Shown one piece after another: positions 1 through 64,000 of a stretch of DNA of 64,000 nucleotides. The position numbers and the translations under genes are program-made. Source of the DNA: Caldisericia bacterium. Its GTDB lineage: Bacteria; Caldisericota; Caldisericia; JAAYUI01. The stretch's first letter is position 1. Each line of letters starts with the position of its first letter. Location of the stretch: positions 736,001-800,000 of the forward strand of contig OY771555.1 in the NCBI GenBank assembly GCA_963674785.1, written 5' to 3'. Under the pieces are notes generated by a model. That model was not told the origin of the DNA. It saw only the letters and a program-made list of their open reading frames with translations, and made no database searches.

Positions 1-26
1 CTGCCCCAACTATTATAATATCAAAA

Positions 27-1070
27 TCAATCGTCATACTCGTATGTAACAAGCTCGTCTCTGATTGCCTCAATCTCCTCAGGAGTTGGCACAAATGGGA
101 AGTTTCTGAATTCCTCAGATGGTCTTTCATTTGCAAAAGGTCTGTTACAGGCGACTTCGCCGTCATTTCCAACACAACCTGAGGTCATGAATGGTCTTCC
201 AGATTCAACAAATTCCTCAGTGTCTGCACCAAAGTCTGTCACACGGTCACGATCATCAAACTTCATTTTTGTGATGTGAGTTGCTCCCTCATCAATCATA
301 TATCTTGCGAGTTGAATTCTTCTGTATGTTGGGATTGTTGGTCTTGGATGATTTCTGAGTGCTGAGCTTGGTTCAGGGTAGAACGAGAAAAGATGTGTTT
401 CCCCACCCATATCCTTTATTTTCTGGATGGATGAGATCATCTCTTTTTCGGTTTCACCAAGTCCAACAACATAGTGGCTTCCGACATTTCCCTCACCAAA
501 GGTTCTAAGTGCTGCTTCAAACAAGTCCCAATACTTCTGCCAGCTGTGTGGGCCACCGACATTTTTACCGCGGTGTTTGACAAAAAGCTCTTCAGTAGCT
601 GTATCGATTGCGATTCCAATTTTATCGATCCCTGCCTCTTTTAGCTTTGGGAAATCTGAATCAAACATGACAGTTGGTGATACAAGACCAGAAACAGGAA
701 CATCACTTACTTTTCTGATTCTTTTTGTGATTTCGATTGTGTCTTCAACAGATTTTCTTCTTGTGATCATCGAGATACAGACACGTTTTACGACATCATC
801 TCCCTTTTCGACAATCTTCTGAATTACTTCATCTGTTGAATGCAGAGGCCATGCCACCCTTATGAAGGATTTTTCCTCATATTCTCCCTCTCGCTTTGCC
901 TGCAATCCACAGTATGCACAGTTTGCCGAACATCCTTCTGGATATGTTAGCAGGATATTGATGCAGTAAAGCTTTGCGTCTCTGTAGAAGCTGCCACCCA
1001 TAAGGTCGAGTGTCATTGCAGCCGCTTGACTCAATCGAACATAATCTGGACTTGATTGGTTGTTACTCAT
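27..1070 (-). CDS. Radical SAM protein, biotin-synthase-related, LipS2-like (possible subunit of the two-component lipoyl synthase)
   Basis: CxxxCxxC motif (GCSANCAYC). C-terminal TSGC...ACNRP resembles the TxGCPxC(N/D)RP motif described for Thermococcus LipS2. Confidence 0.75.
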   Translation of the reverse strand: MSNNQSSPDYVRLSQAAAMTLDLMGGSFYRDAKLYCINILLTYPEGCSANCAYCGLQAKREGEYEEKSFIRVAWPLHSTDEVIQKIVEKGDDVVKRVCISMITRRKSVEDTIEITKRIRKVSDVPVSGLVSPTVMFDSDFPKLKEAGIDKIGIAIDTATEELFVKHRGKNVGGPHSWQKYWDLFEAALRTFGEGNVGSHYVVGLGETEKEMISSIQKIKDMGGETHLFSFYPEPSSALRNHPRPTIPTYRRIQLARYMIDEGATHITKMKFDDRDRVTDFGADTEEFVESGRPFMTSGCVGNDGEVACNRPFANERPSEEFRNFPFVPTPEEIEAIRDELVTYEYDD

Positions 1071-1077
1071 GCAACAG

Positions 1078-1106
1078 AGTTTGACATAATGGTTTGTTCA
1101 TTTCAA
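1078..1106 (-). promoter_or_regulatory. Putative sigma-70 promoter for a leaderless radical SAM transcript
   Basis: Minus strand TTGAAA-17 nt-CAAACT, 7 nt before the ATG at 1070; no SD. Confidence 0.45.
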
Positions 1107-1187
1107 GGAAGGTTGATATGGTGTGTTTTTATTACGAAAAAATTGATTAATCCAAATTATTCTCATTATTCCAGTCTCTTATCTCCG

Positions 1188-1215
1188 TTGACATTCTTTC
1201 CACAGCAAGTATCTT
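1188..1215 (+). promoter_or_regulatory. Putative sigma-70 promoter for a leaderless or near-leaderless NHL/thioredoxin gene
   Basis: TTGACA-16 nt-TATCTT, 8 nt before the ATG at 1224; no SD. Confidence 0.5.
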
Positions 1216-1223
1216 TTATAAGC

Positions 1224-3986
1224 ATGGTGGTTAATTTCTTTCGACGAAATCTTGCGACACTCCTTGCACTAATTCTCTTAGTGTCGGTCGTGCCAAAAGT
1301 TAGTGCTATAAACCCATCCCTTGGAAGTTGGGGGCTTGGTTATGGTCTGCTTGAAAGCCCTGTTGGTATTGCTGCTGGTGGCGGGATGGTTTTTGTCTCA
1401 GATGATGAAAAAGACGCAATCATTGTTATGGATACTGAAGGCAATCTCATCACAGAGAAAAATAAGTTTAACGGAAAAGAAATTAAACCAGCTGGTCTGT
1501 ATTTTTCAAAAGATTCAATTTTGTATGTCACTGACATGCTAAATGACAGATTGTTGATCCTAACTCCGAACCTCGATCTGATTTCTGAGGTATCTGAAAG
1601 TGAGATGAAAATCTCCGACCCAGTTGATGTCACTCTCGGAGATAACTCATATATATATGTGTTGTCGTCGGCAGACAGGAAAGTGTCGATTTTGACAAGC
1701 CATGGAAAGTATCTTCGTACAATTCTTTCCCCTGGTGTTTTTTCTGGTCAGCTTGCATCCCCCAGAGGGATTGATATCTCTGGAGAGTTGATTGCGATTT
1801 CTGATATGGGTGTTGGTAAAGCAAAGATAATTTCAGAATCACGTGGCGAACTCCGAACATATGGGATACCTGGAACTTATCCAAGTTCACTTTCAGCCCC
1901 TTCTGATGTATGCATGGATTCTACGGGTAATCTGTATGTTGTTGATAAAAATAATAATGATATTGCAGTTTATCCCAAAAGCGGGTTAGAGCCTTTTTCC
2001 TGGGGAAGATACGGTAAGGTTGGCAAGGCTGTTGACTTCTTTTTTTCAGATATTGAGCCCAGAGACTTTTCAGATTCACCAGGCAGACTCTGTAGACCCA
2101 CCTCAATTTCTATTGATGGTGACTGCGTATACATCGCTGATACGGGAAATTCTCGAATCCTTGTGACATCGCTTTCGGAGATTTGGAGAATCCCAAGAAT
2201 TTCGCTTGAGTTTTTTTCAAGTCAGAGGCTTGATGTTCCAAGGATGATTGCATCACCAAGTACTCTTCATTTTGGTAATGTCGATGGAACTCTTACAAAA
2301 TATGTGAATCTCGAGTTGACAAACAATCCAACCTCAATCGGACGTGCTTATATCCGTGGTGACAAATCAATCACCGTTGAACCAGAGATTTTTACTGGTT
2401 CTAATGTTAGGTTTAAAGTAACAGTCAACAGCAAGACCACCATAAAGAATATAAATTCAACCCTTGTTATCGAATCTATCACCGATTCAATCGATATTCC
2501 CCTTAGTGGAACTCACTCAAAATCTCCCGGTATTTTCTTTTCTTGCAACTCACAGTGTAGAGCTCAGATGAGAGATGAGGGTGCTTATGTTTCACTTGAG
2601 CTTGTTTCTCAAAATGGTTTTTCAGGGGATGTGAAGCTTTCCGCAACTCAACCAATTTATTCACCAGTCTGGGCAAGACCGGCAACAGATGTTGAAGATA
2701 TCAAACTTACAACCGTCGGAATTAACTTCCGTCAGGAGACTATTTCCCTAAGCTCTTCTGAGAAGAAAATGACCTCTCTGTCTGTTTATGAATCGGGAAG
2801 ACTCAGATCAGGTGTTTATTATTTTTCTGTTTTTGCTGAATCTGCCAATGATCCTTCCATTAAAGCTATCCACTCTATAACACTATATATAGAGAGTGAA
2901 TCGACTGGTGATGTTCAAGGCACAGTACTCTATGAAACATTTACAGCTCATTGGTGCAGTCCATGTGGTTATCATCGCGAGGCATCCTACAGACTTGCTG
3001 AGGAATATGGTCGAAGAAATATTATGCCTATAGCCTTCCATGTGATGGATGAGGATGATGAAACTGGCATGACAACTGATTTGAACTTTTCAAGATTCAA
3101 AATGTATGGAGGAACAGGCGTCCCCCTTTCAGTCATGAATGGAAAAACTCTAAATGTTTCTGGCAACGGGGAGGTTGGTTCAAAATTTGCCCCGGATCGA
3201 ATAAGGGGAAGAAAATACTCTGGAACGACTTTTGAATATTGGAAACTGAGAGCGGAGTATAATTCAATTCCAAGAGTAAATCCTTTGATAATCAAGCTCT
3301 CTGCTGAGATTGATGACAAAGGGGAAGGCTCTGTATACCTGAGAGTCGATGAGTCAAAATCCAATAGAGGACGCTTGGCGAGGGTTTATTTTTTAATTGT
3401 TGAAGATGGGATTGAATATTATGCCGAAAATGGTGAAATTCAGCACAACTTCGTTGTGAGGGATTTTTTAAAGCCAAATGAGACAGAGTCACCCTATTCA
3501 GATATTGTTCTTGGCAAGGAAAGAAATATCAACTTCAGTTTTGAGCTTCCGGATATGAATGAAGGCTTCGAGTTGAATCCCGACAATCTCACGTTGGTTG
3601 CTATTGTTGAGGACATAAAAACAAAAAATATTATCGGAAGCCACTGGATGGATTTGTCCGCCCCCGTGATTTGTACATCTGAACTGTTCACGTCTGGTGA
3701 TACCTCGCTTAATAGGGGTGCACAGTCAAAGGTCTATATTCATATAAGCAACATTGGAAGTTGTACAAAGTCCTTTGGAATCAATGTTTCCTTAGGTAGT
3801 GAATATATGGACATGGAATTGACCGATAACTTTTTTGTGATTACTCCAGGCGAGACTAAAACGGCAACATTATATCTTTCGCTTCTAAAGGTGATTGATA
3901 ATAAAAATGATTTATTTATCGATATTTCTGCCAAAGACAGTGACAATAAAACCTACACAAAAAAGGTAGTTTTTGGTAGTAAATAA
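1224..3986 (+). CDS. Secreted protein with NHL-repeat beta-propeller, Ig-like domains and an Omp28/thioredoxin-like CxxC domain (920 aa)
   Basis: Start moved from 1056 to 1224, which gives a signal peptide (MVVNFFRRNLATLLALILLVSVVPKVSA) just after a promoter. NHL repeats (PSDVCMDSTGNLYVVDKNN, PTSISIDGDCVYIADTGNSRI). ETFTAHWCSPC, then GVP and VYFLIVED...HNFVVR, typical of Omp28-like domains. Confidence 0.8.
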   Translation: MVVNFFRRNLATLLALILLVSVVPKVSAINPSLGSWGLGYGLLESPVGIAAGGGMVFVSDDEKDAIIVMDTEGNLITEKNKFNGKEIKPAGLYFSKDSILYVTDMLNDRLLILTPNLDLISEVSESEMKISDPVDVTLGDNSYIYVLSSADRKVSILTSHGKYLRTILSPGVFSGQLASPRGIDISGELIAISDMGVGKAKIISESRGELRTYGIPGTYPSSLSAPSDVCMDSTGNLYVVDKNNNDIAVYPKSGLEPFSWGRYGKVGKAVDFFFSDIEPRDFSDSPGRLCRPTSISIDGDCVYIADTGNSRILVTSLSEIWRIPRISLEFFSSQRLDVPRMIASPSTLHFGNVDGTLTKYVNLELTNNPTSIGRAYIRGDKSITVEPEIFTGSNVRFKVTVNSKTTIKNINSTLVIESITDSIDIPLSGTHSKSPGIFFSCNSQCRAQMRDEGAYVSLELVSQNGFSGDVKLSATQPIYSPVWARPATDVEDIKLTTVGINFRQETISLSSSEKKMTSLSVYESGRLRSGVYYFSVFAESANDPSIKAIHSITLYIESESTGDVQGTVLYETFTAHWCSPCGYHREASYRLAEEYGRRNIMPIAFHVMDEDDETGMTTDLNFSRFKMYGGTGVPLSVMNGKTLNVSGNGEVGSKFAPDRIRGRKYSGTTFEYWKLRAEYNSIPRVNPLIIKLSAEIDDKGEGSVYLRVDESKSNRGRLARVYFLIVEDGIEYYAENGEIQHNFVVRDFLKPNETESPYSDIVLGKERNINFSFELPDMNEGFELNPDNLTLVAIVEDIKTKNIIGSHWMDLSAPVICTSELFTSGDTSLNRGAQSKVYIHISNIGSCTKSFGINVSLGSEYMDMELTDNFFVITPGETKTATLYLSLLKVIDNKNDLFIDISAKDSDNKTYTKKVVFGSK

Positions 3987-4136
3987 GTTACAGATATGTA
4001 TATATTCATATCACAATGTGTAAATCATGTACAGCATGTGTTACTGGAACTCAAAATTACCCACTTTCATGAATATCCGCGTATAGTATTCTCTAATAAA
4101 TCCGTGCTTTGGTACAGAATAACAGGCTATCTGTGC

Positions 4137-4152
4137 TGGCACAGAATTTGCA
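4137..4152 (+). promoter_or_regulatory. Sigma-54 (RpoN) -24/-12 promoter of the giant-protein operon
   Basis: TGGCACAGAATTTGCA: GG and GC separated by exactly 10 nt, matching TGGCAC-N5-TTGCW. Predicted +1 near 4163 coincides with the 5' end of the folded leader. Confidence 0.8.
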
Positions 4153-4161
4153 TTATGTAGT

Positions 4162-4406
4162 CTCGGAAGGTGTACGTGCTACGCCAGACGTGGTTTTTTG
4201 TTCTACCCGTCCTGGTGTGTGCGGGTGGCGGTGATGATGCCCGACATCTGTACAAGCGTGCGACTTCTGCGATACGTTTGACCAGCATTTATCTACACAC
4301 ACCTATGTGGTTTGGTGTGTGCTTTGGCTCAAAGTAATGAGTCGGTTTATGTTGTTGTGGTCACTGATGGTCAGGACAGGAAGCTGTTCTGAAGTCCTCT
4401 TCCGGG
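4162..4406 (+). ncRNA. Long structured 5' leader (cis-RNA candidate, family not recognised)
   Basis: Closing helix CTCGGAAG(4162-4169)/CTTCCGGG(4399-4406). Inner helices 4171-4176/4249-4254, 4203-4210/4221-4228, 4296-4303/4314-4321, 4326-4331/4338-4343, 4279-4284/4358-4363 and 4371-4379/4384-4392. The SD (AAGGAGAG, 4421-4428) lies outside the fold. Confidence 0.65.
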
Positions 4407-4433
4407 CTTAAACCTATGTGAAGGAGAGCTTAA

Positions 4434-7400
4434 ATGAGAAAATTTGTAACATTTATGGTCGCATTAACACTTGTAGTGGCGGCTCTGGTACCTGCATTCT
4501 CTATCGTCAATGCTGACGGAGACAGAATCAGGGAAGGTGAACCAAACACACCTGCAACTATGGCTGCAGTCAGGTGGCATAAGGTCGGTTATGATCATGA
4601 AGGTAATATGCTTAACCCAAGCACCCTCGATCATACAGAGGTTGAAAGGGCTGGGCTTGATGGTACCGGGTACAGATTCTTCCCCTGGCAGGATGATGGT
4701 GAACAGATTTGGGGAAGGGCATCTGATGATGTGGCTTATGAGATGCCACGTTTATTACCAACTTCTGGAAGTCATGACTGGCTTGGTAGATTTGACGCAT
4801 CTAACTATGATTTCGACTACGATAATTCAGCTAACAACTATGCGTGGTGGACTGTTTTATACCTCAACATCGAACCAGATTCCGGTAATTCCCAGGAATA
4901 TAAAAAATGGTATGTAGTAATCGATCGTGATGGAAATGCCTGGTTTGACCCAGACGGAAAATTCCATCGTTGCGAACTCGATTCATCCGCAGACCCAATG
5001 TATTATGAGCCAGGTTCACTTACATACGTCGAGGGTTCATGTCGTACAAACCCAAAGGCTCTTCTTGACCCAATCCCAAGCAATAACACACAGGGACCAT
5101 ACAACCTTAAATTCGGTTCAAGAGCTGCTCTCGATAGAATTTATTTCTGGTGGAAGTATGACACAAATGGAAACCTTGTAGACAGAGTATGGAGACTTGG
5201 TTGGTCAGACATGGTCGACTACGATCCTGCACCAAACCTTGAGCACGGTGTTTGGGACCCAACAAACTCAGATACATGGTCAGTTGTTTCGTATATTCCA
5301 ACATATGACCCCTACACAAAAACACATATTCCAGATGCAGATGTAGATTGGGATGCAAAGCTTGACACAATCCCATTCTCACTCTCAGCAGATCCTGTGT
5401 GGCCAAATGTCACAGAGGGCGTAGAGTGTTATCATGATGCAAATGGCAACGGTGTCTATGATCCTTATGAGTTCATCTACAGAAAAGGTGCCGGATTCCC
5501 AGTAGGTCTCTTCACCTCATCAGTTCAGCCTGGTGATGTGAGAGTCACAAATGTAAGCACAGAAAATGGAATCTTCAAACAGAACCTTAGAGCAGGATCT
5601 GTTGTTGGTGGAGATGAGTTTGATGTTGGTGCAGTACTCCTCCCATTCAACCACATGAACCCTCCATCCGGATATCCAACATATGTGCATACACATGGCA
5701 AGGGAACAATCGATGGCAGATTTGATGATGGTGAGTTCATCTACTGGAAAGGTGCCGCTTCAACAACATTTGGAAACACATGGCTTGAAGTCCCTGCAGT
5801 ACCAGGTTCAACCGTTATTGCTGTTGCATCAGTAAACGGATTCGATCTTGCTGATGAAGTTGCCCTTTACGATCCGCTCACTGGAACATACTTCACCTCA
5901 ACAATCGATGACATTGATACAACTGTAACTCCTCCACTCATCACACTCGATAATGCAGTTACATTCGCATTCCCACTCTACTCATCATTCTTTGAGATTG
6001 GTGAAGTAGAGATCGGTGACATCAGACTTACAACTGTCAACGAGAGACACAACAACAATACAAGATCATGGGATTGGCACGGCACATGGTGGACAGATGC
6101 ACTTATCCTTCTCGAGGTTCTCGAGGGTGGATGTCATACACCACTTTATAACATCACTGTTGAATCAAACCTTTGGATGGGTGGATACCCAACAAATGGT
6201 GAATTTGAAAAGGGTGATGTTCCATCTGAGGCAACTGCAGCACTCCACTCACCAAATGGTGACATTGTAGCAGCAGCTCAGAGAATTCAGAAAACAACCG
6301 TCCTTGACCCAACAGGTTTCGAGTTCGAAGTCCCAGCAACAACATTTGAGAACATCAAACTTGAGTATAGAGAATATCTTGGACTTGAAATATTCAAAGA
6401 TGATGGAATCAACAACAACGTTGGTGAACCACAGTTCACAGTAAACTGTGTCCGCGGAGACATTGTTGATGACTATTATGTGTACGACAGCACAGAAGAG
6501 TTTGTTGGCGCAGACGATGTCGAAACACAGCTTGACTTTGAATGGTCAAGACAGACACAGTCATTCTCAAACCTTGAGATGTTTGTTGATGTCAGTGGCG
6601 AAGGCGCACTTGGTGTTGGAGAGCCAATCTATCTTGATGAAGACCTTTCAAATTCAATCTCAGCAGGCGACCTCAGAATCACTGATGTTGAAGTCGTCAG
6701 AGGCGACAGCAACATCATCGCTTATCCATCAGGATCAAGAGTAACTGCCGGTGACGCTGATGTTGATTATTTCACAACCTTCCCAGCAATCGGTACTCCA
6801 GAACTCAGCCCAATGCCAGCGGGCGTAGAATACTACGACCAGGCTCATGGATGTGTTCCTCCAAATGATACATATGATATTGGTGAGCCAATCTATTATC
6901 AGGCTCCATCAACCGGTATCGCAACACTCTATTCAAACGATTTTAATAACCAGAACAACCCAACAGGAACCGCACCAAACCTTACATTCCATGACAACAC
7001 AGGTCCTGGTTCTGCTTTAAGTTATCCAGCATATAGCTTCACAAACACCGTTGATAACTGGGGTGAGCTTGACGAAACAAACTCCGGTCTCTTCATTAAT
7101 GGTGGTGCAGCTACATCAGTTACTGACAGAGAGAATAATGATCCTGGCGGACAGATTGGAAACCCTTCAGCCGGTAATTTCGAAGTCTGTTTCTTTGATG
7201 ATAATGCTCCTCCAGTTGGTGCAACAAGATGTAGTGAGCTTTATTCCGGTACAATCATCCTTAATCCATCACTTGGCATGGAAGACAACAAGATATTCAC
7301 AGCTGATGTATTTACAGAACCAAATCCTGCATGTTTGAGTGATTGGTGGCCACCAGCAGTCATCTTCAGATATGATAGCCCAAACAGTTTCTATGCATTA

Positions 7401-10400
7401 ACGCTTGTTCCTTATGACGGCTCATATGTATGGTATGATTACTCCAATGCCGATGGTAGCTTCATTGATAATTTCTATGGTCCAGCCCCAGATACCTATC
7501 TTATTAACATCATACATTACGAACCAGCAGACGCTGGAAACACTGGATATACAGGAACATCAATCTTCCAGACAGAGCTCAATTCCTTTGATCTCAATGA
7601 TTGGATGAATGTTGAAATCAGAGCATATGCAAACCTTGCTGGATTCCTTGATTACACAGATATCCTTATCGGTGGAACACTTATTAGTGGATCATTCCCA
7701 AGCTCAATTAATCCAGTAGGTTCACCTCCAGGTGGATTTGGTTTCATGGCAGGAACATATGATTCAACATATGTTGGAGCAGTTAGCCCACTCTATTTTG
7801 ACAATGTGACCCTCTCAACATATCTTGTTGGGGCAACACTTGACACAGTCAGACTTACCGATGTTTGGGTAGATGGCACAAAATATCCAGCAGGTTCAAA
7901 AGTTCTTGCCGGTGACTTCTACAGACTTGAAAACCCAGTTTATGGTGTAACAACAGGTAAAAATACAAATGCCAGATATATGGATATCGAAGTATTACCT
8001 GGTGACATCGGACTTAAATATGAAATCGACGGCTTCTCACCAGAAGACGAAGAGTTCAAACCACTTAAGATTGAGAAAACCTCACATATTAAAGTTTCGC
8101 TTGATCACGAACTTGAAGGTGTTTATGCAACCGGAAAAGTTATCGGTGACAAGAGAAATAGACTTTATTACAGACCTGATTCCTTCTATGTAAACACAAT
8201 CCCAGCCGAGTATCAGGTTGTTTACTCATCACCTGCAGAGGCAGAACGCAACTTCTTCCACCCACACACTTCAATTCAGGGTGACAAGGTTTATGTCTCA
8301 CTCAGAGAGACAGATACAAATATCTCCCCATACTTTGCAACAACATATCTTTCCGAGTATCTTGAGGAAATTATTGATACAACAGCAATTATCGATGCAG
8401 AAAATCCAGTGTATGAGTTTGAATTCACACCATACAGAGGAACAATTGTTGATGATATTGGACAGGAATTACCAATTCTCCTCAGAGCCTATATGGATGA
8501 TGGTGGAATCCAGACATCACCTGATGACAGCAGATTCTCATACTCATTCATGCTCGATAAGAATCTGGCCGACAGAACAGTTGACGCTGGAAGCGTAGCT
8601 TATTCAGAATACAACTTCATTGACCCATGGCATATGCAGAAGAAATGGGAGATTGATGAAGCCTATGCAAACTATTGGAACCAGGCATACACAAGAGCCG
8701 CAAGATTTATTCCAAACCCATACGAAGTTGAACACATGGCAGAATGTGGTCTCTCAGACAACTACGATTGTTATGGCGTAGAAAAACTTCATGTTGAGCC
8801 AGAAGGAATTGAGATTATTCCAAGCTCACCTTGTGTTGACCCACTTTCATACAGATATCCAAACATCAGTCTTAAACTCAAAGCCTATGACAACCCGGAC
8901 GATGTCAATGACCCAGCAGGTTACACAATGGCATTCCCAACCACCGAAGATTCCGTTGCTATCGCTACATACAACGTAAACGGTGCCGGTATCAGATATA
9001 TGTGTACAATGAGAGCATGGAACATGAGTCATACTGTTCCAGATGATTTCTATGCCTACTTCATTGTTCAGGTAAATGATGACGGTTCATGGATGGGTTG
9101 GAGAATGAATGAAGCAAACCTTCCAGGTATTGTTGACTTCACAGACTCATTCTCAGTGATGCAGTCATATCCATTCCTTCAGAAGATGAATAACCGCGGA
9201 AACGATTCTCATGATATTGGCGACTATGATTGTTCAGTTGGCACAGGTGTTGTTGACCTTTGCGGTTCTGGATGGCCACCACTTGGTGATGTCACCATTT
9301 ATGATACTTACTCAAGTTATTTCTGTGATCCAACTTGGACATATCCAAACATCCCATACTATGGAACAGTTTATCACTATGGTGTAAAAACATACATCAC
9401 TCCAAAAACTGAAACTGACGAAGGTGGACTTATCTCTATCGTTTGTCAGCCAATGAATACCGAAGAAGATCTTCATATCCGTGTTCATACAAGCAATGTT
9501 GAGGTTGACTACAATAGCACAAACCTTAAACACGGTAACAACGCAACATACTTCAGATTTGACAGATCAGGTATCCACCAGGGTAGCACAGGTGGTTCAG
9601 ATCCTAACCAGTACTATGTTCCAAGCGTTTCAAACGTTCACGACACAAACCCACCAGGAATCAGAAACCTTATGATGGCTGAGACAGTTGATTACTGCGA
9701 CGTAATCACACTCAAGGTTCTCCCACCAGATACTGATCTTAACTTCAACAATCTCTACATCGTTGACCATGCTCTCCAGTACAGTGATGTCGAATATGCA
9801 GGTTCTGCAACAGGTGGAGATCCACTCGTTGTGCTCGATACACCAGAGAGATGGATTAGACCTGATTATAACCCACTCTGCGTCTTCAGACCTCTTTCTG
9901 ACGATGAAAACACAGATGTAAGATGTTACCCAGGTGGACAGACTCATCTTATGAGAGTCGAGAATTCACTTAGAGGTAATGGTTTCAATGCAACTCCAGC
10001 ACTTTGGAGAAAACAGTTTAACAAACTCGGAACTGAGTTCTTTGGACTTACCGACTATGGTCTGTATTTTGAGCTTACTAGAGAAGACTCAGGGTACTGG
10101 GGTGTTCCAACAACATTCGCAGATGGAATGATCAAGAGAATTGAGATCACCGGACCGTTTATGACTCCACTTGACCTTGATCCTGAATTTGATTCAATCA
10201 AGTACAGATCAGGAACAGCAACCGGATCTATTCTCGGATATCAGTATAAAGATCTTAGATATGTTCCAATCAAGTATGATTATTCAGGTAAAATTGTTGT
10301 CGACACACTCAATTACATGACCTACGAGCTTGGACCATCAGACTTCTCAACAACAACCAGCCCTGCATGTACAATTCCTGGCGATTTCATTACCTTCTCA

Positions 10401-13400
10401 GATTACAACATGTATCTTGCTGTCGGAAGAGAACTTGATTATAGATTCGTCGTCAGACCACAGATTAGTGGTATTCAGAGTTCACAGAGAGTAATGGTCT
10501 TTGACGAGCTTATTCCAACTGGACCAGGTAGAATTGATATTACTGTCTGGCTTCAGGACGGAACAAAGAAGATTTTCCAGGATTGCTGTGTTAAGCCACC
10601 AGCAGATGGTATTGATGTAGCCGGTATCAAGATTGAAGGTATGCCACACTTCGTCACTGTTGATGAAGACAATATGCTCAATCTTAAACTTACAGAAGGT
10701 TACGGAATCGAGTCAGTAGGACCACCAGCTGAATACGGTGCAGGAATTCAGGAATATCAAGAGTGTAACGATGCACTTGTTTATGTATGGCAGGATAGAG
10801 GAATCTATGATCCAGTGGAAAGACTTTATGATTTCGCTGGTGACGGATACTGCTCAATGGCTCCACAGTCAACAGATATTTCCGAAATTTACTCACCATA
10901 CACAGAAGATGATGATCTCAACTCTGATGGAAAAATTAGCTTCGAAGATTATGAAACTGAGATCATTGGTACATATGATATTAACACAAACACATGGACA
11001 AACGGTCTTATAGATGCAAGAACATTCCATAGACAGAATGGTGAATACTCATTCAATGTTCATACAAATACAGTAGGTATCGACTTTGGTTCCTATGGAA
11101 CAGAAACCGAACCTGATCACGTTATTGCACCTGATGAAACACTCGATGTAACTGTTACTGCTTACAAGTACGGTGACGACAATAACGACAGAAGCTTCAG
11201 ACCATTCTGGGGTGGACGTGATACCCTTAATGACTCAGCATTCAGTCATGAGGTTTATCTTGCAGGTAGAGCATCAGCATTTGTTGAAGCAAGAGAAGAT
11301 CTCACAGCAACCGTAATTCCTGAGCCACTTACAGCTGGATGTACACCAGAGCTTCTTGACCCAACTGCACCTCTCACATTTGAGGTCAAATGGGCAAACG
11401 GTCAGCCACTCAACCTCAGGGATGAAGGTGTTCCAGATCCAAAGGGTGGAAACGAAGTCAAGAAAAATGATGCTTGGATGCATCTTTTCAAAGATCCACA
11501 TCCAGATGATCAGTATTATTATCCAGGTCAGATGCTTCCACAATATTACTGGCTTAGAACCGACCTTCATAACGATGACTGGACCCAGATTGGCAACCAG
11601 AGAATGTACGGTTATGACACAGATCCATTCAACCCAATCGAGTTTAGCTGGAATCCAAAAGAGGGTGTTTATGAGTTCGAGGGATTTGTTGCCAACGATA
11701 AAGGTAACTTCGAAACGGTCATTTACTCACCAGACAGAAGACATAAAGCAACAGTTAATGTAAACGTTGAGCTTCCAAAAGTTTCTTACGATCTCCTTCC
11801 AAGACAATACTCTATTAGAGGGTACGATAATGATTCATCATTCGATCCAAATCTTGTCTTCCATGTAAACGAAAGTGAAGATTTCGTAGCAACTGGTGCT
11901 GATCTCAGATACTATGCAACTGTGCTTACATTCAAAAATGCCCAGGGTAAATTGATCCAGGGTCTCGCTGAGTCAACATCAGTTTGTCAGGGTGGAGATG
12001 GAATGTACGCAAGATTCACTCCATTCTTTACAAGACCTGAATACTTCAACTGGGTAAGTGCTCCAAACACATCATTACGCTATTTAAGAAGATATCCACA
12101 GCATGCTCAGGCATACAACTATTATCTTGGTTCAGATCCAAATGGTGGTCGTGGTGTTATGGTTATGATCGCTGATCTTGATGGTTCTGGGTCTGCCGGT
12201 GATATTTGGGAAGAATATATGCAGTTCGGATTCGCATATGCTGATTCAGGATTGAGAGTTGGTGGAGATAGCGGTCCTCGTGCTCCGTATTATCCAACAA
12301 TAAACTACATGTACGAAGATGGAACATATAATCATTGGCAAGCATGGGATGGACCATATGAAGCTGGTTTCAACTATGCTGAACCTGCTGGATATGGTGT
12401 CGGTTGTATTTACAATGAAGAGTATGAAAAACTTTATATGTTCCCAGATACAAATAGAGACTTTACATTCGATTATCAGGATTCATTGAATATTGATAAT
12501 AGAGGTCAGGGTCTCGTATTCGTTTTCGTTGATGATAAATTGAAATTTGGTGCAACCGTTGGTGTTACAAAACATGCTCTTAAACCAAAATTCAGTGACA
12601 TCTATGGTGGTACTGATCCATATAATGAATTCTCACCACAGAGAACTGCAACAAGATTTGTTCACGTAAAACAGGGTAATGCCGATTATGGAACAAGTGA
12701 CGGAGTGTACGCTCTCGACTGGGACGCAATGCCAGACAGAGTTGTAAAAGCTGATTATGTAAATGCTAAGGTTTTCTGGGCGGAAACTAGAGAAGAAGTT
12801 GGAAAAGACGTCCTTGATGAGAACAACTACGACCTTGCTTATGGTGTTGAAAACCATCTTTGGGTTGAGTTCACACCTGCTGATCCAAGAGACAATCCTG
12901 TTGTCCAGGGTCTCACAGTTACAATTGCTGATAATGACAAAGAACATCCATGGAATGGTACTAAATCCGAGAATTCAATATTCTCAACAATTATTAAGGG
13001 TGACGTAAATCCAAACGTGAGAGCTGCTCAGATGTATGTTACACCAACAGGTACTGGTGCCGACATCATGGCTCTTAATAAACGTGGAATCACCTATGGT
13101 ATATTGTTCGATCACTGTACTTCATACGGAATTGTTAACTTCGACGTAATTATGTCAATTCAGCTTATTGCTGACTCACTTGAGCCACTTAAAGTCGGTG
13201 TCCCAGGAACTCTTGTTGTAAGTGCTCTCAAGACTGCCGGTGGCGAGCCAATCGAAGGCGCAACTATCCACATCAAGGGTGCAGGCGTTGAGATGGAGAA
13301 GAAGTCAAATGCTGAAGGTAAAGCAGAGTTCAGCATCACTCCAACAGAACGCGGAAGAATCTTGGTTACTGCTGAAGCAGACGAGATGAAGGGAACCTAT

Positions 13401-14315
13401 ACAACAGCCTTTGTTGAAAGATACGTTGCACCACCAGTACTCGACCTTGACCCAATCAATTCTGTTACCGGTGAGAACAGTGTGACTGTTAAAGGAAGAA
13501 CAAACGAAGGTACAAGAATCACAATCAATGGAAGACCTGCAACTGTTGAAAAAGACGGTTCATTCCAGTCAGTTATCAAATTACAGCCTGGAAAGAATTC
13601 AATTGTTGTTGTTGCTTCAAATGAGTCATCACAGACAATCACAAAGATTCTTGTTATCGAATCAAGAGTTAATGCCTCAGAGATCATCCTTGATCCAATC
13701 GGTGAATATGAAAACGTCACAGAGATCAGACTCCGTGGACATGTTGAACCAGGTACTGTTGTCAAAGTTAAAAACGTGACAATTGGCGAAGAAGTTGATG
13801 CTGTTGTTACAAATGATGTATTCGTTGCTGATATTGCAGTCCAGCCAGGAAACAACGATTTTGAGATCGTTGCCATTGATATGCAGACTAACAAAGAAAA
13901 TACCTTGACTGCTAGCACTTATATCTGGACCAAAACAACAATTCTGCTTGCAAGAAATTCAGACGTTGCTGTTGTTGACGGTACACCACAGAAGATAGCC
14001 GTTGCACCAATCGTAAGAGATGGCGTTGTGATGGTTCCGCTTGAAGCAATAGCTCAGATATTTGGAGTTGCTCCTACAGCTGTAGGTGATGCAATAACGC
14101 TTACATGGGGTTCAAACACATTGATTATCTCAGCAAATTCAGCTAGTGCTCCTCTAAATGGTGCCCAAGTTGACCTTACAGTTGCCCCAATAGTTGAAAA
14201 TGGAATTATGATGGTTGCTGCAAGAGATATTGAGTATCTCAAACCAGATAATGGTGCAGTAGAAGTAATGTTCGATGCAAGCGGTGTTGGCATCGTTATT
14301 TGTAGAAGAAAGTAA
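4434..14315 (+). CDS. Giant secreted surface protein, paralog 1 (3293 aa), with C-terminal Ig-like and copper-amine-oxidase N-terminal (stalk) domains
   Basis: SD AAGGAGAG; signal peptide. Core motifs shared with the next three genes (NNTQGPY, DVNDP, YPGGQTH, KLGTEF..LTDYG, QDCC, IDARTF, AYKYGDDNNDR, PQYYW.RTDL). C-terminal APIVRDGVVMVPL and APIVENGIMMV stalk-type motifs. Strong codon bias. Confidence 0.9.
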   Translation: MRKFVTFMVALTLVVAALVPAFSIVNADGDRIREGEPNTPATMAAVRWHKVGYDHEGNMLNPSTLDHTEVERAGLDGTGYRFFPWQDDGEQIWGRASDDVAYEMPRLLPTSGSHDWLGRFDASNYDFDYDNSANNYAWWTVLYLNIEPDSGNSQEYKKWYVVIDRDGNAWFDPDGKFHRCELDSSADPMYYEPGSLTYVEGSCRTNPKALLDPIPSNNTQGPYNLKFGSRAALDRIYFWWKYDTNGNLVDRVWRLGWSDMVDYDPAPNLEHGVWDPTNSDTWSVVSYIPTYDPYTKTHIPDADVDWDAKLDTIPFSLSADPVWPNVTEGVECYHDANGNGVYDPYEFIYRKGAGFPVGLFTSSVQPGDVRVTNVSTENGIFKQNLRAGSVVGGDEFDVGAVLLPFNHMNPPSGYPTYVHTHGKGTIDGRFDDGEFIYWKGAASTTFGNTWLEVPAVPGSTVIAVASVNGFDLADEVALYDPLTGTYFTSTIDDIDTTVTPPLITLDNAVTFAFPLYSSFFEIGEVEIGDIRLTTVNERHNNNTRSWDWHGTWWTDALILLEVLEGGCHTPLYNITVESNLWMGGYPTNGEFEKGDVPSEATAALHSPNGDIVAAAQRIQKTTVLDPTGFEFEVPATTFENIKLEYREYLGLEIFKDDGINNNVGEPQFTVNCVRGDIVDDYYVYDSTEEFVGADDVETQLDFEWSRQTQSFSNLEMFVDVSGEGALGVGEPIYLDEDLSNSISAGDLRITDVEVVRGDSNIIAYPSGSRVTAGDADVDYFTTFPAIGTPELSPMPAGVEYYDQAHGCVPPNDTYDIGEPIYYQAPSTGIATLYSNDFNNQNNPTGTAPNLTFHDNTGPGSALSYPAYSFTNTVDNWGELDETNSGLFINGGAATSVTDRENNDPGGQIGNPSAGNFEVCFFDDNAPPVGATRCSELYSGTIILNPSLGMEDNKIFTADVFTEPNPACLSDWWPPAVIFRYDSPNSFYALTLVPYDGSYVWYDYSNADGSFIDNFYGPAPDTYLINIIHYEPADAGNTGYTGTSIFQTELNSFDLNDWMNVEIRAYANLAGFLDYTDILIGGTLISGSFPSSINPVGSPPGGFGFMAGTYDSTYVGAVSPLYFDNVTLSTYLVGATLDTVRLTDVWVDGTKYPAGSKVLAGDFYRLENPVYGVTTGKNTNARYMDIEVLPGDIGLKYEIDGFSPEDEEFKPLKIEKTSHIKVSLDHELEGVYATGKVIGDKRNRLYYRPDSFYVNTIPAEYQVVYSSPAEAERNFFHPHTSIQGDKVYVSLRETDTNISPYFATTYLSEYLEEIIDTTAIIDAENPVYEFEFTPYRGTIVDDIGQELPILLRAYMDDGGIQTSPDDSRFSYSFMLDKNLADRTVDAGSVAYSEYNFIDPWHMQKKWEIDEAYANYWNQAYTRAARFIPNPYEVEHMAECGLSDNYDCYGVEKLHVEPEGIEIIPSSPCVDPLSYRYPNISLKLKAYDNPDDVNDPAGYTMAFPTTEDSVAIATYNVNGAGIRYMCTMRAWNMSHTVPDDFYAYFIVQVNDDGSWMGWRMNEANLPGIVDFTDSFSVMQSYPFLQKMNNRGNDSHDIGDYDCSVGTGVVDLCGSGWPPLGDVTIYDTYSSYFCDPTWTYPNIPYYGTVYHYGVKTYITPKTETDEGGLISIVCQPMNTEEDLHIRVHTSNVEVDYNSTNLKHGNNATYFRFDRSGIHQGSTGGSDPNQYYVPSVSNVHDTNPPGIRNLMMAETVDYCDVITLKVLPPDTDLNFNNLYIVDHALQYSDVEYAGSATGGDPLVVLDTPERWIRPDYNPLCVFRPLSDDENTDVRCYPGGQTHLMRVENSLRGNGFNATPALWRKQFNKLGTEFFGLTDYGLYFELTREDSGYWGVPTTFADGMIKRIEITGPFMTPLDLDPEFDSIKYRSGTATGSILGYQYKDLRYVPIKYDYSGKIVVDTLNYMTYELGPSDFSTTTSPACTIPGDFITFSDYNMYLAVGRELDYRFVVRPQISGIQSSQRVMVFDELIPTGPGRIDITVWLQDGTKKIFQDCCVKPPADGIDVAGIKIEGMPHFVTVDEDNMLNLKLTEGYGIESVGPPAEYGAGIQEYQECNDALVYVWQDRGIYDPVERLYDFAGDGYCSMAPQSTDISEIYSPYTEDDDLNSDGKISFEDYETEIIGTYDINTNTWTNGLIDARTFHRQNGEYSFNVHTNTVGIDFGSYGTETEPDHVIAPDETLDVTVTAYKYGDDNNDRSFRPFWGGRDTLNDSAFSHEVYLAGRASAFVEAREDLTATVIPEPLTAGCTPELLDPTAPLTFEVKWANGQPLNLRDEGVPDPKGGNEVKKNDAWMHLFKDPHPDDQYYYPGQMLPQYYWLRTDLHNDDWTQIGNQRMYGYDTDPFNPIEFSWNPKEGVYEFEGFVANDKGNFETVIYSPDRRHKATVNVNVELPKVSYDLLPRQYSIRGYDNDSSFDPNLVFHVNESEDFVATGADLRYYATVLTFKNAQGKLIQGLAESTSVCQGGDGMYARFTPFFTRPEYFNWVSAPNTSLRYLRRYPQHAQAYNYYLGSDPNGGRGVMVMIADLDGSGSAGDIWEEYMQFGFAYADSGLRVGGDSGPRAPYYPTINYMYEDGTYNHWQAWDGPYEAGFNYAEPAGYGVGCIYNEEYEKLYMFPDTNRDFTFDYQDSLNIDNRGQGLVFVFVDDKLKFGATVGVTKHALKPKFSDIYGGTDPYNEFSPQRTATRFVHVKQGNADYGTSDGVYALDWDAMPDRVVKADYVNAKVFWAETREEVGKDVLDENNYDLAYGVENHLWVEFTPADPRDNPVVQGLTVTIADNDKEHPWNGTKSENSIFSTIIKGDVNPNVRAAQMYVTPTGTGADIMALNKRGITYGILFDHCTSYGIVNFDVIMSIQLIADSLEPLKVGVPGTLVVSALKTAGGEPIEGATIHIKGAGVEMEKKSNAEGKAEFSITPTERGRILVTAEADEMKGTYTTAFVERYVAPPVLDLDPINSVTGENSVTVKGRTNEGTRITINGRPATVEKDGSFQSVIKLQPGKNSIVVVASNESSQTITKILVIESRVNASEIILDPIGEYENVTEIRLRGHVEPGTVVKVKNVTIGEEVDAVVTNDVFVADIAVQPGNNDFEIVAIDMQTNKENTLTASTYIWTKTTILLARNSDVAVVDGTPQKIAVAPIVRDGVVMVPLEAIAQIFGVAPTAVGDAITLTWGSNTLIISANSASAPLNGAQVDLTVAPIVENGIMMVAARDIEYLKPDNGAVEVMFDASGVGIVICRRK

Positions 14316-14335
14316 GTAGTACCATAGATTGACAT

Positions 14336-14388
14336 TTATGCTGTACCACCCCGATTAGGGTGGTACAGCCGAGAAAGAACAGATTTAT
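14336..14388 (+). promoter_or_regulatory. Conserved junction element copy 1: TTAT, 12-bp hairpin, CGAGAAAGAACAGATTTAT
   Basis: Stem GCTGTACCACCC/GGGTGGTACAGC (14340-14369), no U-tract; flanks match copies 2 and 3. Confidence 0.75.
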
Positions 14389-14536
14389 TTATTACGGTTT
14401 AAAAAAGATTGAAGATAATGAAGAGATTGATAAAAGAAGCGAGTAAAGAGAGATTGGTTTACCGTGAAGTTTTGGGTGAACCAAAGGTACATGACAAACT
14501 TCGATGCGGGGTTTGTCTGTCCGAAGGAGAGGTTAC

Positions 14537-17500
14537 ATGAGAAGAACTATAGTGATGCTCGTTGCAGTTACTATGATCATGGGAATATTTGCCCCAGTTC
14601 TTGGCTTAGCAAATGTTAATGCTGCGCCAAACAACGAGGTAATTCAGGGTAACGAACATGCCACACATATCATAGCCCAGTGGCATCAGGTTGGGCATGA
14701 TGAGTATGGCGACCCCCTCCCTGGTGGAAAATCCTTTCCATGGCAGCATGAAGGCACAAGCCTTAATAGCTACTGGGGAAGTGAAGAATATGGAATGCCA
14801 AATGCTATTCTTGCAAGGGCAAGTTCTGGTATTGCAAGACGCGTAAGGCAGAATAATGCTGCATCAACAGTACAGCCAATGCTCTGGACAAGAGTGTATC
14901 TCACAGTTATGGCTGACAACGGCGCTTCAAGACCCATTGTGGACGATAGGGGTGATTATAAGGGCGTCGGACTCTGGTATGTTGTAATGGACACCGCAGG
15001 GCAGGTCTGGTTTGATATGGACGGACACTTCCATGATGGAAGGTATCTTGCTACTGCCGACCCATTCTCACCATATTACCAGTATGAGGTTGATGATTCT
15101 GGCAATTCTTACGGTTCATGTCTTATCAACCCAATGGCCAAAGTTGACCCAACTGAAGCAAACAATACTCAGGGCCCATACCAGTTCTCCGAAGAGACTT
15201 CCACTGGTGAAGAAAATGAGCTCTATGTTGAACCATGTTATTTCTGGGTGAGACCAAACCTCATTAATAAAGTTAGCTCCCTCGATACAAACACAACTTG
15301 CGATGCTTATGCAAATCATACTCTTACAGGTGAGTCAAGGGCATGGCAGCTCGGTATCCTCTCAAGACCAGATTATCTTGGACAGGGTATTTCAAGTCCT
15401 CTTGGTAATGTCTCAGATGGTCTTGTAAGATCTGGTGAGTGGGATGTTGGACAGTCAACCATTCCATTCCTTGCAAATGAGCTTTTTGCAGATGCATTTG
15501 GCAACCTCAATAGTGCTGGTCCTGCACCAACAAACGGAACATATGATCCAGGCGATCCTATCTATAGAGATGTTGATGGTTCAAACTCCGTTACCGTTGG
15601 CGACATAAGACTTTCAAATGTTACTCTCGGTGTTCCTCCCGCAGTTACAACATTCCTCGGTGGAACCATTGTTGCTGCAGGCGACAGAGACATCAACACA
15701 TTTGGTGGTGCAACAGGTTGGAGCAACAATCTTTACTCAATGCCTCCAGGTTATGTTTACTGTGCCGCTGGCACTGGTGATGGAACAGAGCTTGAGTTCA
15801 GACATCTTGGAAATCCAACCACAAATGGCGAGTGGTCAGTTATTACTCCAGCAGGAACGTCATTTATTGCAGTAGAAGATGCTTCTGAAATCACTGCTGG
15901 ATCCACAGTCAGAGTTGGACCAAACAACCTTGGTCAGAGCCAGATTTGTGTTGTCACAAATGTTTGGAATGCACCACAGGCTGCGACAATGTATAACAAC
16001 TACAACTCTATAGGTTGTAATGGTTATCACAGATCATGGTATGACTATTACATCCAGGGTTTTAACGTTGGTGATTATGTTTATTTTGGTTCAACCAATG
16101 GTGGAGAGATGCTTAGAATTTCTGCTCTCTATTATTATGGTTATATGTATCACTATACTTGGGGATGTAGCGGCTCATCATCCTATACTGCTGTCAGATA
16201 TACTAGAGAACCACAGTTAAATCATGATCAGTATAGCTATAACGGAAGCAGCTACTGGTATGCTTATGGATATGATGTAATGACAAGAGTAGAACAAGGT
16301 CTTCTTCTTGATTGTGTTCTTGGAATCGACTGCGCAGCAGGCACTCCTGTTGTTCCAGTTGGTTACCAGCCAGGTGACTTTGTCTACATGCAGTTGGATC
16401 CAACAGCAAATCAGATCCAGGAAGGCGATATCCGACTTTCAAATGTCGATGTTCACAGAGATATTGCTGGAAACGTAATTGGACATGGTGCTTGGGAATT
16501 TGACGCTCTTGTTATGATGGAAGTCCTCTTTGCTGATCCAAATGACCCAAGATACCATGGAGCAGTTGGAAACCAGGACTGGAAAACATATTCAAATGAT
16601 CCTTCATACGATCTTATGGATTCAGACTGGAATGACATCGATCATCCATACGCACATTGCATGCCAACATATGATTTGACAGTTGAGTCAGATTTCTGGC
16701 AAGGTGAAAGAGTATGGGTTGATGATCCTGCAAATCCAGGTTCAATGATTTCTGAATGGCAGGGAGTTATCCCATCCGTTACTGCATGTGCTCTCAGATC
16801 ACCAAACGATGATGTTGACCCAGCACATCACAGAATCGCAAAACAGACAATCCTTGGCGATGAACCAGATGATTTCTTTATTCATAGCGCAACAATTCAT
16901 GGTGTAACACCTGACTACAGAGAATATCTCGGACTCGAACTCTTTGTCGATAGTGACTATGACAACAACCCAATTCCAAACCTTCCAGCAAACAATCCTG
17001 TGGCACTTGACCTTCATGATAACTATCAGCGTGGAGATGTCTGCTCAGCATATGCTGGTGCAACAAGCAGAGCCCCAGACCTTGATCTTTGGAGAGACCT
17101 TTCAACCATTGATGACTCCAAAGATTATCCGAAATTTATTGACCTTGATAATCCAGCTGCAATTCCTAATGACCCTGGTATGTATGGTTGCAACGAGCCA
17201 ATCTACTTTGACCTTGACCAGGATGGAACAGTTTCCCCAGGCGACAGACGTGGTTCAGATATTGATATCAGAACCGGTACAGTAACTGAAGGTTCACTTG
17301 ATAGCTTTGTTGCAGGCACAATTGTTCAGCCAGGTGATGTTGATGTAGGAAGAATTCTTTCCAGATTCCTTGATCCAACACCGGGCTTAACATACATGCA
17401 GCCTGTTTACAAGTGGTATGATATCCCACACGAAATCTCAAGACTTCCATCAGGATCTCTTGATTTAGGCGAACCAATTTATTACGACCACCCTGTTCTT

Positions 17501-20500
17501 CCAGACTTCCCAGCAGGAAACCAGCAGACAGACCCAGGTGACATTAGACTTAGTGATGTCAATGTCGCATCAGCACAGTATTTCTGTGGTGAGACAATGG
17601 GTATTGGTGACGTATTCACAAATGAATACCCACTTTATATGATTTCAATGGGTAAAAATGGTGATTATAACTACATCGACTTCCCAGTACTTCCATTCCC
17701 AACAATGGATGTCCAGATTGAAGTTGATAGACCACTTAAGGTTGAGCAGACAAGTAATGTCAAAATCACTGTCAACCCACCACCAAAACCAGGCGAGAGC
17801 ATCTTTGTTGCACTTCGTGAAACAAAACTTGAAGCAAGACAGCCTGTTGAGCAGATTGATTACTACTCAATGAAAAATGTTGAGGGTGAATGGTTAGAGT
17901 GTTCAGACCTTATTTCCCCAACCTATTGGAACGCCAATGCCACTTATGGTGCTGGCATGTATAGAGAAAATGTAAACATTGGATTCGACTTCCCATTCTT
18001 TGGACAGATATATAACAGACTTGAGATTGGATGGAATGGTTATGTTAACTTTGGAACCCAGTGGTATTATTATAGTTCCCAGTACACATATTATGGATAC
18101 TCAGGCTCTTCATACAGATATGCTGTTGTTCGACCATTAGATTATGCAAATAGTCCACCACGTGTTAACGCACTTGGCGGAAGATGGGGATGGCCTCCAA
18201 ATACCGAAGTTTGTTATGGTCAGGCGATTTGGCCAGCAACAGGCGAGACCGTATTTGTTATCCATTGGAAGGGTGTAAACTACTACAATGACGCAGACTT
18301 TGAAGTTGAAGTAATCCTCTTCCAGAATGGTGAGGTCCTAATTCAGTTCCAAAGCACGGCATGCCCAACATACTTCAGTGATATGAACGTTGGTATTACC
18401 AATGGTAACGGTGACTACTACGAATGGCTTGAAGGTGGACCATGTGGATTTGGTGATGAAGCAAATGTTCTCTTCTCCCCAGGTTCAATCCCAGCACAAC
18501 CAGGAAGACCAGCTCTTGACATCGCAGAAGATGATAGATGGATTACTGAAGATAACCCAGAGGCTAATTTTGAATTCACTCCATACAGAGGTACCTGTCT
18601 TGAAGACGGAACAAGACAGCCTGTTGAAATCAACCTTTATAGAGATGTAGGTGGAGTCAAAGACCCAGCGGTTGTTCCAAGGAACCCACCACCAAAAACA
18701 TATCTCACATATAGAGAGCCATCATACAACGTAGATGAACCTTACAACGGAAGAGTAATCGCCGTACAGGATGTTTATGGATATCTTCCAGGCGACTGGA
18801 TTCTCGTTGGAAATCTCAGAAATACTGAGAGAAGAATGATCACTCAGATTCACACTGGTACTGAAGGTGCTTATACTGAGATGATTGAGACTAACTTTAA
18901 CTCCTCATCTACCTCTAACAGATCTCATATCCTTCCAGTTAAGAGCATCGATGACTTCTATGTTGGAAACACACTTGTTGTCGGATGGAATACAAGCCCA
19001 ACACAGGAAACCCATGTTATTACCCATGTCTCAAGAGATATTGGTTATGATAACGGTACAAACCCAGATTTCCATTGGACAAGAGGTGCTGGTAATACTT
19101 CACATCCACAAGGTGAGAACGTAGTAATCAGACTTCAGGATGCATCAGGATTTGTCGTTGGTGACTTTATTGGAATGGGTTATTATCAGTGGTGGCCAGA
19201 TGATCCACAGTGTAGCGGAAGAGCTCTTTATGATGTTGCAAGAATTATCGATATTAATGGTAACGAAGTTACACTTAACAGAACACACCAATATTGGTAC
19301 TCCTACAATTATTATTACTATGCACATGTAAGAGGTATTGAGGTTAGAGACCCACTCAAGTATCGGCACTATGATGAGTGTGATGCTCAGGATGGAAGAG
19401 CAGAACAGGTTCTTACAACCAAGTTCAGCTTCACTCTCCATAGAGGACTTAACTACAACCATATCTTTGGTGAGCCAGTAGTTGGTATCGTTTACTTTGA
19501 CCCATTCTGGGTAGACAACAAATGGGAAAGATTCGATCTTGACATGTATCCAACACGTCAGTTCTCATCAATCCTTTCACCAGATACAGTTTCACCAGAC
19601 CTTGATAGCGGATACGATTGTTTCTTCAGAAGCAAGTGGAATATTGAGCCTGAAGAAATAGAAATTGTCAAAGCAAGGGATTGTATTTCACCACTTGATC
19701 AGAGATATCCAAACATCCTGCTTACCCTTATGGATGCCGATAACCCCAACGACGTAAACGATCCTGCAGATATTCCAATCTCATGCCCAGCCGGAGTTTC
19801 TGGTGTTGACCAGACAATTATCGCAAACGTTAATGTTAATGGTTGCGGAATTGACTATCTCTTTACAGCCGGCCAGGCAAGCCCGAACAGATTCATTGTT
19901 CAGGTAAACGATGACGGTACATATGATTGGTGGAGATGGTATGAGCCACTCGTACCAACACAGATTTTTGGTGCCCTTGATTCAAATGACTGGCTTTACA
20001 CATGGCTTGATGATGACCAGGGTGATGATCTTCTAGCACCTGCAACAAGAACACCAATGCCAACCCATGACAATACCTATGACCTCAGGCTTACTGACAA
20101 TGACTGCTCACTTGGTGGTGGCGTTTGTGACCCATGCAATGAGGGTTCAAAGTGGCCATGTCTTGGTGATGTGACACTCTATGATGCTTATGGAAGATTT
20201 ATGAATTCACTCGGAGATCCTTACTCCAACTATCCAAACCCACAGAATCTTCCAGCAAACTATGGAAACATCGAAAACTTCGGTATTCCTTGTGTTATCG
20301 ACAGATGGACTCTTGGTTCCGATGGTGGACAGATCATGTTCCCAGCAAAACCATTTGAATCAGGCGATCTTCACGTAAGAGTTTACACATATCAGGCCGT
20401 ATTTGATTACAACTCCTCGAATGTTCACTGGCCAGGACCATACTTCGTGCCAGATACATCACTTGGAATTGACTATTGTGGATATACAACAATTAAGGTC

Positions 20501-23500
20501 ATGGAGCCAGATGCAGATGTAAACTTCTCAGAGTTCAGAATGGTTGACCACGGTCTCCAGAACTCCTTGATCAATTACACAACTGGTGTCAACCCAATCT
20601 ATCCAATGGCACCTCCAGCTCCAAGAATCCAGGCATACTACAACCCAATTATCTATAACTACAATACAGAAGTTAGATCATACCCAGGTGGACAGACACA
20701 TACTGGTAGAATTATCGGTGGCGAAAGCGGACATTATTGGAACGCATATCCAGCAATCTGGGAAAACCAGTTTGTCAAACTTGGAACTGAGTTCCTTCCA
20801 CTTACTGACTATGGTATGTACTTCATTCTTATGAATGGTGAAGGAAACCATCTTGGTTATGGCAGAAGCCCAACACAGGAACCAGACCTTGCTCTCAGAT
20901 ATATGAAGATCACTGGTCCATTCATGAGACCAAAATTCTACAACGAGCAGACTCTTAACTGCATCCTTGGTGGAATGGATAGCCCATATTACGAATACAA
21001 TAACGTAATCGGTCTTCCAATTGCCTACGACTACAGCGGAGAGATTAACGTAAATAGCTCAAACTTCAGTTCATACTGTGATGCTTATGGAAGTGACTAT
21101 TCACAGGTTGGTCAGCCACTTTCATCATCAGATAGTGTTGTTTATGAAAATGCTAACACATGGCTTACCAACTGGAGAGACCTTTACTATGGTGGATTCT
21201 GGAGTGTTTCAAGAACCAACTTCAATTACCCAGTAGCAGATCCAGTGACTCCATGTTATCCATATGTTTGGGTATTTGATGAGCTTATTCCAATCGGCCC
21301 AGGTCAGATTGAAATTGAACTCCAGCTTTATAATGACATCAAGAAGGTTTACCAGGATTGCTGTGCTGCAGGACAGTCTGGAACAAAAGATGGAATTCCA
21401 GTACATGGTCTTAAGATTGAAGGCACACCACAGTTTGTAACCGTTCTTGAAGATAACGTTTTTGAGCTCACAGTTACCGAAGACTCTGGAAAAGGAATGA
21501 TCAACAATGGTGAGTGGCTCAACATCGAATGTAACGATGCAGTCCTCTTTGCATGGCAGGACAGAGGTATAGTCGATCCAGATTCAAACTATTGGTATGG
21601 TGCACTTGATGGAATCATCACCAACCCACCACAGTCCTCAACAGTATCCGGACAGGAAACTGCATATGACAAGATTTATGACAGAAACAACGATGGTCTC
21701 ATAAGATTCAATGATCGTGAAACAGAGATTGTTGGAACATATGATATGGCCACAAATACATGGCTCGGTGGAATGATTGATGCAAGAACATTCCAGAGAG
21801 AAAATGGTCAGTACAAGATTGAACTTACTGCTGAAAATGGTGGACTCATTGATGAAGTTGGAATCGATATTGGCGGACGTGATGAAAATAGAAGACCACT
21901 TCTTAGAAACCACGTAGACCATATCATTGATCAGTATGAGACATGCCCATTCAACATCACCGCTTACAAGTATGGTGATGACAATAACGATAGAGCATTT
22001 ACACCACTTCTTTATAACTGGTACTCACACGAAGTCTATCTTTCAGGACAGGTTTCAGTTCCAGTTGAACCAAGACGTGACCTTAACATTACATATAGCC
22101 CAGAACCACTCACAGCTGGTGTAATCCCAGAAAAAATTGGTGACCCACTTACATTCCACGTTACTGATTACAATGGTGACCCAGTTGACCTCTTCGCAAT
22201 TGGTCTCCCAGATGCACATGGTGATGCAGAGATTATCGAAACAGCAGTTCATGACATCCTCTTCAAAGATCCATTACCAGATGATGAATACTTCTATGGT
22301 GAAGGCGCAGTCATGCCTCAGTACTACTGGCTCAGAACCGACCTTCACAACGTTGAAGACGAAGAAGGAAAATTTAACTACAACTCAGCAATGTACTATC
22401 CAACCTTCCTTCCAATTGATTTCACACATGATTCTGAAAAAGGTGACTACACATTCAGAGGATTCATTGCAAACGATAAAGGTGAATTTGAAGTTTATGT
22501 CTATACACCAGACAGAAAACATTCAGGTGTTGTAACTGTTAAAGTTGCCTCACCAAAGGCTTCATATGAAGTTTCAAACAAGGATGAGCCAAACGCAATC
22601 TTTGATGTTCCATCAACAACAGGTGACCCAGACTTCGTGCTCACAGGTGGCGATAACAGAATCTACAACGTAACAGTAACATGTAGAAATGCTCAGGATG
22701 CACTTCTTAAGGGTGTCGCAAAAGGTGTAAGTGTCTGTTCAGGTGAAGGTGAAGATATTGCAAGATTTACTGTTGCAAACTCCATCCCACATAATTACCT
22801 TTGGGGATCAGTTTCATCATCTTCAACTGGTTACTCAGAGACCTATTATCATAACTATGCAGGAATCGATATTAATGATGATGGAAGTCTGACACAGCTT
22901 ACAATTGATCAGTCCGAATATGCTGAAATTAAATATCAGATTTACAGCAGCAATCCTGTTTACTATAACACTGCAAACACAAGATATACCGATCTTAACT
23001 ATGAAATTACTTCATGGGGTGGCTGGGGTGCTTGGTACCCAGGTAAATCTGATTATCTTCCAGCTCAGGCAAGCCGTGGATACAGTAAATTCATGGACTA
23101 CCAGAGAGGTTGGGGTAGAGGTTGTATCTATAATGATAAATATCATGGATCATATCTCTTCCCAGACTTCAATAGTGATAATATTCTCTCTTTCAGAGAC
23201 TCCTTCTCACTCAATGAACAGGGTAGAACAACATTCTTGTTCTACGCAAACGATGCTTGTTTCTTGACAGGTCTTGTTGGATACAATGATTATTGTAACG
23301 TAAATCAGTATGCTGACGTTGCCGGATATATGAACGTTCAGACAAGAATGGATCCGAACTACTCAAGATATAGATTCAACCCAACTTTCGGAATGGGTGC
23401 CACACCAGATGGTATCTATCAGCTTGACTGGGAAGCATGGCCAGATAAGAGTCTTGAGGTTGGAACACCAGACATTGAGATTATCAATCCTCTTACAGGT

Positions 23501-25111
23501 GAAGCCTGGAGAACAAATACAGATGAAGACGACGTGATTGCATTCGGTCACTACGATCTTACATACGGTATTAAAAATCATATGCTCGTTAAGGTTTACC
23601 CAGCAGACAGAAGAGACATCCCTGTGCATGGTTATATTCCTGAAGATCATCCATCATACTCAGAGCAGACATATGGTGACAGCCAGTACAACGAAAAAGC
23701 TGCGACAATCAGATTCTATTCACCAGAAAAAGATACTACTGAGGGTTGGCCAGCATTTGAACATCACGTAGTAGGAAGACTCACAATCGGAAAAGACGAT
23801 CCAAATGATCGTGAAGCAAACATCTATGTTGATCCAACTGGTACTGGTTCTGCAACAGCCGGTCTCTATATGAGAGAAAAGAGAGTTGCCGCACAGGAAG
23901 TCGGAACTAGCTACACACTTAATGCCGCACTTACAGTGTTCAACGTAATCAAGGGCATCGCAATTGAGCCAGAGGTTGGCGGAGCACTCAAGGTTGGCGT
24001 AGAGTCAACACTTAAGGTCAAGGTTGTTGTTGCTGGTGGAGCAGATGAACCAGTCGCAGGCATAAGCGTTAAACTTGATGACAAAGACGGAATTGTTACA
24101 GCTCAGACTGCAACAACAAACGATATGGGTATCGCAGAATTTAAGGTTACCCCAACAAAAGCTGGAAAAATTATCATCCGTGCAAGCTCAGATGTCTATG
24201 GCGAAGCAACCTCAGCAGTTGGCGTAGAAGTCGAAGTTATCCCACCAATGCTCATTATTGATTCACTTCCATCCACAACAAATGCTTCAAAGATCAAAGT
24301 CTCAGGTAAGACATCTGTTGGAGCCGAAGTTAAGATCGGTGCAAACAAAGTTAAGGTTGCAGATGATGGTACATTCAGCCATGAAGTTAACCTTGAAGAC
24401 GGTTATAACTCAATCGACATTACTGCAAGCAACACAGCAGGAATGTCAACATCACTCACCGTTGGAATCACAAGAGACTCCGTTGCACCAGAGATCATCC
24501 TTGATCAGGAAGATCCAAATGTCAAAGTCTTCGGACCAAATGTAACACTCACCGGTAAGGTTGAGCCATACTCCAAGGTTACTATCAACGGAAAAGAAGC
24601 AACAGTTGTTTATGACACATGGAGAGTTGAGCTTGAAAACATCGATGCTGGTGAACTTGAGCTTAAGGTAGAGGCTGTTGACCCAGCTGGCAACCAGAAC
24701 GAAAAGACATTTACAATTACAGTTTACGCAAGAAGAGTTATGGTTATTCAAGATGGTCACACAAACGTGACCGTCAACGATAACCCAGGAACACAGCTCA
24801 ACAGAGGACCAAAGGTAATTGGCGGCGTATTCTATGCACCACTTACAGTTTTCACCCAGTTCTTTGAAGAGAATACTCCAGTAATAAATGCTGGTACTGT
24901 AACTGCAACAATCGATGGAAAAGAATATGTTATGTCTGTTGATCAGAAGACATATACCGTTGATGGCGATGAGTTTACAATGACAAATGCACCTGTTGAT
25001 GAACTCGGTGAATTCTTTGTTGATGTTGAGTTCTTTGCCGGAATTCTAGGAATCGAAACTAATTGGGATCATGGTAGTGGAAAAATGACCCTGACAATGG
25101 AGATTGAATAG
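14537..25111 (+). CDS. Giant secreted surface protein, paralog 2 (3524 aa), with nidogen(NIDO)-like and nested beta-domain inserts
   Basis: Start moved to the ATG at 14537 after SD AAGGAGAGG; signal peptide. Same core motifs as paralog 1. IGFDFPFFGQIYNRLEIGWNGYVNFG NIDO-like signature. C-terminal Ig-like and stalk domains. Confidence 0.9.
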   Translation: MRRTIVMLVAVTMIMGIFAPVLGLANVNAAPNNEVIQGNEHATHIIAQWHQVGHDEYGDPLPGGKSFPWQHEGTSLNSYWGSEEYGMPNAILARASSGIARRVRQNNAASTVQPMLWTRVYLTVMADNGASRPIVDDRGDYKGVGLWYVVMDTAGQVWFDMDGHFHDGRYLATADPFSPYYQYEVDDSGNSYGSCLINPMAKVDPTEANNTQGPYQFSEETSTGEENELYVEPCYFWVRPNLINKVSSLDTNTTCDAYANHTLTGESRAWQLGILSRPDYLGQGISSPLGNVSDGLVRSGEWDVGQSTIPFLANELFADAFGNLNSAGPAPTNGTYDPGDPIYRDVDGSNSVTVGDIRLSNVTLGVPPAVTTFLGGTIVAAGDRDINTFGGATGWSNNLYSMPPGYVYCAAGTGDGTELEFRHLGNPTTNGEWSVITPAGTSFIAVEDASEITAGSTVRVGPNNLGQSQICVVTNVWNAPQAATMYNNYNSIGCNGYHRSWYDYYIQGFNVGDYVYFGSTNGGEMLRISALYYYGYMYHYTWGCSGSSSYTAVRYTREPQLNHDQYSYNGSSYWYAYGYDVMTRVEQGLLLDCVLGIDCAAGTPVVPVGYQPGDFVYMQLDPTANQIQEGDIRLSNVDVHRDIAGNVIGHGAWEFDALVMMEVLFADPNDPRYHGAVGNQDWKTYSNDPSYDLMDSDWNDIDHPYAHCMPTYDLTVESDFWQGERVWVDDPANPGSMISEWQGVIPSVTACALRSPNDDVDPAHHRIAKQTILGDEPDDFFIHSATIHGVTPDYREYLGLELFVDSDYDNNPIPNLPANNPVALDLHDNYQRGDVCSAYAGATSRAPDLDLWRDLSTIDDSKDYPKFIDLDNPAAIPNDPGMYGCNEPIYFDLDQDGTVSPGDRRGSDIDIRTGTVTEGSLDSFVAGTIVQPGDVDVGRILSRFLDPTPGLTYMQPVYKWYDIPHEISRLPSGSLDLGEPIYYDHPVLPDFPAGNQQTDPGDIRLSDVNVASAQYFCGETMGIGDVFTNEYPLYMISMGKNGDYNYIDFPVLPFPTMDVQIEVDRPLKVEQTSNVKITVNPPPKPGESIFVALRETKLEARQPVEQIDYYSMKNVEGEWLECSDLISPTYWNANATYGAGMYRENVNIGFDFPFFGQIYNRLEIGWNGYVNFGTQWYYYSSQYTYYGYSGSSYRYAVVRPLDYANSPPRVNALGGRWGWPPNTEVCYGQAIWPATGETVFVIHWKGVNYYNDADFEVEVILFQNGEVLIQFQSTACPTYFSDMNVGITNGNGDYYEWLEGGPCGFGDEANVLFSPGSIPAQPGRPALDIAEDDRWITEDNPEANFEFTPYRGTCLEDGTRQPVEINLYRDVGGVKDPAVVPRNPPPKTYLTYREPSYNVDEPYNGRVIAVQDVYGYLPGDWILVGNLRNTERRMITQIHTGTEGAYTEMIETNFNSSSTSNRSHILPVKSIDDFYVGNTLVVGWNTSPTQETHVITHVSRDIGYDNGTNPDFHWTRGAGNTSHPQGENVVIRLQDASGFVVGDFIGMGYYQWWPDDPQCSGRALYDVARIIDINGNEVTLNRTHQYWYSYNYYYYAHVRGIEVRDPLKYRHYDECDAQDGRAEQVLTTKFSFTLHRGLNYNHIFGEPVVGIVYFDPFWVDNKWERFDLDMYPTRQFSSILSPDTVSPDLDSGYDCFFRSKWNIEPEEIEIVKARDCISPLDQRYPNILLTLMDADNPNDVNDPADIPISCPAGVSGVDQTIIANVNVNGCGIDYLFTAGQASPNRFIVQVNDDGTYDWWRWYEPLVPTQIFGALDSNDWLYTWLDDDQGDDLLAPATRTPMPTHDNTYDLRLTDNDCSLGGGVCDPCNEGSKWPCLGDVTLYDAYGRFMNSLGDPYSNYPNPQNLPANYGNIENFGIPCVIDRWTLGSDGGQIMFPAKPFESGDLHVRVYTYQAVFDYNSSNVHWPGPYFVPDTSLGIDYCGYTTIKVMEPDADVNFSEFRMVDHGLQNSLINYTTGVNPIYPMAPPAPRIQAYYNPIIYNYNTEVRSYPGGQTHTGRIIGGESGHYWNAYPAIWENQFVKLGTEFLPLTDYGMYFILMNGEGNHLGYGRSPTQEPDLALRYMKITGPFMRPKFYNEQTLNCILGGMDSPYYEYNNVIGLPIAYDYSGEINVNSSNFSSYCDAYGSDYSQVGQPLSSSDSVVYENANTWLTNWRDLYYGGFWSVSRTNFNYPVADPVTPCYPYVWVFDELIPIGPGQIEIELQLYNDIKKVYQDCCAAGQSGTKDGIPVHGLKIEGTPQFVTVLEDNVFELTVTEDSGKGMINNGEWLNIECNDAVLFAWQDRGIVDPDSNYWYGALDGIITNPPQSSTVSGQETAYDKIYDRNNDGLIRFNDRETEIVGTYDMATNTWLGGMIDARTFQRENGQYKIELTAENGGLIDEVGIDIGGRDENRRPLLRNHVDHIIDQYETCPFNITAYKYGDDNNDRAFTPLLYNWYSHEVYLSGQVSVPVEPRRDLNITYSPEPLTAGVIPEKIGDPLTFHVTDYNGDPVDLFAIGLPDAHGDAEIIETAVHDILFKDPLPDDEYFYGEGAVMPQYYWLRTDLHNVEDEEGKFNYNSAMYYPTFLPIDFTHDSEKGDYTFRGFIANDKGEFEVYVYTPDRKHSGVVTVKVASPKASYEVSNKDEPNAIFDVPSTTGDPDFVLTGGDNRIYNVTVTCRNAQDALLKGVAKGVSVCSGEGEDIARFTVANSIPHNYLWGSVSSSSTGYSETYYHNYAGIDINDDGSLTQLTIDQSEYAEIKYQIYSSNPVYYNTANTRYTDLNYEITSWGGWGAWYPGKSDYLPAQASRGYSKFMDYQRGWGRGCIYNDKYHGSYLFPDFNSDNILSFRDSFSLNEQGRTTFLFYANDACFLTGLVGYNDYCNVNQYADVAGYMNVQTRMDPNYSRYRFNPTFGMGATPDGIYQLDWEAWPDKSLEVGTPDIEIINPLTGEAWRTNTDEDDVIAFGHYDLTYGIKNHMLVKVYPADRRDIPVHGYIPEDHPSYSEQTYGDSQYNEKAATIRFYSPEKDTTEGWPAFEHHVVGRLTIGKDDPNDREANIYVDPTGTGSATAGLYMREKRVAAQEVGTSYTLNAALTVFNVIKGIAIEPEVGGALKVGVESTLKVKVVVAGGADEPVAGISVKLDDKDGIVTAQTATTNDMGIAEFKVTPTKAGKIIIRASSDVYGEATSAVGVEVEVIPPMLIIDSLPSTTNASKIKVSGKTSVGAEVKIGANKVKVADDGTFSHEVNLEDGYNSIDITASNTAGMSTSLTVGITRDSVAPEIILDQEDPNVKVFGPNVTLTGKVEPYSKVTINGKEATVVYDTWRVELENIDAGELELKVEAVDPAGNQNEKTFTITVYARRVMVIQDGHTNVTVNDNPGTQLNRGPKVIGGVFYAPLTVFTQFFEENTPVINAGTVTATIDGKEYVMSVDQKTYTVDGDEFTMTNAPVDELGEFFVDVEFFAGILGIETNWDHGSGKMTLTMEIE

Positions 25112-25154
25112 GTATAATTGTTCGAATACGAATTTAGTTTGAAACTTTAAAAAG

Positions 25155-25213
25155 TTATCCTTTCGGGTGCGTGGATGAAACCCGCCCCGAAAGGCGAGAA
25201 AGAATTGATTTAT
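25155..25213 (+). promoter_or_regulatory. Conserved junction element copy 2: TTAT, hairpin, CGAGAAAGAATTGATTTAT
   Basis: Stem CCTTTCGGG/CCCGAAAGG with bulged extension (25159-25194). The 3' flank matches copy 1 at 17 of 19 nt. Confidence 0.75.
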
Positions 25214-25330
25214 AGTTGGTTTGATAAGCAAAAAAATGGACTTCATTACTAGATTTATATCGGTTGAAAAAAAGGTTGAAGTGGCCCAAGATTGGCCCCT
25301 TGGTGGCTTAAGTCTAAAAGGAGAGGTCAG

Positions 25331-28300
25331 ATGAAGAGAGTACTAAGTTTGCTCGTAGCAACAATGATGATTATTGGCATGTTTGCTGGTACATTTATTG
25401 GTGCAGAGTCTGTAAAAGCTGTTGACGATAGCAAGGTTAAAGATGTAACAATGATCGTTGCAAAATTTAACCGTGTTGGATATGACCGCTATGGCAGACC
25501 CCTGAACAATGGTAGAGATACCGAATACGAGGGTGTCATTGTAAATTCATCCACTGGAAGATTCACGGTTGATCCATCTTACACTGGATATCCAACTTAC
25601 GATGCCCTGGATGGAACATTCTTCCCATGGCAAAATGAAGGTGAAGACCTTTGGGGAAGCCCTCAGTACATGATGCCAAATTGCATTGATGCAATCCAGA
25701 ACCCTGGAAGTGGCTCCATAACTGCAGCTGTAAACCAGCAGTCAGATGCTTCATGGGCTGTTCTTCCATATCTCTACGCTGAAGTATATCTTACAGTTAA
25801 GGCAGAGGGCGGAGAAAGTCAGCTTTATGACAAAAGATACATTGTGATGGATGAACTCGGTCAGCTTTGGATAGACCCAGATGGAAGATTCCATGATTGT
25901 AGATATTGGGAACCAGCAAACCCCGAGTCTGTTTATTACAGAAGCTCAACTGTCTACTCTGGTGATGGCTCAATTGACTGGAATGACTGTGACACAAACC
26001 CAAAGATGATTGTTGACCCAAGTGGTGACAACAATACTCAGGGACCATACATCATGAATCCAGCATATAACCCAAATGACATGGAGTATCCTGTTCCAAA
26101 GTATCACGAGAGAGTTCATTACTGGTGGTATGATGAGGAAAAGGAAATCGATAGAGTTTGGCAGCTTGGTATTGCAGACCAGACTGATTATCTCAGAAAA
26201 GATGCAGTTTGTGCTGATGGATATCATTCATCATGGGGTGTTGTTGGTGGACCAAATGGTGTAACTCCAAATGGTTACTACCCAGGAAAGCCAGTTATCT
26301 GGAACACCGTGATCTCCGATGACGACACAATCAGATGGTGCCCAAATGATGCAAACATTCTTGGTAATGACTGGGATGTTGGTCTTGCACTCACAAACTT
26401 CTCTGGTGGTGAGTATCTCATTGACGTCGATGGAAACGGTACATACACATACGGCGAGCCAATCTTCTCTGATATTGATGGCAACCTTATGTTTAATGAT
26501 CTCGACCTCAGACTTACTGCTTGGACAATTGTTTGGGGTGGTCAGTCATTCAACTTCCGCAAAAACACACTCGTTGGTCTCACAGATGAAGACTATCAGT
26601 GGCAACTTGCAAACAACTATGCAATCATAGATCTTTCAACCCTTCCAACCGTAAAACATAGTGCATCTGGCGGAACAAGTTTCTATGACCAGGTTTATGA
26701 TGATGCTGATGGCGATGATATGGTTTCTCTCAATGACATCAGACTTACCCACATCAACGGAAGAGTCACTGGTATGGGAACCACATGTGGTGGATTCTTT
26801 ACTGGCGATGCAATTATCATGCTTGAGACCCTCAAGACAAGCTGTTCATATGAGTATAACATTCATGTAGAATCAGACCTTTGGCAGGTAATGCAGGAAG
26901 ATACATATGAATATGTTGAGATGTATCCTTCAATGACTGCAGCACAGTTTACTTCACCAAATGGTGACATTGTCAGAATGTCTCAGCTTGTAAACAAAGC
27001 AACTGCACTTGATGTCAACGGATCAAATTTCTATGTTCCAACAACAACCTTCTACAATGTTGCTCTCAAGTACAGAGAATATATTGGTCTCCAGCTTTTC
27101 CTCGACAATGGTGTTGACAATAACCGTGCTGAAGGTGGAGATTGCTTCCAGCTTTCACTCTCAGACGATCATACAAACTTTGAGGCTGGCGAGCTCTTCA
27201 TTGGCTGTCAGGACGTCGAAACTGCAATGGACTACGATCTCGACCTCACAGAATTCAACGAAGAGTTCCTTTACTTTGAAACATCCTATGATATGACAAA
27301 CCCACCTGCAGTTCTTGATGGTGTTCAGTATGGTTGTGGTGAGCCTTTCTACAGAGACATCAAAAAGCTTCCACTCAACCCAGCAATCCCATTCCAGCCA
27401 GATCCATTCGATGCTGGATTCAACCCAGGTGTTGTAAACCAGGGCGACCAGAGAATGATTGACATCGAAGTTTATTCAGATGTTGCAACTGGTGATGCCG
27501 GAACAATGATTACATACCCAGCAGGTTCATTTGTTGTTGCTGGTGACCTTGATGTTGGAAGACCAATTATCAAGATGGATCCTGGACTTGCATATTTCGA
27601 CGAATCAAACGGCTGCAACCCTCCAAATGCGAGGTACGATGTTGGCGAACTTATTTATTTTGATCCAGCACTCGCTGCAGGAGCAAGAGCAATCCAGATG
27701 GTTGCATGGGATGATATTGGTCCTCACCCATATGGTATTGAAGACTTTGACCCATCACCATACACAGATCCAGTTTCGGGTCTTCCAGTAAACAGATGGG
27801 ATACCGTTCGTCACGGTGGTAACACTCAGGCCAGACTTTATCCTGGAACCAACAATAACGGTGGTGGTTCATATGGTATGTCTGGATGGATGGGTGGTGT
27901 GGTTCCTGGTGCTGGTATGAACTGGTACTATCACCAAAGAGGTGGACTCAGCAGAAACGCTCCAAACACCTATCCAACAAGACCAGTAATTCACAATGCT
28001 GGTGTCTCTACAAACAACACTTATTGCTATTATGTTTATTATCCATGGGGATATGAGTATGGATATGAGTATTTACGTACATATCATACTCAGTGTGGTG
28101 ACCTCCTTGCTCTTCAGAACGTGAATTTCCTTGGTGACTGGAGACTTAGGATTTGGGAAGACACAGAGTATTACATGTCCTCCCTATATACCTGGTTAGG
28201 ATATGGACCACTCTCATGCGGACCATCCACATACAACGGTAGAAGATATGCGTATGAATATTTTACCAGCAGTCATTCCTCAGCACTTGTTTGGTATAGA

Positions 28301-31300
28301 GGACTTGACAGCGAAGGAAATGATGTTTGTACAAATGCCGGTGGAATTTGGGATAACTATCAGTTTAATTATGATGTAATGTGCAACAACAGAAGTATGT
28401 ATACTTCTTCTTCATACCCAAAAATTATCGGTATGGGTTGTGTATATATGGACCATGTTGGTAATGGTTATGGACAGGAATACTTCCATAGTCCATATGC
28501 CCAGACCACTTATGGATGGAATTCTGGTACAGACATGTCAGCGATGCATTTCCTTAGATGGGAAGGCGCAACTCACCCAGACACTGGTGGACCATACTCA
28601 AGAGCTTATTCAATCGCAATGTTCAACGCGCCTCTTTCAGGCGACCTCATGACGTATGATACTGAACATGAAGTACAAACGACTGTATTTTCTGGATTAT
28701 GGACGATTAACGCGGAATTCTGGCCAGAAGAGATTCAGGTGAACCTCTCAGGTGCACCAAATACATTTGGTTCAATTGGTTTCAACCACGAAACATCAAT
28801 GAACTACTACTCATACTACTATGTTGGTTACGATGCATATTTCGATAATGCAAGAGCTTATCACATCGAGCTTATCCCTTCAGCCGGAGACAGAAGAAGA
28901 CTTCTCCAGGGTGGACATCACATTGGTATGAATGATTATGTCTATAGACTCGATGATGCTGGCGAATACAACACATCATCAGCAACAGCATCAAACCTCA
29001 AACCATTTAGCTACTTCTACCCATGCGGCACAAAACTTGCTGCTGGCGAAATCTATGACGTTAAGTCAAAAGTTTCAATGGTTTCAATGGGCAAATGCGG
29101 AGATCCAAGATTTATGGATATCCCTGTACTTCCAGGTGAAGTTGACCTTAATGTTTCAATCGATGGAGTCCCACAGGATCCAGATGCAAAATGGCATCTT
29201 AAAGTTGAACAGACATCTGACATTCAGGTTTCAGTTGACCCACCACCACAGCCAGGTGAAAAGTATGTTGTCAAGCTCAATGGTGTATATCAGGAAGGAA
29301 TTCCTGCAAAAGAGGCTTATACTGATTACATCCAGACTCGTGAGACAAACACATTCACAGAGTATTGCACAGGACTCGTTCCAGAATACGCAATCGATAA
29401 GGATAGTGACTATAGCGGAACAGGTTGGCTTGACGACACATATGTGACTTCACTCTCACTTCCATTTGACTTCCCACTTTATAATACCGTTTTCCCTGCC
29501 GGAAACCCGCTTTATGTCTCAACAAACGGTTACATCGGTTTCCATGAGTCAAATACTATGGGTAGTATTCCATCCACATACAGTTGGATTGGTTGGTATT
29601 ACAATAATGATTACAGAGACTTCACACTTGTACCGCTTGGAAATGACCAGAACCTCTATTACAGTCCATCTCAGGGTAATGATAACCCAGATCTTCAGAT
29701 ATTCTATTGTCAGCCTTCAGCAGACGAAGTTCGAATCAGATGGCAAACACATGAATATAGTCCAGGTCCATCCGCTGTTTCTCCTCCGACTCTAAACTTT
29801 GCTTGTAGCATTAAGAGTGATGGAACAATCAGGTTCATGTATGGTGATTGTGCAGGCGGATATCAGTATCGTACTGCAGTTTGTGGTATCGCTGGTGATA
29901 TTTCAGGTTCAACAAATCATGATGAGTATCAAGAGGGTTACTATGATGGACTTACAAACCCTGCCTTCGATTACCTTGATGACCTTGTGTTTACAAGATT
30001 TGAGTTCCCAGCAGATCCAGGAAGAGCTGGTGGTGGAACAGTTGATGATAACTATATCATCTCAGAAAACGTTGAAACAGCTCACAGTGATGCAATTGGC
30101 GGTGCAAGATACAAAGTTGTTGAAATCACTCCAGAGGAGAGAGTTCAGCATATAACATACACACCATACAGAGGTTCAGTACAGGAAGACGGTTCCTGTG
30201 ACCCACTCAGAATCGAAGTCTTCCTTGAAAGAGGCGGAGTATCATATCCTGTTCCAGTAGATTCTGTACTTTCTGGTGTAAGAGAAGAAAGACCACTTGA
30301 AGAGTATGAAGATCAGGAAATCGGTCTTTATAATTACAATATCTACGATCCATACTGGGTTGTAAGACCTTGGACAATCAAGATGTACGAGGGTCGCTAT
30401 ATTGGTGATCATACTCCAAGACCAGTTGCCTCAACTTCAGGACTCATCAGCTCAACTTGTGCTCTTGATCATCAGTATGATTGTTATGGCAGATTTGACT
30501 TGATGGTTGAACCTGAGTGGATTGATATTAAGTATGCCGGTACCGGTAATACATGTATTTCACCAGTTGACCAGAGATTCCCAAATCTTATCCTTACAGT
30601 TTGGGATGCAGATAACCCACTTGACGTAAACGATCCAGAGGCTATCCCATTCTCAACCATTGGACTTCAGAGTGGTATCAGAGGCAAGATGGTTGCCAAT
30701 GTCAATGCTCATGGTGCAGGTATCAAATACCTCTGTACCGCACAGAGTCCAGATGATGATACAGCAAAATATATTATTCAGGTCAATGATGATGGTTCCT
30801 ACACATTCTGGAGATGGTATGAGCCAGCAGAAGATAGGCCAGGCGCAGCATGGGGCGCACTTGACCCAACAGACTGGTTATATTCAGGAAGAACCTATTT
30901 CAATGGTATCTATGGTGATATTGGAAGCACATTTACCGCTACAAGACAGCCATGGACTGATACGGATGGATGGCTTCAGGCATTTACCGGAAATGGAAAT
31001 CTAACAACTGAACTTGATGATTATGATTGTTCAATCGATAAAGGCATCTGTGATGTCTGTCATCTTGGCGCTGGATTCCCAAATCTTGGCGATATTACAA
31101 TCGAAGACAGAATGGGAAGATTCAATAACAGCGTCTATGACCGTGAACCTCCATTCTTCCAGGGCTACAGTGGTGCAAGATTCGGAAGAATCGTATCATT
31201 TGGTATCCCAACAATGGTGACAAATTGGGATAACACTTCTGATGGCGGAGAGATTTATATTCCAATTCAGCCAAAAAACACAAGCACAGATCTTCAGATT

Positions 31301-34300
31301 AGAGTTTATCTTGCAAACACAATCTATGACTATAATTCAGTGATTTCTGGTTGGTCATTCGATGTTGATTCTCATCCAACATTCCATCCACCATACTTTG
31401 TCTATGATGATTCACCTGGAATCGACTATTGTGGTACATTCACAGTAGACGTACAGCCAGCTGACATCATGAACTTTGGTGAGTTCAATCTTGTTGACCA
31501 TGCTCTCCAGTTCTCAGAGACCGATTATACCGCAGGAGCGGAACCACTTGCTCCAATGGATAGACCATCACCACAGATCAGACATTGGTACAACCCAATC
31601 TGTGGAAACTACAAAGAAGACATGAGAGCCTATCCAGGTGGACAGTCACATACCGCAAGAGCAGTTGGTTCAGAGCGTGAAGGTGGATTCAATGCTTATC
31701 CAGCAATCAACTCCGAACTCTTTAACAAGCTTGGAACAGAATTCTATCCATTTACAGACTATGGATTCTACTTCACCCTCGTTTCCCCAACTTCAGTTGG
31801 AAATGGAAATGATATTATGAGCTACACTGATTGGGATCAGTACACATTCGACCCATATGGAACAATTGCAAGATCATACCCAGCACTCAACTTCAGACTT
31901 GTCGAATCGATTGAGGTAACTGGACCATTTATGACTCCTGCACATTATTACAGACCAAATATTATTGGTGCAACCTCAAGTAATGCCGGTTACATTGAAG
32001 AAAGACTCGTCAGTGAGTACAATTACAATGGTGTTGATAATGTACCAATAAGATACGACAGATCTGGCTACATTAAGATCGACAGAAGAAATTCACAGTA
32101 CTACGAAATCATGAATAATCAGGACTTCACAAATGTTGTGAGTCCAGGCTTCAGAGATGACTGGCATTCAGCACTTGGAGATCCACTTCCAACAAACAGA
32201 TACCTTGAAAGATCAAGAGACCTTGTTTACAGAAGCACAACTCCAGCGATCTATCACAGCTATCCAGGCGTCTACAATAACTATGTTTATGCAATCGATG
32301 AGATTATTCCAATCCAGCCTGGTAACATCGAAATCAAGGTTACCCTTGCTGATGGAACTGTAAAAATCTTCCAGGATTGCTGTACAAAACCAATCTCAGA
32401 TGGAGTTGATGTACACGCACTCGGAATCACACTCGATAATGCCGATGTTGAAGAGCGCGGTGGAATCTTTGTTGATGACACAATCACTCTTGATGTAAGA
32501 GTTACAGAAGACGAAAAACCAACAACTGGTGCAAGTGGATTCAACGAATGGGAATTCAGAGAGTGTAACGATGCATTAGTCTTTGCATGGCAGGATACAG
32601 GATACTTCGATCCACAGCAGAGTGTATGGATCGGTGCAGGTGATGGTTGGGTAACCAATCCACCAAAGAACTCCAATGTTTACCAGCAGGGAACACAGTA
32701 CTTGCCAGATGACGACTTCGATGGTGACGGTAAAGTATCATATGCCTCACACGAGACCGAAATCCTTGGTTCATATGATATCGCAACAAATACATGGACA
32801 GGCGCATTTATCGATGCAAGAACCTTCCATAGAAATGATGGACTCTATAAACTTGAAGTAGCTCCAGACAGAGTCGGATTTGACTTTGGTGGATTCGGAC
32901 CTACAGGTGATCCATTACCACCAGGTTACAGAGATCACGTAATCGGATTCGATGAAACACTTCCAGTTTGGATTGTTGCCTACAAGTATGGTGATGATAG
33001 TGGCGACAGATCATTCAGACCACTCTTTGATTCACTTCCAGATTCAGTTGGTTCAATGAGCCACGAGGTTTATCTTGCTGGAACAAGAGGATTTGAGGTA
33101 TTCCCACAGGAAGATCTCAACATGACCTACGGTCCAGAGCCACTTACAGCTGGTATGACTCCAGAGCTCCAGAATCCAGAAAGCCCACTTTACTTCACGT
33201 TCACCGATGATAGTGGAGAGCCAGTTGACTTTAGCAAAGGTGTCGAAGATGCTTGGGGCAATGCTGCCGTAATCGATAGAGATATCGCAATGCACTGTTT
33301 TGTCGACCCACATCTTGATAACGAGTACTACTACGGAATGGGTGCAAAACTTCCACAGTACTACTGGACAAGAACTGACCTTCACAACTTTGACGGTACA
33401 CCAATCTGTAACTCAATGATGTACTCACAGCCAAATGATCCGTTCACACCAATCACATTCGAGGTTGTAAGAGATTCGAACGGTGATCCAACTGGTAGAT
33501 ACAACTTCCTTGGATTCACTGCAAATGACCAGGGTGAGTTTGAAGTCTATGGTTACACACCAGATAGAAAGCACAGAGCAAAAGCAACCGTTAAGATTGT
33601 CCAGCCAAAAGTCAACTACATATTCGAAAACGAGAAGGGTGATACCTTTGAGCAGAATGATGATGCTGACTTCATGATGACAGCAAACGATGCACGTCTC
33701 TACAAGATCACAGCGAAGTGCTGGGATGGTCAGGGCGCACTCATTAAGGGTGTTGCAAAAGAAGTTTCAGTATGTTCAGGTTCAGGATCTGATACAGCAA
33801 GATTCACACCATATATCACAAGACCACAGAACTGGGACTTCCAGCTAGCCGACAATGATTATAACATGCTCACTTTCGGAACTGCTCAGTACGGATTCGG
33901 AACTGACCTTATCAGAGGACGTTACGACAAGCTCTTCCTCATCGATGAAGGAAATAGATACTATCCATTCCTTGGTATTGATATCACAAATGATGGTATC
34001 ATTGACCCAATGAACTCAATGAACTCAGAGATCTTTAGGTTCACTGCTATGAGACCATATATGCAGGCTTACTATATCCTCGCAGATACTTGGTATTACA
34101 CAAACTGGGCAGATCCATGGGTACATTTCAATACAACAAACACAAGATACGATGATTTCAGCTATGTAACTGAAGATTCATGGGATGTCATTCCATACAA
34201 TAACGCTGGTTGGGGATGGGGTTCTATCTACAACAACCCATACGAAGGTTCATACATCTTCGCAGACTTCGACCTTGACGGAACACTTACATTCGCAGAC

Positions 34301-36361
34301 TCACTTTCATTCAATGAAAATGGTGAAGTAAACTTCTACTTCTGGGCAGATGACATTACCAAGATCGGTGGATTGATTGGAAACAACAACCTCAGTAATG
34401 ACAGAGACTTCTCAGATGTTATCGGTTATCCAGGTTGGTATGGAAAATATGATCCTAACTACATGTACTACAGATATATTGCCAGAAAATCATACAGAGG
34501 ATTCTGGTATGGAACCATGGATCACACATTCAAACTTGACTGGGAAGCAATTCCAGACAGAAATGCATGCTCAGCCGCACCAAATGTGACACTCTATGAC
34601 CCAGAGACTGGCGAAGAAATGGATACCGGACTTCTTGAGGGTGAAGCTGATGAAAACCAGGAAGGTTTGATCCAGGAAGGTACTGATAAAGAGGTCATGA
34701 ACAGACTCTTTGGTCAGTTCGGATATATCGATAGATTGATTGATGAAGAAGAGTATGACTTCACATATGCAGTAAGAAATCATTTCGTTGTCAAAGTAAG
34801 CCCAGCAACCGAAGGTGACCTTGGTGTCTGTGGTTCTAGAGAAAGAAATGAATGGCTTGCCGAACAGGGTGAGGAAATGGAACAGGGATCCATCCTTACT
34901 CTTTCAGCCACCTCTCTCCTGTTTACAGGAAACAAGTATGAATCATCGATTAAGGGTAAACTCGGTGTTTCGGACGAGAGTGACACTGCTGAAACCATTA
35001 TGTACTGGACACCAACTGGAACTGGTAACAACGTTGCCACCTTGAGTCTTTCAAGGGAGTACAATTGGGGCATGAGAATGCACAGTAACGCTGATGTAAT
35101 AGGTTACGAATATGACTCACCTCTGTATATCGATGGCCTTGAATGGCTTGATGTTGTGACCGGTCTTGAAGTTACAGCGACACCATACAATGGAATTCTC
35201 AAGCTTGGTCAGCCAGACTCAGTTGTTGTAGTAGTAAAAGAAGCTTCAACAGAATATCTTGTTGAAGGTGCAAAAGTTACATTCAAATCAGAAGACGGTG
35301 AGATTGATCTTTCTGCAACAACAAATGCCATTGGTGAAGCACTCTTCCAGAATGTTACACCAACATCACAGTCAAAGATCATTATTGATGCAACTGCAGA
35401 AGGTTACACATCTGGTGACTCAGTACTCTATGTTGACCTCGACCTCACACCACCATCAATTGATGTTGATGACTTCGATTCAATCACAAATAGATCTTCA
35501 ATGACCCTTACAGGTACTGTTAGCAAGGGCGCAAAACTCGATGTTTCTAAGAAGGATGCAAAAGTCGGAGCAGATGGAAAATGGGAATCACAGGTAACAC
35601 TCACAGAAGGTGAAAACCTCATTACACTCCATGCTGTTGGTTCAAATGGTGTTGAGGCCGCAATGACAGTCATCATCAACCTTGATACAACAAAACCAAA
35701 CATCCTCCTCCCAACACAGGCTGATATTGATACCTTTGGTCTTATGGGTGACACCGATGAACTCTGGATTACAGGTAGAGTAACACCTGGCTCAAAGGTT
35801 GAAGTAACAGTTGACCAGGATGGAGACCAGAGAACAGTTCCAGTAACCGTTGCAAACGATACTTGGAAAACAGATTGGTTTGAAGTTAAAGCTGGTTCAG
35901 AGCTTACAGTAAGCGTCAAAGCAACTGATGCTGCCGGTAACGAGGGTTCCGAAATGGGAACCTACACAATCGTCAAGAAACTTGTTGTTGAGCTTGGACT
36001 CAGAAACAGCATTCCAGTAATCAACGGAAACCCAGGAAATGTAATCCAGCCACCAGAACTCGATGCACAGAACAACATCATGGTTCCAATCAAAGACCTT
36101 GAAGATCTCTTTGATGGTATGGCAGTGAACCCAGTGGGTAATGCTCTAACAGTTAGCTACAACGGACTTTCAGCTGAAGCAACTGTTGGAAGTACAAACT
36201 TTACAATCAATGGAAACTCTGCAACATTTGCAGCACCAATAATGACCGGAAGCAAGATTATGGTTCCAATTGCCTTCCTCCAGCAGGTACTTGAACTTTC
36301 AGGCGCAGATGTATCGGTAGATGTCTCCGGTACCACAATTACAATCACCATCATCGGCTGA
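25331..36361 (+). CDS. Giant secreted surface protein, paralog 3 (3676 aa), with a large Tyr/Gly-rich insert and a NIDO-like insert
   Basis: Start moved to the ATG at 25331 after SD AAGGAGAGG; signal peptide; shared core motifs; LPFDFPLYNTVF...LYVSTNGYIGF; C-terminal Ig-like and stalk domains. Confidence 0.9.
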   Translation: MKRVLSLLVATMMIIGMFAGTFIGAESVKAVDDSKVKDVTMIVAKFNRVGYDRYGRPLNNGRDTEYEGVIVNSSTGRFTVDPSYTGYPTYDALDGTFFPWQNEGEDLWGSPQYMMPNCIDAIQNPGSGSITAAVNQQSDASWAVLPYLYAEVYLTVKAEGGESQLYDKRYIVMDELGQLWIDPDGRFHDCRYWEPANPESVYYRSSTVYSGDGSIDWNDCDTNPKMIVDPSGDNNTQGPYIMNPAYNPNDMEYPVPKYHERVHYWWYDEEKEIDRVWQLGIADQTDYLRKDAVCADGYHSSWGVVGGPNGVTPNGYYPGKPVIWNTVISDDDTIRWCPNDANILGNDWDVGLALTNFSGGEYLIDVDGNGTYTYGEPIFSDIDGNLMFNDLDLRLTAWTIVWGGQSFNFRKNTLVGLTDEDYQWQLANNYAIIDLSTLPTVKHSASGGTSFYDQVYDDADGDDMVSLNDIRLTHINGRVTGMGTTCGGFFTGDAIIMLETLKTSCSYEYNIHVESDLWQVMQEDTYEYVEMYPSMTAAQFTSPNGDIVRMSQLVNKATALDVNGSNFYVPTTTFYNVALKYREYIGLQLFLDNGVDNNRAEGGDCFQLSLSDDHTNFEAGELFIGCQDVETAMDYDLDLTEFNEEFLYFETSYDMTNPPAVLDGVQYGCGEPFYRDIKKLPLNPAIPFQPDPFDAGFNPGVVNQGDQRMIDIEVYSDVATGDAGTMITYPAGSFVVAGDLDVGRPIIKMDPGLAYFDESNGCNPPNARYDVGELIYFDPALAAGARAIQMVAWDDIGPHPYGIEDFDPSPYTDPVSGLPVNRWDTVRHGGNTQARLYPGTNNNGGGSYGMSGWMGGVVPGAGMNWYYHQRGGLSRNAPNTYPTRPVIHNAGVSTNNTYCYYVYYPWGYEYGYEYLRTYHTQCGDLLALQNVNFLGDWRLRIWEDTEYYMSSLYTWLGYGPLSCGPSTYNGRRYAYEYFTSSHSSALVWYRGLDSEGNDVCTNAGGIWDNYQFNYDVMCNNRSMYTSSSYPKIIGMGCVYMDHVGNGYGQEYFHSPYAQTTYGWNSGTDMSAMHFLRWEGATHPDTGGPYSRAYSIAMFNAPLSGDLMTYDTEHEVQTTVFSGLWTINAEFWPEEIQVNLSGAPNTFGSIGFNHETSMNYYSYYYVGYDAYFDNARAYHIELIPSAGDRRRLLQGGHHIGMNDYVYRLDDAGEYNTSSATASNLKPFSYFYPCGTKLAAGEIYDVKSKVSMVSMGKCGDPRFMDIPVLPGEVDLNVSIDGVPQDPDAKWHLKVEQTSDIQVSVDPPPQPGEKYVVKLNGVYQEGIPAKEAYTDYIQTRETNTFTEYCTGLVPEYAIDKDSDYSGTGWLDDTYVTSLSLPFDFPLYNTVFPAGNPLYVSTNGYIGFHESNTMGSIPSTYSWIGWYYNNDYRDFTLVPLGNDQNLYYSPSQGNDNPDLQIFYCQPSADEVRIRWQTHEYSPGPSAVSPPTLNFACSIKSDGTIRFMYGDCAGGYQYRTAVCGIAGDISGSTNHDEYQEGYYDGLTNPAFDYLDDLVFTRFEFPADPGRAGGGTVDDNYIISENVETAHSDAIGGARYKVVEITPEERVQHITYTPYRGSVQEDGSCDPLRIEVFLERGGVSYPVPVDSVLSGVREERPLEEYEDQEIGLYNYNIYDPYWVVRPWTIKMYEGRYIGDHTPRPVASTSGLISSTCALDHQYDCYGRFDLMVEPEWIDIKYAGTGNTCISPVDQRFPNLILTVWDADNPLDVNDPEAIPFSTIGLQSGIRGKMVANVNAHGAGIKYLCTAQSPDDDTAKYIIQVNDDGSYTFWRWYEPAEDRPGAAWGALDPTDWLYSGRTYFNGIYGDIGSTFTATRQPWTDTDGWLQAFTGNGNLTTELDDYDCSIDKGICDVCHLGAGFPNLGDITIEDRMGRFNNSVYDREPPFFQGYSGARFGRIVSFGIPTMVTNWDNTSDGGEIYIPIQPKNTSTDLQIRVYLANTIYDYNSVISGWSFDVDSHPTFHPPYFVYDDSPGIDYCGTFTVDVQPADIMNFGEFNLVDHALQFSETDYTAGAEPLAPMDRPSPQIRHWYNPICGNYKEDMRAYPGGQSHTARAVGSEREGGFNAYPAINSELFNKLGTEFYPFTDYGFYFTLVSPTSVGNGNDIMSYTDWDQYTFDPYGTIARSYPALNFRLVESIEVTGPFMTPAHYYRPNIIGATSSNAGYIEERLVSEYNYNGVDNVPIRYDRSGYIKIDRRNSQYYEIMNNQDFTNVVSPGFRDDWHSALGDPLPTNRYLERSRDLVYRSTTPAIYHSYPGVYNNYVYAIDEIIPIQPGNIEIKVTLADGTVKIFQDCCTKPISDGVDVHALGITLDNADVEERGGIFVDDTITLDVRVTEDEKPTTGASGFNEWEFRECNDALVFAWQDTGYFDPQQSVWIGAGDGWVTNPPKNSNVYQQGTQYLPDDDFDGDGKVSYASHETEILGSYDIATNTWTGAFIDARTFHRNDGLYKLEVAPDRVGFDFGGFGPTGDPLPPGYRDHVIGFDETLPVWIVAYKYGDDSGDRSFRPLFDSLPDSVGSMSHEVYLAGTRGFEVFPQEDLNMTYGPEPLTAGMTPELQNPESPLYFTFTDDSGEPVDFSKGVEDAWGNAAVIDRDIAMHCFVDPHLDNEYYYGMGAKLPQYYWTRTDLHNFDGTPICNSMMYSQPNDPFTPITFEVVRDSNGDPTGRYNFLGFTANDQGEFEVYGYTPDRKHRAKATVKIVQPKVNYIFENEKGDTFEQNDDADFMMTANDARLYKITAKCWDGQGALIKGVAKEVSVCSGSGSDTARFTPYITRPQNWDFQLADNDYNMLTFGTAQYGFGTDLIRGRYDKLFLIDEGNRYYPFLGIDITNDGIIDPMNSMNSEIFRFTAMRPYMQAYYILADTWYYTNWADPWVHFNTTNTRYDDFSYVTEDSWDVIPYNNAGWGWGSIYNNPYEGSYIFADFDLDGTLTFADSLSFNENGEVNFYFWADDITKIGGLIGNNNLSNDRDFSDVIGYPGWYGKYDPNYMYYRYIARKSYRGFWYGTMDHTFKLDWEAIPDRNACSAAPNVTLYDPETGEEMDTGLLEGEADENQEGLIQEGTDKEVMNRLFGQFGYIDRLIDEEEYDFTYAVRNHFVVKVSPATEGDLGVCGSRERNEWLAEQGEEMEQGSILTLSATSLLFTGNKYESSIKGKLGVSDESDTAETIMYWTPTGTGNNVATLSLSREYNWGMRMHSNADVIGYEYDSPLYIDGLEWLDVVTGLEVTATPYNGILKLGQPDSVVVVVKEASTEYLVEGAKVTFKSEDGEIDLSATTNAIGEALFQNVTPTSQSKIIIDATAEGYTSGDSVLYVDLDLTPPSIDVDDFDSITNRSSMTLTGTVSKGAKLDVSKKDAKVGADGKWESQVTLTEGENLITLHAVGSNGVEAAMTVIINLDTTKPNILLPTQADIDTFGLMGDTDELWITGRVTPGSKVEVTVDQDGDQRTVPVTVANDTWKTDWFEVKAGSELTVSVKATDAAGNEGSEMGTYTIVKKLVVELGLRNSIPVINGNPGNVIQPPELDAQNNIMVPIKDLEDLFDGMAVNPVGNALTVSYNGLSAEATVGSTNFTINGNSATFAAPIMTGSKIMVPIAFLQQVLELSGADVSVDVSGTTITITIIG

Positions 36362-36383
36362 TTGTAGTAGATAGGATTGAAAA

Positions 36384-36439
36384 TTATCACTCTGACCCCA
36401 AATGGGGTCAGAGTGCGAGAGAAAAAAAGATTGATTTAT
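36384..36439 (+). promoter_or_regulatory. Conserved junction element copy 3: TTAT, 12-bp hairpin, CGAGAGAAAAAAAGATTGATTTAT
   Basis: Stem CACTCTGACCCC/GGGGTCAGAGTG (36388-36415), no U-tract, same flanks as copies 1 and 2. Confidence 0.75.
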
Positions 36440-36552
36440 TTGATTATGAATTATGATTGGTTACGCGAAACTAGAAGGAACGTTAGATCGCGGTTTCGAT
36501 CACTCCCAGGGGGGAGAGTCGTGAACCTTCAATTAGGTGAAGGAGAGAGCAA

Positions 36553-39500
36553 ATGAGAAAAGTAATAACTACTCTGCTTAGTTTGGCACTAGTTATGGGG
36601 ATGCTCGTTAGTATTCCGTTACTAACTCCCAAGGACACAGAAGCAAAGAATGGTAACCAGCCTGCAACAATGGTTGCAAACAGGTTCCATCGTATCGGTT
36701 TTGACCGTTACGGACGTGAGTTGCCAGATGGAAAGCAGGTCCCATGGCAGAAGGTAGGAGAAATCTGGTGGGGAAGAGAAGGATTCCCAATGCCATTCGC
36801 ATTAAGAGCGGTTGACAATCCACCAAACTCCATTCCACTTCCGCCAGCCACAGCGTCATACGCAACAATCGCAACACCCGCAAGTGGCGACATTAACTCA
36901 CTTACTGGCAGACTTGATGATGAAGCCTTACCATCATCAATCGCCCAGATCCAGGACTTCGGTCTCTGGTCAGAAGTGTGGTTAACTGTTGATGTCACAA
37001 GTGGTGAAGATGCAGCCAGTGGAAATGGACTTACTACTTATAAACATCACTGGTATGTTATCCTCGATGAACACGGACAGCTTTGGTTTGATACCGATGG
37101 TCGATTCAACGACTGCCGTTATTATGGGTATGCAGACCCTTATGATGTGAATTATCAGCTTGACCCACATGATTACACACATGATAACTGCACAGATAAC
37201 CCAAGAGCACTTGTCGACCCAATCGTCTCAAACAACACACAGGGACCATACATTCTTGACCCAGACTACAATCCATTCTCAAACTCAGCTGCAAATGATC
37301 TTGGTTTCCAGTTCTATAGTCTCAGTTATGACCTTGCAAACCAGGCAGCTCCTGTTTATGAATCAAGGATTTATTTCTGGGATGCTGACAAGACCGGTTA
37401 CAACACAAAGAGACTCTGGAAACTCGGTTATGCTGATATGACAGATTACCTTGCAGAAAGAGCACTTGGACCAGCTGGTGCAGTTTGTTCTGGTATCGTC
37501 TACGAAGAAGGTCCAGATCCAGATACCCTCTCAGCACTTCAAGAAAATCTCTATAAGGGGTATGAAGACTGGGACGTTTCGCTCGGTCTTGAGAGATTCC
37601 CAGTAAACCCCAATGGCACCTTCATGGACACAGGCACAGTCCTTCATGCTGAGAACGTCACAGATGCTGCATCATATCCAGATTCTATGACATCCTTCAA
37701 CATGCAGACACCTGTTGCATACAACTTTGGTGAGTTTATCTACAGAAAAGCCGGTGCACAGTCCTATTACCCAATCCCTGCTGATGTTGCAACTGCACCT
37801 TGCTCATTTGTAGACGGCGGCGATGTCAGACTCTCAGATGTTGTTGTCACAAGAAATGGATATATCCAGACTTATCCAGAAGATACAGCAGTATTTGACG
37901 CTGGTGTTATAGCTGTTTGGGATCCAGGTGATGACTATGATGTAGGTACATCACTTTGGACATTTGCAAACCCAGCAACTTCACCAACTTTCACCGAATA
38001 TGAATACTACCATAACCAGAGAGTTGCCGGTGTTGTTAACCCAACCCCTCCAGTTGTAACCTCAAGCTATGACCCAGGTGAATTCATCTACAGAAAAGGC
38101 AATGGAAGCAGTGAAAGATTTGTTGAGGCCGGAGACTTCAGACTTACAAACGTCAGAGGTTGGCAGACAGATGACTTCATGCAGCATGATGCTGACAGAC
38201 CATACCTTATCTTTGATACTGATGGACTTACACGTGCTGGTATCATCGATGGTGACCTTCTTCTTATGGCTGAGGTTATCAATGGTGGTTGCCTTTCACC
38301 ATATTACAACATCGCAGTTCAGACAGATGCCTGGATTGGATGGCGTGATAATGGTATGTGGATGCCTGTCGATATTGGCTACACAGCAGCAGGAATCAGA
38401 TCACAGTTTGATACAACAATCAATCACTATAACAGAGTCCAGAAGAATGCAATGCTCTCATCAAAGAGCGAAGGCTTCTTTGTACCATCAACAGTTTTCC
38501 ATGATGTAAAACTTGAAGAGAGACAGTTTACTGGTTGGTCAATCTGGCTTGATGATGGTGTTGATAACAACATTGGTAGCTATAACTACCAGGCTCTTGC
38601 AAATCCAAATATGCCTGTCCGTGATACAATCGCTGCAGCATCACTCAACCTTTCAAACGATCTTGAAGACAAGTTCTTTGTTGAGCAGACCGTTGGTGGT
38701 GAGTCTCTTGAAAAATGGGACTTCGATTATGGTCGTGGATCAGCGATGGATGACTTTGGTGAGCTTGTTGCATTTACAGATTCCAAAGTAACAAGTGTGC
38801 CAACAGATGTTAACGCAGGTCCTCCATATATGTTCTTTGATGCCGGTGGCGAAGGAATTTTCGGCTGCAACGAGCATATCTACAGAGATATGGATAGATC
38901 CGGCGACATCACAGTTGGCGACCTTAGGCTTACAAATGTCACAACTTTCAGAAACCAGGGTACAGGAACAAACTCAGGTGCAATGATTGCTTATCCAGCA
39001 GGTTCAAAAGTTGGTGCCGGTGATCTCGATGTTGGTGAGATTCTCACTGCATTCCCTGCAGTTTCCGCTCCTGAAGTTTTCTGTTTCTATGATGTTGCAC
39101 ATCCAGCATCAGGTATCCCAAGAAACTACGAGTATGACCCAGGCGAAGACATCTATCTCCAGCCATCAGACGGTGCCGGAAGTTATATAACAGAAGTTGA
39201 TTATCGTTCAGTTCGTGCAACAGAAGTTGACATCCAGGGAAAAGTTTATCCTTGTGGTACACCTGTTTCTCTCTCGCAGGCACTTTATGTTGAAAACGAA
39301 GTCAACATGATTTCAATGGGACATAACGGTCTTTCTAACTTCATGGATATGGAAGTTATCCCTGGAGATATCCAGGTTAAGGTTGAAGTTGACCAGGAAT
39401 TCATGGTTGAGCAGACCTCACACGTTAAAGTTGAAGTTACACCTGCCCCAGACGATCCTGATGACAAATATCATGTTCTCCTTGAGAACGTTCCAAGATC

Positions 39501-42500
39501 GTCATTCAACAATATCGCAGAAACTGTAAGAACAATCGACATGGCACATCCAGAAGCTCACTTTGAAATTACACCATACAGAGGCTCATGTGACCTTACA
39601 GGTTTCGTGCAAGATAGAAAGATTTATGTCCACGTAATCAAAGAAGAGAGCGATCTTAACGCATATAGCGGTCTTCTCATGCTTCCACGTGACGGTGAAT
39701 ACTATGATCCGTTCTGGAAGACAGTTTATAGAGACCCAGAACACCGTGCCTATGCAAACTATGCAAGATACGTCTTTGATCCTGTGACGGATCCAAGATA
39801 TGAGCTTTATGGAGTTCACTACAGAGAACTTTCAAACTCATATGACTGTTATGGAAAATGGGAATCAACAATCCAGCCAGAAGACCTTGACATTACTGCA
39901 AACAGAAAATGTCTCACCGTTCTTGAGCAGAGATTCCCGAACCTTATTCTCACACTCACAAACCACGATAACGAGAATGACGTAAATGACCCTGCAGGTA
40001 TCAGGTTTGCAACACAGTCAATCGCTGACAGACCACATCGTGTTAACTACAACGCACGTGGTGCTGGTGTCAAGTTCCTCTTCACAGCAAACAACATTGA
40101 TTTCACAAAGAAATACATTGTCCAGGTTAATGATGATGATACATTCATCTGCTGGGAGTGGGATGACTATGAACCACTTAACATGCTCTCACCACTCGAT
40201 GTTCTTATGTTCAGAGACATTACTCCTGATCAGACTTGGGGCAACGTGCCTTACTCAGTACCAACATCATTTGGTACAAGCGTAACACCTGACCCACGTT
40301 ATGGTCGTGGAACTACAGGTCAGGCACCAAGACTTCCAGTTGATGCAGAACCAGAATCAGAAGCTGAGAAGTGCTCAGTGACTGATGTTGACTGTTCTGG
40401 AAAACAGGCTACATGTGACCTTTGCGGAATCGGTGGCGGAGAAGTCGAAGACTTTATCCCAACCGGTGCTATCACTCTTAATGACACATATGGCAACAGC
40501 TATATTGAGTTCATCATCCAGACCTTCGGTGTCCCAGCAATGGTTACCGATTATGGATACCTTTCAACAACTGATCCTGGTGGACAAATGGTTTGTGCAG
40601 TTCTTCCAAGAAATGCAAAAACACCTCTTCATATCAGAGTTACAGCAGAACAAACAATCTTCAACTTCAACAGTGTAGACGGACAGCTTTGGCCACCAAA
40701 TGGACCATCATTCCTCAACGACTACACCGGTGGTGTTGACTATTGCGGAACCATCAGCTTTGATATCACACCTCCAGATCCATACGTAAACTTTGCTGAG
40801 CTTACAATGGTTGACCACGCACTACAGTATTCACAGGCCAACTACACAGCTGGTTCAGATTCAGATGGATACCACACAAATCCAACCTCACCTCTTGGAG
40901 TACCTGCACCTCAGATTCAGATTCCATACAACCCAATTATCACAGACCTTACAGAAGAAGTCATCTGTTATCCTGGTGGACAGACACATCCATTTAGACT
41001 TGATGGACCAAATTCCAATAGAAGATCTGGTTGGAATGCATATCCAGCAATCAACAGTGAATATTACAATGGAACAAGCAAATCTCAGTTTGTAAAACTT
41101 GGAACAGAGTTCTTCCCACTTACAGACTACGGATTATTCTTCATCCTCAAAAACCAGCGTGGTGAGCATCTTTCATTTGCTCCAGTAAGTCACTGGATCC
41201 AGGATGAGAATGGTAACTATCCAACAAGATATGACCTTCAGCTTAAGAGAGTCCTCATTGAAGGACCATTCATGAGACCAAAATTCATGAATGCTGAAGA
41301 TACAAACTTCCTCCTCAACAACCATTATAACGGCACAGAATATCTTCCAATCTCATACGACTACAGTGGAAGAATTGAGATTTCAGAAGAAAATGCTGCT
41401 TCATTCATCGCAAATTCACTTAGCTATCATGGTGGAGATTTTGCAAACTGCACACAGCCATATATGACTGATTCTGACCCAGTTAGAAACCAGCTTGTTT
41501 ATCCAGATGATACAAACATCCCAGAGAACGACTATCTCAGACTTCTCGATCGCTCACTCGACTACACTGCAAACCACTTTGCAAACATCGGTGGTAGACC
41601 AGGTGGTGCAAATGATGTATTTGCAATCGATGAAATCATCCCAATCAACTATGGTAACATCTCAATTACCGTTGAGCTTCATGATGGAACAAGAAAGATT
41701 TATCAGGATTGCTGTGTCAAGCCTCCAGTAGATGGTATTGACGTACATGGTCTTGATATCAAGGGTGCACCATCAGAGATCAAGGTTGACCAGGATAACG
41801 TAGTTGAAATTGAACTCTTCGAGTACAACGATATTCAGGTAGTTAACGAATGTAATAATGCACTTGTATTCTGCTGGCAGGATAGAGGTATCAAGCAGAT
41901 CGGTGCAGACATGAGATTTGGTATCGGTGATGGTTGGATCACAAACCCACCAAGAAACAGCAACAAACAGAATCTTGGTTGGCAGTTCCTTCCTGCAGAT
42001 GACTTAAACGGTGACAGCAAGATTTCATTCAATGATTTCGAGACCGAAATCCTTGGAACATATGATATGGTTACCAACACATGGAGTGCAGGAATTATTG
42101 ATGCAAGAACCTACCAGAGAAATGATGGTCAGTATAAGTTTGAACTCACTCAGGACAACGGCTGTATCGTAGATGAAATCGGATTCGACTTCGGTGGCGG
42201 TGATGCATCTGGCGGAAGATTTACATTGCCAGATCATATCATTTCACAGAATGAAGAGCTTCCAATTTGGATCACAGCTTACAAGTATGGTGACGACAAT
42301 AACGATAGAAGCTTCCAGCCATACTATGAGATCCCACCAGAATCATTCTTCGGAAAAGCTGGCTTCTCACATGAAGTTTATCTTGCAGCGACTGCAGCAA
42401 TTACAGTTACTGGTGAAGATGACCTTGTTGTTGAAACAATTCCAACAGTACTTACTGCTGGTGTAACACCAGAGTATGTTGACCCAGATGAACCATTCAC

Positions 42501-45500
42501 ATTCCAGGTTTATCATGAAGATGGTTCAACCCCATTCGACTTTGTTGAAGAGGGTGTTCCAGATTACACCGGTGCATACAGAATCACAGATGATGAGTTT
42601 ATCGCAAACAACATCTTTGTAGACCCAAGACCAGACAACACATACTACAACGGTTACGATGCTGAGCTTCCACAGTACTACTGGCTCAGATTTGACCTTC
42701 AGAACTATGACCCAACATCACAGGGTCAGGGTTGCGATAACCATCATATCTTTGCCTCTGAAATTGAAGCAATCAATTTCATCAAGTATGACTTCACCAA
42801 ATCTGCAGAAGGTAAGTACTCATTCAGAGACTTTGTCGCAAACGATGAGGGTAGCTTCCCAGTTTATATCTACTCACCAGACAGAAAACATTATGCCGTT
42901 CATGATGTTAAAGTTAGACCTCCAAAGGTAGTCTATGAGGTAAGTAACGTCGACGGTGATGGTGCCGAATTTACCGTTCCATCGATTGATGGTGATGCAG
43001 ACTTCCTTCTTACTGCTGCAAATAACAATATGTATAAAGTAAGAGTTACATGTAAAACTTGGGATGGCGAAAAACTTCTCAAGGGTACTGCGAAGGGTGT
43101 AAGTGTTTGCTCAGGATCAGATCAAGATGTCGCAAGATTCACACCAGCATTTACAACCGGTATGTCATTTAACTCATCATATGGTGATCTCTACCTATTT
43201 GGAACAAGAGGCGATATTGTTACCTATGATCAACATCCATTAGATCTTGATGTTGCCTATAGAGCAAGAGTTAGACCACGTATTGGAATTGATACAAATG
43301 GTAATGGTGTTGTTGAGCCTTCAAATAATGAGTTCTTCCAGGCCGGATCGTTTGAGTATCCATTCTTCAATATCTACAGTTACACATCAGGCTCATATAG
43401 CAGATTCTACTTCAGAGAAGTAACTGTAAGTTGGGGTGCAGGCGGCCTTCCACCAGCTTTCTACTACAACACAACTAACCGTACTGACAAAGATATGTAT
43501 GATGGAAAATTGAAGTACAGCACAGGTTACTTCTGTGATATCGTCCCAAGAGATGATTATGAATGGCAGTGGGGACCTGGTGCGATCTATAACAGTTCTC
43601 ACCATGGTGGATATATCTTTGCTGATTTCAACGATGACGGTAACCTCTCTTATGCTGACTCACTCTCACTTGATGATAGAGGACAGACAGAGCTCTATAT
43701 CACAGCAGGTGATATCCAGAGATTTATCGGACTTGTTGGTGACAACCCATGGTCTAACACCAAGTGGGGCGATGTATATGGTGGTAACACACCATACCTT
43801 TCAGGAATCACTAACTTCTCTGGTTCAGATCTTACAGTTAACTTTAAGACTGATTCTTATGCTCCAAGAACAATGAAGAGAAGATATGGATTCAGACCAA
43901 CAGGTTCTTCAAATCCAAGCGCTTTCGTTCCAGCAAGAGACGGTGCGTTTGCACTTGACTGGGAAGCATGGCCAGCAAAAGATAACGCTCTTAAGATTGC
44001 TGCACCAAAAGTAGAAGTGTTCTCAGCTGAGACACATTCGATATTTGGATATGAAATCTTCGACTCAAACAATTTCGATATTGTTTATTCAAAAGATAAT
44101 CACGTCATGATGATCTTCACTCCTGCAGATAGAAGTAATGGTGGTTACGGTGGAATCTGTAGAGATGTCCCACTTATGCCTGGCGCAAAAGTAACCATGT
44201 CTCCACTTAACAGTGGTGGAGCTGCTCCAAACTACTCCTATGGTAGAACAGTCAGATTTAATCCAAGTGATGATATCCTTGAGAATTCACCTGACCTCAG
44301 CAACAACCATGACAAAGCTACACAGTGCATCTCACTCATCAGACCAACAGGTGTTGGAAGAAGTGTACTCTATATGTACTACACCCAGCAGAATAACAGA
44401 TTCATCTACCCATATGAGTACTTCATTTGGAGTGACCTTGATGGATATGCCATCTTCCCAGGATTCGATTCAGTGCGTGGACTTCAGGTTATTGCTGACA
44501 CTGAGTCACTTCTTACCGCTCAGACAACAGGAACCATCAACGTTAAGGTTGTTGAGTATGGAACAAACCATCCAGCTGCAGGAGCCGAGCTTACAATCGA
44601 GGGCGCCGGTGTTTCTATCCCAGCTAAATATTGTAACGATAAGGGTGAATCAACTGTGATTGTTACACCAACAGAAACTGGTGTAATCACGATTAAAGCA
44701 AGCTTGACAGACCATGTTGACGGAATTGGCAAGATTGTTGTTGGTGCAGATACTCAGCCTCCAACACTCACAATTGAGAAACCAACAAACTTCGAGACAA
44801 TCAATGACAAGAAGGTTGAGATTGAAGGAGCAACAAGACCAGGTTCAACACTTACAATCAATGGAAACAAGGTTGCTGTTGACCTTAATGGTGAATTCAA
44901 ATACTCCGCAGCTCTTGAAAATGAAGGTTCAAACACACTTGTTATTAAGTCTATGACACCATCCGGTGCAACAACAATCAGATACGTCACAGTCGTAAGA
45001 GACCTTACTGCTCCACAGCTTCTCATCAATGATGACACACAGATTGTTGCTGGCGCAACAACCTATACTCTTACAGGTAAGGTTGAGCCAGGCTCAACAG
45101 TCACTGTCAATGGTGAGGAAGCAACAGTAGTCTTTGATGTTTGGACAATCAAAGTAAACCTTGTTCCAGGTGAAAACACATTCAGAGTTGAAGCAATGGA
45201 TCCTGTTGGAAACGTTGAAACAAAAGAACACACAGTAACAAACTGGAATAAGGTCGAAATCGAGTTTGTTGTCGGAAACACAACAGCATATGTTGATGGA
45301 CAGCCAAAAAGTATGACAGTTGCCCCAACAACAACCAACGTTTCATCAACACTCATGGTTGATGCAAACTTCTTGTTCTCAGTACTTGGAGATTCAGCAA
45401 GTATCTCACCAGATGGAAATTCCTTCACAATCAAACTTGGTGATTCAACCGCAACATTCACAATCGGTTCAGACATACTTAATGTTGACGGAACTCCAAA

Positions 45501-45660
45501 GAACCTTGCAGAGGCTGTAACACGTGATCCTGCAACAAACCAGGTAATCATTCCTGTTGCAAACATCCTTCAGTATCTCAATGCTGAAACAGATGGAATC
45601 CTTGATATTGACTGGAATCCAGCAGCACAGAGAATGACAATTACAAGACTCTGGAAATAA
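36553..45660 (+). CDS. Giant secreted surface protein, paralog 4 (3035 aa), the minimal scaffold without large inserts
   Basis: SD AAGGAGAG; signal peptide; all shared core motifs; C-terminal Ig-like and stalk domains ending IDWNPAAQRMTITRLWK. Confidence 0.9.
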   Translation: MRKVITTLLSLALVMGMLVSIPLLTPKDTEAKNGNQPATMVANRFHRIGFDRYGRELPDGKQVPWQKVGEIWWGREGFPMPFALRAVDNPPNSIPLPPATASYATIATPASGDINSLTGRLDDEALPSSIAQIQDFGLWSEVWLTVDVTSGEDAASGNGLTTYKHHWYVILDEHGQLWFDTDGRFNDCRYYGYADPYDVNYQLDPHDYTHDNCTDNPRALVDPIVSNNTQGPYILDPDYNPFSNSAANDLGFQFYSLSYDLANQAAPVYESRIYFWDADKTGYNTKRLWKLGYADMTDYLAERALGPAGAVCSGIVYEEGPDPDTLSALQENLYKGYEDWDVSLGLERFPVNPNGTFMDTGTVLHAENVTDAASYPDSMTSFNMQTPVAYNFGEFIYRKAGAQSYYPIPADVATAPCSFVDGGDVRLSDVVVTRNGYIQTYPEDTAVFDAGVIAVWDPGDDYDVGTSLWTFANPATSPTFTEYEYYHNQRVAGVVNPTPPVVTSSYDPGEFIYRKGNGSSERFVEAGDFRLTNVRGWQTDDFMQHDADRPYLIFDTDGLTRAGIIDGDLLLMAEVINGGCLSPYYNIAVQTDAWIGWRDNGMWMPVDIGYTAAGIRSQFDTTINHYNRVQKNAMLSSKSEGFFVPSTVFHDVKLEERQFTGWSIWLDDGVDNNIGSYNYQALANPNMPVRDTIAAASLNLSNDLEDKFFVEQTVGGESLEKWDFDYGRGSAMDDFGELVAFTDSKVTSVPTDVNAGPPYMFFDAGGEGIFGCNEHIYRDMDRSGDITVGDLRLTNVTTFRNQGTGTNSGAMIAYPAGSKVGAGDLDVGEILTAFPAVSAPEVFCFYDVAHPASGIPRNYEYDPGEDIYLQPSDGAGSYITEVDYRSVRATEVDIQGKVYPCGTPVSLSQALYVENEVNMISMGHNGLSNFMDMEVIPGDIQVKVEVDQEFMVEQTSHVKVEVTPAPDDPDDKYHVLLENVPRSSFNNIAETVRTIDMAHPEAHFEITPYRGSCDLTGFVQDRKIYVHVIKEESDLNAYSGLLMLPRDGEYYDPFWKTVYRDPEHRAYANYARYVFDPVTDPRYELYGVHYRELSNSYDCYGKWESTIQPEDLDITANRKCLTVLEQRFPNLILTLTNHDNENDVNDPAGIRFATQSIADRPHRVNYNARGAGVKFLFTANNIDFTKKYIVQVNDDDTFICWEWDDYEPLNMLSPLDVLMFRDITPDQTWGNVPYSVPTSFGTSVTPDPRYGRGTTGQAPRLPVDAEPESEAEKCSVTDVDCSGKQATCDLCGIGGGEVEDFIPTGAITLNDTYGNSYIEFIIQTFGVPAMVTDYGYLSTTDPGGQMVCAVLPRNAKTPLHIRVTAEQTIFNFNSVDGQLWPPNGPSFLNDYTGGVDYCGTISFDITPPDPYVNFAELTMVDHALQYSQANYTAGSDSDGYHTNPTSPLGVPAPQIQIPYNPIITDLTEEVICYPGGQTHPFRLDGPNSNRRSGWNAYPAINSEYYNGTSKSQFVKLGTEFFPLTDYGLFFILKNQRGEHLSFAPVSHWIQDENGNYPTRYDLQLKRVLIEGPFMRPKFMNAEDTNFLLNNHYNGTEYLPISYDYSGRIEISEENAASFIANSLSYHGGDFANCTQPYMTDSDPVRNQLVYPDDTNIPENDYLRLLDRSLDYTANHFANIGGRPGGANDVFAIDEIIPINYGNISITVELHDGTRKIYQDCCVKPPVDGIDVHGLDIKGAPSEIKVDQDNVVEIELFEYNDIQVVNECNNALVFCWQDRGIKQIGADMRFGIGDGWITNPPRNSNKQNLGWQFLPADDLNGDSKISFNDFETEILGTYDMVTNTWSAGIIDARTYQRNDGQYKFELTQDNGCIVDEIGFDFGGGDASGGRFTLPDHIISQNEELPIWITAYKYGDDNNDRSFQPYYEIPPESFFGKAGFSHEVYLAATAAITVTGEDDLVVETIPTVLTAGVTPEYVDPDEPFTFQVYHEDGSTPFDFVEEGVPDYTGAYRITDDEFIANNIFVDPRPDNTYYNGYDAELPQYYWLRFDLQNYDPTSQGQGCDNHHIFASEIEAINFIKYDFTKSAEGKYSFRDFVANDEGSFPVYIYSPDRKHYAVHDVKVRPPKVVYEVSNVDGDGAEFTVPSIDGDADFLLTAANNNMYKVRVTCKTWDGEKLLKGTAKGVSVCSGSDQDVARFTPAFTTGMSFNSSYGDLYLFGTRGDIVTYDQHPLDLDVAYRARVRPRIGIDTNGNGVVEPSNNEFFQAGSFEYPFFNIYSYTSGSYSRFYFREVTVSWGAGGLPPAFYYNTTNRTDKDMYDGKLKYSTGYFCDIVPRDDYEWQWGPGAIYNSSHHGGYIFADFNDDGNLSYADSLSLDDRGQTELYITAGDIQRFIGLVGDNPWSNTKWGDVYGGNTPYLSGITNFSGSDLTVNFKTDSYAPRTMKRRYGFRPTGSSNPSAFVPARDGAFALDWEAWPAKDNALKIAAPKVEVFSAETHSIFGYEIFDSNNFDIVYSKDNHVMMIFTPADRSNGGYGGICRDVPLMPGAKVTMSPLNSGGAAPNYSYGRTVRFNPSDDILENSPDLSNNHDKATQCISLIRPTGVGRSVLYMYYTQQNNRFIYPYEYFIWSDLDGYAIFPGFDSVRGLQVIADTESLLTAQTTGTINVKVVEYGTNHPAAGAELTIEGAGVSIPAKYCNDKGESTVIVTPTETGVITIKASLTDHVDGIGKIVVGADTQPPTLTIEKPTNFETINDKKVEIEGATRPGSTLTINGNKVAVDLNGEFKYSAALENEGSNTLVIKSMTPSGATTIRYVTVVRDLTAPQLLINDDTQIVAGATTYTLTGKVEPGSTVTVNGEEATVVFDVWTIKVNLVPGENTFRVEAMDPVGNVETKEHTVTNWNKVEIEFVVGNTTAYVDGQPKSMTVAPTTTNVSSTLMVDANFLFSVLGDSASISPDGNSFTIKLGDSTATFTIGSDILNVDGTPKNLAEAVTRDPATNQVIIPVANILQYLNAETDGILDIDWNPAAQRMTITRLWK

Positions 45661-45692
45661 TCTTCCAACCTTGTAAGAATTACTCTTGAACT

Positions 45693-45728
45693 AAAAAAGC
45701 CCCGGAGAAATCCGGGGCTTTTTCTTTT
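45693..45728 (+). terminator. Intrinsic (likely bidirectional) terminator ending the giant-protein operon
   Basis: AAAAAAGCCCCGGA-GAAA-TCCGGGGCTTTTTCTTTT. Confidence 0.9.
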
Positions 45729-45874
45729 GGATTTCACAAAACGTCCTCCGTTTGCTTTTAACTATAAATTAATCATATCCCCCTAAATATTGCAGAATTC
45801 TCATTTAAAATTTTAGAACCAGGTTGGGTTGTTTTTCGTTTCTGTTTATAGAAGAAAAAAATAAGGGGGTGTAT

Positions 45875-47581
45875 ATGAGAAGACGTTTTGTGACACTGAT
45901 GTTGGTGGTTTTGCTAGTATTATCTCTTTTCCCATCGATTTCTGTTTTTGCTGAGGAAAAAACCAAACTTGTTTTGAAAGTCGAACTTACAGAAAACTCG
46001 AGAATCCTCACATGGAATGAATATCCGGGTGCAGACTCGTACTATGCGTGTATGAGGCTGACCTACAATGTTGAGGGTGAAAAAAGCTACTTTATGCCGA
46101 TCCATGATTTTCCTCTCACTAAAACATCCATTGAAGATTTTGGAAAAATCACAGGAAGAAAAAAATTCACCTACAAAGTAAAAGCTCTTGATGCTGAGGG
46201 TAAGGTGATTGCTGAATCAAACATCGTAACAGTATATATCAAAAACCCCGACTGCCAGTACAAATACACATTTGAGATTGGAAAAAACAGCTATATCAAA
46301 AATGGTGTTGAGATTCTTTTCAAGCAAGGCAAGATTATTCTTGAAAACCACAGAATATATATGCCAATCAAGCTTCTGTTCGATGAAATGGAGTATGAAT
46401 TGACATTTGACTCCAAAGAAAAGAAATCTACTTTCAATCAAAACAATAAAAAGTTTGAATTTTGGCACTCAGGTGAAGACTTTTTTACATACAATGGTGA
46501 CACATACAAATTCGCAGAAAATGATTCTAGCGTGACTGTAAAGTTGATTGGTGGTGTTTTGTATATGCCCATGTTCCCTGTGGTCAGATTCATGGACGCA
46601 TATGATGTCAAACTCGATCCAATCAAAATGACTATAGATATGACCTTTGATTGCCCTGAGGAGTATTCACCTCTTGATGAGATGGTCACAAGGAAAGTCT
46701 CTCTGACATTAGACAAAGACATTATCATTGTTGACGGGCAGGATTATAAAGTGGGTTGTGGGCTGAGACTGTTTGGTGATTCAACCTATCTGCCTGTTGA
46801 GTTTTTGCTCAAAGGTTTTGGACTCAAGGCTGTTTGGGAAGATGAAAATAATCTTCATTTTTTCAAATGGAACTACAAAAATCCAAAAAAGAAATCAGCG
46901 AAGTTTGTCACAGTTGTTGTTGGTGACGACAAGATAGATGTTGGTGGCGAATCAAGAAAACTCCGAGCCCCATCAAAAATGGAGGATGGGATTCTATATG
47001 TTACCCTTGATTTCATGCAGATTTTTGAAGTGCAGACTGTTTGGGATAGCGCCAGCAAAACAATCAGTTTTGAGATGGATGTCCCGGCTGATGCCATAAA
47101 TGGGCTTCAGAACACTGAAACCGTAAAAAGGTCTGCTAAGTTTTTTCTGAAAGGGACGCAGCAGGGAGACGATGAGATAATGATGCTTGATGGATTGGAG
47201 TATGTTGGAAAACCACTGGTTATCTCAGGAGGATCTACCATGCTTCCAATAAAATATTTTGCCCAGGCTTTTGGTGGGGATTACGCCTGGAAACCTGAAA
47301 AAGATGAGATGGTCATAGAGATGAAAAAATCGGCTGGGAATGGTGAGTTTGTGGACATAAGAGCTGTGTTTCACACAGGGGAAAAGGAGTACGAAATTGA
47401 TGGTGAGGTTTTTGAAATGTTTGCCCCGGCAGAGATTATTGAGGGTGAGTTTTACATCCCGGCAAGACCTGTATTAGATCATTTTGAAGTAGAAGGTACT
47501 TGGAATGCCGATGAAAAATCGATGGCTTTCGAGTCAGAGGTTGAACTGGGTCGGAAGATAAAGCTTGAGAGAAATCATTAG
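45875..47581 (+). CDS. Secreted protein: FN3-like N-terminal domain plus about three copper-amine-oxidase N-terminal (stalk) domains (568 aa)
   Basis: ATG at 45875 after AAGGGGGTG; signal peptide; LTWNEYPGADSY (FN3-like); repeated IYMPIK, LYMPM, TYLPVEF, TMLPIKY, FYIPAR and WD...KTI motifs. Confidence 0.8.
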   Translation: MRRRFVTLMLVVLLVLSLFPSISVFAEEKTKLVLKVELTENSRILTWNEYPGADSYYACMRLTYNVEGEKSYFMPIHDFPLTKTSIEDFGKITGRKKFTYKVKALDAEGKVIAESNIVTVYIKNPDCQYKYTFEIGKNSYIKNGVEILFKQGKIILENHRIYMPIKLLFDEMEYELTFDSKEKKSTFNQNNKKFEFWHSGEDFFTYNGDTYKFAENDSSVTVKLIGGVLYMPMFPVVRFMDAYDVKLDPIKMTIDMTFDCPEEYSPLDEMVTRKVSLTLDKDIIIVDGQDYKVGCGLRLFGDSTYLPVEFLLKGFGLKAVWEDENNLHFFKWNYKNPKKKSAKFVTVVVGDDKIDVGGESRKLRAPSKMEDGILYVTLDFMQIFEVQTVWDSASKTISFEMDVPADAINGLQNTETVKRSAKFFLKGTQQGDDEIMMLDGLEYVGKPLVISGGSTMLPIKYFAQAFGGDYAWKPEKDEMVIEMKKSAGNGEFVDIRAVFHTGEKEYEIDGEVFEMFAPAEIIEGEFYIPARPVLDHFEVEGTWNADEKSMAFESEVELGRKIKLERNH

Positions 47582-47585
47582 CGAG

Positions 47586-49304
47586 ATGAAAAATATGAAA
47601 AGGTTTATTATTTTTGCCTTAGTTGGAATACTAGTTGTCAGTTTGTTCGGTGTAAACTCAGCATGGGCGTCAGACAAGGGTTTCCAAGTCAATTGCGAGT
47701 TTGAAAACAATGAGGTAATTCTCACCTGGGAAGCAGTCGATGGTGCCTCTTATTATCATGTTTTTAGAGGAGTTTCTGAAAACACTGTTTCAGAAACTCC
47801 ATTAACAGACTTTCCTATAACCAAAACGAATTATTATGATTCCTGGATGTATCAGGATATAAAAACAGCAGTTTATGTTGTATGTGCATATGATTCAGAA
47901 ATGGTAATGGTTGCCAAAAGCTCTCCTTTGTATTTTGAAGAAGAATATGGAAAACACGTCAATATAAATATCACATTTAAACTTGGTGAATCAAAATATA
48001 TTGTAAATGGGATAGAAAAAGAGATGGATGGGGAAGTAAAGTCGTTTGGTGGAAAGGTTTACGTTCCATATAAAGTTTTACCAAATGAATTATCATGCGC
48101 TTCAAAATGGGTGTGGACAGAAGATAAAGAGCAGGAATTAATAATAACAAATCACACTGATTATTTTCATATGATTGTTGGCAGCAACATAGCAAAAATA
48201 AATGATGATGTGATTCAAATCGATGAAAATGATACAAGGGTTTACCCAAAAGAAATCGATGATATGCTGTATATTCCATTGAGATTTACGGTCACAATTC
48301 TTGATGCAAAAGAGATCAAGTTTTTGCCAGCAAATACAGAGATAAAACTTCTGTTTGATAAACCTGCAGATGATCGTGAAGGCTACTACGAAAGAAAAGT
48401 GAGAATCCGAAATGACCTTTCTGCAGTTGAGATTGATGATGCACCAACAAATAAAAAAGCTCAAATAATATCTAAAAATGGATCGTATTATCTACCAATT
48501 GAGGATATTCTTTTGGCGTTTGGGTTTGATACATCTTGGGAGTGTGATAAAAAACTCGTTTTCTACAAATGGAAATACAAAGACCCAAATAAATCTGTTG
48601 TTCAAGCTGGTTATTATATTGATGGTGAGGATTTCTTTGTGGTAGATGGAAGACAGGTTCAGATGTCTGACAGAGCATTTGTTCGTGAAGGTAAAATGTA
48701 TGTCGCACCAAATGGTTTTTATAAGATTGGTCCGATGACAAATATCCATTGGTCGGCAAGTGACGTGAGATTGTGGCTGTGGGTACCACGACAGTCGCAT
48801 GCCCTTACAGAACCAAAAAAACCTCACACCAGAGAGGTTTCGATGTGGGCAGTCACAGAGGACAGAAATCAGGATAAAGCCGGACAGATTGCAGTTGATG
48901 ATGTTCTTTACAAATCACCTTCGGAAATCATGAAACTTGATGGGATTACATGTATCCCTATTGGAACCGTTTTGAATGCCTTTGGTGCTGTGCTTTCCTG
49001 GGGTAATGATAAGAAAGTGTTATCAGTTGAATTGGATACGTTCTATTATGATGGTGAAGAAACAACTATAAATGCAAGATTTGAGGTTGGGAACAAGACT
49101 CTCAAAATCGATGGACAAGAGTTTGAAATGATAAAAGCCCCAGAGATTGTTAATGAGGAACTCTATGTTCCGATCAGAGTCCTTTCCGAAAGGTTTTCCG
49201 TTGAGACTTCAGTGAATTTGGCAAGTGAAAGCGTTATAGACAGAATTTATTGGCAACTTAGGGTTCCAATTGATTCACCAATTAACCTCGAAAAATTCGA
49301 GTAA
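47586..49304 (+). CDS. Paralog of the preceding gene: FN3-like plus stalk domains (about 572 aa; start 47586 or 47595)
   Basis: Signal peptide; LTWEAVDGASYYHVFRG...PLTDFPITKT matches PIHDFPLTKT of the neighbour; LYIPLRF and APEIVNEELYVPIR. Confidence 0.8.
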   Translation: MKNMKRFIIFALVGILVVSLFGVNSAWASDKGFQVNCEFENNEVILTWEAVDGASYYHVFRGVSENTVSETPLTDFPITKTNYYDSWMYQDIKTAVYVVCAYDSEMVMVAKSSPLYFEEEYGKHVNINITFKLGESKYIVNGIEKEMDGEVKSFGGKVYVPYKVLPNELSCASKWVWTEDKEQELIITNHTDYFHMIVGSNIAKINDDVIQIDENDTRVYPKEIDDMLYIPLRFTVTILDAKEIKFLPANTEIKLLFDKPADDREGYYERKVRIRNDLSAVEIDDAPTNKKAQIISKNGSYYLPIEDILLAFGFDTSWECDKKLVFYKWKYKDPNKSVVQAGYYIDGEDFFVVDGRQVQMSDRAFVREGKMYVAPNGFYKIGPMTNIHWSASDVRLWLWVPRQSHALTEPKKPHTREVSMWAVTEDRNQDKAGQIAVDDVLYKSPSEIMKLDGITCIPIGTVLNAFGAVLSWGNDKKVLSVELDTFYYDGEETTINARFEVGNKTLKIDGQEFEMIKAPEIVNEELYVPIRVLSERFSVETSVNLASESVIDRIYWQLRVPIDSPINLEKFE

Positions 49305-49333
49305 ACATAATTCATTTTGAAGTTTTAAGTCAC

Positions 49334-49365
49334 GGGGCAGAATCGGGAGACACTGCCCCTTTTTT
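49334..49365 (+). terminator. Intrinsic terminator
   Basis: GGGGCAG...CTGCCCC followed by TTTTTT. Confidence 0.65.
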
Positions 49366-49425
49366 AATGGGGATTCTTTTGGGGTGGATTTTTGTTTTCG
49401 ACTCTGTTATAATGGGCGGGAGTTT

Positions 49426-51036
49426 ATGAAAAAGCTGACAATTGTGATTCTCAGTCTCGTTATTGTTGTGGTGGGTGCAGGTCTGAACCTGGTTTTTGCC
49501 ACGGACAATAATCCATCTGGAATCACGTACACATACAAAGGTGGGCAGTGGGAAAACCCCACTTCGTGGAACCCGGAGACTGGTGCAGGTGGTCCCGCTG
49601 AGGATGATAATGTTGTCATCCCAAAGGGAACAGTGGCTACAATGCCAAATTTCTGCTCTGTTGCGACGGTTTCACTTGAAGGAAATCTTGAAACAGATGG
49701 TGAGCTTCGAGTCAATTCGATGACCATTTTTGGTGATGGAAAGCTCACGGTTAAGGGCAAAATCCAGTCAACCGGAAAATTCACAAACAATGGACAGATG
49801 AATGTTTATCCAGCAGGAAAGCTCTATGTTCAGAAGTTTGAAAACACCGGTTATGTCAGTACTCGAGAAAATCTCATCATCACATCGATGGATGGGTTTA
49901 CAAACACTGGTTTTATAACATCTCAGGGGGATATTTTCTTGAGATGTCATGAGCTTGATAACTCTGGAAAAATCACAAGTGTGAAATCAGATGTCTCAAT
50001 CTTTTCAAACACTGAGATAATAAATAATGGCAGAATAAAAGCCGGAGACTCCGAAGGTACTGCAGGTGGTGGCAGTGTTTATGTCGCATGCTCCACATTC
50101 ACAGGTGGTGGTGAAGTAACAGCTGGAAACGGCAAAAACGGTAACCCGCCAAGGTCTGCTGGCAAAACATATATCGGCAAAACATTTGATAATGCCGAGT
50201 GGACGGCTGCCACTTCCGCAAAACCGACAGGGGTGGTTTCAGATCTTTCTATATGGAACATTCAGATCGCAAAAAACCCCGCAGTTGACGGTGTAGAATA
50301 CATTGCCAAAGAGAGTCTTCTTGTCATTGAAAAACCATCAAACGGAAGACCAATGCCTGGAAGAAATGGGTACTCGATAATCTGTAAAACCGGCGGAACA
50401 ACTATTAACACAACCCTCCATTGGAAGGGTGCAGAGGATATAAGAGCCACAGGAAGCACAAGCCTTGGCAGACTCGGTTCATCATATGAAAATATTTCTG
50501 CAGGTGGCAAGAAGACAATCAAAATTGTGATTCCACCAGCAAAATCCAGTGAGCGTGAACTCAAAAAAGTAAACATCAAATATACCGTCCCAGGCACAAC
50601 ATATACCGCCAGGTTGACACTCCATGTTTATTATCTTCCATGCCCGGTTATCACAGGTGTTGCTGGCATGAACTGCTGTACAATTGAAGAGGATGATGGA
50701 ACAATCCGCGACACGGAATTTCCTGTAACACCGATCATTTCTGGTGACAGGCTCATGGTTCCACTTCGCTTTGTTGTGGAATCCTGTGGTGGGGTTGTTA
50801 GTTGGGATGAGGGCGAAAGAACTGCTCGAATCGACCTTCCGGGTCGCACTGCAACATTTACCCCCAACATGGATAATTCAAATGTGAATGGTGTCACAGA
50901 GGGGCTTTATAAAAGTTCATTCATCAATAACAAGTCTGACAGAATGATGGTCTCTGGTCGCTCCCTTTGCGAGATCATGGGCGCTGATATCAGTTTTGAC
51001 GATGGGGTTTTTGAGATTACGTATCCTGGGAGTTAG
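49426..51036 (+). CDS. Secreted adhesin-like protein: beta-helix-like N-terminal repeats plus C-terminal stalk domain (536 aa)
   Basis: ATG at 49426 after GGGAG and TGTTATAAT; signal peptide; GGQWENPTSW start; FTNNG, FENTG, FTNTG, LDNSG, IINNG repeats; PIISGDRLMVPLRFVVE..GGVVSWD stalk signature. Confidence 0.75.
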   Translation: MKKLTIVILSLVIVVVGAGLNLVFATDNNPSGITYTYKGGQWENPTSWNPETGAGGPAEDDNVVIPKGTVATMPNFCSVATVSLEGNLETDGELRVNSMTIFGDGKLTVKGKIQSTGKFTNNGQMNVYPAGKLYVQKFENTGYVSTRENLIITSMDGFTNTGFITSQGDIFLRCHELDNSGKITSVKSDVSIFSNTEIINNGRIKAGDSEGTAGGGSVYVACSTFTGGGEVTAGNGKNGNPPRSAGKTYIGKTFDNAEWTAATSAKPTGVVSDLSIWNIQIAKNPAVDGVEYIAKESLLVIEKPSNGRPMPGRNGYSIICKTGGTTINTTLHWKGAEDIRATGSTSLGRLGSSYENISAGGKKTIKIVIPPAKSSERELKKVNIKYTVPGTTYTARLTLHVYYLPCPVITGVAGMNCCTIEEDDGTIRDTEFPVTPIISGDRLMVPLRFVVESCGGVVSWDEGERTARIDLPGRTATFTPNMDNSNVNGVTEGLYKSSFINNKSDRMMVSGRSLCEIMGADISFDDGVFEITYPGS

Positions 51037-51072
51037 GTAAAACGATTCTTTGTCTTTTCTGATTCTGACCCT

Positions 51073-51185
51073 TGTCATGCCCAGTCTCACATTCATCATC
51101 TCTTTCTTCCCGCCATTTCTGCTTCACCTTCCTACGTCATTCCCAGCTCTTCCCAACGTCTTCCCCGTGTAGACGGGGAACCAGG
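51073..51185 (+). repeat. CGTC-tagged REP-like palindrome cluster, left of the GIY-YIG gene
   Basis: Full unit CGTC-TTCCCCGT-GTAG-ACGGGGAA-CCAGG (51157-51185); partial units CGTCATTCCCAGCT (51135) and TGTCATGCCCAG (51073). Confidence 0.75.
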
Positions 51186-51261
51186 AAGCATCACCAAATG
51201 TGTATTTTATATTGACGCATTAATCCTCGATTTATGGTGAATTTGTGAGTACAGTATCTTT

Positions 51262-51552
51262 GTGAAGCAGCCTGCAGTCTACATTCTTGCCAGTAAGAAA
51301 AACGGAACTCTATACATTGGTGTGACAAGCAACCTGGTAAAAAGAGTTTGGGAACATAAAAATGATGTTGTCCCTGGTTTTTCCAAGCAATATAAAATTC
51401 ATACCCTGGTTTACTTCGAATTGTTTCCAAGTATGGAATCAGCGATTATAAGAGAGAAAAGACTGAAAAAATGGGAGAGAGCTTGGAAGATAAGGATTAT
51501 TGAAGAAAAGAATCCGAATTGGAATGATTTGTATGAACAGATTATTCGATAA
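51262..51552 (+). CDS. Small stand-alone GIY-YIG nuclease family protein (96 aa)
   Basis: AVYILAS...TLYIGVTSNLVKRVWEH...LVYFE...AIIREKRLKKW.RAWK...NPNWNDL; GTG start. Confidence 0.9.
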   Translation: MKQPAVYILASKKNGTLYIGVTSNLVKRVWEHKNDVVPGFSKQYKIHTLVYFELFPSMESAIIREKRLKKWERAWKIRIIEEKNPNWNDLYEQIIR

Positions 51553-51592
51553 GCTTAGTTACATCAATAATTTTTGATGTCGACGCAAACCT

Positions 51593-51750
51593 CCTGGATT
51601 CCCGCCTGCGCGGGAATGACGTAAGAACGTTATGGAGTAATGAAGAGTGGCATGTATTTTCAGTCAAGCTGGGTATGACAGAGGCTTAGGAAATGGATTC
51701 TACTCCGTCATTCCCAAATATGAGATCCCGGGTCTTCGCCCGGGATGACG
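51593..51750 (-). repeat. CGTC-tagged REP-like palindrome cluster, right of the GIY-YIG gene (inverted relative to the left cluster)
   Basis: Minus-strand CGTC-ATTCCCGC-GCAG-GCGGGAAT-CCAGG (51593-51621), CGTC-ATCCCGGG-CGAAGA-CCCGGGAT-CTC (51722-51750) and partial TGTCATACCCAGCT (51667-51680); plus-strand partial CGTCATTCCC (51706). Confidence 0.8.
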
Positions 51751-51761
51751 GGGGAGATTAT

Positions 51762-52583
51762 CTACATCATCCTCTTTGAAACTCTATCAAACATCCTATC
51801 CGAAAGAATCCTTCTGGCGAAAACCGCGGGTTTTGCACCAAAACCAACAAGATACCTTGTTTTTGGGTGTTTTGCAGTCACAGCTTTTCCGATTGTTTTT
51901 GAGATGAGGGTTGGCTCAGAAAGTTTACTGCTGCTGTACATCTTTTTCATTGCCTCTGCTTGCTTGGTTGCGGTGGCTTCATATGCCCCACCCTTGCTGG
52001 TTTTGATGAGGTTGTCAGCTGCAATTTCGCCCCAGTCGGTTTTGATTGCACCAGGTTCAACAATGATGATATCGATTCCATGAGGGGCAAGCTCCATCCT
52101 CATGCAGTCGCTGAGGGCTTCCACTGCAAACTTTGTGGCGTGATACCACCCACCAAAAGGAGAGTGCATTTTCCCGCCCATAGATGTGATGTTTACAATT
52201 TTCCCGAAGTGTTTTTTTCTCATCCCCGGTAATACCAGTTGTGTCATTCTCGCAAGCCCAAAAACATTGACATCAAGCTGTCTTCTTGCCTCTTCAAGTG
52301 GGACATCCTCAACTGCCCCGTATGATCCATATCCGGCGTTGTTGATGAGAACATCGATGCTTTCTTCATCAGATAAAATTGTGTCAACACAGTTTTTCAT
52401 GGACTGTTCATCTGTGACATCAAGCTTTATGGTTTTGATTCCCTTGGTCTCGAGGTCTTTCATTTTTTCTACACGTCTTGCGGCACCGTACACCTTAAAC
52501 CCTCTGTCCATCAGTTCTAATGCTGTGTAATAACCGATCCCACTGCTTGCCCCTGTCACAAGTGCCACTTTTTTGTTTTCCAT
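51762..52583 (-). CDS. Short-chain dehydrogenase/reductase (classical SDR)
   Basis: TGASSGIG cofactor motif, NNAG, catalytic S...YHATK; SD AAGGAGAG. Confidence 0.92.
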   Translation of the reverse strand: MENKKVALVTGASSGIGYYTALELMDRGFKVYGAARRVEKMKDLETKGIKTIKLDVTDEQSMKNCVDTILSDEESIDVLINNAGYGSYGAVEDVPLEEARRQLDVNVFGLARMTQLVLPGMRKKHFGKIVNITSMGGKMHSPFGGWYHATKFAVEALSDCMRMELAPHGIDIIIVEPGAIKTDWGEIAADNLIKTSKGGAYEATATKQAEAMKKMYSSSKLSEPTLISKTIGKAVTAKHPKTRYLVGFGAKPAVFARRILSDRMFDRVSKRMM

Positions 52584-52878
52584 GAATAAACTCTCCTTTG
52601 TCCCTTTACTGTAAAATACTAATATAAAAAACCCAGAATAGGATTAACATCCCTCATTTAGGGTTGAGTTTTTTCAAGCTCTAAAACTAGTTATCAAAAA
52701 TCAACCAAATAATGCCCATTTGTGAAATATGTTAATTTATGATATAGTCTCCGGGTATGGTGAGTTTAGTAGATTTTTCAGGTGACAATGTGTGAAAGGC
52801 AAGACTTCGTAATCTGAGTCTTTTGGTGCAGGCTGATTTTAAAAAGTGTAACCAATAAAATGCAACAGGAAACGATTC

Positions 52879-55800
52879 GTGATAATAGATTCTCGATTTG
52901 AAATAATCAGAAAACTTGGTCAGGGTGGAATGGCTGAAGTCTATCTTGCAAACGATATTAACGATGGCTCTGATGTTGCTCTTAAGATGACGACGCCAAA
53001 ATCAGAGGCACTGAAAAACCGATTTATTCGGGAGATTAAGATACTGGCAGAGGTTAACCATGAGAATATTGTAAGGTTGATCTCGAGTGGAAGTTTTAAT
53101 AATAACCTCTGGTACGCAATGGAGTATATTGAGGGCAAACAGTTCACTGACTGGTTTTTTAGTTCGGGGAACATTGATTATATCCAAATCGCAAAAATCG
53201 TTTCAAAGATAGCCTCTGCACTCGATATTATTCACAATATTGGAATCATCCATCGCGATTTGAAACCGGAGAATATTCTTGTCCGAAATAATATCCCTAT
53301 CGTTGTGGATTTTGGTGTTGCACACATAAAGAATAATGACCAGATTACAAAGCTGACCAGAGCGGGTTCCATGGTTGGTACGGTACAATATATGTCTCCC
53401 GAGCAGGTCACGGGAAGCAACATTGATGGCCGGTCGGACTTGTATTCACTTGGTGTGATAATGTATCAGATTTTGACAGGGGAGCATCCATCTGAGGCTG
53501 ATGAGCTTCCGAGGCTTATCATGAGGATTCTTCAAGAAAGACCCATAAGACCAACCGCTATTAATCCCGATATTCCAAAAGACCTTGAACAGATTGTGAT
53601 GAAGCTCCTTGAGAAAAATCCAGATATAAGGTTCAAATCAGCAAAAGAACTAGAATTCGCACTTCTGCAGTTTGCAGGCGGAATGGGGGTTGAAAAATCT
53701 GACCATCAATCTCCATTGAGAAGTGTCGCAAAAGCCGAGATTCCACTGATTGGAAGAAGTCGAGAGTTAAACTCTTTTTCGCTCTTGTTGCATGCGGCAA
53801 GAGCAGGGCAGGGACAGGTCGCCCTCGTCTTGGGTGAAAAGGGGTTCGGGAAAACCAGACTTGTTGAAGAATTTAAGCTTGTCGCATTATCCGAGCTTTC
53901 GAAATTTTTGACGTGTTCTAAACAACCTGAAGGCAGTTCGAGGCCTGCAATATCAGCGATTCTTGATAGACTTGCTGATTATGATTTTTCCTGTGATCAT
54001 GACCTTATCAGGAAACATCCACACATGATACGAAGTCTGTCTCCAAAACTAGCAGATGTTTTGGGGATTGAAAAAGATCCTCCAAATATCCAGGATAGAA
54101 ATGACGTTCCTTTTGTCATCTCTGAGCTACTTGCATCTGCGTTCCCAGAGATTCCATCAATTTTTGCATTTGAGGATGGGCTTGATGAGTTGTCGCTTTC
54201 TGTTGCATTTGAGCTTGCAAGAAAAACTACCGATAAAAAGGTTATTGTTTGTCTCATCTCAAAAGAAAAAACTGAGTTGGAGCCATGGACAGAACTTCCG
54301 AACTATACTGAGATTCAGTTAAAACCATTCACGGAAAACCAAGTGGAAGAGCTTGCAAACCATGTTTTAGGTCGAAAGCCTTCTGATTCAGAATTGTTAA
54401 GGGTAAAAAACACTTCAAAGGGAAGCCCATATCTTGCGATTCAGATTCTTTCAGCGATAAAAAATGAGAGCAAAACAATTTCCACCGCTTCAATCCCGGT
54501 TGATATCGAATCAGTTTACAAAGCGAATCTGGAAAAACTCGAAGCAAATTCGAGTGGTCTTTTGCATATTTTGTCTTTGATCTCTAGGCCAATCCCTTTA
54601 TCCTTGCTCAAACCATTATCAAGGCTTTCAGGAAATGAATTCCAAGACGCATACGAAGTGCTTGATGGATTTGACTTGATAACCGAGAAAAACAGTGGAA
54701 GAGGTCTTGAGATTCAGTTAGCTACTGAAACCTTGAAAGATATTATTCTTCCAACAATTGAAGGGCAGTACTTAAAAAAACTCCATCTAATGATTGCAAG
54801 TACTCTCGATATTTTTTATTCTGGAACCAAGAACCCAGATGTTTTGGCGAGTATTGGAAGACATTATTATGATGCAGGAGATATTGAAAATTCTGCGAAA
54901 TACATTGTAAAGTCGGACACAATGCTTCGAGAGCTTGGATACGGTACAAATGTATTGGGAGTAGCGGAATTATTTAGTGATAAACTAGATGAGATTAGAA
55001 ATATAGATACTTTGGCAGATGTCTTAATTAGGATTATCACAATACTCTCAACGGAATCAAAGCTAGAAGATACAGAAAGAATCATTCATAAGTTTGAAGA
55101 GCTTGAACAAAAACGTAGTTTTAGTGAACAACAGTTAGTATTGATTTTCTTTGAAATATCTGAGGCATACAGAAGGTTTTGGTTGATTCCTAAATCAGTA
55201 GAGTATCAAAGAAAGATTGAACCACTTCAGGAATTCACAGATGATGATTCGAAGAGGAAGATCATTTCTGTAAAGATGGAGATTGCCATAGATCAGGGTG
55301 ATATTGAAAAACTTGGAACTCATATTGAAGAATTTCAGGATTTACTCAAAAGGACAAAGGCAGATGAAAATAGCCTGATAATGTTCCATCAGTTTAAGGC
55401 AATTTATCATGTAGAAACGGGTGATGGGGATGGAGCGATTGGTGAGTTTTTGAAAGCTCTCGATATTGCTCGCGAGATCAATAAGAAACACAGTGAGATG
55501 GGTATCCTTAGTAACATTGGATATGCATATGCCGTGGTTGGAGAACCTGAAAAAAGTGTAGAATATCAGAAGCAAGCCTTAGAGCTTGCGAAAGAACAAA
55601 AAGATGAAAGCCAGCAAATACATATTCTGCGGAATGTTAATGGCACATATGTAAGTATGGGTGATGTATCACAGATTAGGCAATCACTAGCCATGTTCCG
55701 GGAGTTATTAGAAAAAAGATCATTTTCAGATCACAATCTAGCATGGATTAAACCACATCTTTTTGTGAAGTGTCTCGAGGGGGAATGCGATGGGATTGAG

Positions 55801-56484
55801 GGTCTTCTTGAGGATTACAAGACGAAGGCTCTTGAACTAAATCAATCATCGTGGCTCAGGCAACTTTATATGCACGAAATGTTTTTCTTGTTCCACAGCA
55901 AAAAGCTAAAAAAAGCCAAGATTTTTGGTGAACAAATAAAGTACCTGCTTTCAACTCTAAAAGATGATCCGGTAGATGCTGATATTTTCGATGTAAACCA
56001 TTATCTGATTGTTTTGAGCATTGAACTTGATGAGAACATTGCTGAGGCGAACAAACTACTTTCGGAAAGCAGAGAGCTTGCGAAGAAAAATAGTTGGCCG
56101 GTACGATCATTTATTCTAAAATATCTGAATGCACATATACACTATGCAAAATCGTGTGTAAAACCATTGTTCGGATCTAAAAAAACCTTTGATTCGAATT
56201 CGTGGAGGATTGCATATCTGGATATTTTGGATGTCTTTGAAAAAACTAAAGCTAGGGAATTTGTTTTAAGTACTATTCCTACTGATTCGGTGTTCCTCTT
56301 TGCAAAGCTCATTGTTCTTAGAATGAATCACGATAAAAAGATGGATAAAGTCGAACGGAGACAGATATTTGAACAAGCTGTAAAACAGATAGAATGGCTT
56401 CTGGAAAGATATAGAAAGTATAATTTTAAATATAGGCAGTCCGAGATAATTGACCTGAATAATGAGCTGATAAGGCTTATGTAG
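52879..56484 (+). CDS. Ser/Thr protein kinase fused to an AAA-type ATPase and TPR repeats
   Basis: LGQGGMAEVY, VALK, HRDLKPEN, DFG, GTVQYMSPE; LIGRSREL...GEKGFGKT Walker A; C-terminal TPR-like helices (LSNIGYAYAVVGEPEKSVEYQKQALELAKE). Confidence 0.9.
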   Translation: MIIDSRFEIIRKLGQGGMAEVYLANDINDGSDVALKMTTPKSEALKNRFIREIKILAEVNHENIVRLISSGSFNNNLWYAMEYIEGKQFTDWFFSSGNIDYIQIAKIVSKIASALDIIHNIGIIHRDLKPENILVRNNIPIVVDFGVAHIKNNDQITKLTRAGSMVGTVQYMSPEQVTGSNIDGRSDLYSLGVIMYQILTGEHPSEADELPRLIMRILQERPIRPTAINPDIPKDLEQIVMKLLEKNPDIRFKSAKELEFALLQFAGGMGVEKSDHQSPLRSVAKAEIPLIGRSRELNSFSLLLHAARAGQGQVALVLGEKGFGKTRLVEEFKLVALSELSKFLTCSKQPEGSSRPAISAILDRLADYDFSCDHDLIRKHPHMIRSLSPKLADVLGIEKDPPNIQDRNDVPFVISELLASAFPEIPSIFAFEDGLDELSLSVAFELARKTTDKKVIVCLISKEKTELEPWTELPNYTEIQLKPFTENQVEELANHVLGRKPSDSELLRVKNTSKGSPYLAIQILSAIKNESKTISTASIPVDIESVYKANLEKLEANSSGLLHILSLISRPIPLSLLKPLSRLSGNEFQDAYEVLDGFDLITEKNSGRGLEIQLATETLKDIILPTIEGQYLKKLHLMIASTLDIFYSGTKNPDVLASIGRHYYDAGDIENSAKYIVKSDTMLRELGYGTNVLGVAELFSDKLDEIRNIDTLADVLIRIITILSTESKLEDTERIIHKFEELEQKRSFSEQQLVLIFFEISEAYRRFWLIPKSVEYQRKIEPLQEFTDDDSKRKIISVKMEIAIDQGDIEKLGTHIEEFQDLLKRTKADENSLIMFHQFKAIYHVETGDGDGAIGEFLKALDIAREINKKHSEMGILSNIGYAYAVVGEPEKSVEYQKQALELAKEQKDESQQIHILRNVNGTYVSMGDVSQIRQSLAMFRELLEKRSFSDHNLAWIKPHLFVKCLEGECDGIEGLLEDYKTKALELNQSSWLRQLYMHEMFFLFHSKKLKKAKIFGEQIKYLLSTLKDDPVDADIFDVNHYLIVLSIELDENIAEANKLLSESRELAKKNSWPVRSFILKYLNAHIHYAKSCVKPLFGSKKTFDSNSWRIAYLDILDVFEKTKAREFVLSTIPTDSVFLFAKLIVLRMNHDKKMDKVERRQIFEQAVKQIEWLLERYRKYNFKYRQSEIIDLNNELIRLM

Positions 56485-56784
56485 GTTTAAGAGTCTCTCT
56501 GTTTCGAGGTTATTATCTTTTTTTGTGATAATACACATATGTTAAATCTGATTGCTTTCATAAAGTGTGTTAAATAGTCAATTCTGCTTCTTTCATCATC
56601 ACAATTAGCCATGTTTCTATGATTATTCCACCGGTTTAAGCAACACAAAAAAAGAACAAACTAGGACTTGAAATTGAAAATTGAAATCATAGACTATCGG
56701 CTTGCCCGGTTGAATCTTTTGAAAACACAATTTTGGGGATAGTTCGGGTACCATTGTAGTGTCTATCCCCCTTCCTTTTGTTCA

Positions 56785-57819
56785 TTAACAGATCAGATTA
56801 TAGATCGATTTGTAGTCTCGCTCCATGCTTTTGAGAACCTTGATGTCTGTAAAGGTGCTGATCTCCTTAACAACAAGCGGAGAGCTTGAACATAACCCTG
56901 AAATAGCGTCTGGAACAAGCCCAAACCTACTTTTAAGAATCTCAATTCCACCACTTACACCTGCTGCGTCACTTGCACAAAAAATCAGTTTGTGAATTCT
57001 CTTTTGAATATCAGGGTGTGATAAAAGCATAGCAGTTTCACGTTGAAGGATTCCATCAGCGAATTCAAAGACAAGATATTTTTTTGGATTGTTCCCATAT
57101 TTTTTGTCCACACTGTTGAAGATATTGAGAAGATCATCCATCTCCAGCATGTAGGTTGATGGATATCCAAAATAAGTAAAATCAGCGATGTGCTGGGCAC
57201 CACAATCCTGCATCAAAAGAATATCTTTCAGGCTTGCAGTCCCTGTTATTTTTGCTGCTCTTACGGTTTTGTCCATAGAGGCTATCGCATAACAACAGGC
57301 TGCTGCAGTGTAGCTTTTTCCTGAGTTCATAGATGTTCCAACACAAAGAATCAGCTTCGACCTGTTGGATGTTTTTGTTTTTTCCTTTGGTTTTATGAGT
57401 ACATGATGGCGGGTGTTTATTGGGTTTCCCTCAACATCACAGATATATCCAAGAACCTTGATCTGTGTTGGAGTAGCGATCAAATCGTTTTGATGTGAAA
57501 CTTTGCCCACCACTCCGCCTCGTGCTAAAAGGTCAACAACATCAAGATCCTCCTCTGGCACAAAACCCTCATAGTGGTCTGTTGCGTATCTGTTTCCGTA
57601 CACAAAGACTGCTCTTGTTCGGTCATGAATCATGTGGATTCGTGCGGAGATGCTCTCAAGTGATACGTGAAAACCGAGACTTGCAATTTCACCATAAATC
57701 AGGTCTCCGACCTGTGGGACTCGGTCTGGAATCTTTATATAGTTTTTGACTAGCTTCCTCGGAACAGAACAAGCAGCGCTTGGGATAATGCAACTTTGCC
57801 TTATCTTCTTTATCATCAT
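56785..57819 (-). CDS. DUF1611-like P-loop NTPase protein (344 aa)
   Basis: Start moved to the ATG at 57819; YGNRYA, VGTSMNSGKS, AAKITGT, FGYPSTY and EFADGILQRETA motifs. Confidence 0.7.
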   Translation of the reverse strand: MMIKKIRQSCIIPSAACSVPRKLVKNYIKIPDRVPQVGDLIYGEIASLGFHVSLESISARIHMIHDRTRAVFVYGNRYATDHYEGFVPEEDLDVVDLLARGGVVGKVSHQNDLIATPTQIKVLGYICDVEGNPINTRHHVLIKPKEKTKTSNRSKLILCVGTSMNSGKSYTAAACCYAIASMDKTVRAAKITGTASLKDILLMQDCGAQHIADFTYFGYPSTYMLEMDDLLNIFNSVDKKYGNNPKKYLVFEFADGILQRETAMLLSHPDIQKRIHKLIFCASDAAGVSGGIEILKSRFGLVPDAISGLCSSSPLVVKEISTFTDIKVLKSMERDYKSIYNLIC

Positions 57820-57966
57820 TTCACGACCTTCCTGTCTGGGCCACAAAACGCAAAAATTAGTGATGCAATGATATGTAAAGTTGCCTGTTTGTCAATTGCC
57901 ATTTTTTGCAAAAAAACTGCTTTGAATGTATAATTTAAAAAGACAAAAAAAGACAGGTGGTGCTTC

Positions 57967-59601
57967 ATGAAAGTATCGATGAAAATGATTTTTGTGCTTA
58001 TCCTAAGTTTCATTTTATTATTGTCGGTGACATCATTTTTGGGATGTGGTGAAGAGAAAAAACCAGAACCTGAAAAAACTACAGAAGTTATTGATGAAAA
58101 AAATGAAGAAACAAAATCACCTGTAGAGACTGATGAAACGGTAACAGACGAAACTTCTGACTCTGTGGAAGAAGTTGTCTTAGTGCCTGATGAGGTGACC
58201 TCTGGATCATCACCAGATATTGATGTTTTCTGGTTCGACACAGGCACACGAGAGATTGATATAAGCCTTTATCCATGGGAGAAAACGATATTTCCGATCA
58301 CTCTCATAAATAATTCTGATGACGATGTCGCCCTGGATTTTGACTGTGACAATCTCTGGGTATTTTATAATGGAGTTTCCAGCCTTTTTAATGATCCTCT
58401 TATTTTTACACCAGACTTTGAAAACACAATCAATCTGCCGATAAGCTTTTCGATGCAGTCAGATCCATACGGCACCGGCACAGAAACAGTTGAGATTTTG
58501 ATTTCAAGTTCTGAAAACTCTGAGCCGATTGTTTTATCAGCAAACCTTACCGCAAAAAATACAGACCATATTCCGCTTGCAAGAGAAATCTGGAACATTG
58601 AAATTGACGCGGGTGAGGGAGGGATTTATCAGACTTTCGCAGATAATGAAAACCTTATTGTGGTTTTAGATACCGTAAGGGAAAACATGATTCCCGAGGA
58701 ATATATCTGTTTTGATGCTGAAACTGGCATCCAGAAATGGAAACTCGAAAGAGTTGATGATACTGAAGGTTTTTACGGAGACGAATCCTACGCCTACAAA
58801 GCCTTTTACAAACCAGAAGAAGAAAAGCTCATTGTTTTTGAAAGCACCAAGATAATCTGCATAAACACTGGCAGCGGAGAGATGCTTTGGGAAACTGAAA
58901 ACACCATCAATCATAATCTATTTGAAACAGAGATGTTTGGTAGTGTTGCTGTTATTTCGGATATTAGCTTTGATGAGCAGATGAACATGACAAAAGAACC
59001 GGGGCTGATTCTTGAATTCAACCTCGAAACCGGAGAGTACTGGGCGACAGAAGATGTTCCAGAGGGTTATATCTTTGATGAAAAAAATGATGTGATGCTT
59101 AATTGGTCTGATGAAAATCAAGATAATCTGGTGATGAATGAAGACTATCTCTCTGTGAATTATGATGGAGTAGACGGACTCAGTTTTGGTTTCCTGGGTA
59201 GGTACATGATTCTTGATGACAAACTATACCAGACTGCAGCAACCTTTGAGATGGGGGATTTCTATTATCATACATCATTTGTCTGTTACGATAGGTTTTC
59301 TGGTGATGAACTCTACTTCTGGGATTTTGGTGCGGCAGCCCCTCACATGCAGCAGTATCAGATATATTATCCCTGCACAACAACACTCTGGTCATTTGGT
59401 GACCGACACCACGTGTTTTGCGGAAACTATATTATGAGCGCGGGGACAGGAGAACTTGAATATCTGCTTGACAGGAGGGAGTACCCAAATCAGCTGAGTG
59501 CCTCTGTTTATGCTGATTCAGTTTATAGCTGGGAACAAGCCGATGGTCAGGAATATGGTCTTGGTGGGATACTTATCCTGCGGAAGTTTGGTTTGGAGTA
59601 A
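57967..59601 (+). CDS. Acidic lipoprotein with an Ig-like domain and PQQ-like beta-propeller repeats
   Basis: Lipobox FLGC, acidic linker, ICFDAETGIQKW and ICINTGSGEMLW repeats. Confidence 0.7.
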   Translation: MKVSMKMIFVLILSFILLLSVTSFLGCGEEKKPEPEKTTEVIDEKNEETKSPVETDETVTDETSDSVEEVVLVPDEVTSGSSPDIDVFWFDTGTREIDISLYPWEKTIFPITLINNSDDDVALDFDCDNLWVFYNGVSSLFNDPLIFTPDFENTINLPISFSMQSDPYGTGTETVEILISSSENSEPIVLSANLTAKNTDHIPLAREIWNIEIDAGEGGIYQTFADNENLIVVLDTVRENMIPEEYICFDAETGIQKWKLERVDDTEGFYGDESYAYKAFYKPEEEKLIVFESTKIICINTGSGEMLWETENTINHNLFETEMFGSVAVISDISFDEQMNMTKEPGLILEFNLETGEYWATEDVPEGYIFDEKNDVMLNWSDENQDNLVMNEDYLSVNYDGVDGLSFGFLGRYMILDDKLYQTAATFEMGDFYYHTSFVCYDRFSGDELYFWDFGAAAPHMQQYQIYYPCTTTLWSFGDRHHVFCGNYIMSAGTGELEYLLDRREYPNQLSASVYADSVYSWEQADGQEYGLGGILILRKFGLE

Positions 59602-59629
59602 GGACATCCCATCAAATAACTGATTTGCT

Positions 59630-61141
59630 TTATTGTTCGGGTGCTGGGTTTGCCTCAGTTTCTTCCTTGTATGGAGTTCCATCAGCACAAACCCACTGTT
59701 TGCCGTTCCATTTGATGTATAAAATCTCACCATCAAGGGGGAATTTGTAACTTTTTGTCCACATGAGGTGAAGATTATTGTTGTTATCAAGAGACATTGA
59801 GAGATGACCGGAAAAATCATCTTTTTTAGTTAAGTACTGTCTACCAAACCATCTGTTCCATCTTTCTTTATTATGGTTTTCCCAATACTCACCATTCCAT
59901 TTTATGTATGTGAGCACATCATCGACTTCATCATACCACACTACATGAGGGTTATGGTTTGAATCTAGTACAGCTACTAAATCATCCAGGTTGCAACAAT
60001 CAAGCCTTTTTTCTGTGAATACTTTTTCATTGTTCTCGGTCTCTTCGTAATACCAAAAATCATATTCCTGATTTTCCCATTTATTATCAACATATTTCGA
60101 ATGAAACACACCATCACTATATTCAGAATAAAAGAGATTTGGCACGTTGTTTTCATCAAAAAGTAATGAGTAAGAGGTTGCCCTTACCGGAAATCCTTCT
60201 TCACCCAAAATAAATTTGTCCATATATTCAAAAGGTAACTTTGTCGAATCATATGGTGACCCATCCATTAACTTCCAGTTCTCACCATCAAAACTTACGA
60301 TTACTGGACTGTTGTTCCTTCTTCCATAGGTCTTATTATCATGCCAAAAATCTTCTGTCCATGAGACATATGGGATACCATTTCTGTCAAAATCTATTTT
60401 TGGGTCTGATACATTGTAGTAAAATGACTCATCAGCTATAAACGAGTTTATAGCTGCATTGTTTGTTTGTGAGTCATATATTTCACCATTTGCATTGACC
60501 CAGTTTTGGCCGTCCCAATGAATATATTTAATCCCATCAATTTCTATCTTCCCGAGACGGTCATTGTGCCAAACAATGTGTGGGGAATCATCCTCATCAA
60601 GGGTAAATGAAATGTCTAGGGATTCCGACTCAAATGTGTAGCTTGTCATCCTGGCATTTGATGAATCATCAGCCATGATTTCACCCGCTGCTGTTACCCA
60701 ATTCTCTCCGTCCCATTTTGTATAATAAATATTTTGCACATCTCGGAATGGGGCTCCTCCCTCTTTTGTATCTTGGTCACGCTCTGCTGTCCAGATGATG
60801 TGGGGATTGTCTTTTGAATCAATTTTTATTTTTGGATAGAGTTCCCACAAATCGCTCTTTGTCATAAAACCAATGTTTTGACCTCTTTTTTTGATGGGTT
60901 CATAGATTTCTCCAGATGCTGTTAGACATGTGTTGTCCACAATCTTTACGTATACAATCTGTCCATCTTCACTCCACACAAGGTGAGGGATACCTTTTGA
61001 ATCGGTGTCCATCGAGTTACCATATGATCTCAGCAGACCACTACTTATGACACCAGGATTCAATTTGGAGCTCTGGTTGAAACATGAAGCGGATGAAACC
61101 ATCACTAAAAGCACAACAAAAATTCCCAAGATTTTTCTCAT
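59630..61141 (-). CDS. Putative lipoprotein with beta-propeller-like repeats
   Basis: Lipobox-like SASC; about six repeats of (L/I)DxxxxPH(I/V)xW...IxYxxWDGxxW. Confidence 0.7.
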   Translation of the reverse strand: MRKILGIFVVLLVMVSSASCFNQSSKLNPGVISSGLLRSYGNSMDTDSKGIPHLVWSEDGQIVYVKIVDNTCLTASGEIYEPIKKRGQNIGFMTKSDLWELYPKIKIDSKDNPHIIWTAERDQDTKEGGAPFRDVQNIYYTKWDGENWVTAAGEIMADDSSNARMTSYTFESESLDISFTLDEDDSPHIVWHNDRLGKIEIDGIKYIHWDGQNWVNANGEIYDSQTNNAAINSFIADESFYYNVSDPKIDFDRNGIPYVSWTEDFWHDNKTYGRRNNSPVIVSFDGENWKLMDGSPYDSTKLPFEYMDKFILGEEGFPVRATSYSLLFDENNVPNLFYSEYSDGVFHSKYVDNKWENQEYDFWYYEETENNEKVFTEKRLDCCNLDDLVAVLDSNHNPHVVWYDEVDDVLTYIKWNGEYWENHNKERWNRWFGRQYLTKKDDFSGHLSMSLDNNNNLHLMWTKSYKFPLDGEILYIKWNGKQWVCADGTPYKEETEANPAPEQ

Positions 61142-61147
61142 AAATTA

Positions 61148-61176
61148 AGTTTATTATTTTGTGTATAACTAGTCAA
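61148..61176 (-). promoter_or_regulatory. Sigma-70 promoter, leaderless lipoprotein transcript
   Basis: Minus strand TTGACT-17 nt-TAAACT, 6 nt before the ATG at 61141. Confidence 0.65.
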
Positions 61177-61220
61177 TTTCAAAAACATGAGACTTGTTTC
61201 TATCTTGTAAAATCTAGCTC

Positions 61221-61249
61221 TTGACATAATATTCCACTAGTGTTATATT
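61221..61249 (+). promoter_or_regulatory. Sigma-70 promoter, leaderless PadR transcript
   Basis: TTGACA-17 nt-TATATT, 6 nt before the ATG at 61256. Confidence 0.75.
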
Positions 61250-61255
61250 CCAATT

Positions 61256-61795
61256 ATGGAATATAAGCTCACAAGTGTCGAGATGGTTCTTCTGGTTCTG
61301 GTTCATGAAAACCCAGGGATAAACGGCTATACAATAAACAAATATGTCAAAGAGCGTGGGTTTTCAGCATGGGCAGGGGTGAAGCAATCCTCTATCTACA
61401 ACGGTCTCAAAAAGGTTGAAGAACGAGGGTTTGTCACATCAAAAGAGGACATTTCAAAAACCACCAAAGGCCCAAAAGGTAATGTTTTCACCCTCACAAA
61501 AAGTGGTGAAGAAGCTCTTTCTGAAACGGTCAAGATTGGACTATCAAAAACTCGAGAAAACAATCCGCTTTTCAATCTCGCACTTTCAGGATTAGATATC
61601 CTAACAAAAGATGAGACAATCGATTGTCTTTCAAAAAGGGTGAAATTCCTAGAATCAGAGGCTCAAAGGCTGAGAGGAAAGATAAACTCTGATATTTTGA
61701 GGGTCAGGCTTCTCTTCGACAGAGTAATAAGTGCAATAGAGTCAGAGAAAATATGGAGCCAAAAGGCAATAAAGCAAATCAAGGAGGAATCATGA
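61256..61795 (+). CDS. PadR-family transcriptional regulator
   Basis: LLVLVHE...GYTI...SSIYNGLKKVEERGFV...FTLTKSGEEAL winged helix with C-terminal helical dimerisation region. Confidence 0.85.
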   Translation: MEYKLTSVEMVLLVLVHENPGINGYTINKYVKERGFSAWAGVKQSSIYNGLKKVEERGFVTSKEDISKTTKGPKGNVFTLTKSGEEALSETVKIGLSKTRENNPLFNLALSGLDILTKDETIDCLSKRVKFLESEAQRLRGKINSDILRVRLLFDRVISAIESEKIWSQKAIKQIKEES

Positions 61796-62769
61796 TAATA
61801 AAAGACTTTAAACCGTTTTCAGGTGTTCACTGCGAGTCAACTGCAACTGGAAATCTACTTCAACATATCGGAATTGAAATCTCTGAGCCGATGATTTTTG
61901 GACTGATGGAGGGTATCGGATATGGATATTTCAGCTTTAAAACCATGCCATTTCCATTTATTGGTGGACGGATCAAGCAGTTTGAAACAACAGAAAACCT
62001 GTGCCGAAATCTCAACCTTGAGCTTGACACCAAAGAAACATCATCTGTCAAAAAAGCATGGGCAAATGTGGAATCAGAGATTTCTGCTGGCAATCCTGTG
62101 GGGCTTCAACTTGATATGTATCATCTGGATTATTTTCCCGAAAAGTTCCATTTTGCTGGACATTTTGTAGCGATGTTTGGGTTTGACAGCACTCATGCCT
62201 ATCTGGTGGATACAAACAGGGGAGACATGAAAACAAGTCTTGAAAGTCTTGAACTTGCAAGAAATGAAAAAGGGGCGATGGCTGCCAAAAACAGAAGCTA
62301 CACGATCAAGAAAATCGGTGAGACGAACGACATCAGTAGTGTGATAATCACAGCAATTAAAAGAAATGCCGAAGTTTTTTTGAATCCACCAATCAAAAAC
62401 CTTGGGTACAAGGGAATTAGCAAAACTGCAAAGGAACTACCAAAATATTTTGATAATAACCCAGACACAAGAGGAATGAACTTCCAAATCATGGGGTCAC
62501 TCATGGAGGACGCTGGAACCGGTGGCTCGATTTTTAGGAATCTTTACAGAGACTTCCTCAAAGAATCTGCAGAATTACTTTCTAATGACAGGCTCGGGGG
62601 AGCATCAGAAGAATATGCAGAAATTGCAAAGAAATGGAAGGAAGTATCTGATCATCTTGTTGAGACAGGAAAAACAGATAATAGAAAACATCTTGAGGAT
62701 GCTTGTGGAATTCTTGAGGAGTTGTCAGGGCTTGAGAGAGAAAACATGGAGAAATTGTTGGAACTATAA
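61792..62769 (+). CDS. BtrH N-terminal / DUF4872-like papain-fold protein (325 aa)
   Basis: ATG at 61792 after AAGGAGG, overlapping the PadR stop (ATGA); GVHCES, LDMYHLDY, HFAGHFV and GTGGSIFRNLYRDFL motifs. Confidence 0.75.
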   Translation: MIIKDFKPFSGVHCESTATGNLLQHIGIEISEPMIFGLMEGIGYGYFSFKTMPFPFIGGRIKQFETTENLCRNLNLELDTKETSSVKKAWANVESEISAGNPVGLQLDMYHLDYFPEKFHFAGHFVAMFGFDSTHAYLVDTNRGDMKTSLESLELARNEKGAMAAKNRSYTIKKIGETNDISSVIITAIKRNAEVFLNPPIKNLGYKGISKTAKELPKYFDNNPDTRGMNFQIMGSLMEDAGTGGSIFRNLYRDFLKESAELLSNDRLGGASEEYAEIAKKWKEVSDHLVETGKTDNRKHLEDACGILEELSGLERENMEKLLEL

Positions 62770-62819
62770 TCGATAAGTAAACATTTACAAAAGCCAGAAC
62801 AAATTGTATATTTAGTCCC

Positions 62820-63355
62820 ATAATCCATCGGGAGGAAAATATAAAGCTACTTGATATTGGGCAGGTACAGGAAATCTGATTTGAAAACTGCAAACTCAAA
62901 AAAACATAGAATTTTGGGCAGTTGAGCCATCAAAAGGGATGCGAGAAAAACTGATTGAGAAATGTGGTGATATTAGGGTTATAAGCGGAATGCTTCCAGA
63001 ATTACCGGAGGTTCCCGAAAAGTTTGGTGTCATTGTCTCAACATACGACATTCACCACGTGAAGCATGAAAACACTGAACATATGGTCGATAACATCTGT
63101 AAACATGCAGATGAAAATTGTCTGGTGATATTTGCTGATGTGATGTTTGAATCAAAGGAAGAATATCAGAATCATGTCGCTGATCTTAAAAGAAAAAACA
63201 TCACAGAGAGGGCTTATGACCTCGAGGATGAGTATTTTCAATACGTTGATGTTTTGAGTGATGTCTTCAAAAAACATGGGTATATTGTGAAAGATGGGAG
63301 ACAGAATTTCTATACACACATTTTCAAAGCCAAGAAGCAAGACAATTCTAAGTAA
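62820..63355 (+). pseudogene. Disrupted class I SAM-dependent methyltransferase
   Basis: Motif I LLDIG|AGTGNL is split by a 1-nt frameshift at 62859-62861, then an in-frame TGA at 62882. Downstream AVEPSKGMR, VIVSTYDIHHV and LEDEYF are intact. Confidence 0.7.
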
Positions 63356-63380
63356 TCCTGTAAATTTAATCAGAACTATC

Positions 63381-63408
63381 TTGTAAATACCGTTTACAAC
63401 TTTATTGT
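63381..63408 (+). promoter_or_regulatory. Inverted-repeat operator overlapping the promoter of the MerR-family gene
   Basis: Perfect TTGTAAA-N5-TTTACAA (63381-63399), which contains TGTAA-N7-TTACA; possible TTGTAA-16 nt-TATTGT promoter 7 nt before the ATG. Confidence 0.6.
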
Positions 63409-63415
63409 ATATCAT

Positions 63416-63727
63416 ATGGATAACAAAGACAAACCAGTGATGCCCGTAAGTGTCGCAGCCGAGATGATCGGCGTGTGTGACAGGACATTGCGTCTTTGGG
63501 AAAAACATGGATTAATCACACCTGAGCGTAACCCCGAAAATGATCGCAGAATGTACTCATTCTCCGATATTGAAAAGCTCAAATACATTAAACATCTGCT
63601 TGATACTGAAGGATTGAATATCAACGGTGTGAAGAAATTCTTGCGTTTTTTTGATAACTGTGTTTCAAAGGGATGCACAAAACTCGAAAAATGCGAGAAA
63701 TATATGTCCTGCGAGGAGGAAGAATAA
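63416..63727 (+). CDS. MerR-family regulator (HspR/GlnR-like HTH) with a C-terminal four-Cys tail
   Basis: [26 protein letters not shown]....[12 protein letters not shown]...GLNINGV; tail [18 protein letters not shown]. Confidence 0.85.
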
Positions 63728-64000
63728 TGGACACAATCTACCTTGACCACAACGCGACAACCCCGGTTGACCCAAAAGTTGTGGAGAAAATGATACCATA
63801 TTTTACAGGAGAGTTTGGAAATCCGTCTTCTGCCCACAAAAAGGGATACGAAGCATCAAAAGCAATTGAGATTGCAAGGGCAGAATTTGCAAAACTCATC
63901 GGTGCAGACCCTTCTGAGATAATCTTTACATCAGGTGGAACAGAGGCTGACAATATCGCAATTCGTGGGGTTTATTTCAAACTTGCACCTGAAAAAAACC
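63727..64000 (+). CDS. iscS: Cysteine desulfurase, IscS/NifS family (5' part, truncated by the window end)
   Basis: Read by hand from the ATG overlapping the MerR stop (TAATG): [16 protein letters not shown]...FGNPSSAH...[30 protein letters not shown]. Confidence 0.88.

Follow-up and report, generated by a model that had tools for sequence, protein, structure and literature searches.

Here, we analysed a window of 64,000 nucleotides from the genome of a Caldisericia bacterium and found an array of four giant genes (Table 1) whose products, with a probability that we put at roughly 0.45, are abundant structural proteins that bind calcium, are anchored to the wall and build an outer protein coat. 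Abundance, wall attachment, calcium binding, the structural role in a coat and a stabilising action of RNA hairpins on the message are all properties that we infer from the genes. On sequence comparison, the large core of these proteins fits no named family, and the family has no annotated relatives anywhere: among 1.84 billion representatives, only 78 clusters matched, almost none of them from outside the class.

[quoted passage not shown] Genes 2–4 share 37–38% identity with gene 1 at the protein level, and alignment of the four proteins identifies them as colinear paralogues with 11 invariant cysteines, each protein containing 30–43 cysteines in total. By eye, the translations of all four begin with a signal peptide (K/R n-region, hydrophobic core and AxA-like end), and the ribosome-binding site AAGGAGAG lies 5–7 nt ahead of each start. 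The likely starts of genes 2 and 3 were placed downstream of the first codon of the ORF because the SD sequence and ATG sit further inside. The proteins are acidic (pI 4.3–4.4), rich in D, G, T, Y and N, and low in K. Downstream of the array, at 45824–51036, lie three stalk-repeat genes, which we did not count in the system because their codon usage is ordinary and a different gene follows the terminator in the related genome G067.

Table 1. Features of the four-gene array and its flanks (window coordinates)
Feature	Position	Strand	Details
Candidate upstream activator site, 20-mer ACTCAAAATTACCCACTTTC	4049..4068	+	~70–90 nt upstream of the promoter
Sigma-54 (-24/-12) promoter TGGCACAGAATTTGCA	4137..4152	+	Exact consensus match, sole one in the window
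Long 5′ leader	4153..4433	+	~270–280 nt from the expected start site
Gene 1	ORF 4434–14315	+	3293 aa, 366 kDa, pI 4.3
Gene 1, putative EF-hand/dockerin-like calcium-binding loop DxNxDGxIxxxD/E	10914..10955	+	Weak EF-hand_5 match, aa 2161–2174; family-conserved
Gene 1 C-terminal module, Ig-like + Cu_amine_oxidN1 stalk	13227..14234	+	Pfam
Intercistronic element 1, 12-bp GC hairpin without U tract, then CGAGAAAGAACAGATTTATTTAT	14340..14392	+	Fold z-score -6.2
Gene 2	ORF 14504–25111, likely start 14537	+	3524 aa from SD-preceded ATG, 393 kDa
Gene 2 C-terminal module, Ig-like + stalk	24008..25090	+	Pfam
Intercistronic element 2, hairpin, then CGAGAAAGAATTGATTTAT	25159..25213	+	Fold z-score -3.4
Gene 3	ORF 25292–36361, likely start 25331	+	3676 aa from SD-preceded ATG, 411 kDa
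Gene 3 C-terminal module, Ig-like + stalk	35213..36343	+	Pfam
Intercistronic element 3, hairpin, then CGAGAGAAAAAAAGATTGATTTAT	36388..36439	+	Fold z-score -5.2
Gene 4	36553–45660	+	3035 aa, 337 kDa; shortest member, fewest insertions
Gene 4 C-terminal module, Ig-like + stalk	44761..45588	+	Pfam
Intrinsic terminator, 13-bp stem + T tract	45694..45733	+	Stem 45694–45723; only + strand one found

In all four proteins, the C-terminus alone gives Pfam matches (Big_1/CarboxypepD_reg, Glucodextran_B, Big_13 and Cu_amine_oxidN1); the Ig-like matches are restricted to the last ~400 residues, and the stalk domain Cu_amine_oxidN1 (PF07833) scores 29.6–57.9 bits in 4 of 4, against a gathering cut-off of 24.2. 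Pfam detected no SLH domain (PF00395) in these proteins, and an RTX or type I secretion signature is absent from their Pfam and NCBIfam matches. The first ~2600–3300 residues form the core, which the earlier note could place in no recognised family. Our searches agree: Pfam gave no core match at E ≤ 5 in 14 of 14 full-length family members, NCBIfam none in the cores of the four array proteins, and in the PDB, the core profile retrieved nothing at E ≤ 10 and a profile of the four paralogues only four noise matches (E 0.04–0.92). Nor does the core contain repeats, with no off-diagonal match at E ≤ 1e-3 in BLASTP self-comparisons of the four proteins and no tandem repeat reported by TRF. For the homologue P0009, the ESM Atlas offered only look-alikes of the C-terminal domains (scores 0.78–0.79), which is uninformative. 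Numerous D, E and H positions of the core are invariant, among them those in the motifs SHEVYL, VDHALQ and PGGQTH. When residues 1040–2200 of the gene 4 protein were aligned with 32 homologous segments, the residues of the EF-hand-like loop proved invariant or nearly so, and 12 of the 33 segments gave weak EF-hand_5 matches. Some 2600 conserved, non-repetitive residues thus lack a sequence match in Pfam, NCBIfam or the PDB, and probably adopt new folds.

The earlier note further proposed a single operon, with one sigma-54 promoter in front and one terminator at the end. Promoter and terminator are both in place, the former matching exactly the consensus that we used (TGGCAC-N5-TTGCW, with GG and GC 10 nt apart). 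The three array spacers contain no + strand terminator, and no sigma-70-like promoter was found after their hairpins; one sigma-70-like site, at 25091–25118, overlaps the stop codon of gene 2. Every spacer also holds a strong hairpin of 12 bp that lacks a U tract and that the earlier note did not mention, a layout retained in relatives with different stem sequences; a loose regular expression run genome-wide recovered the spacer motif in 2 of the 3 array spacers and at one unrelated site, the third spacer being recognised by eye. G067 likewise has a sigma-54 motif upstream of its first array gene and an equivalent terminator after gene 4. The distance from promoter to ATG at four family promoters is 297, 278, 272 and 159 nt, and Rfam returned no match across the whole window; hence, the leader corresponds to no known riboswitch. 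The RNA data consist of contigs of relatives assembled from metatranscriptome libraries. In library X9, such contigs span window positions 4000–23999 in all 30 bins, at ~86–90% identity over the listed pieces, and one contig of 10.8 kb bridges the spacer between genes 1 and 2; none extends upstream of ~4175. Short contigs from X7 and X10 cover 24 and 25 of the 30 bins, respectively, and those from X8 17, uncovered bins carrying no weight. Contigs start at ~4175–4225 (X9) and at 4262 (X7 and X10), positions that cannot define the start site. The operon claim thus stands as regards its layout and the bridged spacer, whereas assembled contigs, in which DNA carry-over is possible, cannot prove a single transcript; a sigma-54-driven polycistronic unit of four genes is the best explanation of the sequence.

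Sigma-54 control appears to extend beyond the array. By eye, a 20-mer with a single difference from ACTCAAAATTACCCACTTTC also precedes the sigma-54-like site of a paralogue at genome position 686386, with the same spacing. All 3 exact sigma-54 matches in the 2.23-Mb genome lie upstream of family genes, as do 4 of the 5 intergenic sites with at most one mismatch. The genome encodes rpoN (Sigma54_DBD, 156.5 bits) and one strong NtrC-type activator, a REC-Sigma54_activat-HTH_8 protein; sigma-54 control via this single activator points to synthesis upon a signal, not simply to constitutive production. Outside the genus, none of the 4 upstream regions examined in genomes of family f6 contains the motif within 2 mismatches, and in G061, the one scanned f1 genome of another genus, all 5 exact matches lie off the contig that bears its listed family genes.

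The narrow codon choice pointed out earlier is pronounced. The CAI of genes 1–4 is 0.750, 0.754, 0.747 and 0.752, against a mean of 0.601 (sd 0.053) over the genome; this puts them at the 98.0–98.6th percentile of 1300 genes (gene 1 at the 98.2th); their Nc is 36.7–37.4, and the neighbours in the window show CAI of 0.516–0.651 and Nc of 43.8–52.6. Across the genome, 7 of 9 family genes reach a CAI of 0.747–0.781 (98.0–99.7th percentile of the 1300), that of EF-Tu being 0.786, and these seven sit near oriC, no more than ~120 kb from dnaA and the minimum of the GC skew, and are co-directional with replication (leading strand). Codon adaptation at the level of EF-Tu fits a high abundance of the array proteins, for which it, the position near oriC and the RNA-library contigs serve as proxies; in very long genes, what CAI records may be selection on the total load of translation and not on copy number.

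The earlier picture of a self-contained four-protein system does not hold. The array belongs to a family of nine full-length paralogues that account for ~3.7% of the DNA of this genome and share 35–48% identity, with large variable insertions at fixed sites; of the five members outside the array, three solo paralogues have the same sigma-54 promoter type and codon bias. The neighbours of these three solo paralogues are housekeeping genes (serS, hisS, dnaA, parAB, gidA and lgt) and one histidine kinase, with no secretion, glycosylation or sortase genes beside them. Among 93 Caldisericota genomes, 29 encode the family, which is complete in three families of the phylum, and 64 lack it, including all of the 26, 23 and 9 genomes in three other families; therefore, the outer envelope of the phylum as a whole cannot rest on it. 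The four-gene array is syntenic in related genomes, with the order 1-2-3-4 kept across three genera and each position forming a single clade across these genera (SH-aLRT 100), and a second family of genomes has a separate four-gene array. Orthologues from different genera are 62–84% identical, with invariant Cys, Asp and Gly positions. The positional clades, the constant order and the second array point to long-term retention of distinct paralogues. Catalytic domains were not recognisable in the 19 relatives scanned among the 78, and the literature on Caldisericota and Caldisericia envelopes and surface proteins yielded no description of the array proteins.

What would such proteins form? Omp85 families gave no match in the single-contig genome, with 7 of 7 diderm controls positive, and we take the organism to lack a BamA-type outer membrane. 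According to two papers, Caldiserica have an unexplained outer envelope without BamA, visible by electron microscopy in Caldisericota and of a composition that is not known (PMC4104836, PMC7736352). SLH domains occur in only 2 proteins genome-wide, neither in the array. PF07833 is treated in one paper as a cell-wall-binding module often attached to wall hydrolases (PMC4137172), and in another as a predicted wall-binding module (bioRxiv 2026 preprint). The domain, which the earlier note places in many cell-envelope proteins, is present in all four array proteins; with at least 148 matches in the genome, it is, by sequence, the organism's general surface anchor and says nothing specific about these proteins. 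We envisage that the four Sec-exported, acidic, calcium-binding proteins of 337–411 kDa would be made in very large amounts, that the C-terminal stalk would hold each on the cell wall, with three to four Ig-like domains as a spacer, and that the large non-repetitive core would be displayed outward. Together with the three solo paralogues, they would make up much of the outer coat, an S-layer-like canopy or sheath, and the intercistronic hairpins would probably stabilise or process the 41-kb mRNA. The hetero-oligomeric surface lattice or appendage into which the earlier note had the four proteins co-assemble is a hypothesis that goes beyond our results.

Several observations speak against a coat. 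Classical S-layer proteins are acidic and have few or no cysteines, whereas the array proteins are cysteine-rich and share 11 invariant positions. Sigma-54 with an NtrC-type response regulator fits induced rather than constitutive synthesis, and the sigma-54 motif is missing from the four f6 upstream regions examined and, as an exact match, from the family-gene contig of G061. Furthermore, other envelope candidates with high CAI exist, such as a 1103-aa stalk protein (0.780), and most Caldisericota genomes lack the family. The regulation would suit inducible giant adhesins or matrix proteins, whose targets would be substrates, partner cells or mineral surfaces, or which would form the matrix of a biofilm, and which an NtrC-type two-component activator and sigma-54 would switch on upon a signal, for example, a nutrient or a surface. 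Large adhesins commonly combine a calcium loop, Ig-like domains and a wall anchor, binding-specificity families are expected to have many diverged members in a genome, and related sequences occur, mostly as small shares, in runs labelled with biofilm-type habitats (microbial mat, sediment and wastewater). Known giant adhesins, however, consist of tandem repeats, whereas the core is non-repetitive and conserved over its full length, and the proteins carry a Sec signal peptide rather than any RTX or type I signature in Pfam. The identity of orthologues, with its invariant positions, favours a conserved architecture over a fast-evolving binding surface, and codon adaptation of seven genes at the level of EF-Tu suggests bulk material. 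We therefore regard adhesins as possible but unlikely.

A quite improbable alternative is that the proteins are surface-displayed enzymes or substrate-capture machines, which degrade polymers, for instance, and whose catalytic domains would have diverged beyond the reach of current profiles. The ~2600 unannotated residues with their many invariant D, E and H would accommodate such domains, and PF07833 is often found on wall hydrolases (PMC4137172). Yet, neither the Pfam searches of 14 members nor the PDB profile search hit any enzyme, the 19 relatives scanned share this lack, and the neighbouring genes are housekeeping genes rather than transporters or glycoside-hydrolase loci. Still less probable, and in our view very unlikely, are alternative or variable coats, in which the paralogues substitute for each other against phages or predators and only a subset is made at a time. 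The number and divergence of the paralogues, the variable insertions at fixed sites and the surface exposure are in keeping with such a function, and the intercistronic hairpins could act as attenuators. Against it, the array positions each represent an orthologous clade of old standing, and their order has been kept across three genera, which points to non-redundant roles rather than rapid turnover; moreover, by eye, no invertible element was noticed at the promoter, there are no tandem repeats, one promoter and one terminator serve four genes, and a contig from an RNA library spans the junction between the first two of them.

Wall-anchored coat proteins thus remain our preferred reading. A bolder version of it, which we consider rather doubtful, is that seven sigma-54-driven paralogues, four from the array in fixed stoichiometry and three solo, assemble into a megadalton, hetero-oligomeric outer sheath or canopy of non-repetitive subunits with a previously unseen fold, the material of the BamA-less outer envelope in this Caldisericia clade. 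If so, almost the whole predicted sigma-54 regulon in the genus would be devoted to building a sheath. For Caldisericota, a barely cultured phylum, the family is a concrete candidate for the outer envelope in one clade, and the conserved four-gene arrays in two families offer a case in which an obligate multi-subunit architecture of the surface can be tested. Should the proteins prove to be ordinary adhesins, they would represent one more lineage-specific surface family.

Bacterial S-layer and S-layer-associated proteins with a dedicated wall-anchoring module include the SLH-anchored proteins of Bacillota and the SlpA/Cwp family of Clostridioides difficile with CWB2. Like these, the array proteins have a Sec signal peptide and an acidic pI, carry a separate wall-binding module at one terminus, occur as several paralogues per genome, and come with strong codon adaptation and a long 5′ leader, but their anchor is PF07833 rather than SLH or CWB2, they are 3–10 times larger, cysteine-rich and preceded by a sigma-54-type promoter, their core has no S-layer Pfam match, and a lattice of them is hypothetical. 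Giant repeat adhesins (LapA, SiiE, Bap/RTX-type) resemble the array proteins in exceeding 3000 aa, in their place at the cell surface, and in calcium-binding motifs and Ig-like domains, including a weak match of the C-terminal Ig region of gene 3 to NF033510 (Ca_tandemer; E 4.5e-9, below cut-off); the array proteins differ in a core without internal repeats, the confinement of Ig-like domains to the C-terminal end, and an N-terminal Sec signal in place of the C-terminal type I signal. The remote relative P0123 (1616 aa), which bears the archaeal surface-protein anchor PGF-CTERM, shares with them a module of ~150 residues (DAR..NG.Y.F ... AY.Y.D ... LTAG; profile E 2.7e-13, BLASTP 29% identity over 154 aa) and also carries CarboxypepD_reg-type Ig-like domains, although only this small part of the core is common and the anchor is different. 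Outer envelopes of a comparable kind are the toga of Thermotogota, with its Ompα/Ompβ proteins, and those of Dictyoglomus and Caldisericum. No sequence relation of any of these to the array proteins was found. The organism studied here likewise belongs to a deep-branching lineage with an outer envelope lacking BamA (PMC7736352, PMC4104836), and its genome has no Omp85 match; a protein-based outer layer is plausible in this lineage, and the family, given its distribution over the phylum, would be a clade-specific solution at most.

The genome that carries the array is 2.23 Mb long and consists of one contig, of which the window spans 736001-800000; four ORFs on the + strand occupy window positions 4434-45660. 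The longest ORFs of genes 2 and 3 begin too early, and the starts adopted here are the ATG codons that follow a AAGGAGAG Shine-Dalgarno site; the same site precedes the starts of genes 1 and 4. The four products sum to ~1.5 MDa, have pI values of 4.3-4.4, and are rich in Asp, Gly, Thr, Tyr and Asn and poor in Lys, with 30-43 Cys per protein. Read by eye, each N-terminus has a basic n-region, then a hydrophobic stretch, and closes with an AxA-like sequence. The products of genes 2-4 are colinear paralogues of the gene 1 product (37-38% identity), with big insertions confined to a few fixed sites and 11 invariant Cys residues, including a vicinal CC pair. Thus, the four co-oriented, giant, secreted paralogues described in the earlier note are borne out, as are the Shine-Dalgarno sites.

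Coordinates of the array genes and their predicted control elements (window positions)
Feature	Position	Strand	Details
sigma-54 -24/-12 promoter TGGCACAGAATTTGCA	4137-4152	+	exact consensus; sole exact match in window
gene 1 product	start 4434	+	3293 aa, 366 kDa
intercistronic element, spacer 1	14340-14392	+	fold z-score -6.2
gene 2 product	start 14537	+	3524 aa, 393 kDa
intercistronic element, spacer 2	25159-25213	+	fold z-score -3.4
gene 3 product	start 25331	+	3676 aa, 411 kDa
intercistronic element, spacer 3	36388-36439	+	fold z-score -5.2
gene 4 product	start 36553	+	3035 aa, 337 kDa
canonical intrinsic terminator	45694-45723 + T run	+	after gene 4

Recognizable Pfam domains are restricted to the last ~400 residues, namely, CarboxypepD_reg/Big_1, one or two Glucodextran_B, Big_13/Big_6 and a terminal Cu_amine_oxidN1 (PF07833, the stalk domain). 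The core, i.e., the first ~2600-3300 residues, had no Pfam match even at E<=5 in any of 14 diverse full-length members and no match in NCBIfam; against PDB chain sequences, a four-paralogue profile returned noise only and a 33-sequence core profile nothing at E<=10. The proposal that the core lies outside any named family therefore holds for searches of all three collections, full-text literature searches found no paper on it, and the database names of its matches are either 'hypothetical protein' or refer to the C-terminal domains only. The sole recurrent weak signal within the core is an EF-hand/dockerin-like calcium loop, DxNxDGxIxxxD/E, present in 12 of 33 core segments, with residues that are invariant or almost so.

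The stalk domain, which has at least 148 matches in the genome (150 of 278 candidates scored), is the general surface anchor of this organism and is not special to the giant proteins; SLH was found in only two other proteins. In the literature PF07833 is treated as a module associated with wall hydrolases or predicted to bind the wall (PMC4137172; 2026 bioRxiv preprint), and Caldiserica are credited with an 'electron-lucent outer envelope' (PMC7736352). A search for the Omp85/BamA family gave no match in the genome and was positive in all 7 diderm control genomes. Surface proteins take a very large share of the coding capacity: dozens of secreted proteins exceed 1200 aa, among them one of 4684 aa (genome 1541381-1555435). 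A further candidate for a major envelope protein is a 1103-aa product (G000:C1:1128612-1131923, locus L061) with Glucodextran_B/Big_13 and stalk domains, mostly without Pfam match, the codon adaptation index (CAI) of which, 0.780, is within the top five of the genome.

The family extends well beyond the array. Nine full-length paralogues (2284-3689 aa as longest ORFs) make up ~27,900 codons, or 3.7% of the genome DNA, and two shorter proteins, of 849 and 994 aa, are equivalent to the C-terminal third. Searched by word index, a set of 5.8 billion proteins yielded 63 matches, of which those with a named source come from Caldisericia, except for two that match the Ig-like end alone, and every named full-length match is from a 'Caldisericia bacterium'. 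When the core profile was run in a full HMM search against 1.84 billion cluster representatives, just 78 proteins were retrieved at E<=0.001; two of them are remote relatives, namely, a colinear protein of 1994 aa and one of 1616 aa that carries a PGF-CTERM archaeal surface anchor and has a ~150-residue module in common. Within Caldisericota, the core is present in 29 of 93 species genomes, at about 7-17 matches apiece: in all members of three families (10/10, 2/2 and 13/13 genomes), as weak partial matches in a fourth (3/9), and in none of the genomes of three further families (0/26, 0/23 and 0/9).

In a quick maximum-likelihood tree (55 segments, 508 columns, SH-aLRT support), array positions 1, 2, 3 and 4 each form a clade with support of 100 that spans three genera of the family to which the window belongs, and coordinates show the same 1-2-3-4 order in the relatives G067, G060 and G064. 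Another Caldisericota family, f6, has a four-gene tandem array of its own (e.g., contig 5 of G082), each position of which has orthologues in other genera, with the order kept; the deep forks that bear on common ancestry of the arrays of the two families have support of only 80-85. That four distinct paralogues have been kept so long in a fixed order speaks for roles that are not redundant. Taken alone, such retention is no demonstration of co-assembly.

A single sigma-54 promoter at the front of the array had been postulated, and the exact consensus indeed occurs nowhere else in the window. In the whole genome, exact TGGCAC-N5-TTGCW is found only 3 times, each time ahead of family genes and at 149-297 nt from the longest ORF: once before the array and once before each of the solo genes at 593818 and 661106. 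With one mismatch allowed, there are 19 matches, 5 of them intergenic, and 4 of these 5 precede family genes, the fourth being TGGCATACAATTTGCA before the solo gene at 686386. The only non-family intergenic site (G000:C1:1879175) lies before a 289-aa ORF of a small operon, ~3 kb upstream of rpoN (1882264). The genome encodes RpoN and one strong sigma-54 activator, an NtrC-type response regulator with REC-AAA+-HTH_8 architecture (genome 1003242-1004645). Given this distribution of sites and the one strong activator, the predicted sigma-54 regulon of this organism is almost entirely the giant family, with 4 promoters and 7 genes. The motif recurs at orthologous places in three congeneric genomes: G067 has it upstream of array gene 1 (locus read directly; leader of 291 nt), and G066 and G068 have it upstream of the 686386 orthologue, at positions estimated from coordinates. 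There is no exact match on the contig that bears the listed family genes of G061, from another genus of the same family, and no motif within two mismatches in any of 4 upstream regions from f6; because of these results, sigma-54 control may be a genus-level feature. A 20-mer, ACTCAAAAT(T/C)ACCCACTTTC, at 4049-4068 differs at one position from a copy upstream of the 686386 gene and is a candidate activator-binding site; both copies stand ~70-90 nt ahead of their sigma-54 promoters, and the other two of the four promoters have a partial match only. Directly upstream of the 686386 promoter, a 99-aa protein with a Fis-type HTH_8 domain only (G000:C1:685862-686161; L063:63-362) is possibly a small DNA-bending or regulatory partner.

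The spacers between the array genes (221, 219 and 191 nt) each contain, 25-47 nt past the stop codon, a GC-rich stem-loop of at least 12 bp without a U tract, followed by CGAGA(A/G)A...GATT(G)ATTTAT; a loose regular expression for the latter found, in the whole genome, two of the three spacers and one unrelated site, the third spacer being recognized by eye. The stem sequences differ from spacer to spacer, and as the spacers of G067, G064 and G060 keep this layout and change the stems, hairpin structure is conserved and stem sequence is not. No + strand intrinsic terminator was detected in any of the three spacers, in agreement with the single end terminator initially proposed, and no sigma-70-like site follows the spacer hairpins; one such site, at 25091-25118, overlaps the gene 2 stop codon. 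The hairpins probably serve to stabilise or process a polycistronic mRNA of 41 kb. Contigs from metatranscriptomes, which are assembled, derive from relatives and might include DNA carry-over, and hence attest presence but not a single transcript, start site or level, cover, in a wastewater library (X9), every one of the 30 bins that make up window 4000-23999, at about 86-90% identity over the pieces listed. One of these, of 10,807 nt, spans the gene 1-gene 2 spacer, and the first ends about 4175, ~12 nt from the expected sigma-54 start, with upstream sequence uncovered; the shorter contigs of two marine-sediment libraries (X7, X10) begin at 4262.

With EF-G, EF-Tu and the cluster of ribosomal-protein genes as reference, 7 of the 9 family genes, those of the array among them, have CAI values of 0.747-0.781 (98.0-99.7th percentile among 1300 genes with 200 codons or more) and Nc of 34-37, next to 0.786 for EF-Tu and a genome mean of 0.601, so that the narrow codon choice noticed at first reading is confirmed. 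The two family members without a sigma-54 motif have CAI of 0.651 and 0.664; one low-CAI member (G000:C1:1685079-1693304) directly precedes rpoB/rpoC in the same orientation and, by GC skew, lies close to the replication terminus. None of the seven high-CAI genes is more than about 120 kb away from dnaA (659-661 kb) or from the point at which cumulative GC skew is lowest (~670 kb), and all are directed away from the latter, i.e., on the leading strand.

Past the terminator, three secreted proteins (window 45824-47581, 47565-49304 and 49384-51036) consist mostly of 1-4 Cu_amine_oxidN1 domains, the first two being alike in length and domain content and perhaps paralogues; their genes have ordinary codon usage (27th-68th percentile) and are not kept after the array in G067. 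Upstream (1056-3986) lies a gene for a 976-aa secreted NHL-repeat protein, with low CAI (13th percentile), the 3' end of which is kept upstream of the G067 array. A 1201-aa protein (52879-56484) combines a Ser/Thr protein kinase, an AAA_16 (STAND-like) ATPase and TPR repeats, and ORFs of similar size with similar N-termini are found at genome 169152, 1477237 and 1480890. Phage portal and terminase large-subunit genes (G000:C1:584670-587305, locus L077), ~7 kb from the solo paralogue at 593818, probably belong to a prophage or remnant.

Our favored reading, to which we assign a probability of about 0.45, is that the array proteins are abundant structural proteins, acidic, calcium-binding and anchored to the wall, and that they account for much of an outer protein coat. 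The main rival, in which they are inducible adhesins or matrix proteins, seems to us rather unlikely: BLASTP self-comparison of the four proteins produced no off-diagonal matches at E<=1e-3, and TRF reported no tandem repeats over 4000-46000, so that, lacking internal repeats, they are distinct from the usual giant adhesins. That the giant proteins are cryptic surface enzymes is improbable, and that they are alternating variable coats still more so. As for a structural coat, a hetero-oligomeric lattice is possible, and the conserved four-gene arrays in two families would mildly favor it. Several points speak against a classical S-layer: the many Cys residues and huge size of the array proteins, the predicted signal-dependent sigma-54 control, the other high-CAI envelope candidates in the genome and the fact that two thirds of the phylum lack the family. 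In its general kind, this is a wall-anchored surface protein family, as already known; what is new is the core, the scale, the non-repetitive build, the sigma-54 regulon and the ordered arrays.

Follow-up and report, generated by a model that had tools for sequence, protein, structure and literature searches.

The locus analysed here raises the question of how a bacterium with a small genome produces a message of about 41.5 kb, and of what the structured RNA at the beginning of such a message contributes to it. The window, that is, the whole stretch of 64,000 nucleotides under analysis, corresponds to C1:736001–800000 of a genome (G000) of 2.23 Mb, which is available as a single contig and is 92% complete by marker genes. 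According to the ORF list, four tandem giant open reading frames of 3293, 3535, 3689 and 3035 aa span positions 4434–45660 on the + strand, and the operon is closed by a strong intrinsic terminator at 45694–45723 (+), made of a 13-bp stem and a T-rich tail. Signal-peptide-like N-termini are found in all four giant ORFs, as are C-terminal Cu_amine_oxidN1 and Glucodextran_B domains, and three of the four also have Ig-like domains (Big; Big_1). The region of interest lies inside the 447-nt gap (3987–4433) between an NHL-repeat gene (1056–3986) and the start of the 3293-aa ORF at 4434, and within this gap no ORF of at least 60 aa is found on either strand. A 24-codon ORF starting at 4337 was considered and rejected, as it has no Shine-Dalgarno (SD) sequence and its frame is broken by a 1-nt indel in the ortholog G003, within the most conserved block. 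On balance we favour, as one joint claim, that positions 4164–4433 form the ∼270-nt 5′ untranslated leader of an mRNA of ∼41.5 kb that encodes four giant secreted surface proteins, and that this leader is a lineage-specific structured 5′ UTR acting in cis as an mRNA stabiliser and a translation-initiation platform.

The leader is preceded by a well-defined promoter. The −24 GG and −12 GC elements of sigma-54 promoters (as TGGCAC-N5-TTGCW) are found at 4138–4153 (+) as a perfect motif match, TGGCAC-N5-TTGCA (TGGCACAGAATTTGCA), the −24 element being placed within the palindrome CTGTGC-TG-GCACAG, and no sigma-70-like site is present on the + strand of 3800–4600. The pattern TGGCAY-N5-TTGCW has just seven matches genome-wide, one of them being this site, and four of the seven are located upstream of genes for paralogous giant secreted proteins, whose leaders measure 134–272 nt. 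The corresponding genome content, RpoN and an AAA+ enhancer-binding protein, is also encoded: rpoN is recognised by its Sigma54_DBD domain (E 6.3e-46), and the sole strong Sigma54_activat match in the genome is one REC-AAA+-HTH_8 (NtrC-type) protein (E 3.2e-72). Among relatives, the motif is found 274–301 nt before the ATG in all nine family-f1 orthologous loci, which cover three genera. Transcription of the leader from a sigma-54 promoter dependent on the single NtrC-type activator of the genome is directly supported by these observations. A literature search, supplements aside, returned no publication joining Caldisericota and sigma-54, nor any joining sigma-54, S-layer protein and enhancer-binding protein.

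Promoter geometry places the predicted transcription start at 4163–4165 (+), 12±1 nt past the C of the −12 GC. We have compared the region 3800–5300 with four public runs, namely three RNA libraries from two studies and one DNA run, using assembled contigs and not raw reads. Contigs from relatives of ∼90–93% identity join the leader to the coding sequence in all three RNA runs; their likeness to the window begins at 4225, 4225 and 4262, and the contigs extend ∼50, 39 and 64 nt further in the 5′ direction, so that in these relatives' assembled contigs the ends correspond to positions ∼4175, 4186 and 4198, ∼11–35 nt past the predicted start. None of the three RNA-library contigs reaches upstream of this start, and the contigs of the DNA run cross the whole region. 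In one RNA run (X8) the depth of the contig holding leader and gene is 69.9, that of the contig holding the upstream gene 4.6. The RNA contig ends are a hint at the start site, coming from assembled contigs of relatives rather than from a mapped 5′ end. They fit, as does the promoter geometry, the start that had been predicted in a first-pass annotation of this DNA, and a start downstream of the region is not indicated.

The folding energies evidence a structured RNA. The fold of 4162–4406 has −96.1 kcal/mol, whereas 200 dinucleotide shuffles average −77.13±4.32 (z −4.39) and none of them is as good, and the nine orthologous leaders fold with z values from −1.1 to −3.5. The sense folds of the nine orthologs, at −77 to −101 kcal/mol, are far more stable than the antisense ones, at −52 to −71 kcal/mol, as is expected where G-U pairs matter. 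That the leader is non-coding and strand-specific is directly supported, and the long structured leader proposed in the first-pass annotation holds in these respects, as it folds better than its shuffles, on the + strand, in a stretch without coding capacity. A cmscan search of 3900–4600 against Rfam 15, on both strands and with E up to 10, gave five matches, all with E of at least 1.7; the best of them scored 23.2 bits, where the gathering score is 52, and 15.5 bits, where that of L10_leader is 44, so that no riboswitch, leader or EAR-type family stands above its gathering score in this region, in line with the earlier statement that the leader matches no known riboswitch. A search for repeated motifs found only GUGUG, UGAUG and GGUUU enriched, which is of low meaning, and the G+U content of 0.607 was dropped as an outlier feature, being only within the top 1.2% of genome windows.

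Homologs of the leader are few. A DNA BLAST search in 61 relatives matched it only in G001 and G003, from the same genus, a further 22-nt match in G011 (E 0.0056) being judged to be due to chance. A wider search was carried out with the conserved N-terminus of the giant protein (alignment A2) and found relatives of this protein in 25 of 93 Caldisericota genomes, confined to the families f1, f5 and f6; the upstream regions were examined at 15 of the 30 loci returned, nine from family f1 and six from family f5. In family f5 all five informative loci lack the sigma-54 motif and have a TTGACA-type (sigma-70-like) promoter with a leader of ∼75 nt, the sixth locus beginning 26 nt upstream of the gene, too short to count. 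Searches of metagenome contigs by protein patterns gave 597 pattern matches and no relatives, and those by a leader DNA pattern gave 12 matches, all unrelated when examined. Also within the genome of the window, the paralogous sigma-54 leaders (contig C1, 660957+, 686299+ and 602954−) have no alignable similarity to this one.

Comparison of the orthologous leaders results in a division in two parts. Over the last ∼145 nt the identity to the G000 leader is 0.82, 0.72, 0.63, 0.62 and 0.59 in G003, G001, G002, G009 and G008, respectively, well over the identity at third-codon positions of the gene's first 1200 nt, which in the same order is 0.53, 0.49, 0.47, 0.47 and 0.49; this indicates purifying selection on the 3′ module. 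Over the first ∼130 nt the corresponding values are 0.60, 0.50, 0.56, 0.47 and 0.52, about the third-codon level. The 5′ domain (4164–4269, +), with identities to G000 of 0.47–0.60, keeps its length, its G+U-rich composition and its foldability across orthologs, and does not keep its sequence. A bipartite leader, with a fast-evolving G+U-rich first ∼105–125 nt followed by a conserved ∼145-nt module of four hairpins, is thus directly supported. The first-pass annotation had described instead one closed multibranched architecture, and in fact the isolated 4162–4406 segment does fold into a multibranched form; what is conserved, however, is the succession of the 5′ domain, four tandem hairpins and the SD sequence. 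Plain MAFFT alignment of the whole leader followed by RNAalifold gave a poor consensus (−8.2).

The four tandem hairpins, which we designate H1 to H4, are found at matching places in 9/9 orthologs. H1 (4296–4321, +) pairs the arms CACACACC (4296–4303) and GGUGUGUG (4314–4321) around the loop UAUGUGGUUU and has a CACA/UGUG core in all nine; being a (CA)n/(UG)n repeat hairpin, its register is ambiguous and its covariation is weak for this reason. In the RNA contigs a C4302>T change replaces one G-C pair of H1 by G-U, and the variants at 4305 and 4307 fall in its loop. H2 (4326–4343, +), with arms GGCUCA (4326–4331) and UGAGUC (4338–4343) and loop AAGUAA, was picked up by the terminator scan as terminator-like; its six pairs are standard in all nine sequences, and two of them are altered on both sides (CG/UA and AU/CG). 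It is followed by a conserved U-rich single strand at 4346–4356 (+), which in the alignment (A4) reads UUUAUGUUGUU here and UAUUGAUGUU in the other genera. H3 (4371–4392, +) has a 9-bp stem, a GAAG loop and a covarying core (4374–4377 with 4386–4389), the four core pairs being standard in all nine sequences and two of them altered on both sides (AU/GC in both cases). H4 (4392–4409, +), formed by AAGUCC-UCUUCC-GGGCUU with arms at 4392–4397 and 4404–4409, covaries as well: its six pairs are standard in the nine orthologs, and the outer pair is CG in six sequences, AU in one and GU in two. H4 is present in the minimum-energy fold of G000 if the folded sequence extends 40 nt into the coding region. 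An anti-SD role for the CUCUUC of the H4 loop was discarded, this motif being absent in 7/9 sequences.

Taken together, the hand-curated helices H2–H4 have standard pairs in 144/144 cells, and 5/16 pairs are altered on both sides (CG/UA and AU/CG; AU/GC twice; CG/AU). An alignment guided by a covariance model (model R1, alignment A5) gave 82.9% standard pairs in 217 cells, against 26–44% when partners were slid by 1–3 columns, with 8/25 pairs altered on both sides and a covariation score of 0.277, against 0.186±0.020 in shuffles, none of the 500 reaching 0.277; these values are to be read with the fact that A5 was fitted to the proposed structure. In this alignment H4 is out of register in three sequences and H2 likewise in three, and for this reason the helices were curated by hand. 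The nine ortholog sequences stand for about five or six independent lineages and were all used to build the model, which makes the covariation statistics weak. When run on the 93 genomes, R1 recovered its nine training sequences and two marginal matches of ∼24 bits (G008:C140:98523 and G052:C32), with no independent members; the marginal match G008:C140:98523 lies before a downstream paralog. The model is specific to one ortholog group, with one strong match per genome in 9/11 f1 genomes and none in the paralogous leaders. The covariation support for the 3′ module is real but statistically thin, and the leader RNA is a candidate new motif for Rfam-type curation, with a known range of nine genomes from one family. 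The alignment of orthologous leaders had been proposed in the first-pass annotation, which named lack of covariation, folding no better than shuffled controls and a start downstream of the region as outcomes that would speak against it; none of these was found, since compensatory changes occur in three hairpins, the fold beats its shuffles and the evidence on the start fits.

A distinct scenario results from the analysis of the 5′ end. The first-pass annotation had the two ends of the leader joined by a closing helix between CTCGGAAG (4162–4169) and CTTCCGGG (4399–4406). The eight pairs of this helix, one of them U-G, can be formed and occur in the fold of 4162–4406. However, positions 4399–4406 are the loop and the 3′ arm of H4, so that closing helix and H4 are mutually exclusive; the CUUCC loop that the helix requires is present only in G000 and G003 among the nine orthologs, full-length folds have 5′–3′ end pairing in G000 alone (1/9), and even there appending 40 nt of coding sequence removes the helix from the minimum-energy fold. 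For the GGAAG at the 5′ end, full-length folding gives a partner 60–95 nt downstream in six orthologs (p 0.79–0.97) and at about 132–145 in G003, its pairing being weak in G002. For G000 the predicted folds offer a candidate closing helix of the 5′ domain, P1 (+), which pairs 4164–4169 and 4171–4176 with 4257–4262 and 4264–4269. A full-length fold with P1 and H4 in place of the closing helix is 3.0 kcal/mol worse (−97.6 against −100.6), and the P1 fold is the minimum-energy fold of every truncated G000 transcript from 110 to 235 nt. When 110-nt transcripts are folded, a downstream CUUCY or UUUUC serves as partner of the 5′ GGAAG in 9/9 orthologs; at 125 nt the 5′ end of G009 takes a different partner. 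Since composition-matched shuffles likewise pair at least five of their first nine nt in 56–77% of cases, P1 is plausible, and not demonstrated, as the 5′-end helix suggested by these predicted folds. The closing helix of the two ends is at most a species-specific alternative conformer. A role of the 5′ GGAAGG as a STAB-SD-like ribosome trap was rejected, its GGAGG-like form being found in genus g2 only.

The first-pass annotation had also pointed to an alternative pairing of TGACCA (4279–4284) with either of two copies of TGGTCA (4358–4363 and 4368–4373). This pairing is available in G000 and, in wobble-compatible form, in G003; neither G001 and G002 nor the other two genera have anything corresponding to it. 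The two copies form a direct repeat, TGGTCA-CTGA-TGGTCA (4358–4373, +), which can also fold as a 6-bp wobble hairpin and is lineage-specific: G000 and G001 carry it, G003 has it with one mismatch, and G002 as well as genera g2 and g3 lack it. With its 10-bp spacing it resembles sites of winged-helix response regulators, and together with the palindrome around the −24 element it might suggest that sites past the promoter, such as TGGTCA-N4-TGGTCA, act at the DNA level by binding a transcription factor, as roadblock or activator, the RNA folds being incidental. We regard this as extremely improbable: neither G002 nor two of the three genera have the repeat, and the compensatory changes are wobble-compatible and strand-specific, as also seen in the sense and antisense folding energies, which points to selection on the RNA.

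The same pairing, which in G000 encloses H1 and H2 and gives alternative folds, has to be considered along with the terminator-like appearance of H2, as the two could make of H2 and its U-rich tail a regulated intrinsic terminator, with the upstream RNA choosing between termination and read-through in the manner of an attenuator or riboswitch. Indeed, H2 followed by TTTATGTTGT was flagged in the scan, its stem covaries, and the U-rich tract behind it is conserved. However, the stem is weak (−7.4 to −8.9 kcal/mol across orthologs) and the tail has 4–6 U among its first 8 nt, with only 4 in genera g2 and g3; a conserved anti-terminator to compete with H2 was not found, the sequence before H1 being the fast-evolving part; and the RNA contigs pass H2 into the gene in all three RNA runs. 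Tandem simple hairpins with variable loops also differ from the conserved multi-helix junction of a riboswitch with its invariant unpaired nucleotides, and the Rfam search gave no riboswitch or leader match. Regulated termination at H2 is thus a rather improbable account of the module.

Beyond H4, the leader continues with AAACCU (4410–4415), a spacer and the SD sequence AAGGAG (4421–4426), a segment (4410–4426, +) which possibly forms a weak CCU:AGG masking hairpin. AAACCU and AAGGAG are both present in the seven representatives counted, and the ACCU core is kept in 9/9 sequences, with the form AAGACCU in genus g3. In 5/9 minimum-energy folds the SD sequence is joined, by 3–4 bp only, to the invariant ACCU that lies nine to ten bases before it, and AAGGAG is predicted to be unpaired with a mean probability of 0.38 in G000 and of 0.31–0.65 across the nine orthologs. 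The earlier view that the SD stays free is not borne out by these values, which describe it as partly paired.

A partly masked SD is one of the features in favour of a reading in which H1–H4 and their invariant flanks (GAGUC-UAUUGAUGUU and ACCU) would be bound by a dedicated RNA-binding protein as a translational operator, with the binder coupling translation of the first giant protein to export or surface assembly, in a logic like that of CsrA-FliW on flagellin mRNA or of S-layer autoregulation. Conservation peaks in the SD-proximal 145 nt and not at the 5′ end, the stems covary while the flanking single strands are constant, and the motif is limited to one ortholog group, in 9/11 f1 genomes, without extending to paralogous leaders. 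Against this, no candidate binder is apparent: searches of the genome (single contig, 92% complete by marker genes) found neither CsrA nor Hfq, there is no RNA-binding gene in the neighbourhood, and the loops of the hairpins differ freely among the orthologs in both sequence and length, an unusual trait for the target of a loop-reading protein. We consider such an operator, with its coupling to export or assembly, unlikely.

The length of the operon brings in another possibility, namely that an EAR- or put-like leader RNA, or a hairpin recruiting a NusG paralog of LoaP type, renders RNA polymerase termination-resistant over 41 kb; processivity over this length was one of the two roles suggested in the first-pass annotation. 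The operon is indeed very long and its leader long and structured, Rho is encoded and would threaten untranslated gaps, and the three intergenic gaps between the giant ORFs, of ∼180 nt each, contain strong hairpins. The LoaP system depends, according to PMC12691694, on the NusG paralog, on a hairpin of UNCG type and on a leader terminator that is NusA-dependent. The search for a NusG paralog (LoaP/RfaH/UpxY) that had been suggested returned one NusG-family gene, a single PF02357 match at C1:100747, and no paralog, and the hairpin loops in G000 (UAUGUGGUUU, AAGUAA, GAAG and UCUUCC) include none of UNCG type. On the + strand of 4434–24400 and 26000–45900, the parts of the operon scanned, the sole strong intrinsic terminator is the one at the operon end, at 45694–45723; the intergenic gap at 25080–25310, within 24401–25999, was read by eye only and has a hairpin without U tract. 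In addition, the f5 relatives express similar giant genes with a ∼75-nt leader, in 5/5 informative loci. The LoaP-dependent dfn and mln leaders and EAR have in common with this locus a leader RNA before an exceptionally long operon, with a hairpin and a terminator-like element, and differ from it in that the NusG paralog, the UNCG hairpin, an Rfam match and internal intrinsic terminators in the scanned parts are absent here. With one NusG gene, no EAR-type Rfam match and no strong terminator inside the scanned parts, the proposed processivity finds no support, and we judge antitermination by this leader to be very improbable.

We thus return to the reading of the leader as a stabiliser and translation-initiation platform, which rests on analogy with known leaders. 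Transcription of a 41.5-kb message takes about ten minutes or more, which exceeds ordinary bacterial mRNA half-lives. The genome encodes RNase J, RNase Y and Rho, and RNase E/G was not found in it (92% complete by marker genes, single contig). In a cell with RNases J and Y, a paired 5′ end and dense hairpins up to the ribosome-binding site may slow both 5′-end-dependent exonucleolytic and endonucleolytic entry, and a decay slowed in this way would let a message that needs many minutes of transcription outlast its own synthesis. The leader, being G-rich, C-poor (G 0.27–0.32 and C 0.17–0.21 in all nine orthologs) and structured, might also offer Rho little loading room ahead of the first ribosome, and the weak ACCU:AAGG pairing, together with H4 beside the SD, could set the rate of translation initiation.

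Leaders of slpA type are ∼100–200 nt long, and the present one, of ∼270 nt, serves a 41-kb four-gene operon. According to PMC10221546, ∼80% of Gram-positive mRNAs have half-lives below 7 min and slp mRNA one of 15 min, the Lactobacillus slpA transcript being stabilised by a 5′ UTR stem-loop to a half-life of ∼15 min. The likeness (PMC10221546) lies in a long untranslated leader on a very abundant surface-protein message, in predicted stem-loops from near the 5′ end to the ribosome-binding site, and in the stabilising role proposed for them. There is, however, no sequence or Rfam relationship between the two, the promoter here is a sigma-54 and not a housekeeping one, and the SD is predicted to be partly masked rather than exposed, which counts against the 'exposed RBS' model of slpA type. 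In B. subtilis, 5′ structure and a strong SD are described as a protective logic for 5′ stabilisers (PMC3997798, PMC5737220). The B. subtilis aprE leader stem-loop and the structured hbs 5′ UTR with its initiating ribosome operate in a comparable setting of RNase J and RNase Y with no RNase E/G; the B. subtilis stabilisers are short elements of the extreme 5′ end, whereas in the present leader conservation falls on the four-hairpin 3′ module and 5′-end pairing is statistically indistinguishable from chance. In fact, a helix within a few nt of the 5′ end, as in slpA, ompA and aprE, is predicted in 9/9 truncated transcripts and also in 56–77% of shuffles, and this chance-level frequency counts against a stabiliser. 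So does the distribution of conservation, the 5′ domain being the least conserved part of the leader and the 3′ module strongly conserved, a pattern at least equally compatible with a specific binding partner or a translational operator. The stability half of the function inferred in the first-pass annotation appears plausible by analogy.

These results bear on a phylum, the Caldisericota, that is barely studied, and in which giant surface proteins occupy several per cent of the 2.2-Mb genome. We give little credence to the further notion that the four hairpins constitute an operator of a new class, being either a protein-read link of translation initiation on the 3293-aa protein to secretion or surface assembly, or a protein-independent anti-Rho or antitermination RNA acting directly on RNA polymerase in a phylum that has no NusG paralogs; if true, either form would be a lineage-specific layer of post-initiation control over sigma-54 activation. 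The locus offers a concrete handle on how a bacterium with a small genome produces a 41-kb message, in the form of one promoter, one activator and one RNA module.

The sigma-54 promoter and the long leader of the giant-protein operon are a feature of family f1, since in the sister family f5 the orthologous giant genes (loci L033, L034, L036, L038 and L040) have a leader of only ~75 nt and a promoter of the TTGACA type that lies in conserved A-rich surroundings. These f5 loci do retain a hairpin, which directly adjoins a ribosome-binding site of the same sequence, AAGGAGAG(A)GC. The -24 element of the leader promoter sits within a perfect palindrome, CTGTGC-TG-GCACAG (window 4131-4146), which was flagged by the terminator scan and is missing from the f1 genomes G003 and G001.

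Within family f1, the covariance model of the 3' module of the leader yielded a sole match outside its training set (G008:C140:98523-98695, locus L068; 24.4 bits, E 5.6e-4), just 5' of a 3024-aa downstream paralog in the same operon, and this match hints that the SD-proximal hairpin arrangement recurs ahead of internal operon genes. Each of the three gaps separating the giant ORFs in the window (14340-14393, 25160-25215 and 36388-36442) contains a strong GC-rich hairpin without a U tract, directly followed by CGAGARA(A)GAA..GATTTAT, a motif common to all three. Hairpin and motif thus make up a module that recurs from gap to gap and may serve, within the polycistronic RNA, for processing or for protection of 3' ends.

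Beyond the operon terminator lie three tandem proteins of ~550-585 aa (window 45824-51036), all with several Cu_amine_oxidN1 repeats, which may be partners or anchors for the giant proteins. In a wastewater metatranscriptome (X8), the contig carrying leader and gene of a ~92%-identical relative has a depth ~15-fold that of the upstream-gene contig, which suggests strong in situ expression of the giant operon.

Elsewhere in the genome (G000:C1), perfect sigma-54 motifs at 660957 (+), 686299 (+) and 602954 (-) precede paralogous genes for secreted proteins of ~3000 aa, with leaders of 247, 134 and 253 nt, respectively, that are G+U-rich and not alignable with the window leader. The genome encodes a single NtrC-type activator (C1:1003242-1004645), and its main sigma-54 regulon looks to be the giant-protein family.

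Follow-up and report, generated by a model that had tools for sequence, protein, structure and literature searches.

The giant-gene operon

The window, a stretch of 64,000 nucleotides from a Caldisericia bacterium, contains four giant surface-protein genes that are paralogues of one another and lie on the + strand. Gene 1 (4434..14315) encodes a protein of 3293 aa with a signal peptide and C-terminal Glucodextran_B and Cu_amine_oxidN1 domains, and is followed by gene 2 (14537..25111), gene 3 (25331..36361) and gene 4 (36553..45660; 3035 aa). The starts used here for genes 2 and 3 are the ATG codons at 14537 and 25331, both of which have a ribosome-binding site; the ORF list placed them at 14504 and 25292. 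A sigma-54-type promoter (TGGCAC-N5-TTGCA; 4137..4152, + strand) is predicted about 298 nt before the start of gene 1. The predicted site fits TGGCAY-N5-TTGCW with the GG and GC ten bases apart, and a conserved CGGAAG on the same strand (4164-4169) marks the expected transcript start. Promoter and CGGAAG are also found upstream of gene 1 in all of the relatives fetched (5/5), and rpoN is present in the genome. Sigma-54 promoters linked to giant surface-protein genes within one genome represent a further lead.

The operon ends in a canonical intrinsic terminator (45693..45729, + strand), a 13-bp GC-rich stem and then a T run; the initial annotation had called this the true terminator, and the U-tract is indeed clear. 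Canonical terminators also follow gene 4 in all six relatives, and elsewhere in the same genome most of the 17 listed genes longer than 1,800 aa end in a hairpin and T run (judged by eye). At the three internal junctions, the terminator scan made no terminator-like call on the + strand. No sigma-70-type match lies on the operon strand inside the three spacers, the only matches being one on the + strand that spans the gene 2 stop codon, upstream of the hairpin described below, and three on the minus strand; the sigma-54 pattern is likewise absent from the spacers. The sequence data thus support an operon with one recognisable promoter and one terminator of the canonical kind; its most likely product is one message of about 41 kb that covers all four giant genes, from 4137 to 45693. 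Two metatranscriptome runs, which shared 5-6% of sampled words, gave only coding-region contigs of 115-289 nt over the region compared (12000-31999), none of them spanning 14336 or 25155; these assembled contigs are uninformative on RNA ends or co-transcription.

A hairpin with conserved flanks at the gene junctions

Each internal junction carries an element of the same build on the + strand: a T, a GC-rich hairpin without a U-tract, CG, a purine run and a GATTNAT box. Element 1 (14336..14388) consists of TTAT (14336-14339), a hairpin of 12 bp with a loop of 6 (14340-14369) and, after the stem, CGAGAAAGAACA; its tail (14370-14388) ends in the box GATTTAT (14382-14388), and the whole scores 60.5 bits against the covariance model R3. 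A second box, GATTGAT (14425..14431, + strand), lies 112 nt upstream of the start of gene 2. Element 2 (25155..25213; 48.5 bits) has TTAT at 25155-25158, a hairpin at 25159-25194 and then CGAGAAAGAATT, with a tail at 25195-25213 that includes the box GATTTAT (25207-25213); again a second GATTTAT (25252..25258, + strand) lies 79 nt upstream of the start of gene 3. Element 3 (36384..36439; 51.2 bits) has TTAT at 36384-36387, a hairpin of 12 bp with a loop of 4 (36388-36415) and CGAGAGAAAAAAA after the stem, and its tail (36416-36439) carries overlapping GATTGAT and GATTTAT boxes (36429-36439).

The coordinates and letters of the three hairpins, with TTAT before and CGAGA...GATTTAT after, are as first annotated, and the distance from stop codon to hairpin, given there as about 25-50 nt, measures 24, 47 and 26 nt at sites 1, 2 and 3. 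The further statement that no U-tract follows the stem on either strand holds for the + strand; on the minus strand, site 3 was called terminator-like, with the tail ATAATTTTCA. Folding z-scores are -6.0, -3.3 and -4.9 for the three sites. The pattern CGAGARAR-N3-12-GATTTAT occurs three times in the window (0.01 expected), a count of at least three being reached in 0/100 shuffles, and a search of both strands of the 2.23-Mb genome returned the window's three sites only. The initial observation is therefore confirmed, and is stronger than originally claimed.

The annotation had named loss of the flanking motif at orthologous junctions as evidence against a dedicated signal; the motif and its hairpin are present at 18/18 further orthologous internal junctions in six related genomes. 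Together with the window's three, these give a set of 21 junctions from seven genomes and three genera. Amongst them, the base before the stem is T in 19/21, the two bases after it are CG in 18/21, and a GATTNAT box lies 10-17 nt past the stem in 21/21. The tails are 76% purine and 11% T, while the stems comprise about 11-19 pairs (median 13) and the loops, of 3-18 nt, are unrelated. Two boxes occur in 19/21 spacers, at a density of 14.2 per kb versus 0.61 in the genome; the spacers hold 40 boxes, whereas shuffles average 1.25 and reach 5 at most. Box-to-box spacing is irregular (4 to 45 nt) with no helical phase, and the second box of junction 2 stands at exactly -79 in all four genomes of the genus. 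The remainder of each spacer is barely alignable between genera, and the C-terminal 500 residues of gene 2 orthologues share only 44% identity between genera (paralogues about 30%). These comparisons support conservation of the CG...GATTNAT flanks across three genera.

MAFFT misaligned the variable stems, and a covariance model was therefore bootstrapped from one sequence. In the resulting alignment of 21 junctions, pairing is kept in 98.3% of 235 cells, a count favoured because the alignment is itself fitted to the structure, versus 44.2% when shuffled and 44-52% with slid partners. Compensatory changes on both sides are seen at 12/12 modelled pairs, and the stem sequences are wholly different. 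Hairpin energies fall between -17.6 and -27.2 kcal/mol over 21/21 junctions, with mean folding energies of -23.4 kcal/mol for the sense and -21.0 kcal/mol for the antisense strand. Since the modelled pairs include 15 G.U versus 1 A.C, and the boxes in the spacers (2,812 nt) number 40 forward versus 1 reverse, the alignments support an element that acts as a sense-strand RNA structure under selection.

Outside the window there is a fourth copy (27.5 bits), which separates two further giant genes and neighbours a paralogue of the same family. With it, a descriptor scan counts four full-flank copies in the 2.23-Mb genome, each between giant genes. The whole-genome covariance search, whose first-look filter scored 150 of 750 candidates, recovered the three window copies and missed the fourth, so that a result of no further copies in other genomes is a lower bound. 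In the relatives G005 and G009 the genes of the second giant-gene pair are 15-18 nt apart and the element is absent, and in a sister family giant-gene junctions are of about 30 nt; on this comparison the element is dispensable for giant-gene adjacency. Searches against Rfam gave no match in the whole window at gathering scores (Rfam 15) and two chance-level matches only (E = 2 and 4.9) in 12 of the 21 operon junction loci (8,912 nt).

Likeness to mRNA processing and stability signals

The clostridial cip-cel cellulosome operon is the case closest to the junctions. Its selective RNA processing and stabilisation (SRPS) relies on intergenic stem-loops that are GC-rich and lack U runs; the stem-loop rather than the cut sequence directs cleavage next to the stem, and it protects the ends (PMC4423207, PMC10311766). 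The sequences around the cleavage sites are described as not conserved (PMC10311766). The two systems are alike in that U-run-free GC-rich stem-loops lie in a long operon (here a predicted one) for secreted or surface proteins, with a canonical terminator only at the end. They differ in that here U(-1), CG(+1,+2), the purine run and GAUUNAU have persisted across three genera, in that processed (monophosphate) 5' ends and trimmed 3' ends beside the stem-loop, which mark signals of the SRPS type, are here a prediction, and in the host phylum. For RNase Y, a further report states that cleavage is positioned by a nearby hairpin, that a purine before the cut is preferred (G over A), and that the sequence just past the cut sets efficiency (PMC11321564). 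Compared with the Firmicutes sites that it covers (cggR/gapR-gapA, glnRA, saePQRS; PMC11321564), the junctions share a nearby hairpin with G-C pairs, and RNase Y is encoded here as well; in contrast, it is the stretch 3' of the hairpin that is conserved here, with RNase Y as the predicted enzyme. Searches covered RNase Y and RNase E/G: RNase Y (678 bits, above the cut-off; gene at genome positions 1921685-1923205) is the main endoribonuclease found encoded, and no RNase E/G turned up in this genome, which is rated 92% complete.

Other known hairpin and leader elements resemble the junctions in part. Like intrinsic terminators, the elements have a GC-rich hairpin of about -23 kcal/mol soon past the stop codon; they differ in having no U-tract and a tail that is 76% purine, in genomes that use canonical terminators elsewhere. 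The terminator reading was rejected on the absence of U-tracts, the purine-rich composition of all 21 tails and the lack of + strand calls, and the description of the element as a non-terminator is upheld at the three junctions of a genome that uses a hairpin and U-tract for most of its other giant genes. REP and BIME elements are palindromes that stabilise upstream mRNA, their stem sequence being common to hundreds of scattered copies. The junction element is similarly an intercistronic hairpin able to protect the 3' end of the upstream mRNA; a palindrome of this type was discarded, as every modelled pair varies and the descriptor scan found only four full-flank copies in 2.23 Mb. The STAB-SD of cryIIIA mRNA is reportedly a 5' stabiliser with a purine-rich tract near the processed 5' end, and the junctions likewise have a purine-rich tract, which lies more than 100 nt ahead of the start codon and close to what may be a processed 5' end. 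A STAB-SD, or ribosome binding to the tail, was also set aside: duplexes of the 21 tails with the 16S rRNA 3' end reach -3 to -7 kcal/mol versus -2.5 to -6.3 kcal/mol for shuffles, and true ribosome-binding sites reach -9 to -10 kcal/mol. In a boxB-boxA (nut-like) antitermination site a hairpin precedes the boxA, which binds NusB/NusE and is pyrimidine-rich, whereas the tail here is, by eye, purine-rich. Integron attC sites, IS200/IS605 ends, Fur or IHF boxes, sigma-H or sigma-28 promoters, and CsrA or Hfq sites were set aside on inspection by eye.

The reading that we tentatively favour, with somewhat less than even confidence, is an intercistronic signal for the processing and stability of mRNA; it would resemble the selective RNA processing of clostridia, with the addition of conserved flanks. 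At each junction, fixed single-stranded flanks (U before the stem; CG, the purine run and GAUUNAU after it) would enclose a stable hairpin (about -23 kcal/mol) whose sequence is free to vary. Hairpin and flanks would jointly direct an endonucleolytic cut beside the stem, probably by membrane RNase Y, and the cut would separate the cistrons and leave hairpin-protected ends, giving each mRNA of about 10 kb its own lifetime. Given that cip-cel cleavage-site sequences are not conserved (PMC10311766), the fixed flanks would need something more, perhaps a specific binding protein. The initial annotation had likewise proposed a signal that cuts a giant transcript into protected monocistronic mRNAs; its non-terminator character, sense-RNA structure, conserved flanks, one promoter with one terminator, and an encoded RNase Y are borne out, and beyond these we infer that the genes are co-transcribed, that their message is cut, which enzyme cuts it and on which side of the stem.

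A bolder form of the processing reading, which we consider unlikely, makes the element a dedicated punctuation mark. A sequence-specific factor would read U-[11-19-pair stem]-CG-purines-GAUUNAU and cut the sigma-54-driven 41-kb transcript into four separately stabilised mRNAs, the factor being either an RNase Y adaptor or an enzyme of tRNA processing for which the element mimics a minihelix, and the same mark would serve the second giant-gene operon. The stems of about 11-19 pairs and the U at -1 are compatible with tRNA-like punctuation, in which RNase P or RNase Z acts on a tRNA or minihelix with a T-loop-like loop and a 3' CCA or discriminator context, and the loops of 3-18 nt are unrelated; ARAGORN found no tRNA-like gene in the window. 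If true, bacteria would have their own parallel to tRNA punctuation, evolved for messages whose length keeps them from surviving whole.

The size of the genes, 9-11 kb, is a real difficulty: with the mRNA half-lives usual in bacteria, synthesis and full translation would probably not be completed for a 10-kb message, and still less for one of 41 kb. The element offers a concrete handle on how very long mRNAs are kept usable because it is compact, conserved, covarying and found only between giant genes. It also adds sequence-specific flanks to the idea of the intercistronic stem-loop, the studied clostridial case being one of structure without consensus. If cleavage does occur, the flanks would make a defined substrate with which to look for the factor that recognises them, in a phylum that branches deeply and has been little studied.

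Other readings of the element

Several observations sit uneasily with the processing reading: no contig of the two metatranscriptome runs crosses a junction; the flanks are fixed where those of the cip-cel sites are not; some adjacent giant genes do without the element; a general RNase site would be expected widely, and the descriptor scan found only four full-flank copies in the genome; and the position of the elements relative to the downstream genes fits a 5'-UTR regulatory site equally well. At such a site, an RNA-binding protein or small RNA would read the purine run and repeated GAUUNAU beside the hairpin and control downstream translation or lifetime, with no need for cleavage; we give this explanation a modest chance of being correct. 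The distance from the end of the hairpin to the next start codon is steady (111-167 nt at the junctions of the four-gene operon and, by eye, about 116-139 nt in the second operon), while the distance from the previous stop codon to the element varies between 12 and about 220 nt. No cistron lies upstream of the gene 1 leader. This leader contains, at 4324..4350 on the + strand, a short hairpin and, immediately behind it, a box-like GGTTTAT some 89 nt ahead of the start codon; in related gene 1 leaders the corresponding hairpin is immediately followed, at -89 to -98, by GATTTAT, TATTCAT or TATTGAT, all of the form (G/T)ATTNAT. Because of this steady spacing, the variable stop distance and the similar leader box, the element may serve the 5' end of the downstream mRNA at least as much as the 3' end of the upstream one. 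The strictly one-directional boxes and the second box of junction 2, at exactly -79 in four genomes, agree with a regulatory site, although fixed offsets within a genus may merely reflect close relatedness. No candidate binding protein was identified, and a partner sequence for the box is absent from the spacers (one reverse-complement box in 2,812 nt).

A signal acting at the level of transcription, which the initial annotation had named as its alternative (pausing or antitermination), is quite unlikely. Here a hairpin-dependent pause or a weak factor-dependent attenuator would halt polymerase at the box about 10-17 nt past the hairpin, tuning read-through or allowing ribosome loading. In his-type pauses, 10-12 nt separate the pause hairpin from the RNA 3' end, a distance near the hairpin-to-box spacing of 10-17 nt, and a purine-rich RNA:DNA hybrid would resist release, which would fit pausing without termination. 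However, a pyrimidine does not regularly precede the box (judged by eye), and the box variants do not all fit TTNTTT, the NusG pause motif. A NusG paralogue as dedicated antiterminator was rejected: exactly one NusG match is present in 10/11 family genomes, and the eleventh (69% complete) has none.

It is very doubtful that the element couples an insulating hairpin to a promoter or operator inside the operon, with the GATTNAT boxes as DNA sites (-10-like TATAnT or regulator repeats) from which each gene would be separately transcribed or regulated. Promoters placed behind a terminator are common, and several boxes run on into TATAAT-like hexamers, e.g., GATTTATAAT at junction 2 of G005 and G009. 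Nonetheless, the hairpins would not insulate because they lack U-tracts, the three spacers are free of the sigma-70-type (operon-strand) and sigma-54 matches sought in them, there is no conserved -35 (that position falls within the variable stem), and the boxes are irregularly spaced and out of helical phase.

Lastly, it is highly improbable that the element is left over from tandem duplication and does little today, the junctions being alike only as genes and spacers were copied together: the four genes are paralogous and the fourth copy, too, has a paralogue of this family as its neighbour, but the duplication is older than three genera, nearby coding sequence has drifted to about 30-44% identity with spacers that barely align, and the stems are wholly rewritten yet paired within a narrow range of energies, unlike neutral relics.

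Small ATG-started ORFs of 21-43 codons, ending on an ATGA overlap with the next gene, are found in the spacers of 13/21 junctions. Their standing as genes was rejected, as they have no ribosome-binding site and are absent at junction 1 of the other two genera, and the conserved stretch at junction 3 switches reading frame between G000 and G001. These ORFs are read as by-products of the conserved RNA sequence.

Conservation and folding of the junction element

Four tandem genes on the + strand of the window (4434..14315, 14537..25111, 25331..36361 and 36553..45660) code for giant secreted paralogues, each some 3,000-3,700 residues long and ending in Glucodextran_B and Cu_amine_oxidN1 domains; the source genome (G000) is a single contig of 2.23 Mb with 39% GC. 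The starts of genes 2 and 3 are placed at ATGs with a AAGGAGAG ribosome-binding site (14537 and 25331), and the starts in the ORF list (14504 and 25292) are in-frame codons lying 33 and 39 nt before these AAGGAGAG-preceded ATGs. The arrangement described in the initial annotation (TTAT, a strong hairpin, CGAGA, purines and GATTTAT) was confirmed on the + strand at all three internal junctions (14336-14388, 25155-25213 and 36384-36439), with the hairpins starting 24, 47 and 26 nt past the stop codon, in keeping with the 25-50 nt estimated. The three hairpins have folding energies of about -23 kcal/mol and z-scores of -6.0, -3.3 and -4.9, respectively, and the window contains three matches to the tail pattern (0.01 expected); elsewhere in the G000 genome, its strict form is absent. 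In the initial annotation, no U-tract follows the stem on either strand; the terminator scan made no terminator-like call on the + strand at any of the three junctions, and gave site 3 a weak call on the minus strand. The contrasting terminator at 45693 is indeed a textbook example, and closes the operon.

When the C-terminal 500-residue segment of the gene 2 protein was used as a query, six related genomes proved to have the same four-gene array: G001-G003, from the same genus, and G005, G008 and G009, from two other genera of the family. Over this region, orthologues share 53-62% identity inside the genus and 44% across genera, and the G000 paralogues are ~30% identical. The comparison set from these six genomes comprised 18 further internal junctions and six operon ends. 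Regardless of genome, all 18 junctions contain a GC-rich hairpin, unrelated in sequence from copy to copy, with CG (rarely TG or AG) directly after it, then a purine run and GATT[T/G/C/A]AT 10-17 nt past the stem, demonstrating that the flanking motif is conserved at orthologous junctions, one of the two points on which the initial annotation had staked its reading. All six operon ends contain a hairpin and a T run. Across the 21 junctions, the base preceding the stem is T in 19 and the two bases following it are CG in 18.

Since the variable stems could not be aligned with MAFFT, the alignment was instead made with a covariance model built from one copy, rebuilt after alignment of ten copies, and applied to all 21. 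Standard pairs fill 98.3% of the 235 cells (versus 44.2% in shuffles and 44-52% with slid partners) and both-sided changes occur in 12/12 modelled pairs, counts that are favoured by the fitting of this alignment to the structure; independently of it, the stem is perfect or near-perfect in the raw sequence of every copy. Although the hairpins are unrelated in sequence and vary in length (28-44 nt), their energies fall between -17.6 and -27.2 kcal/mol (mean -23.4), a narrow band that suggests selection on stability itself. The modelled pairs include 15 G.U and one A.C, as expected for folding of + strand RNA, and mean folding energy is -23.4 kcal/mol on the sense strand versus -21.0 kcal/mol on the antisense strand. 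The junction element is thus genuine, a conserved structure of the sense RNA; its function is considered below by inference.

Distribution across genomes and a copy in a second operon

A search of G000 with the final covariance model (R3) returned three copies (E 5e-10 to 4e-7), the next match having an E value above 4. The model scan proposed in the initial annotation gave copies in 7/11 family genomes and 7/84 class genomes, always at these junctions; these counts are lower bounds because the whole-genome search scores only part of the first-look candidates and overlooked a true copy of 27.5 bits. At the threshold used, G008, of another genus, yielded two copies. A close gene 2 orthologue is also missing from the four family genomes that have no copy (best E 1e-37 to 1e-42, versus 1e-97 or better in the remaining family genomes).

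The overlooked copy, located with a descriptor script, is the fourth in G000 and lies outside the window at genome position 1555605 (about 1555598-1555660; locus L066 298-349), between genes of 4,684 and 2,732 aa from the same protein family as the giant genes. It is the third hairpin within a 308-nt spacer; its 9-bp stem is preceded by TTAT and followed by a CG-purine tail, and it has two GATTTAT boxes. At the orthologous junction, the element is kept with covarying stems in the three genomes of the same genus (G001-G003), and is absent from G008 (no box) and from G005 and G009 (genes 15-18 nt apart). In the sister family f5 (loci L010, L014 and L018), giant-gene spacers are ~30-50 nt long and lack a hairpin, which makes long structured spacers a trait of the G000 family alone. 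This distribution, in which copies always occupy giant-gene junctions and some such junctions have none, makes the element specific to these sites yet not obligatory there. Of 17 other G000 genes >1,800 aa that were inspected, most are followed by a hairpin and T run (judged by eye).

The element did not match any Rfam family, and no tRNA-like gene was found. Pairing of the purine tails with the 16S rRNA 3' end was no better than in shuffles. ATG-started spacer ORFs of 32-40 codons (14418-14540, 25236-25334 and 36446-36556), whose TGA overlaps the ATG of the next gene, are probably non-coding because no ribosome-binding site precedes them and the reading frame is not preserved from one genome to another. 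Searches of open-access text turned up no account of the element in work on RNA processing or on sigma-54 with giant surface proteins (one unrelated match), nor among the 15 of 80 matches listed for Caldisericota.

Possible functions of the element

The element is best read, tentatively and at somewhat short of even odds, as a signal that directs processing and stability between the cistrons of a polycistronic mRNA driven by sigma-54. A sigma-54-type promoter (TGGCAC-N5-TTGCA, 4137-4152, + strand) precedes gene 1, is kept in all five relatives whose upstream region was compared (the G003 contig ends inside gene 1), and is followed ~12 nt downstream by a conserved CGGAAG at the expected transcript start. 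The genome contains rpoN and encodes only one strong enhancer-binding protein. Four of the seven strict matches to TGGCAY-N5-TTGCW in the genome lie immediately before giant genes encoding 2,977-3,293 aa (window 4137-4152; genome 660957 (+), 686299 (+) and 602954 (-)), and on this sequence pattern the sigma-54 regulon of G000 may consist mainly of giant surface proteins. RNase Y is encoded (678 bits), and RNase E/G had no match in this genome, rated 92% complete. The two metatranscriptome runs found were uninformative, yielding short contigs of 115-289 nt inside coding regions and none spanning 14336 or 25155. GC-rich intergenic stem-loops without U runs act as cleavage determinants and end protectors in the Ruminiclostridium cellulolyticum cip-cel operon, where the flanks show no conservation and most cuts lie immediately 3' of the stem (PMC4423207, PMC10311766). 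RNase Y of Staphylococcus aureus and Bacillus subtilis makes a cut whose position is set by a hairpin lying a few nucleotides downstream; it prefers G before the cut and depends on the sequence right after it (PMC11321564). The element resembles the cip-cel stem-loops in being GC-rich, intergenic and without a U run, and differs in its conserved flanks, which together with its occurrence only beside giant genes distinguish it among intercistronic stem-loops. A cut within the U-rich stretch before the stem would leave the downstream mRNA 5'-protected, and one beyond the stem, in the tail or the box, would leave the upstream mRNA 3'-protected.

A rather unlikely alternative, which could operate instead of or besides processing, is that a regulator acting on the downstream gene binds the fixed flanks and the boxes. 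The element does track that gene, as indicated by the steady distance from hairpin end to next start codon (111-167 nt in the 21 operon A copies; about 116-139 nt, counted by eye, in the second operon), the variable distance from the previous stop (12 to 126 nt and about 170 to 220 nt, respectively), and the box-like site in the gene 1 leader, where a short conserved hairpin runs directly into GATTTAT, TATTCAT, TATTGAT or GGTTTAT at -89 to -98. The 21 spacers contain 40 forward GATTNAT boxes and one reverse (14.2 per kb versus 0.61 per kb in the genome; shuffles give a mean count of 1.25 and a maximum of 5), a bias that points to the sense strand, with two boxes in 19/21, of which only the second are independent evidence because the first defined the element. 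Their irregular spacing (4 to 45 nt) argues against phased DNA sites. A transcriptional pausing signal is improbable: no NusG paralogue was found, 10 of 11 family genomes having exactly one NusG match and the other, an incomplete one, none. Internal promoters are slightly more improbable still, as neither a sigma-54 pattern nor an operon-strand sigma-70-type match lies inside the three spacers; one + strand sigma-70-type match covers the stop codon of gene 2, ahead of the hairpin, and the other three are on the minus strand, two of them overlapping junction 3. A neutral relic of tandem duplication is very improbable, given stems whose sequences have changed completely across three genera while their pairing and narrow energy range were retained.

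Two further observations concern the surroundings of gene 4. At junction 3, GAACCTTCAA (36520-36548), conserved in six relatives, can pair with GAAGG of the gene 4 ribosome-binding site, possibly as a site-masking hairpin. Past the operon (45824-51036) lie three more genes in tandem, whose products of 585, 579 and 550 aa have Cu_amine_oxidN1 domains; in G001, G005 and G009, the post-operon gene instead resembles, by eye only, a small sigma-factor-type protein.
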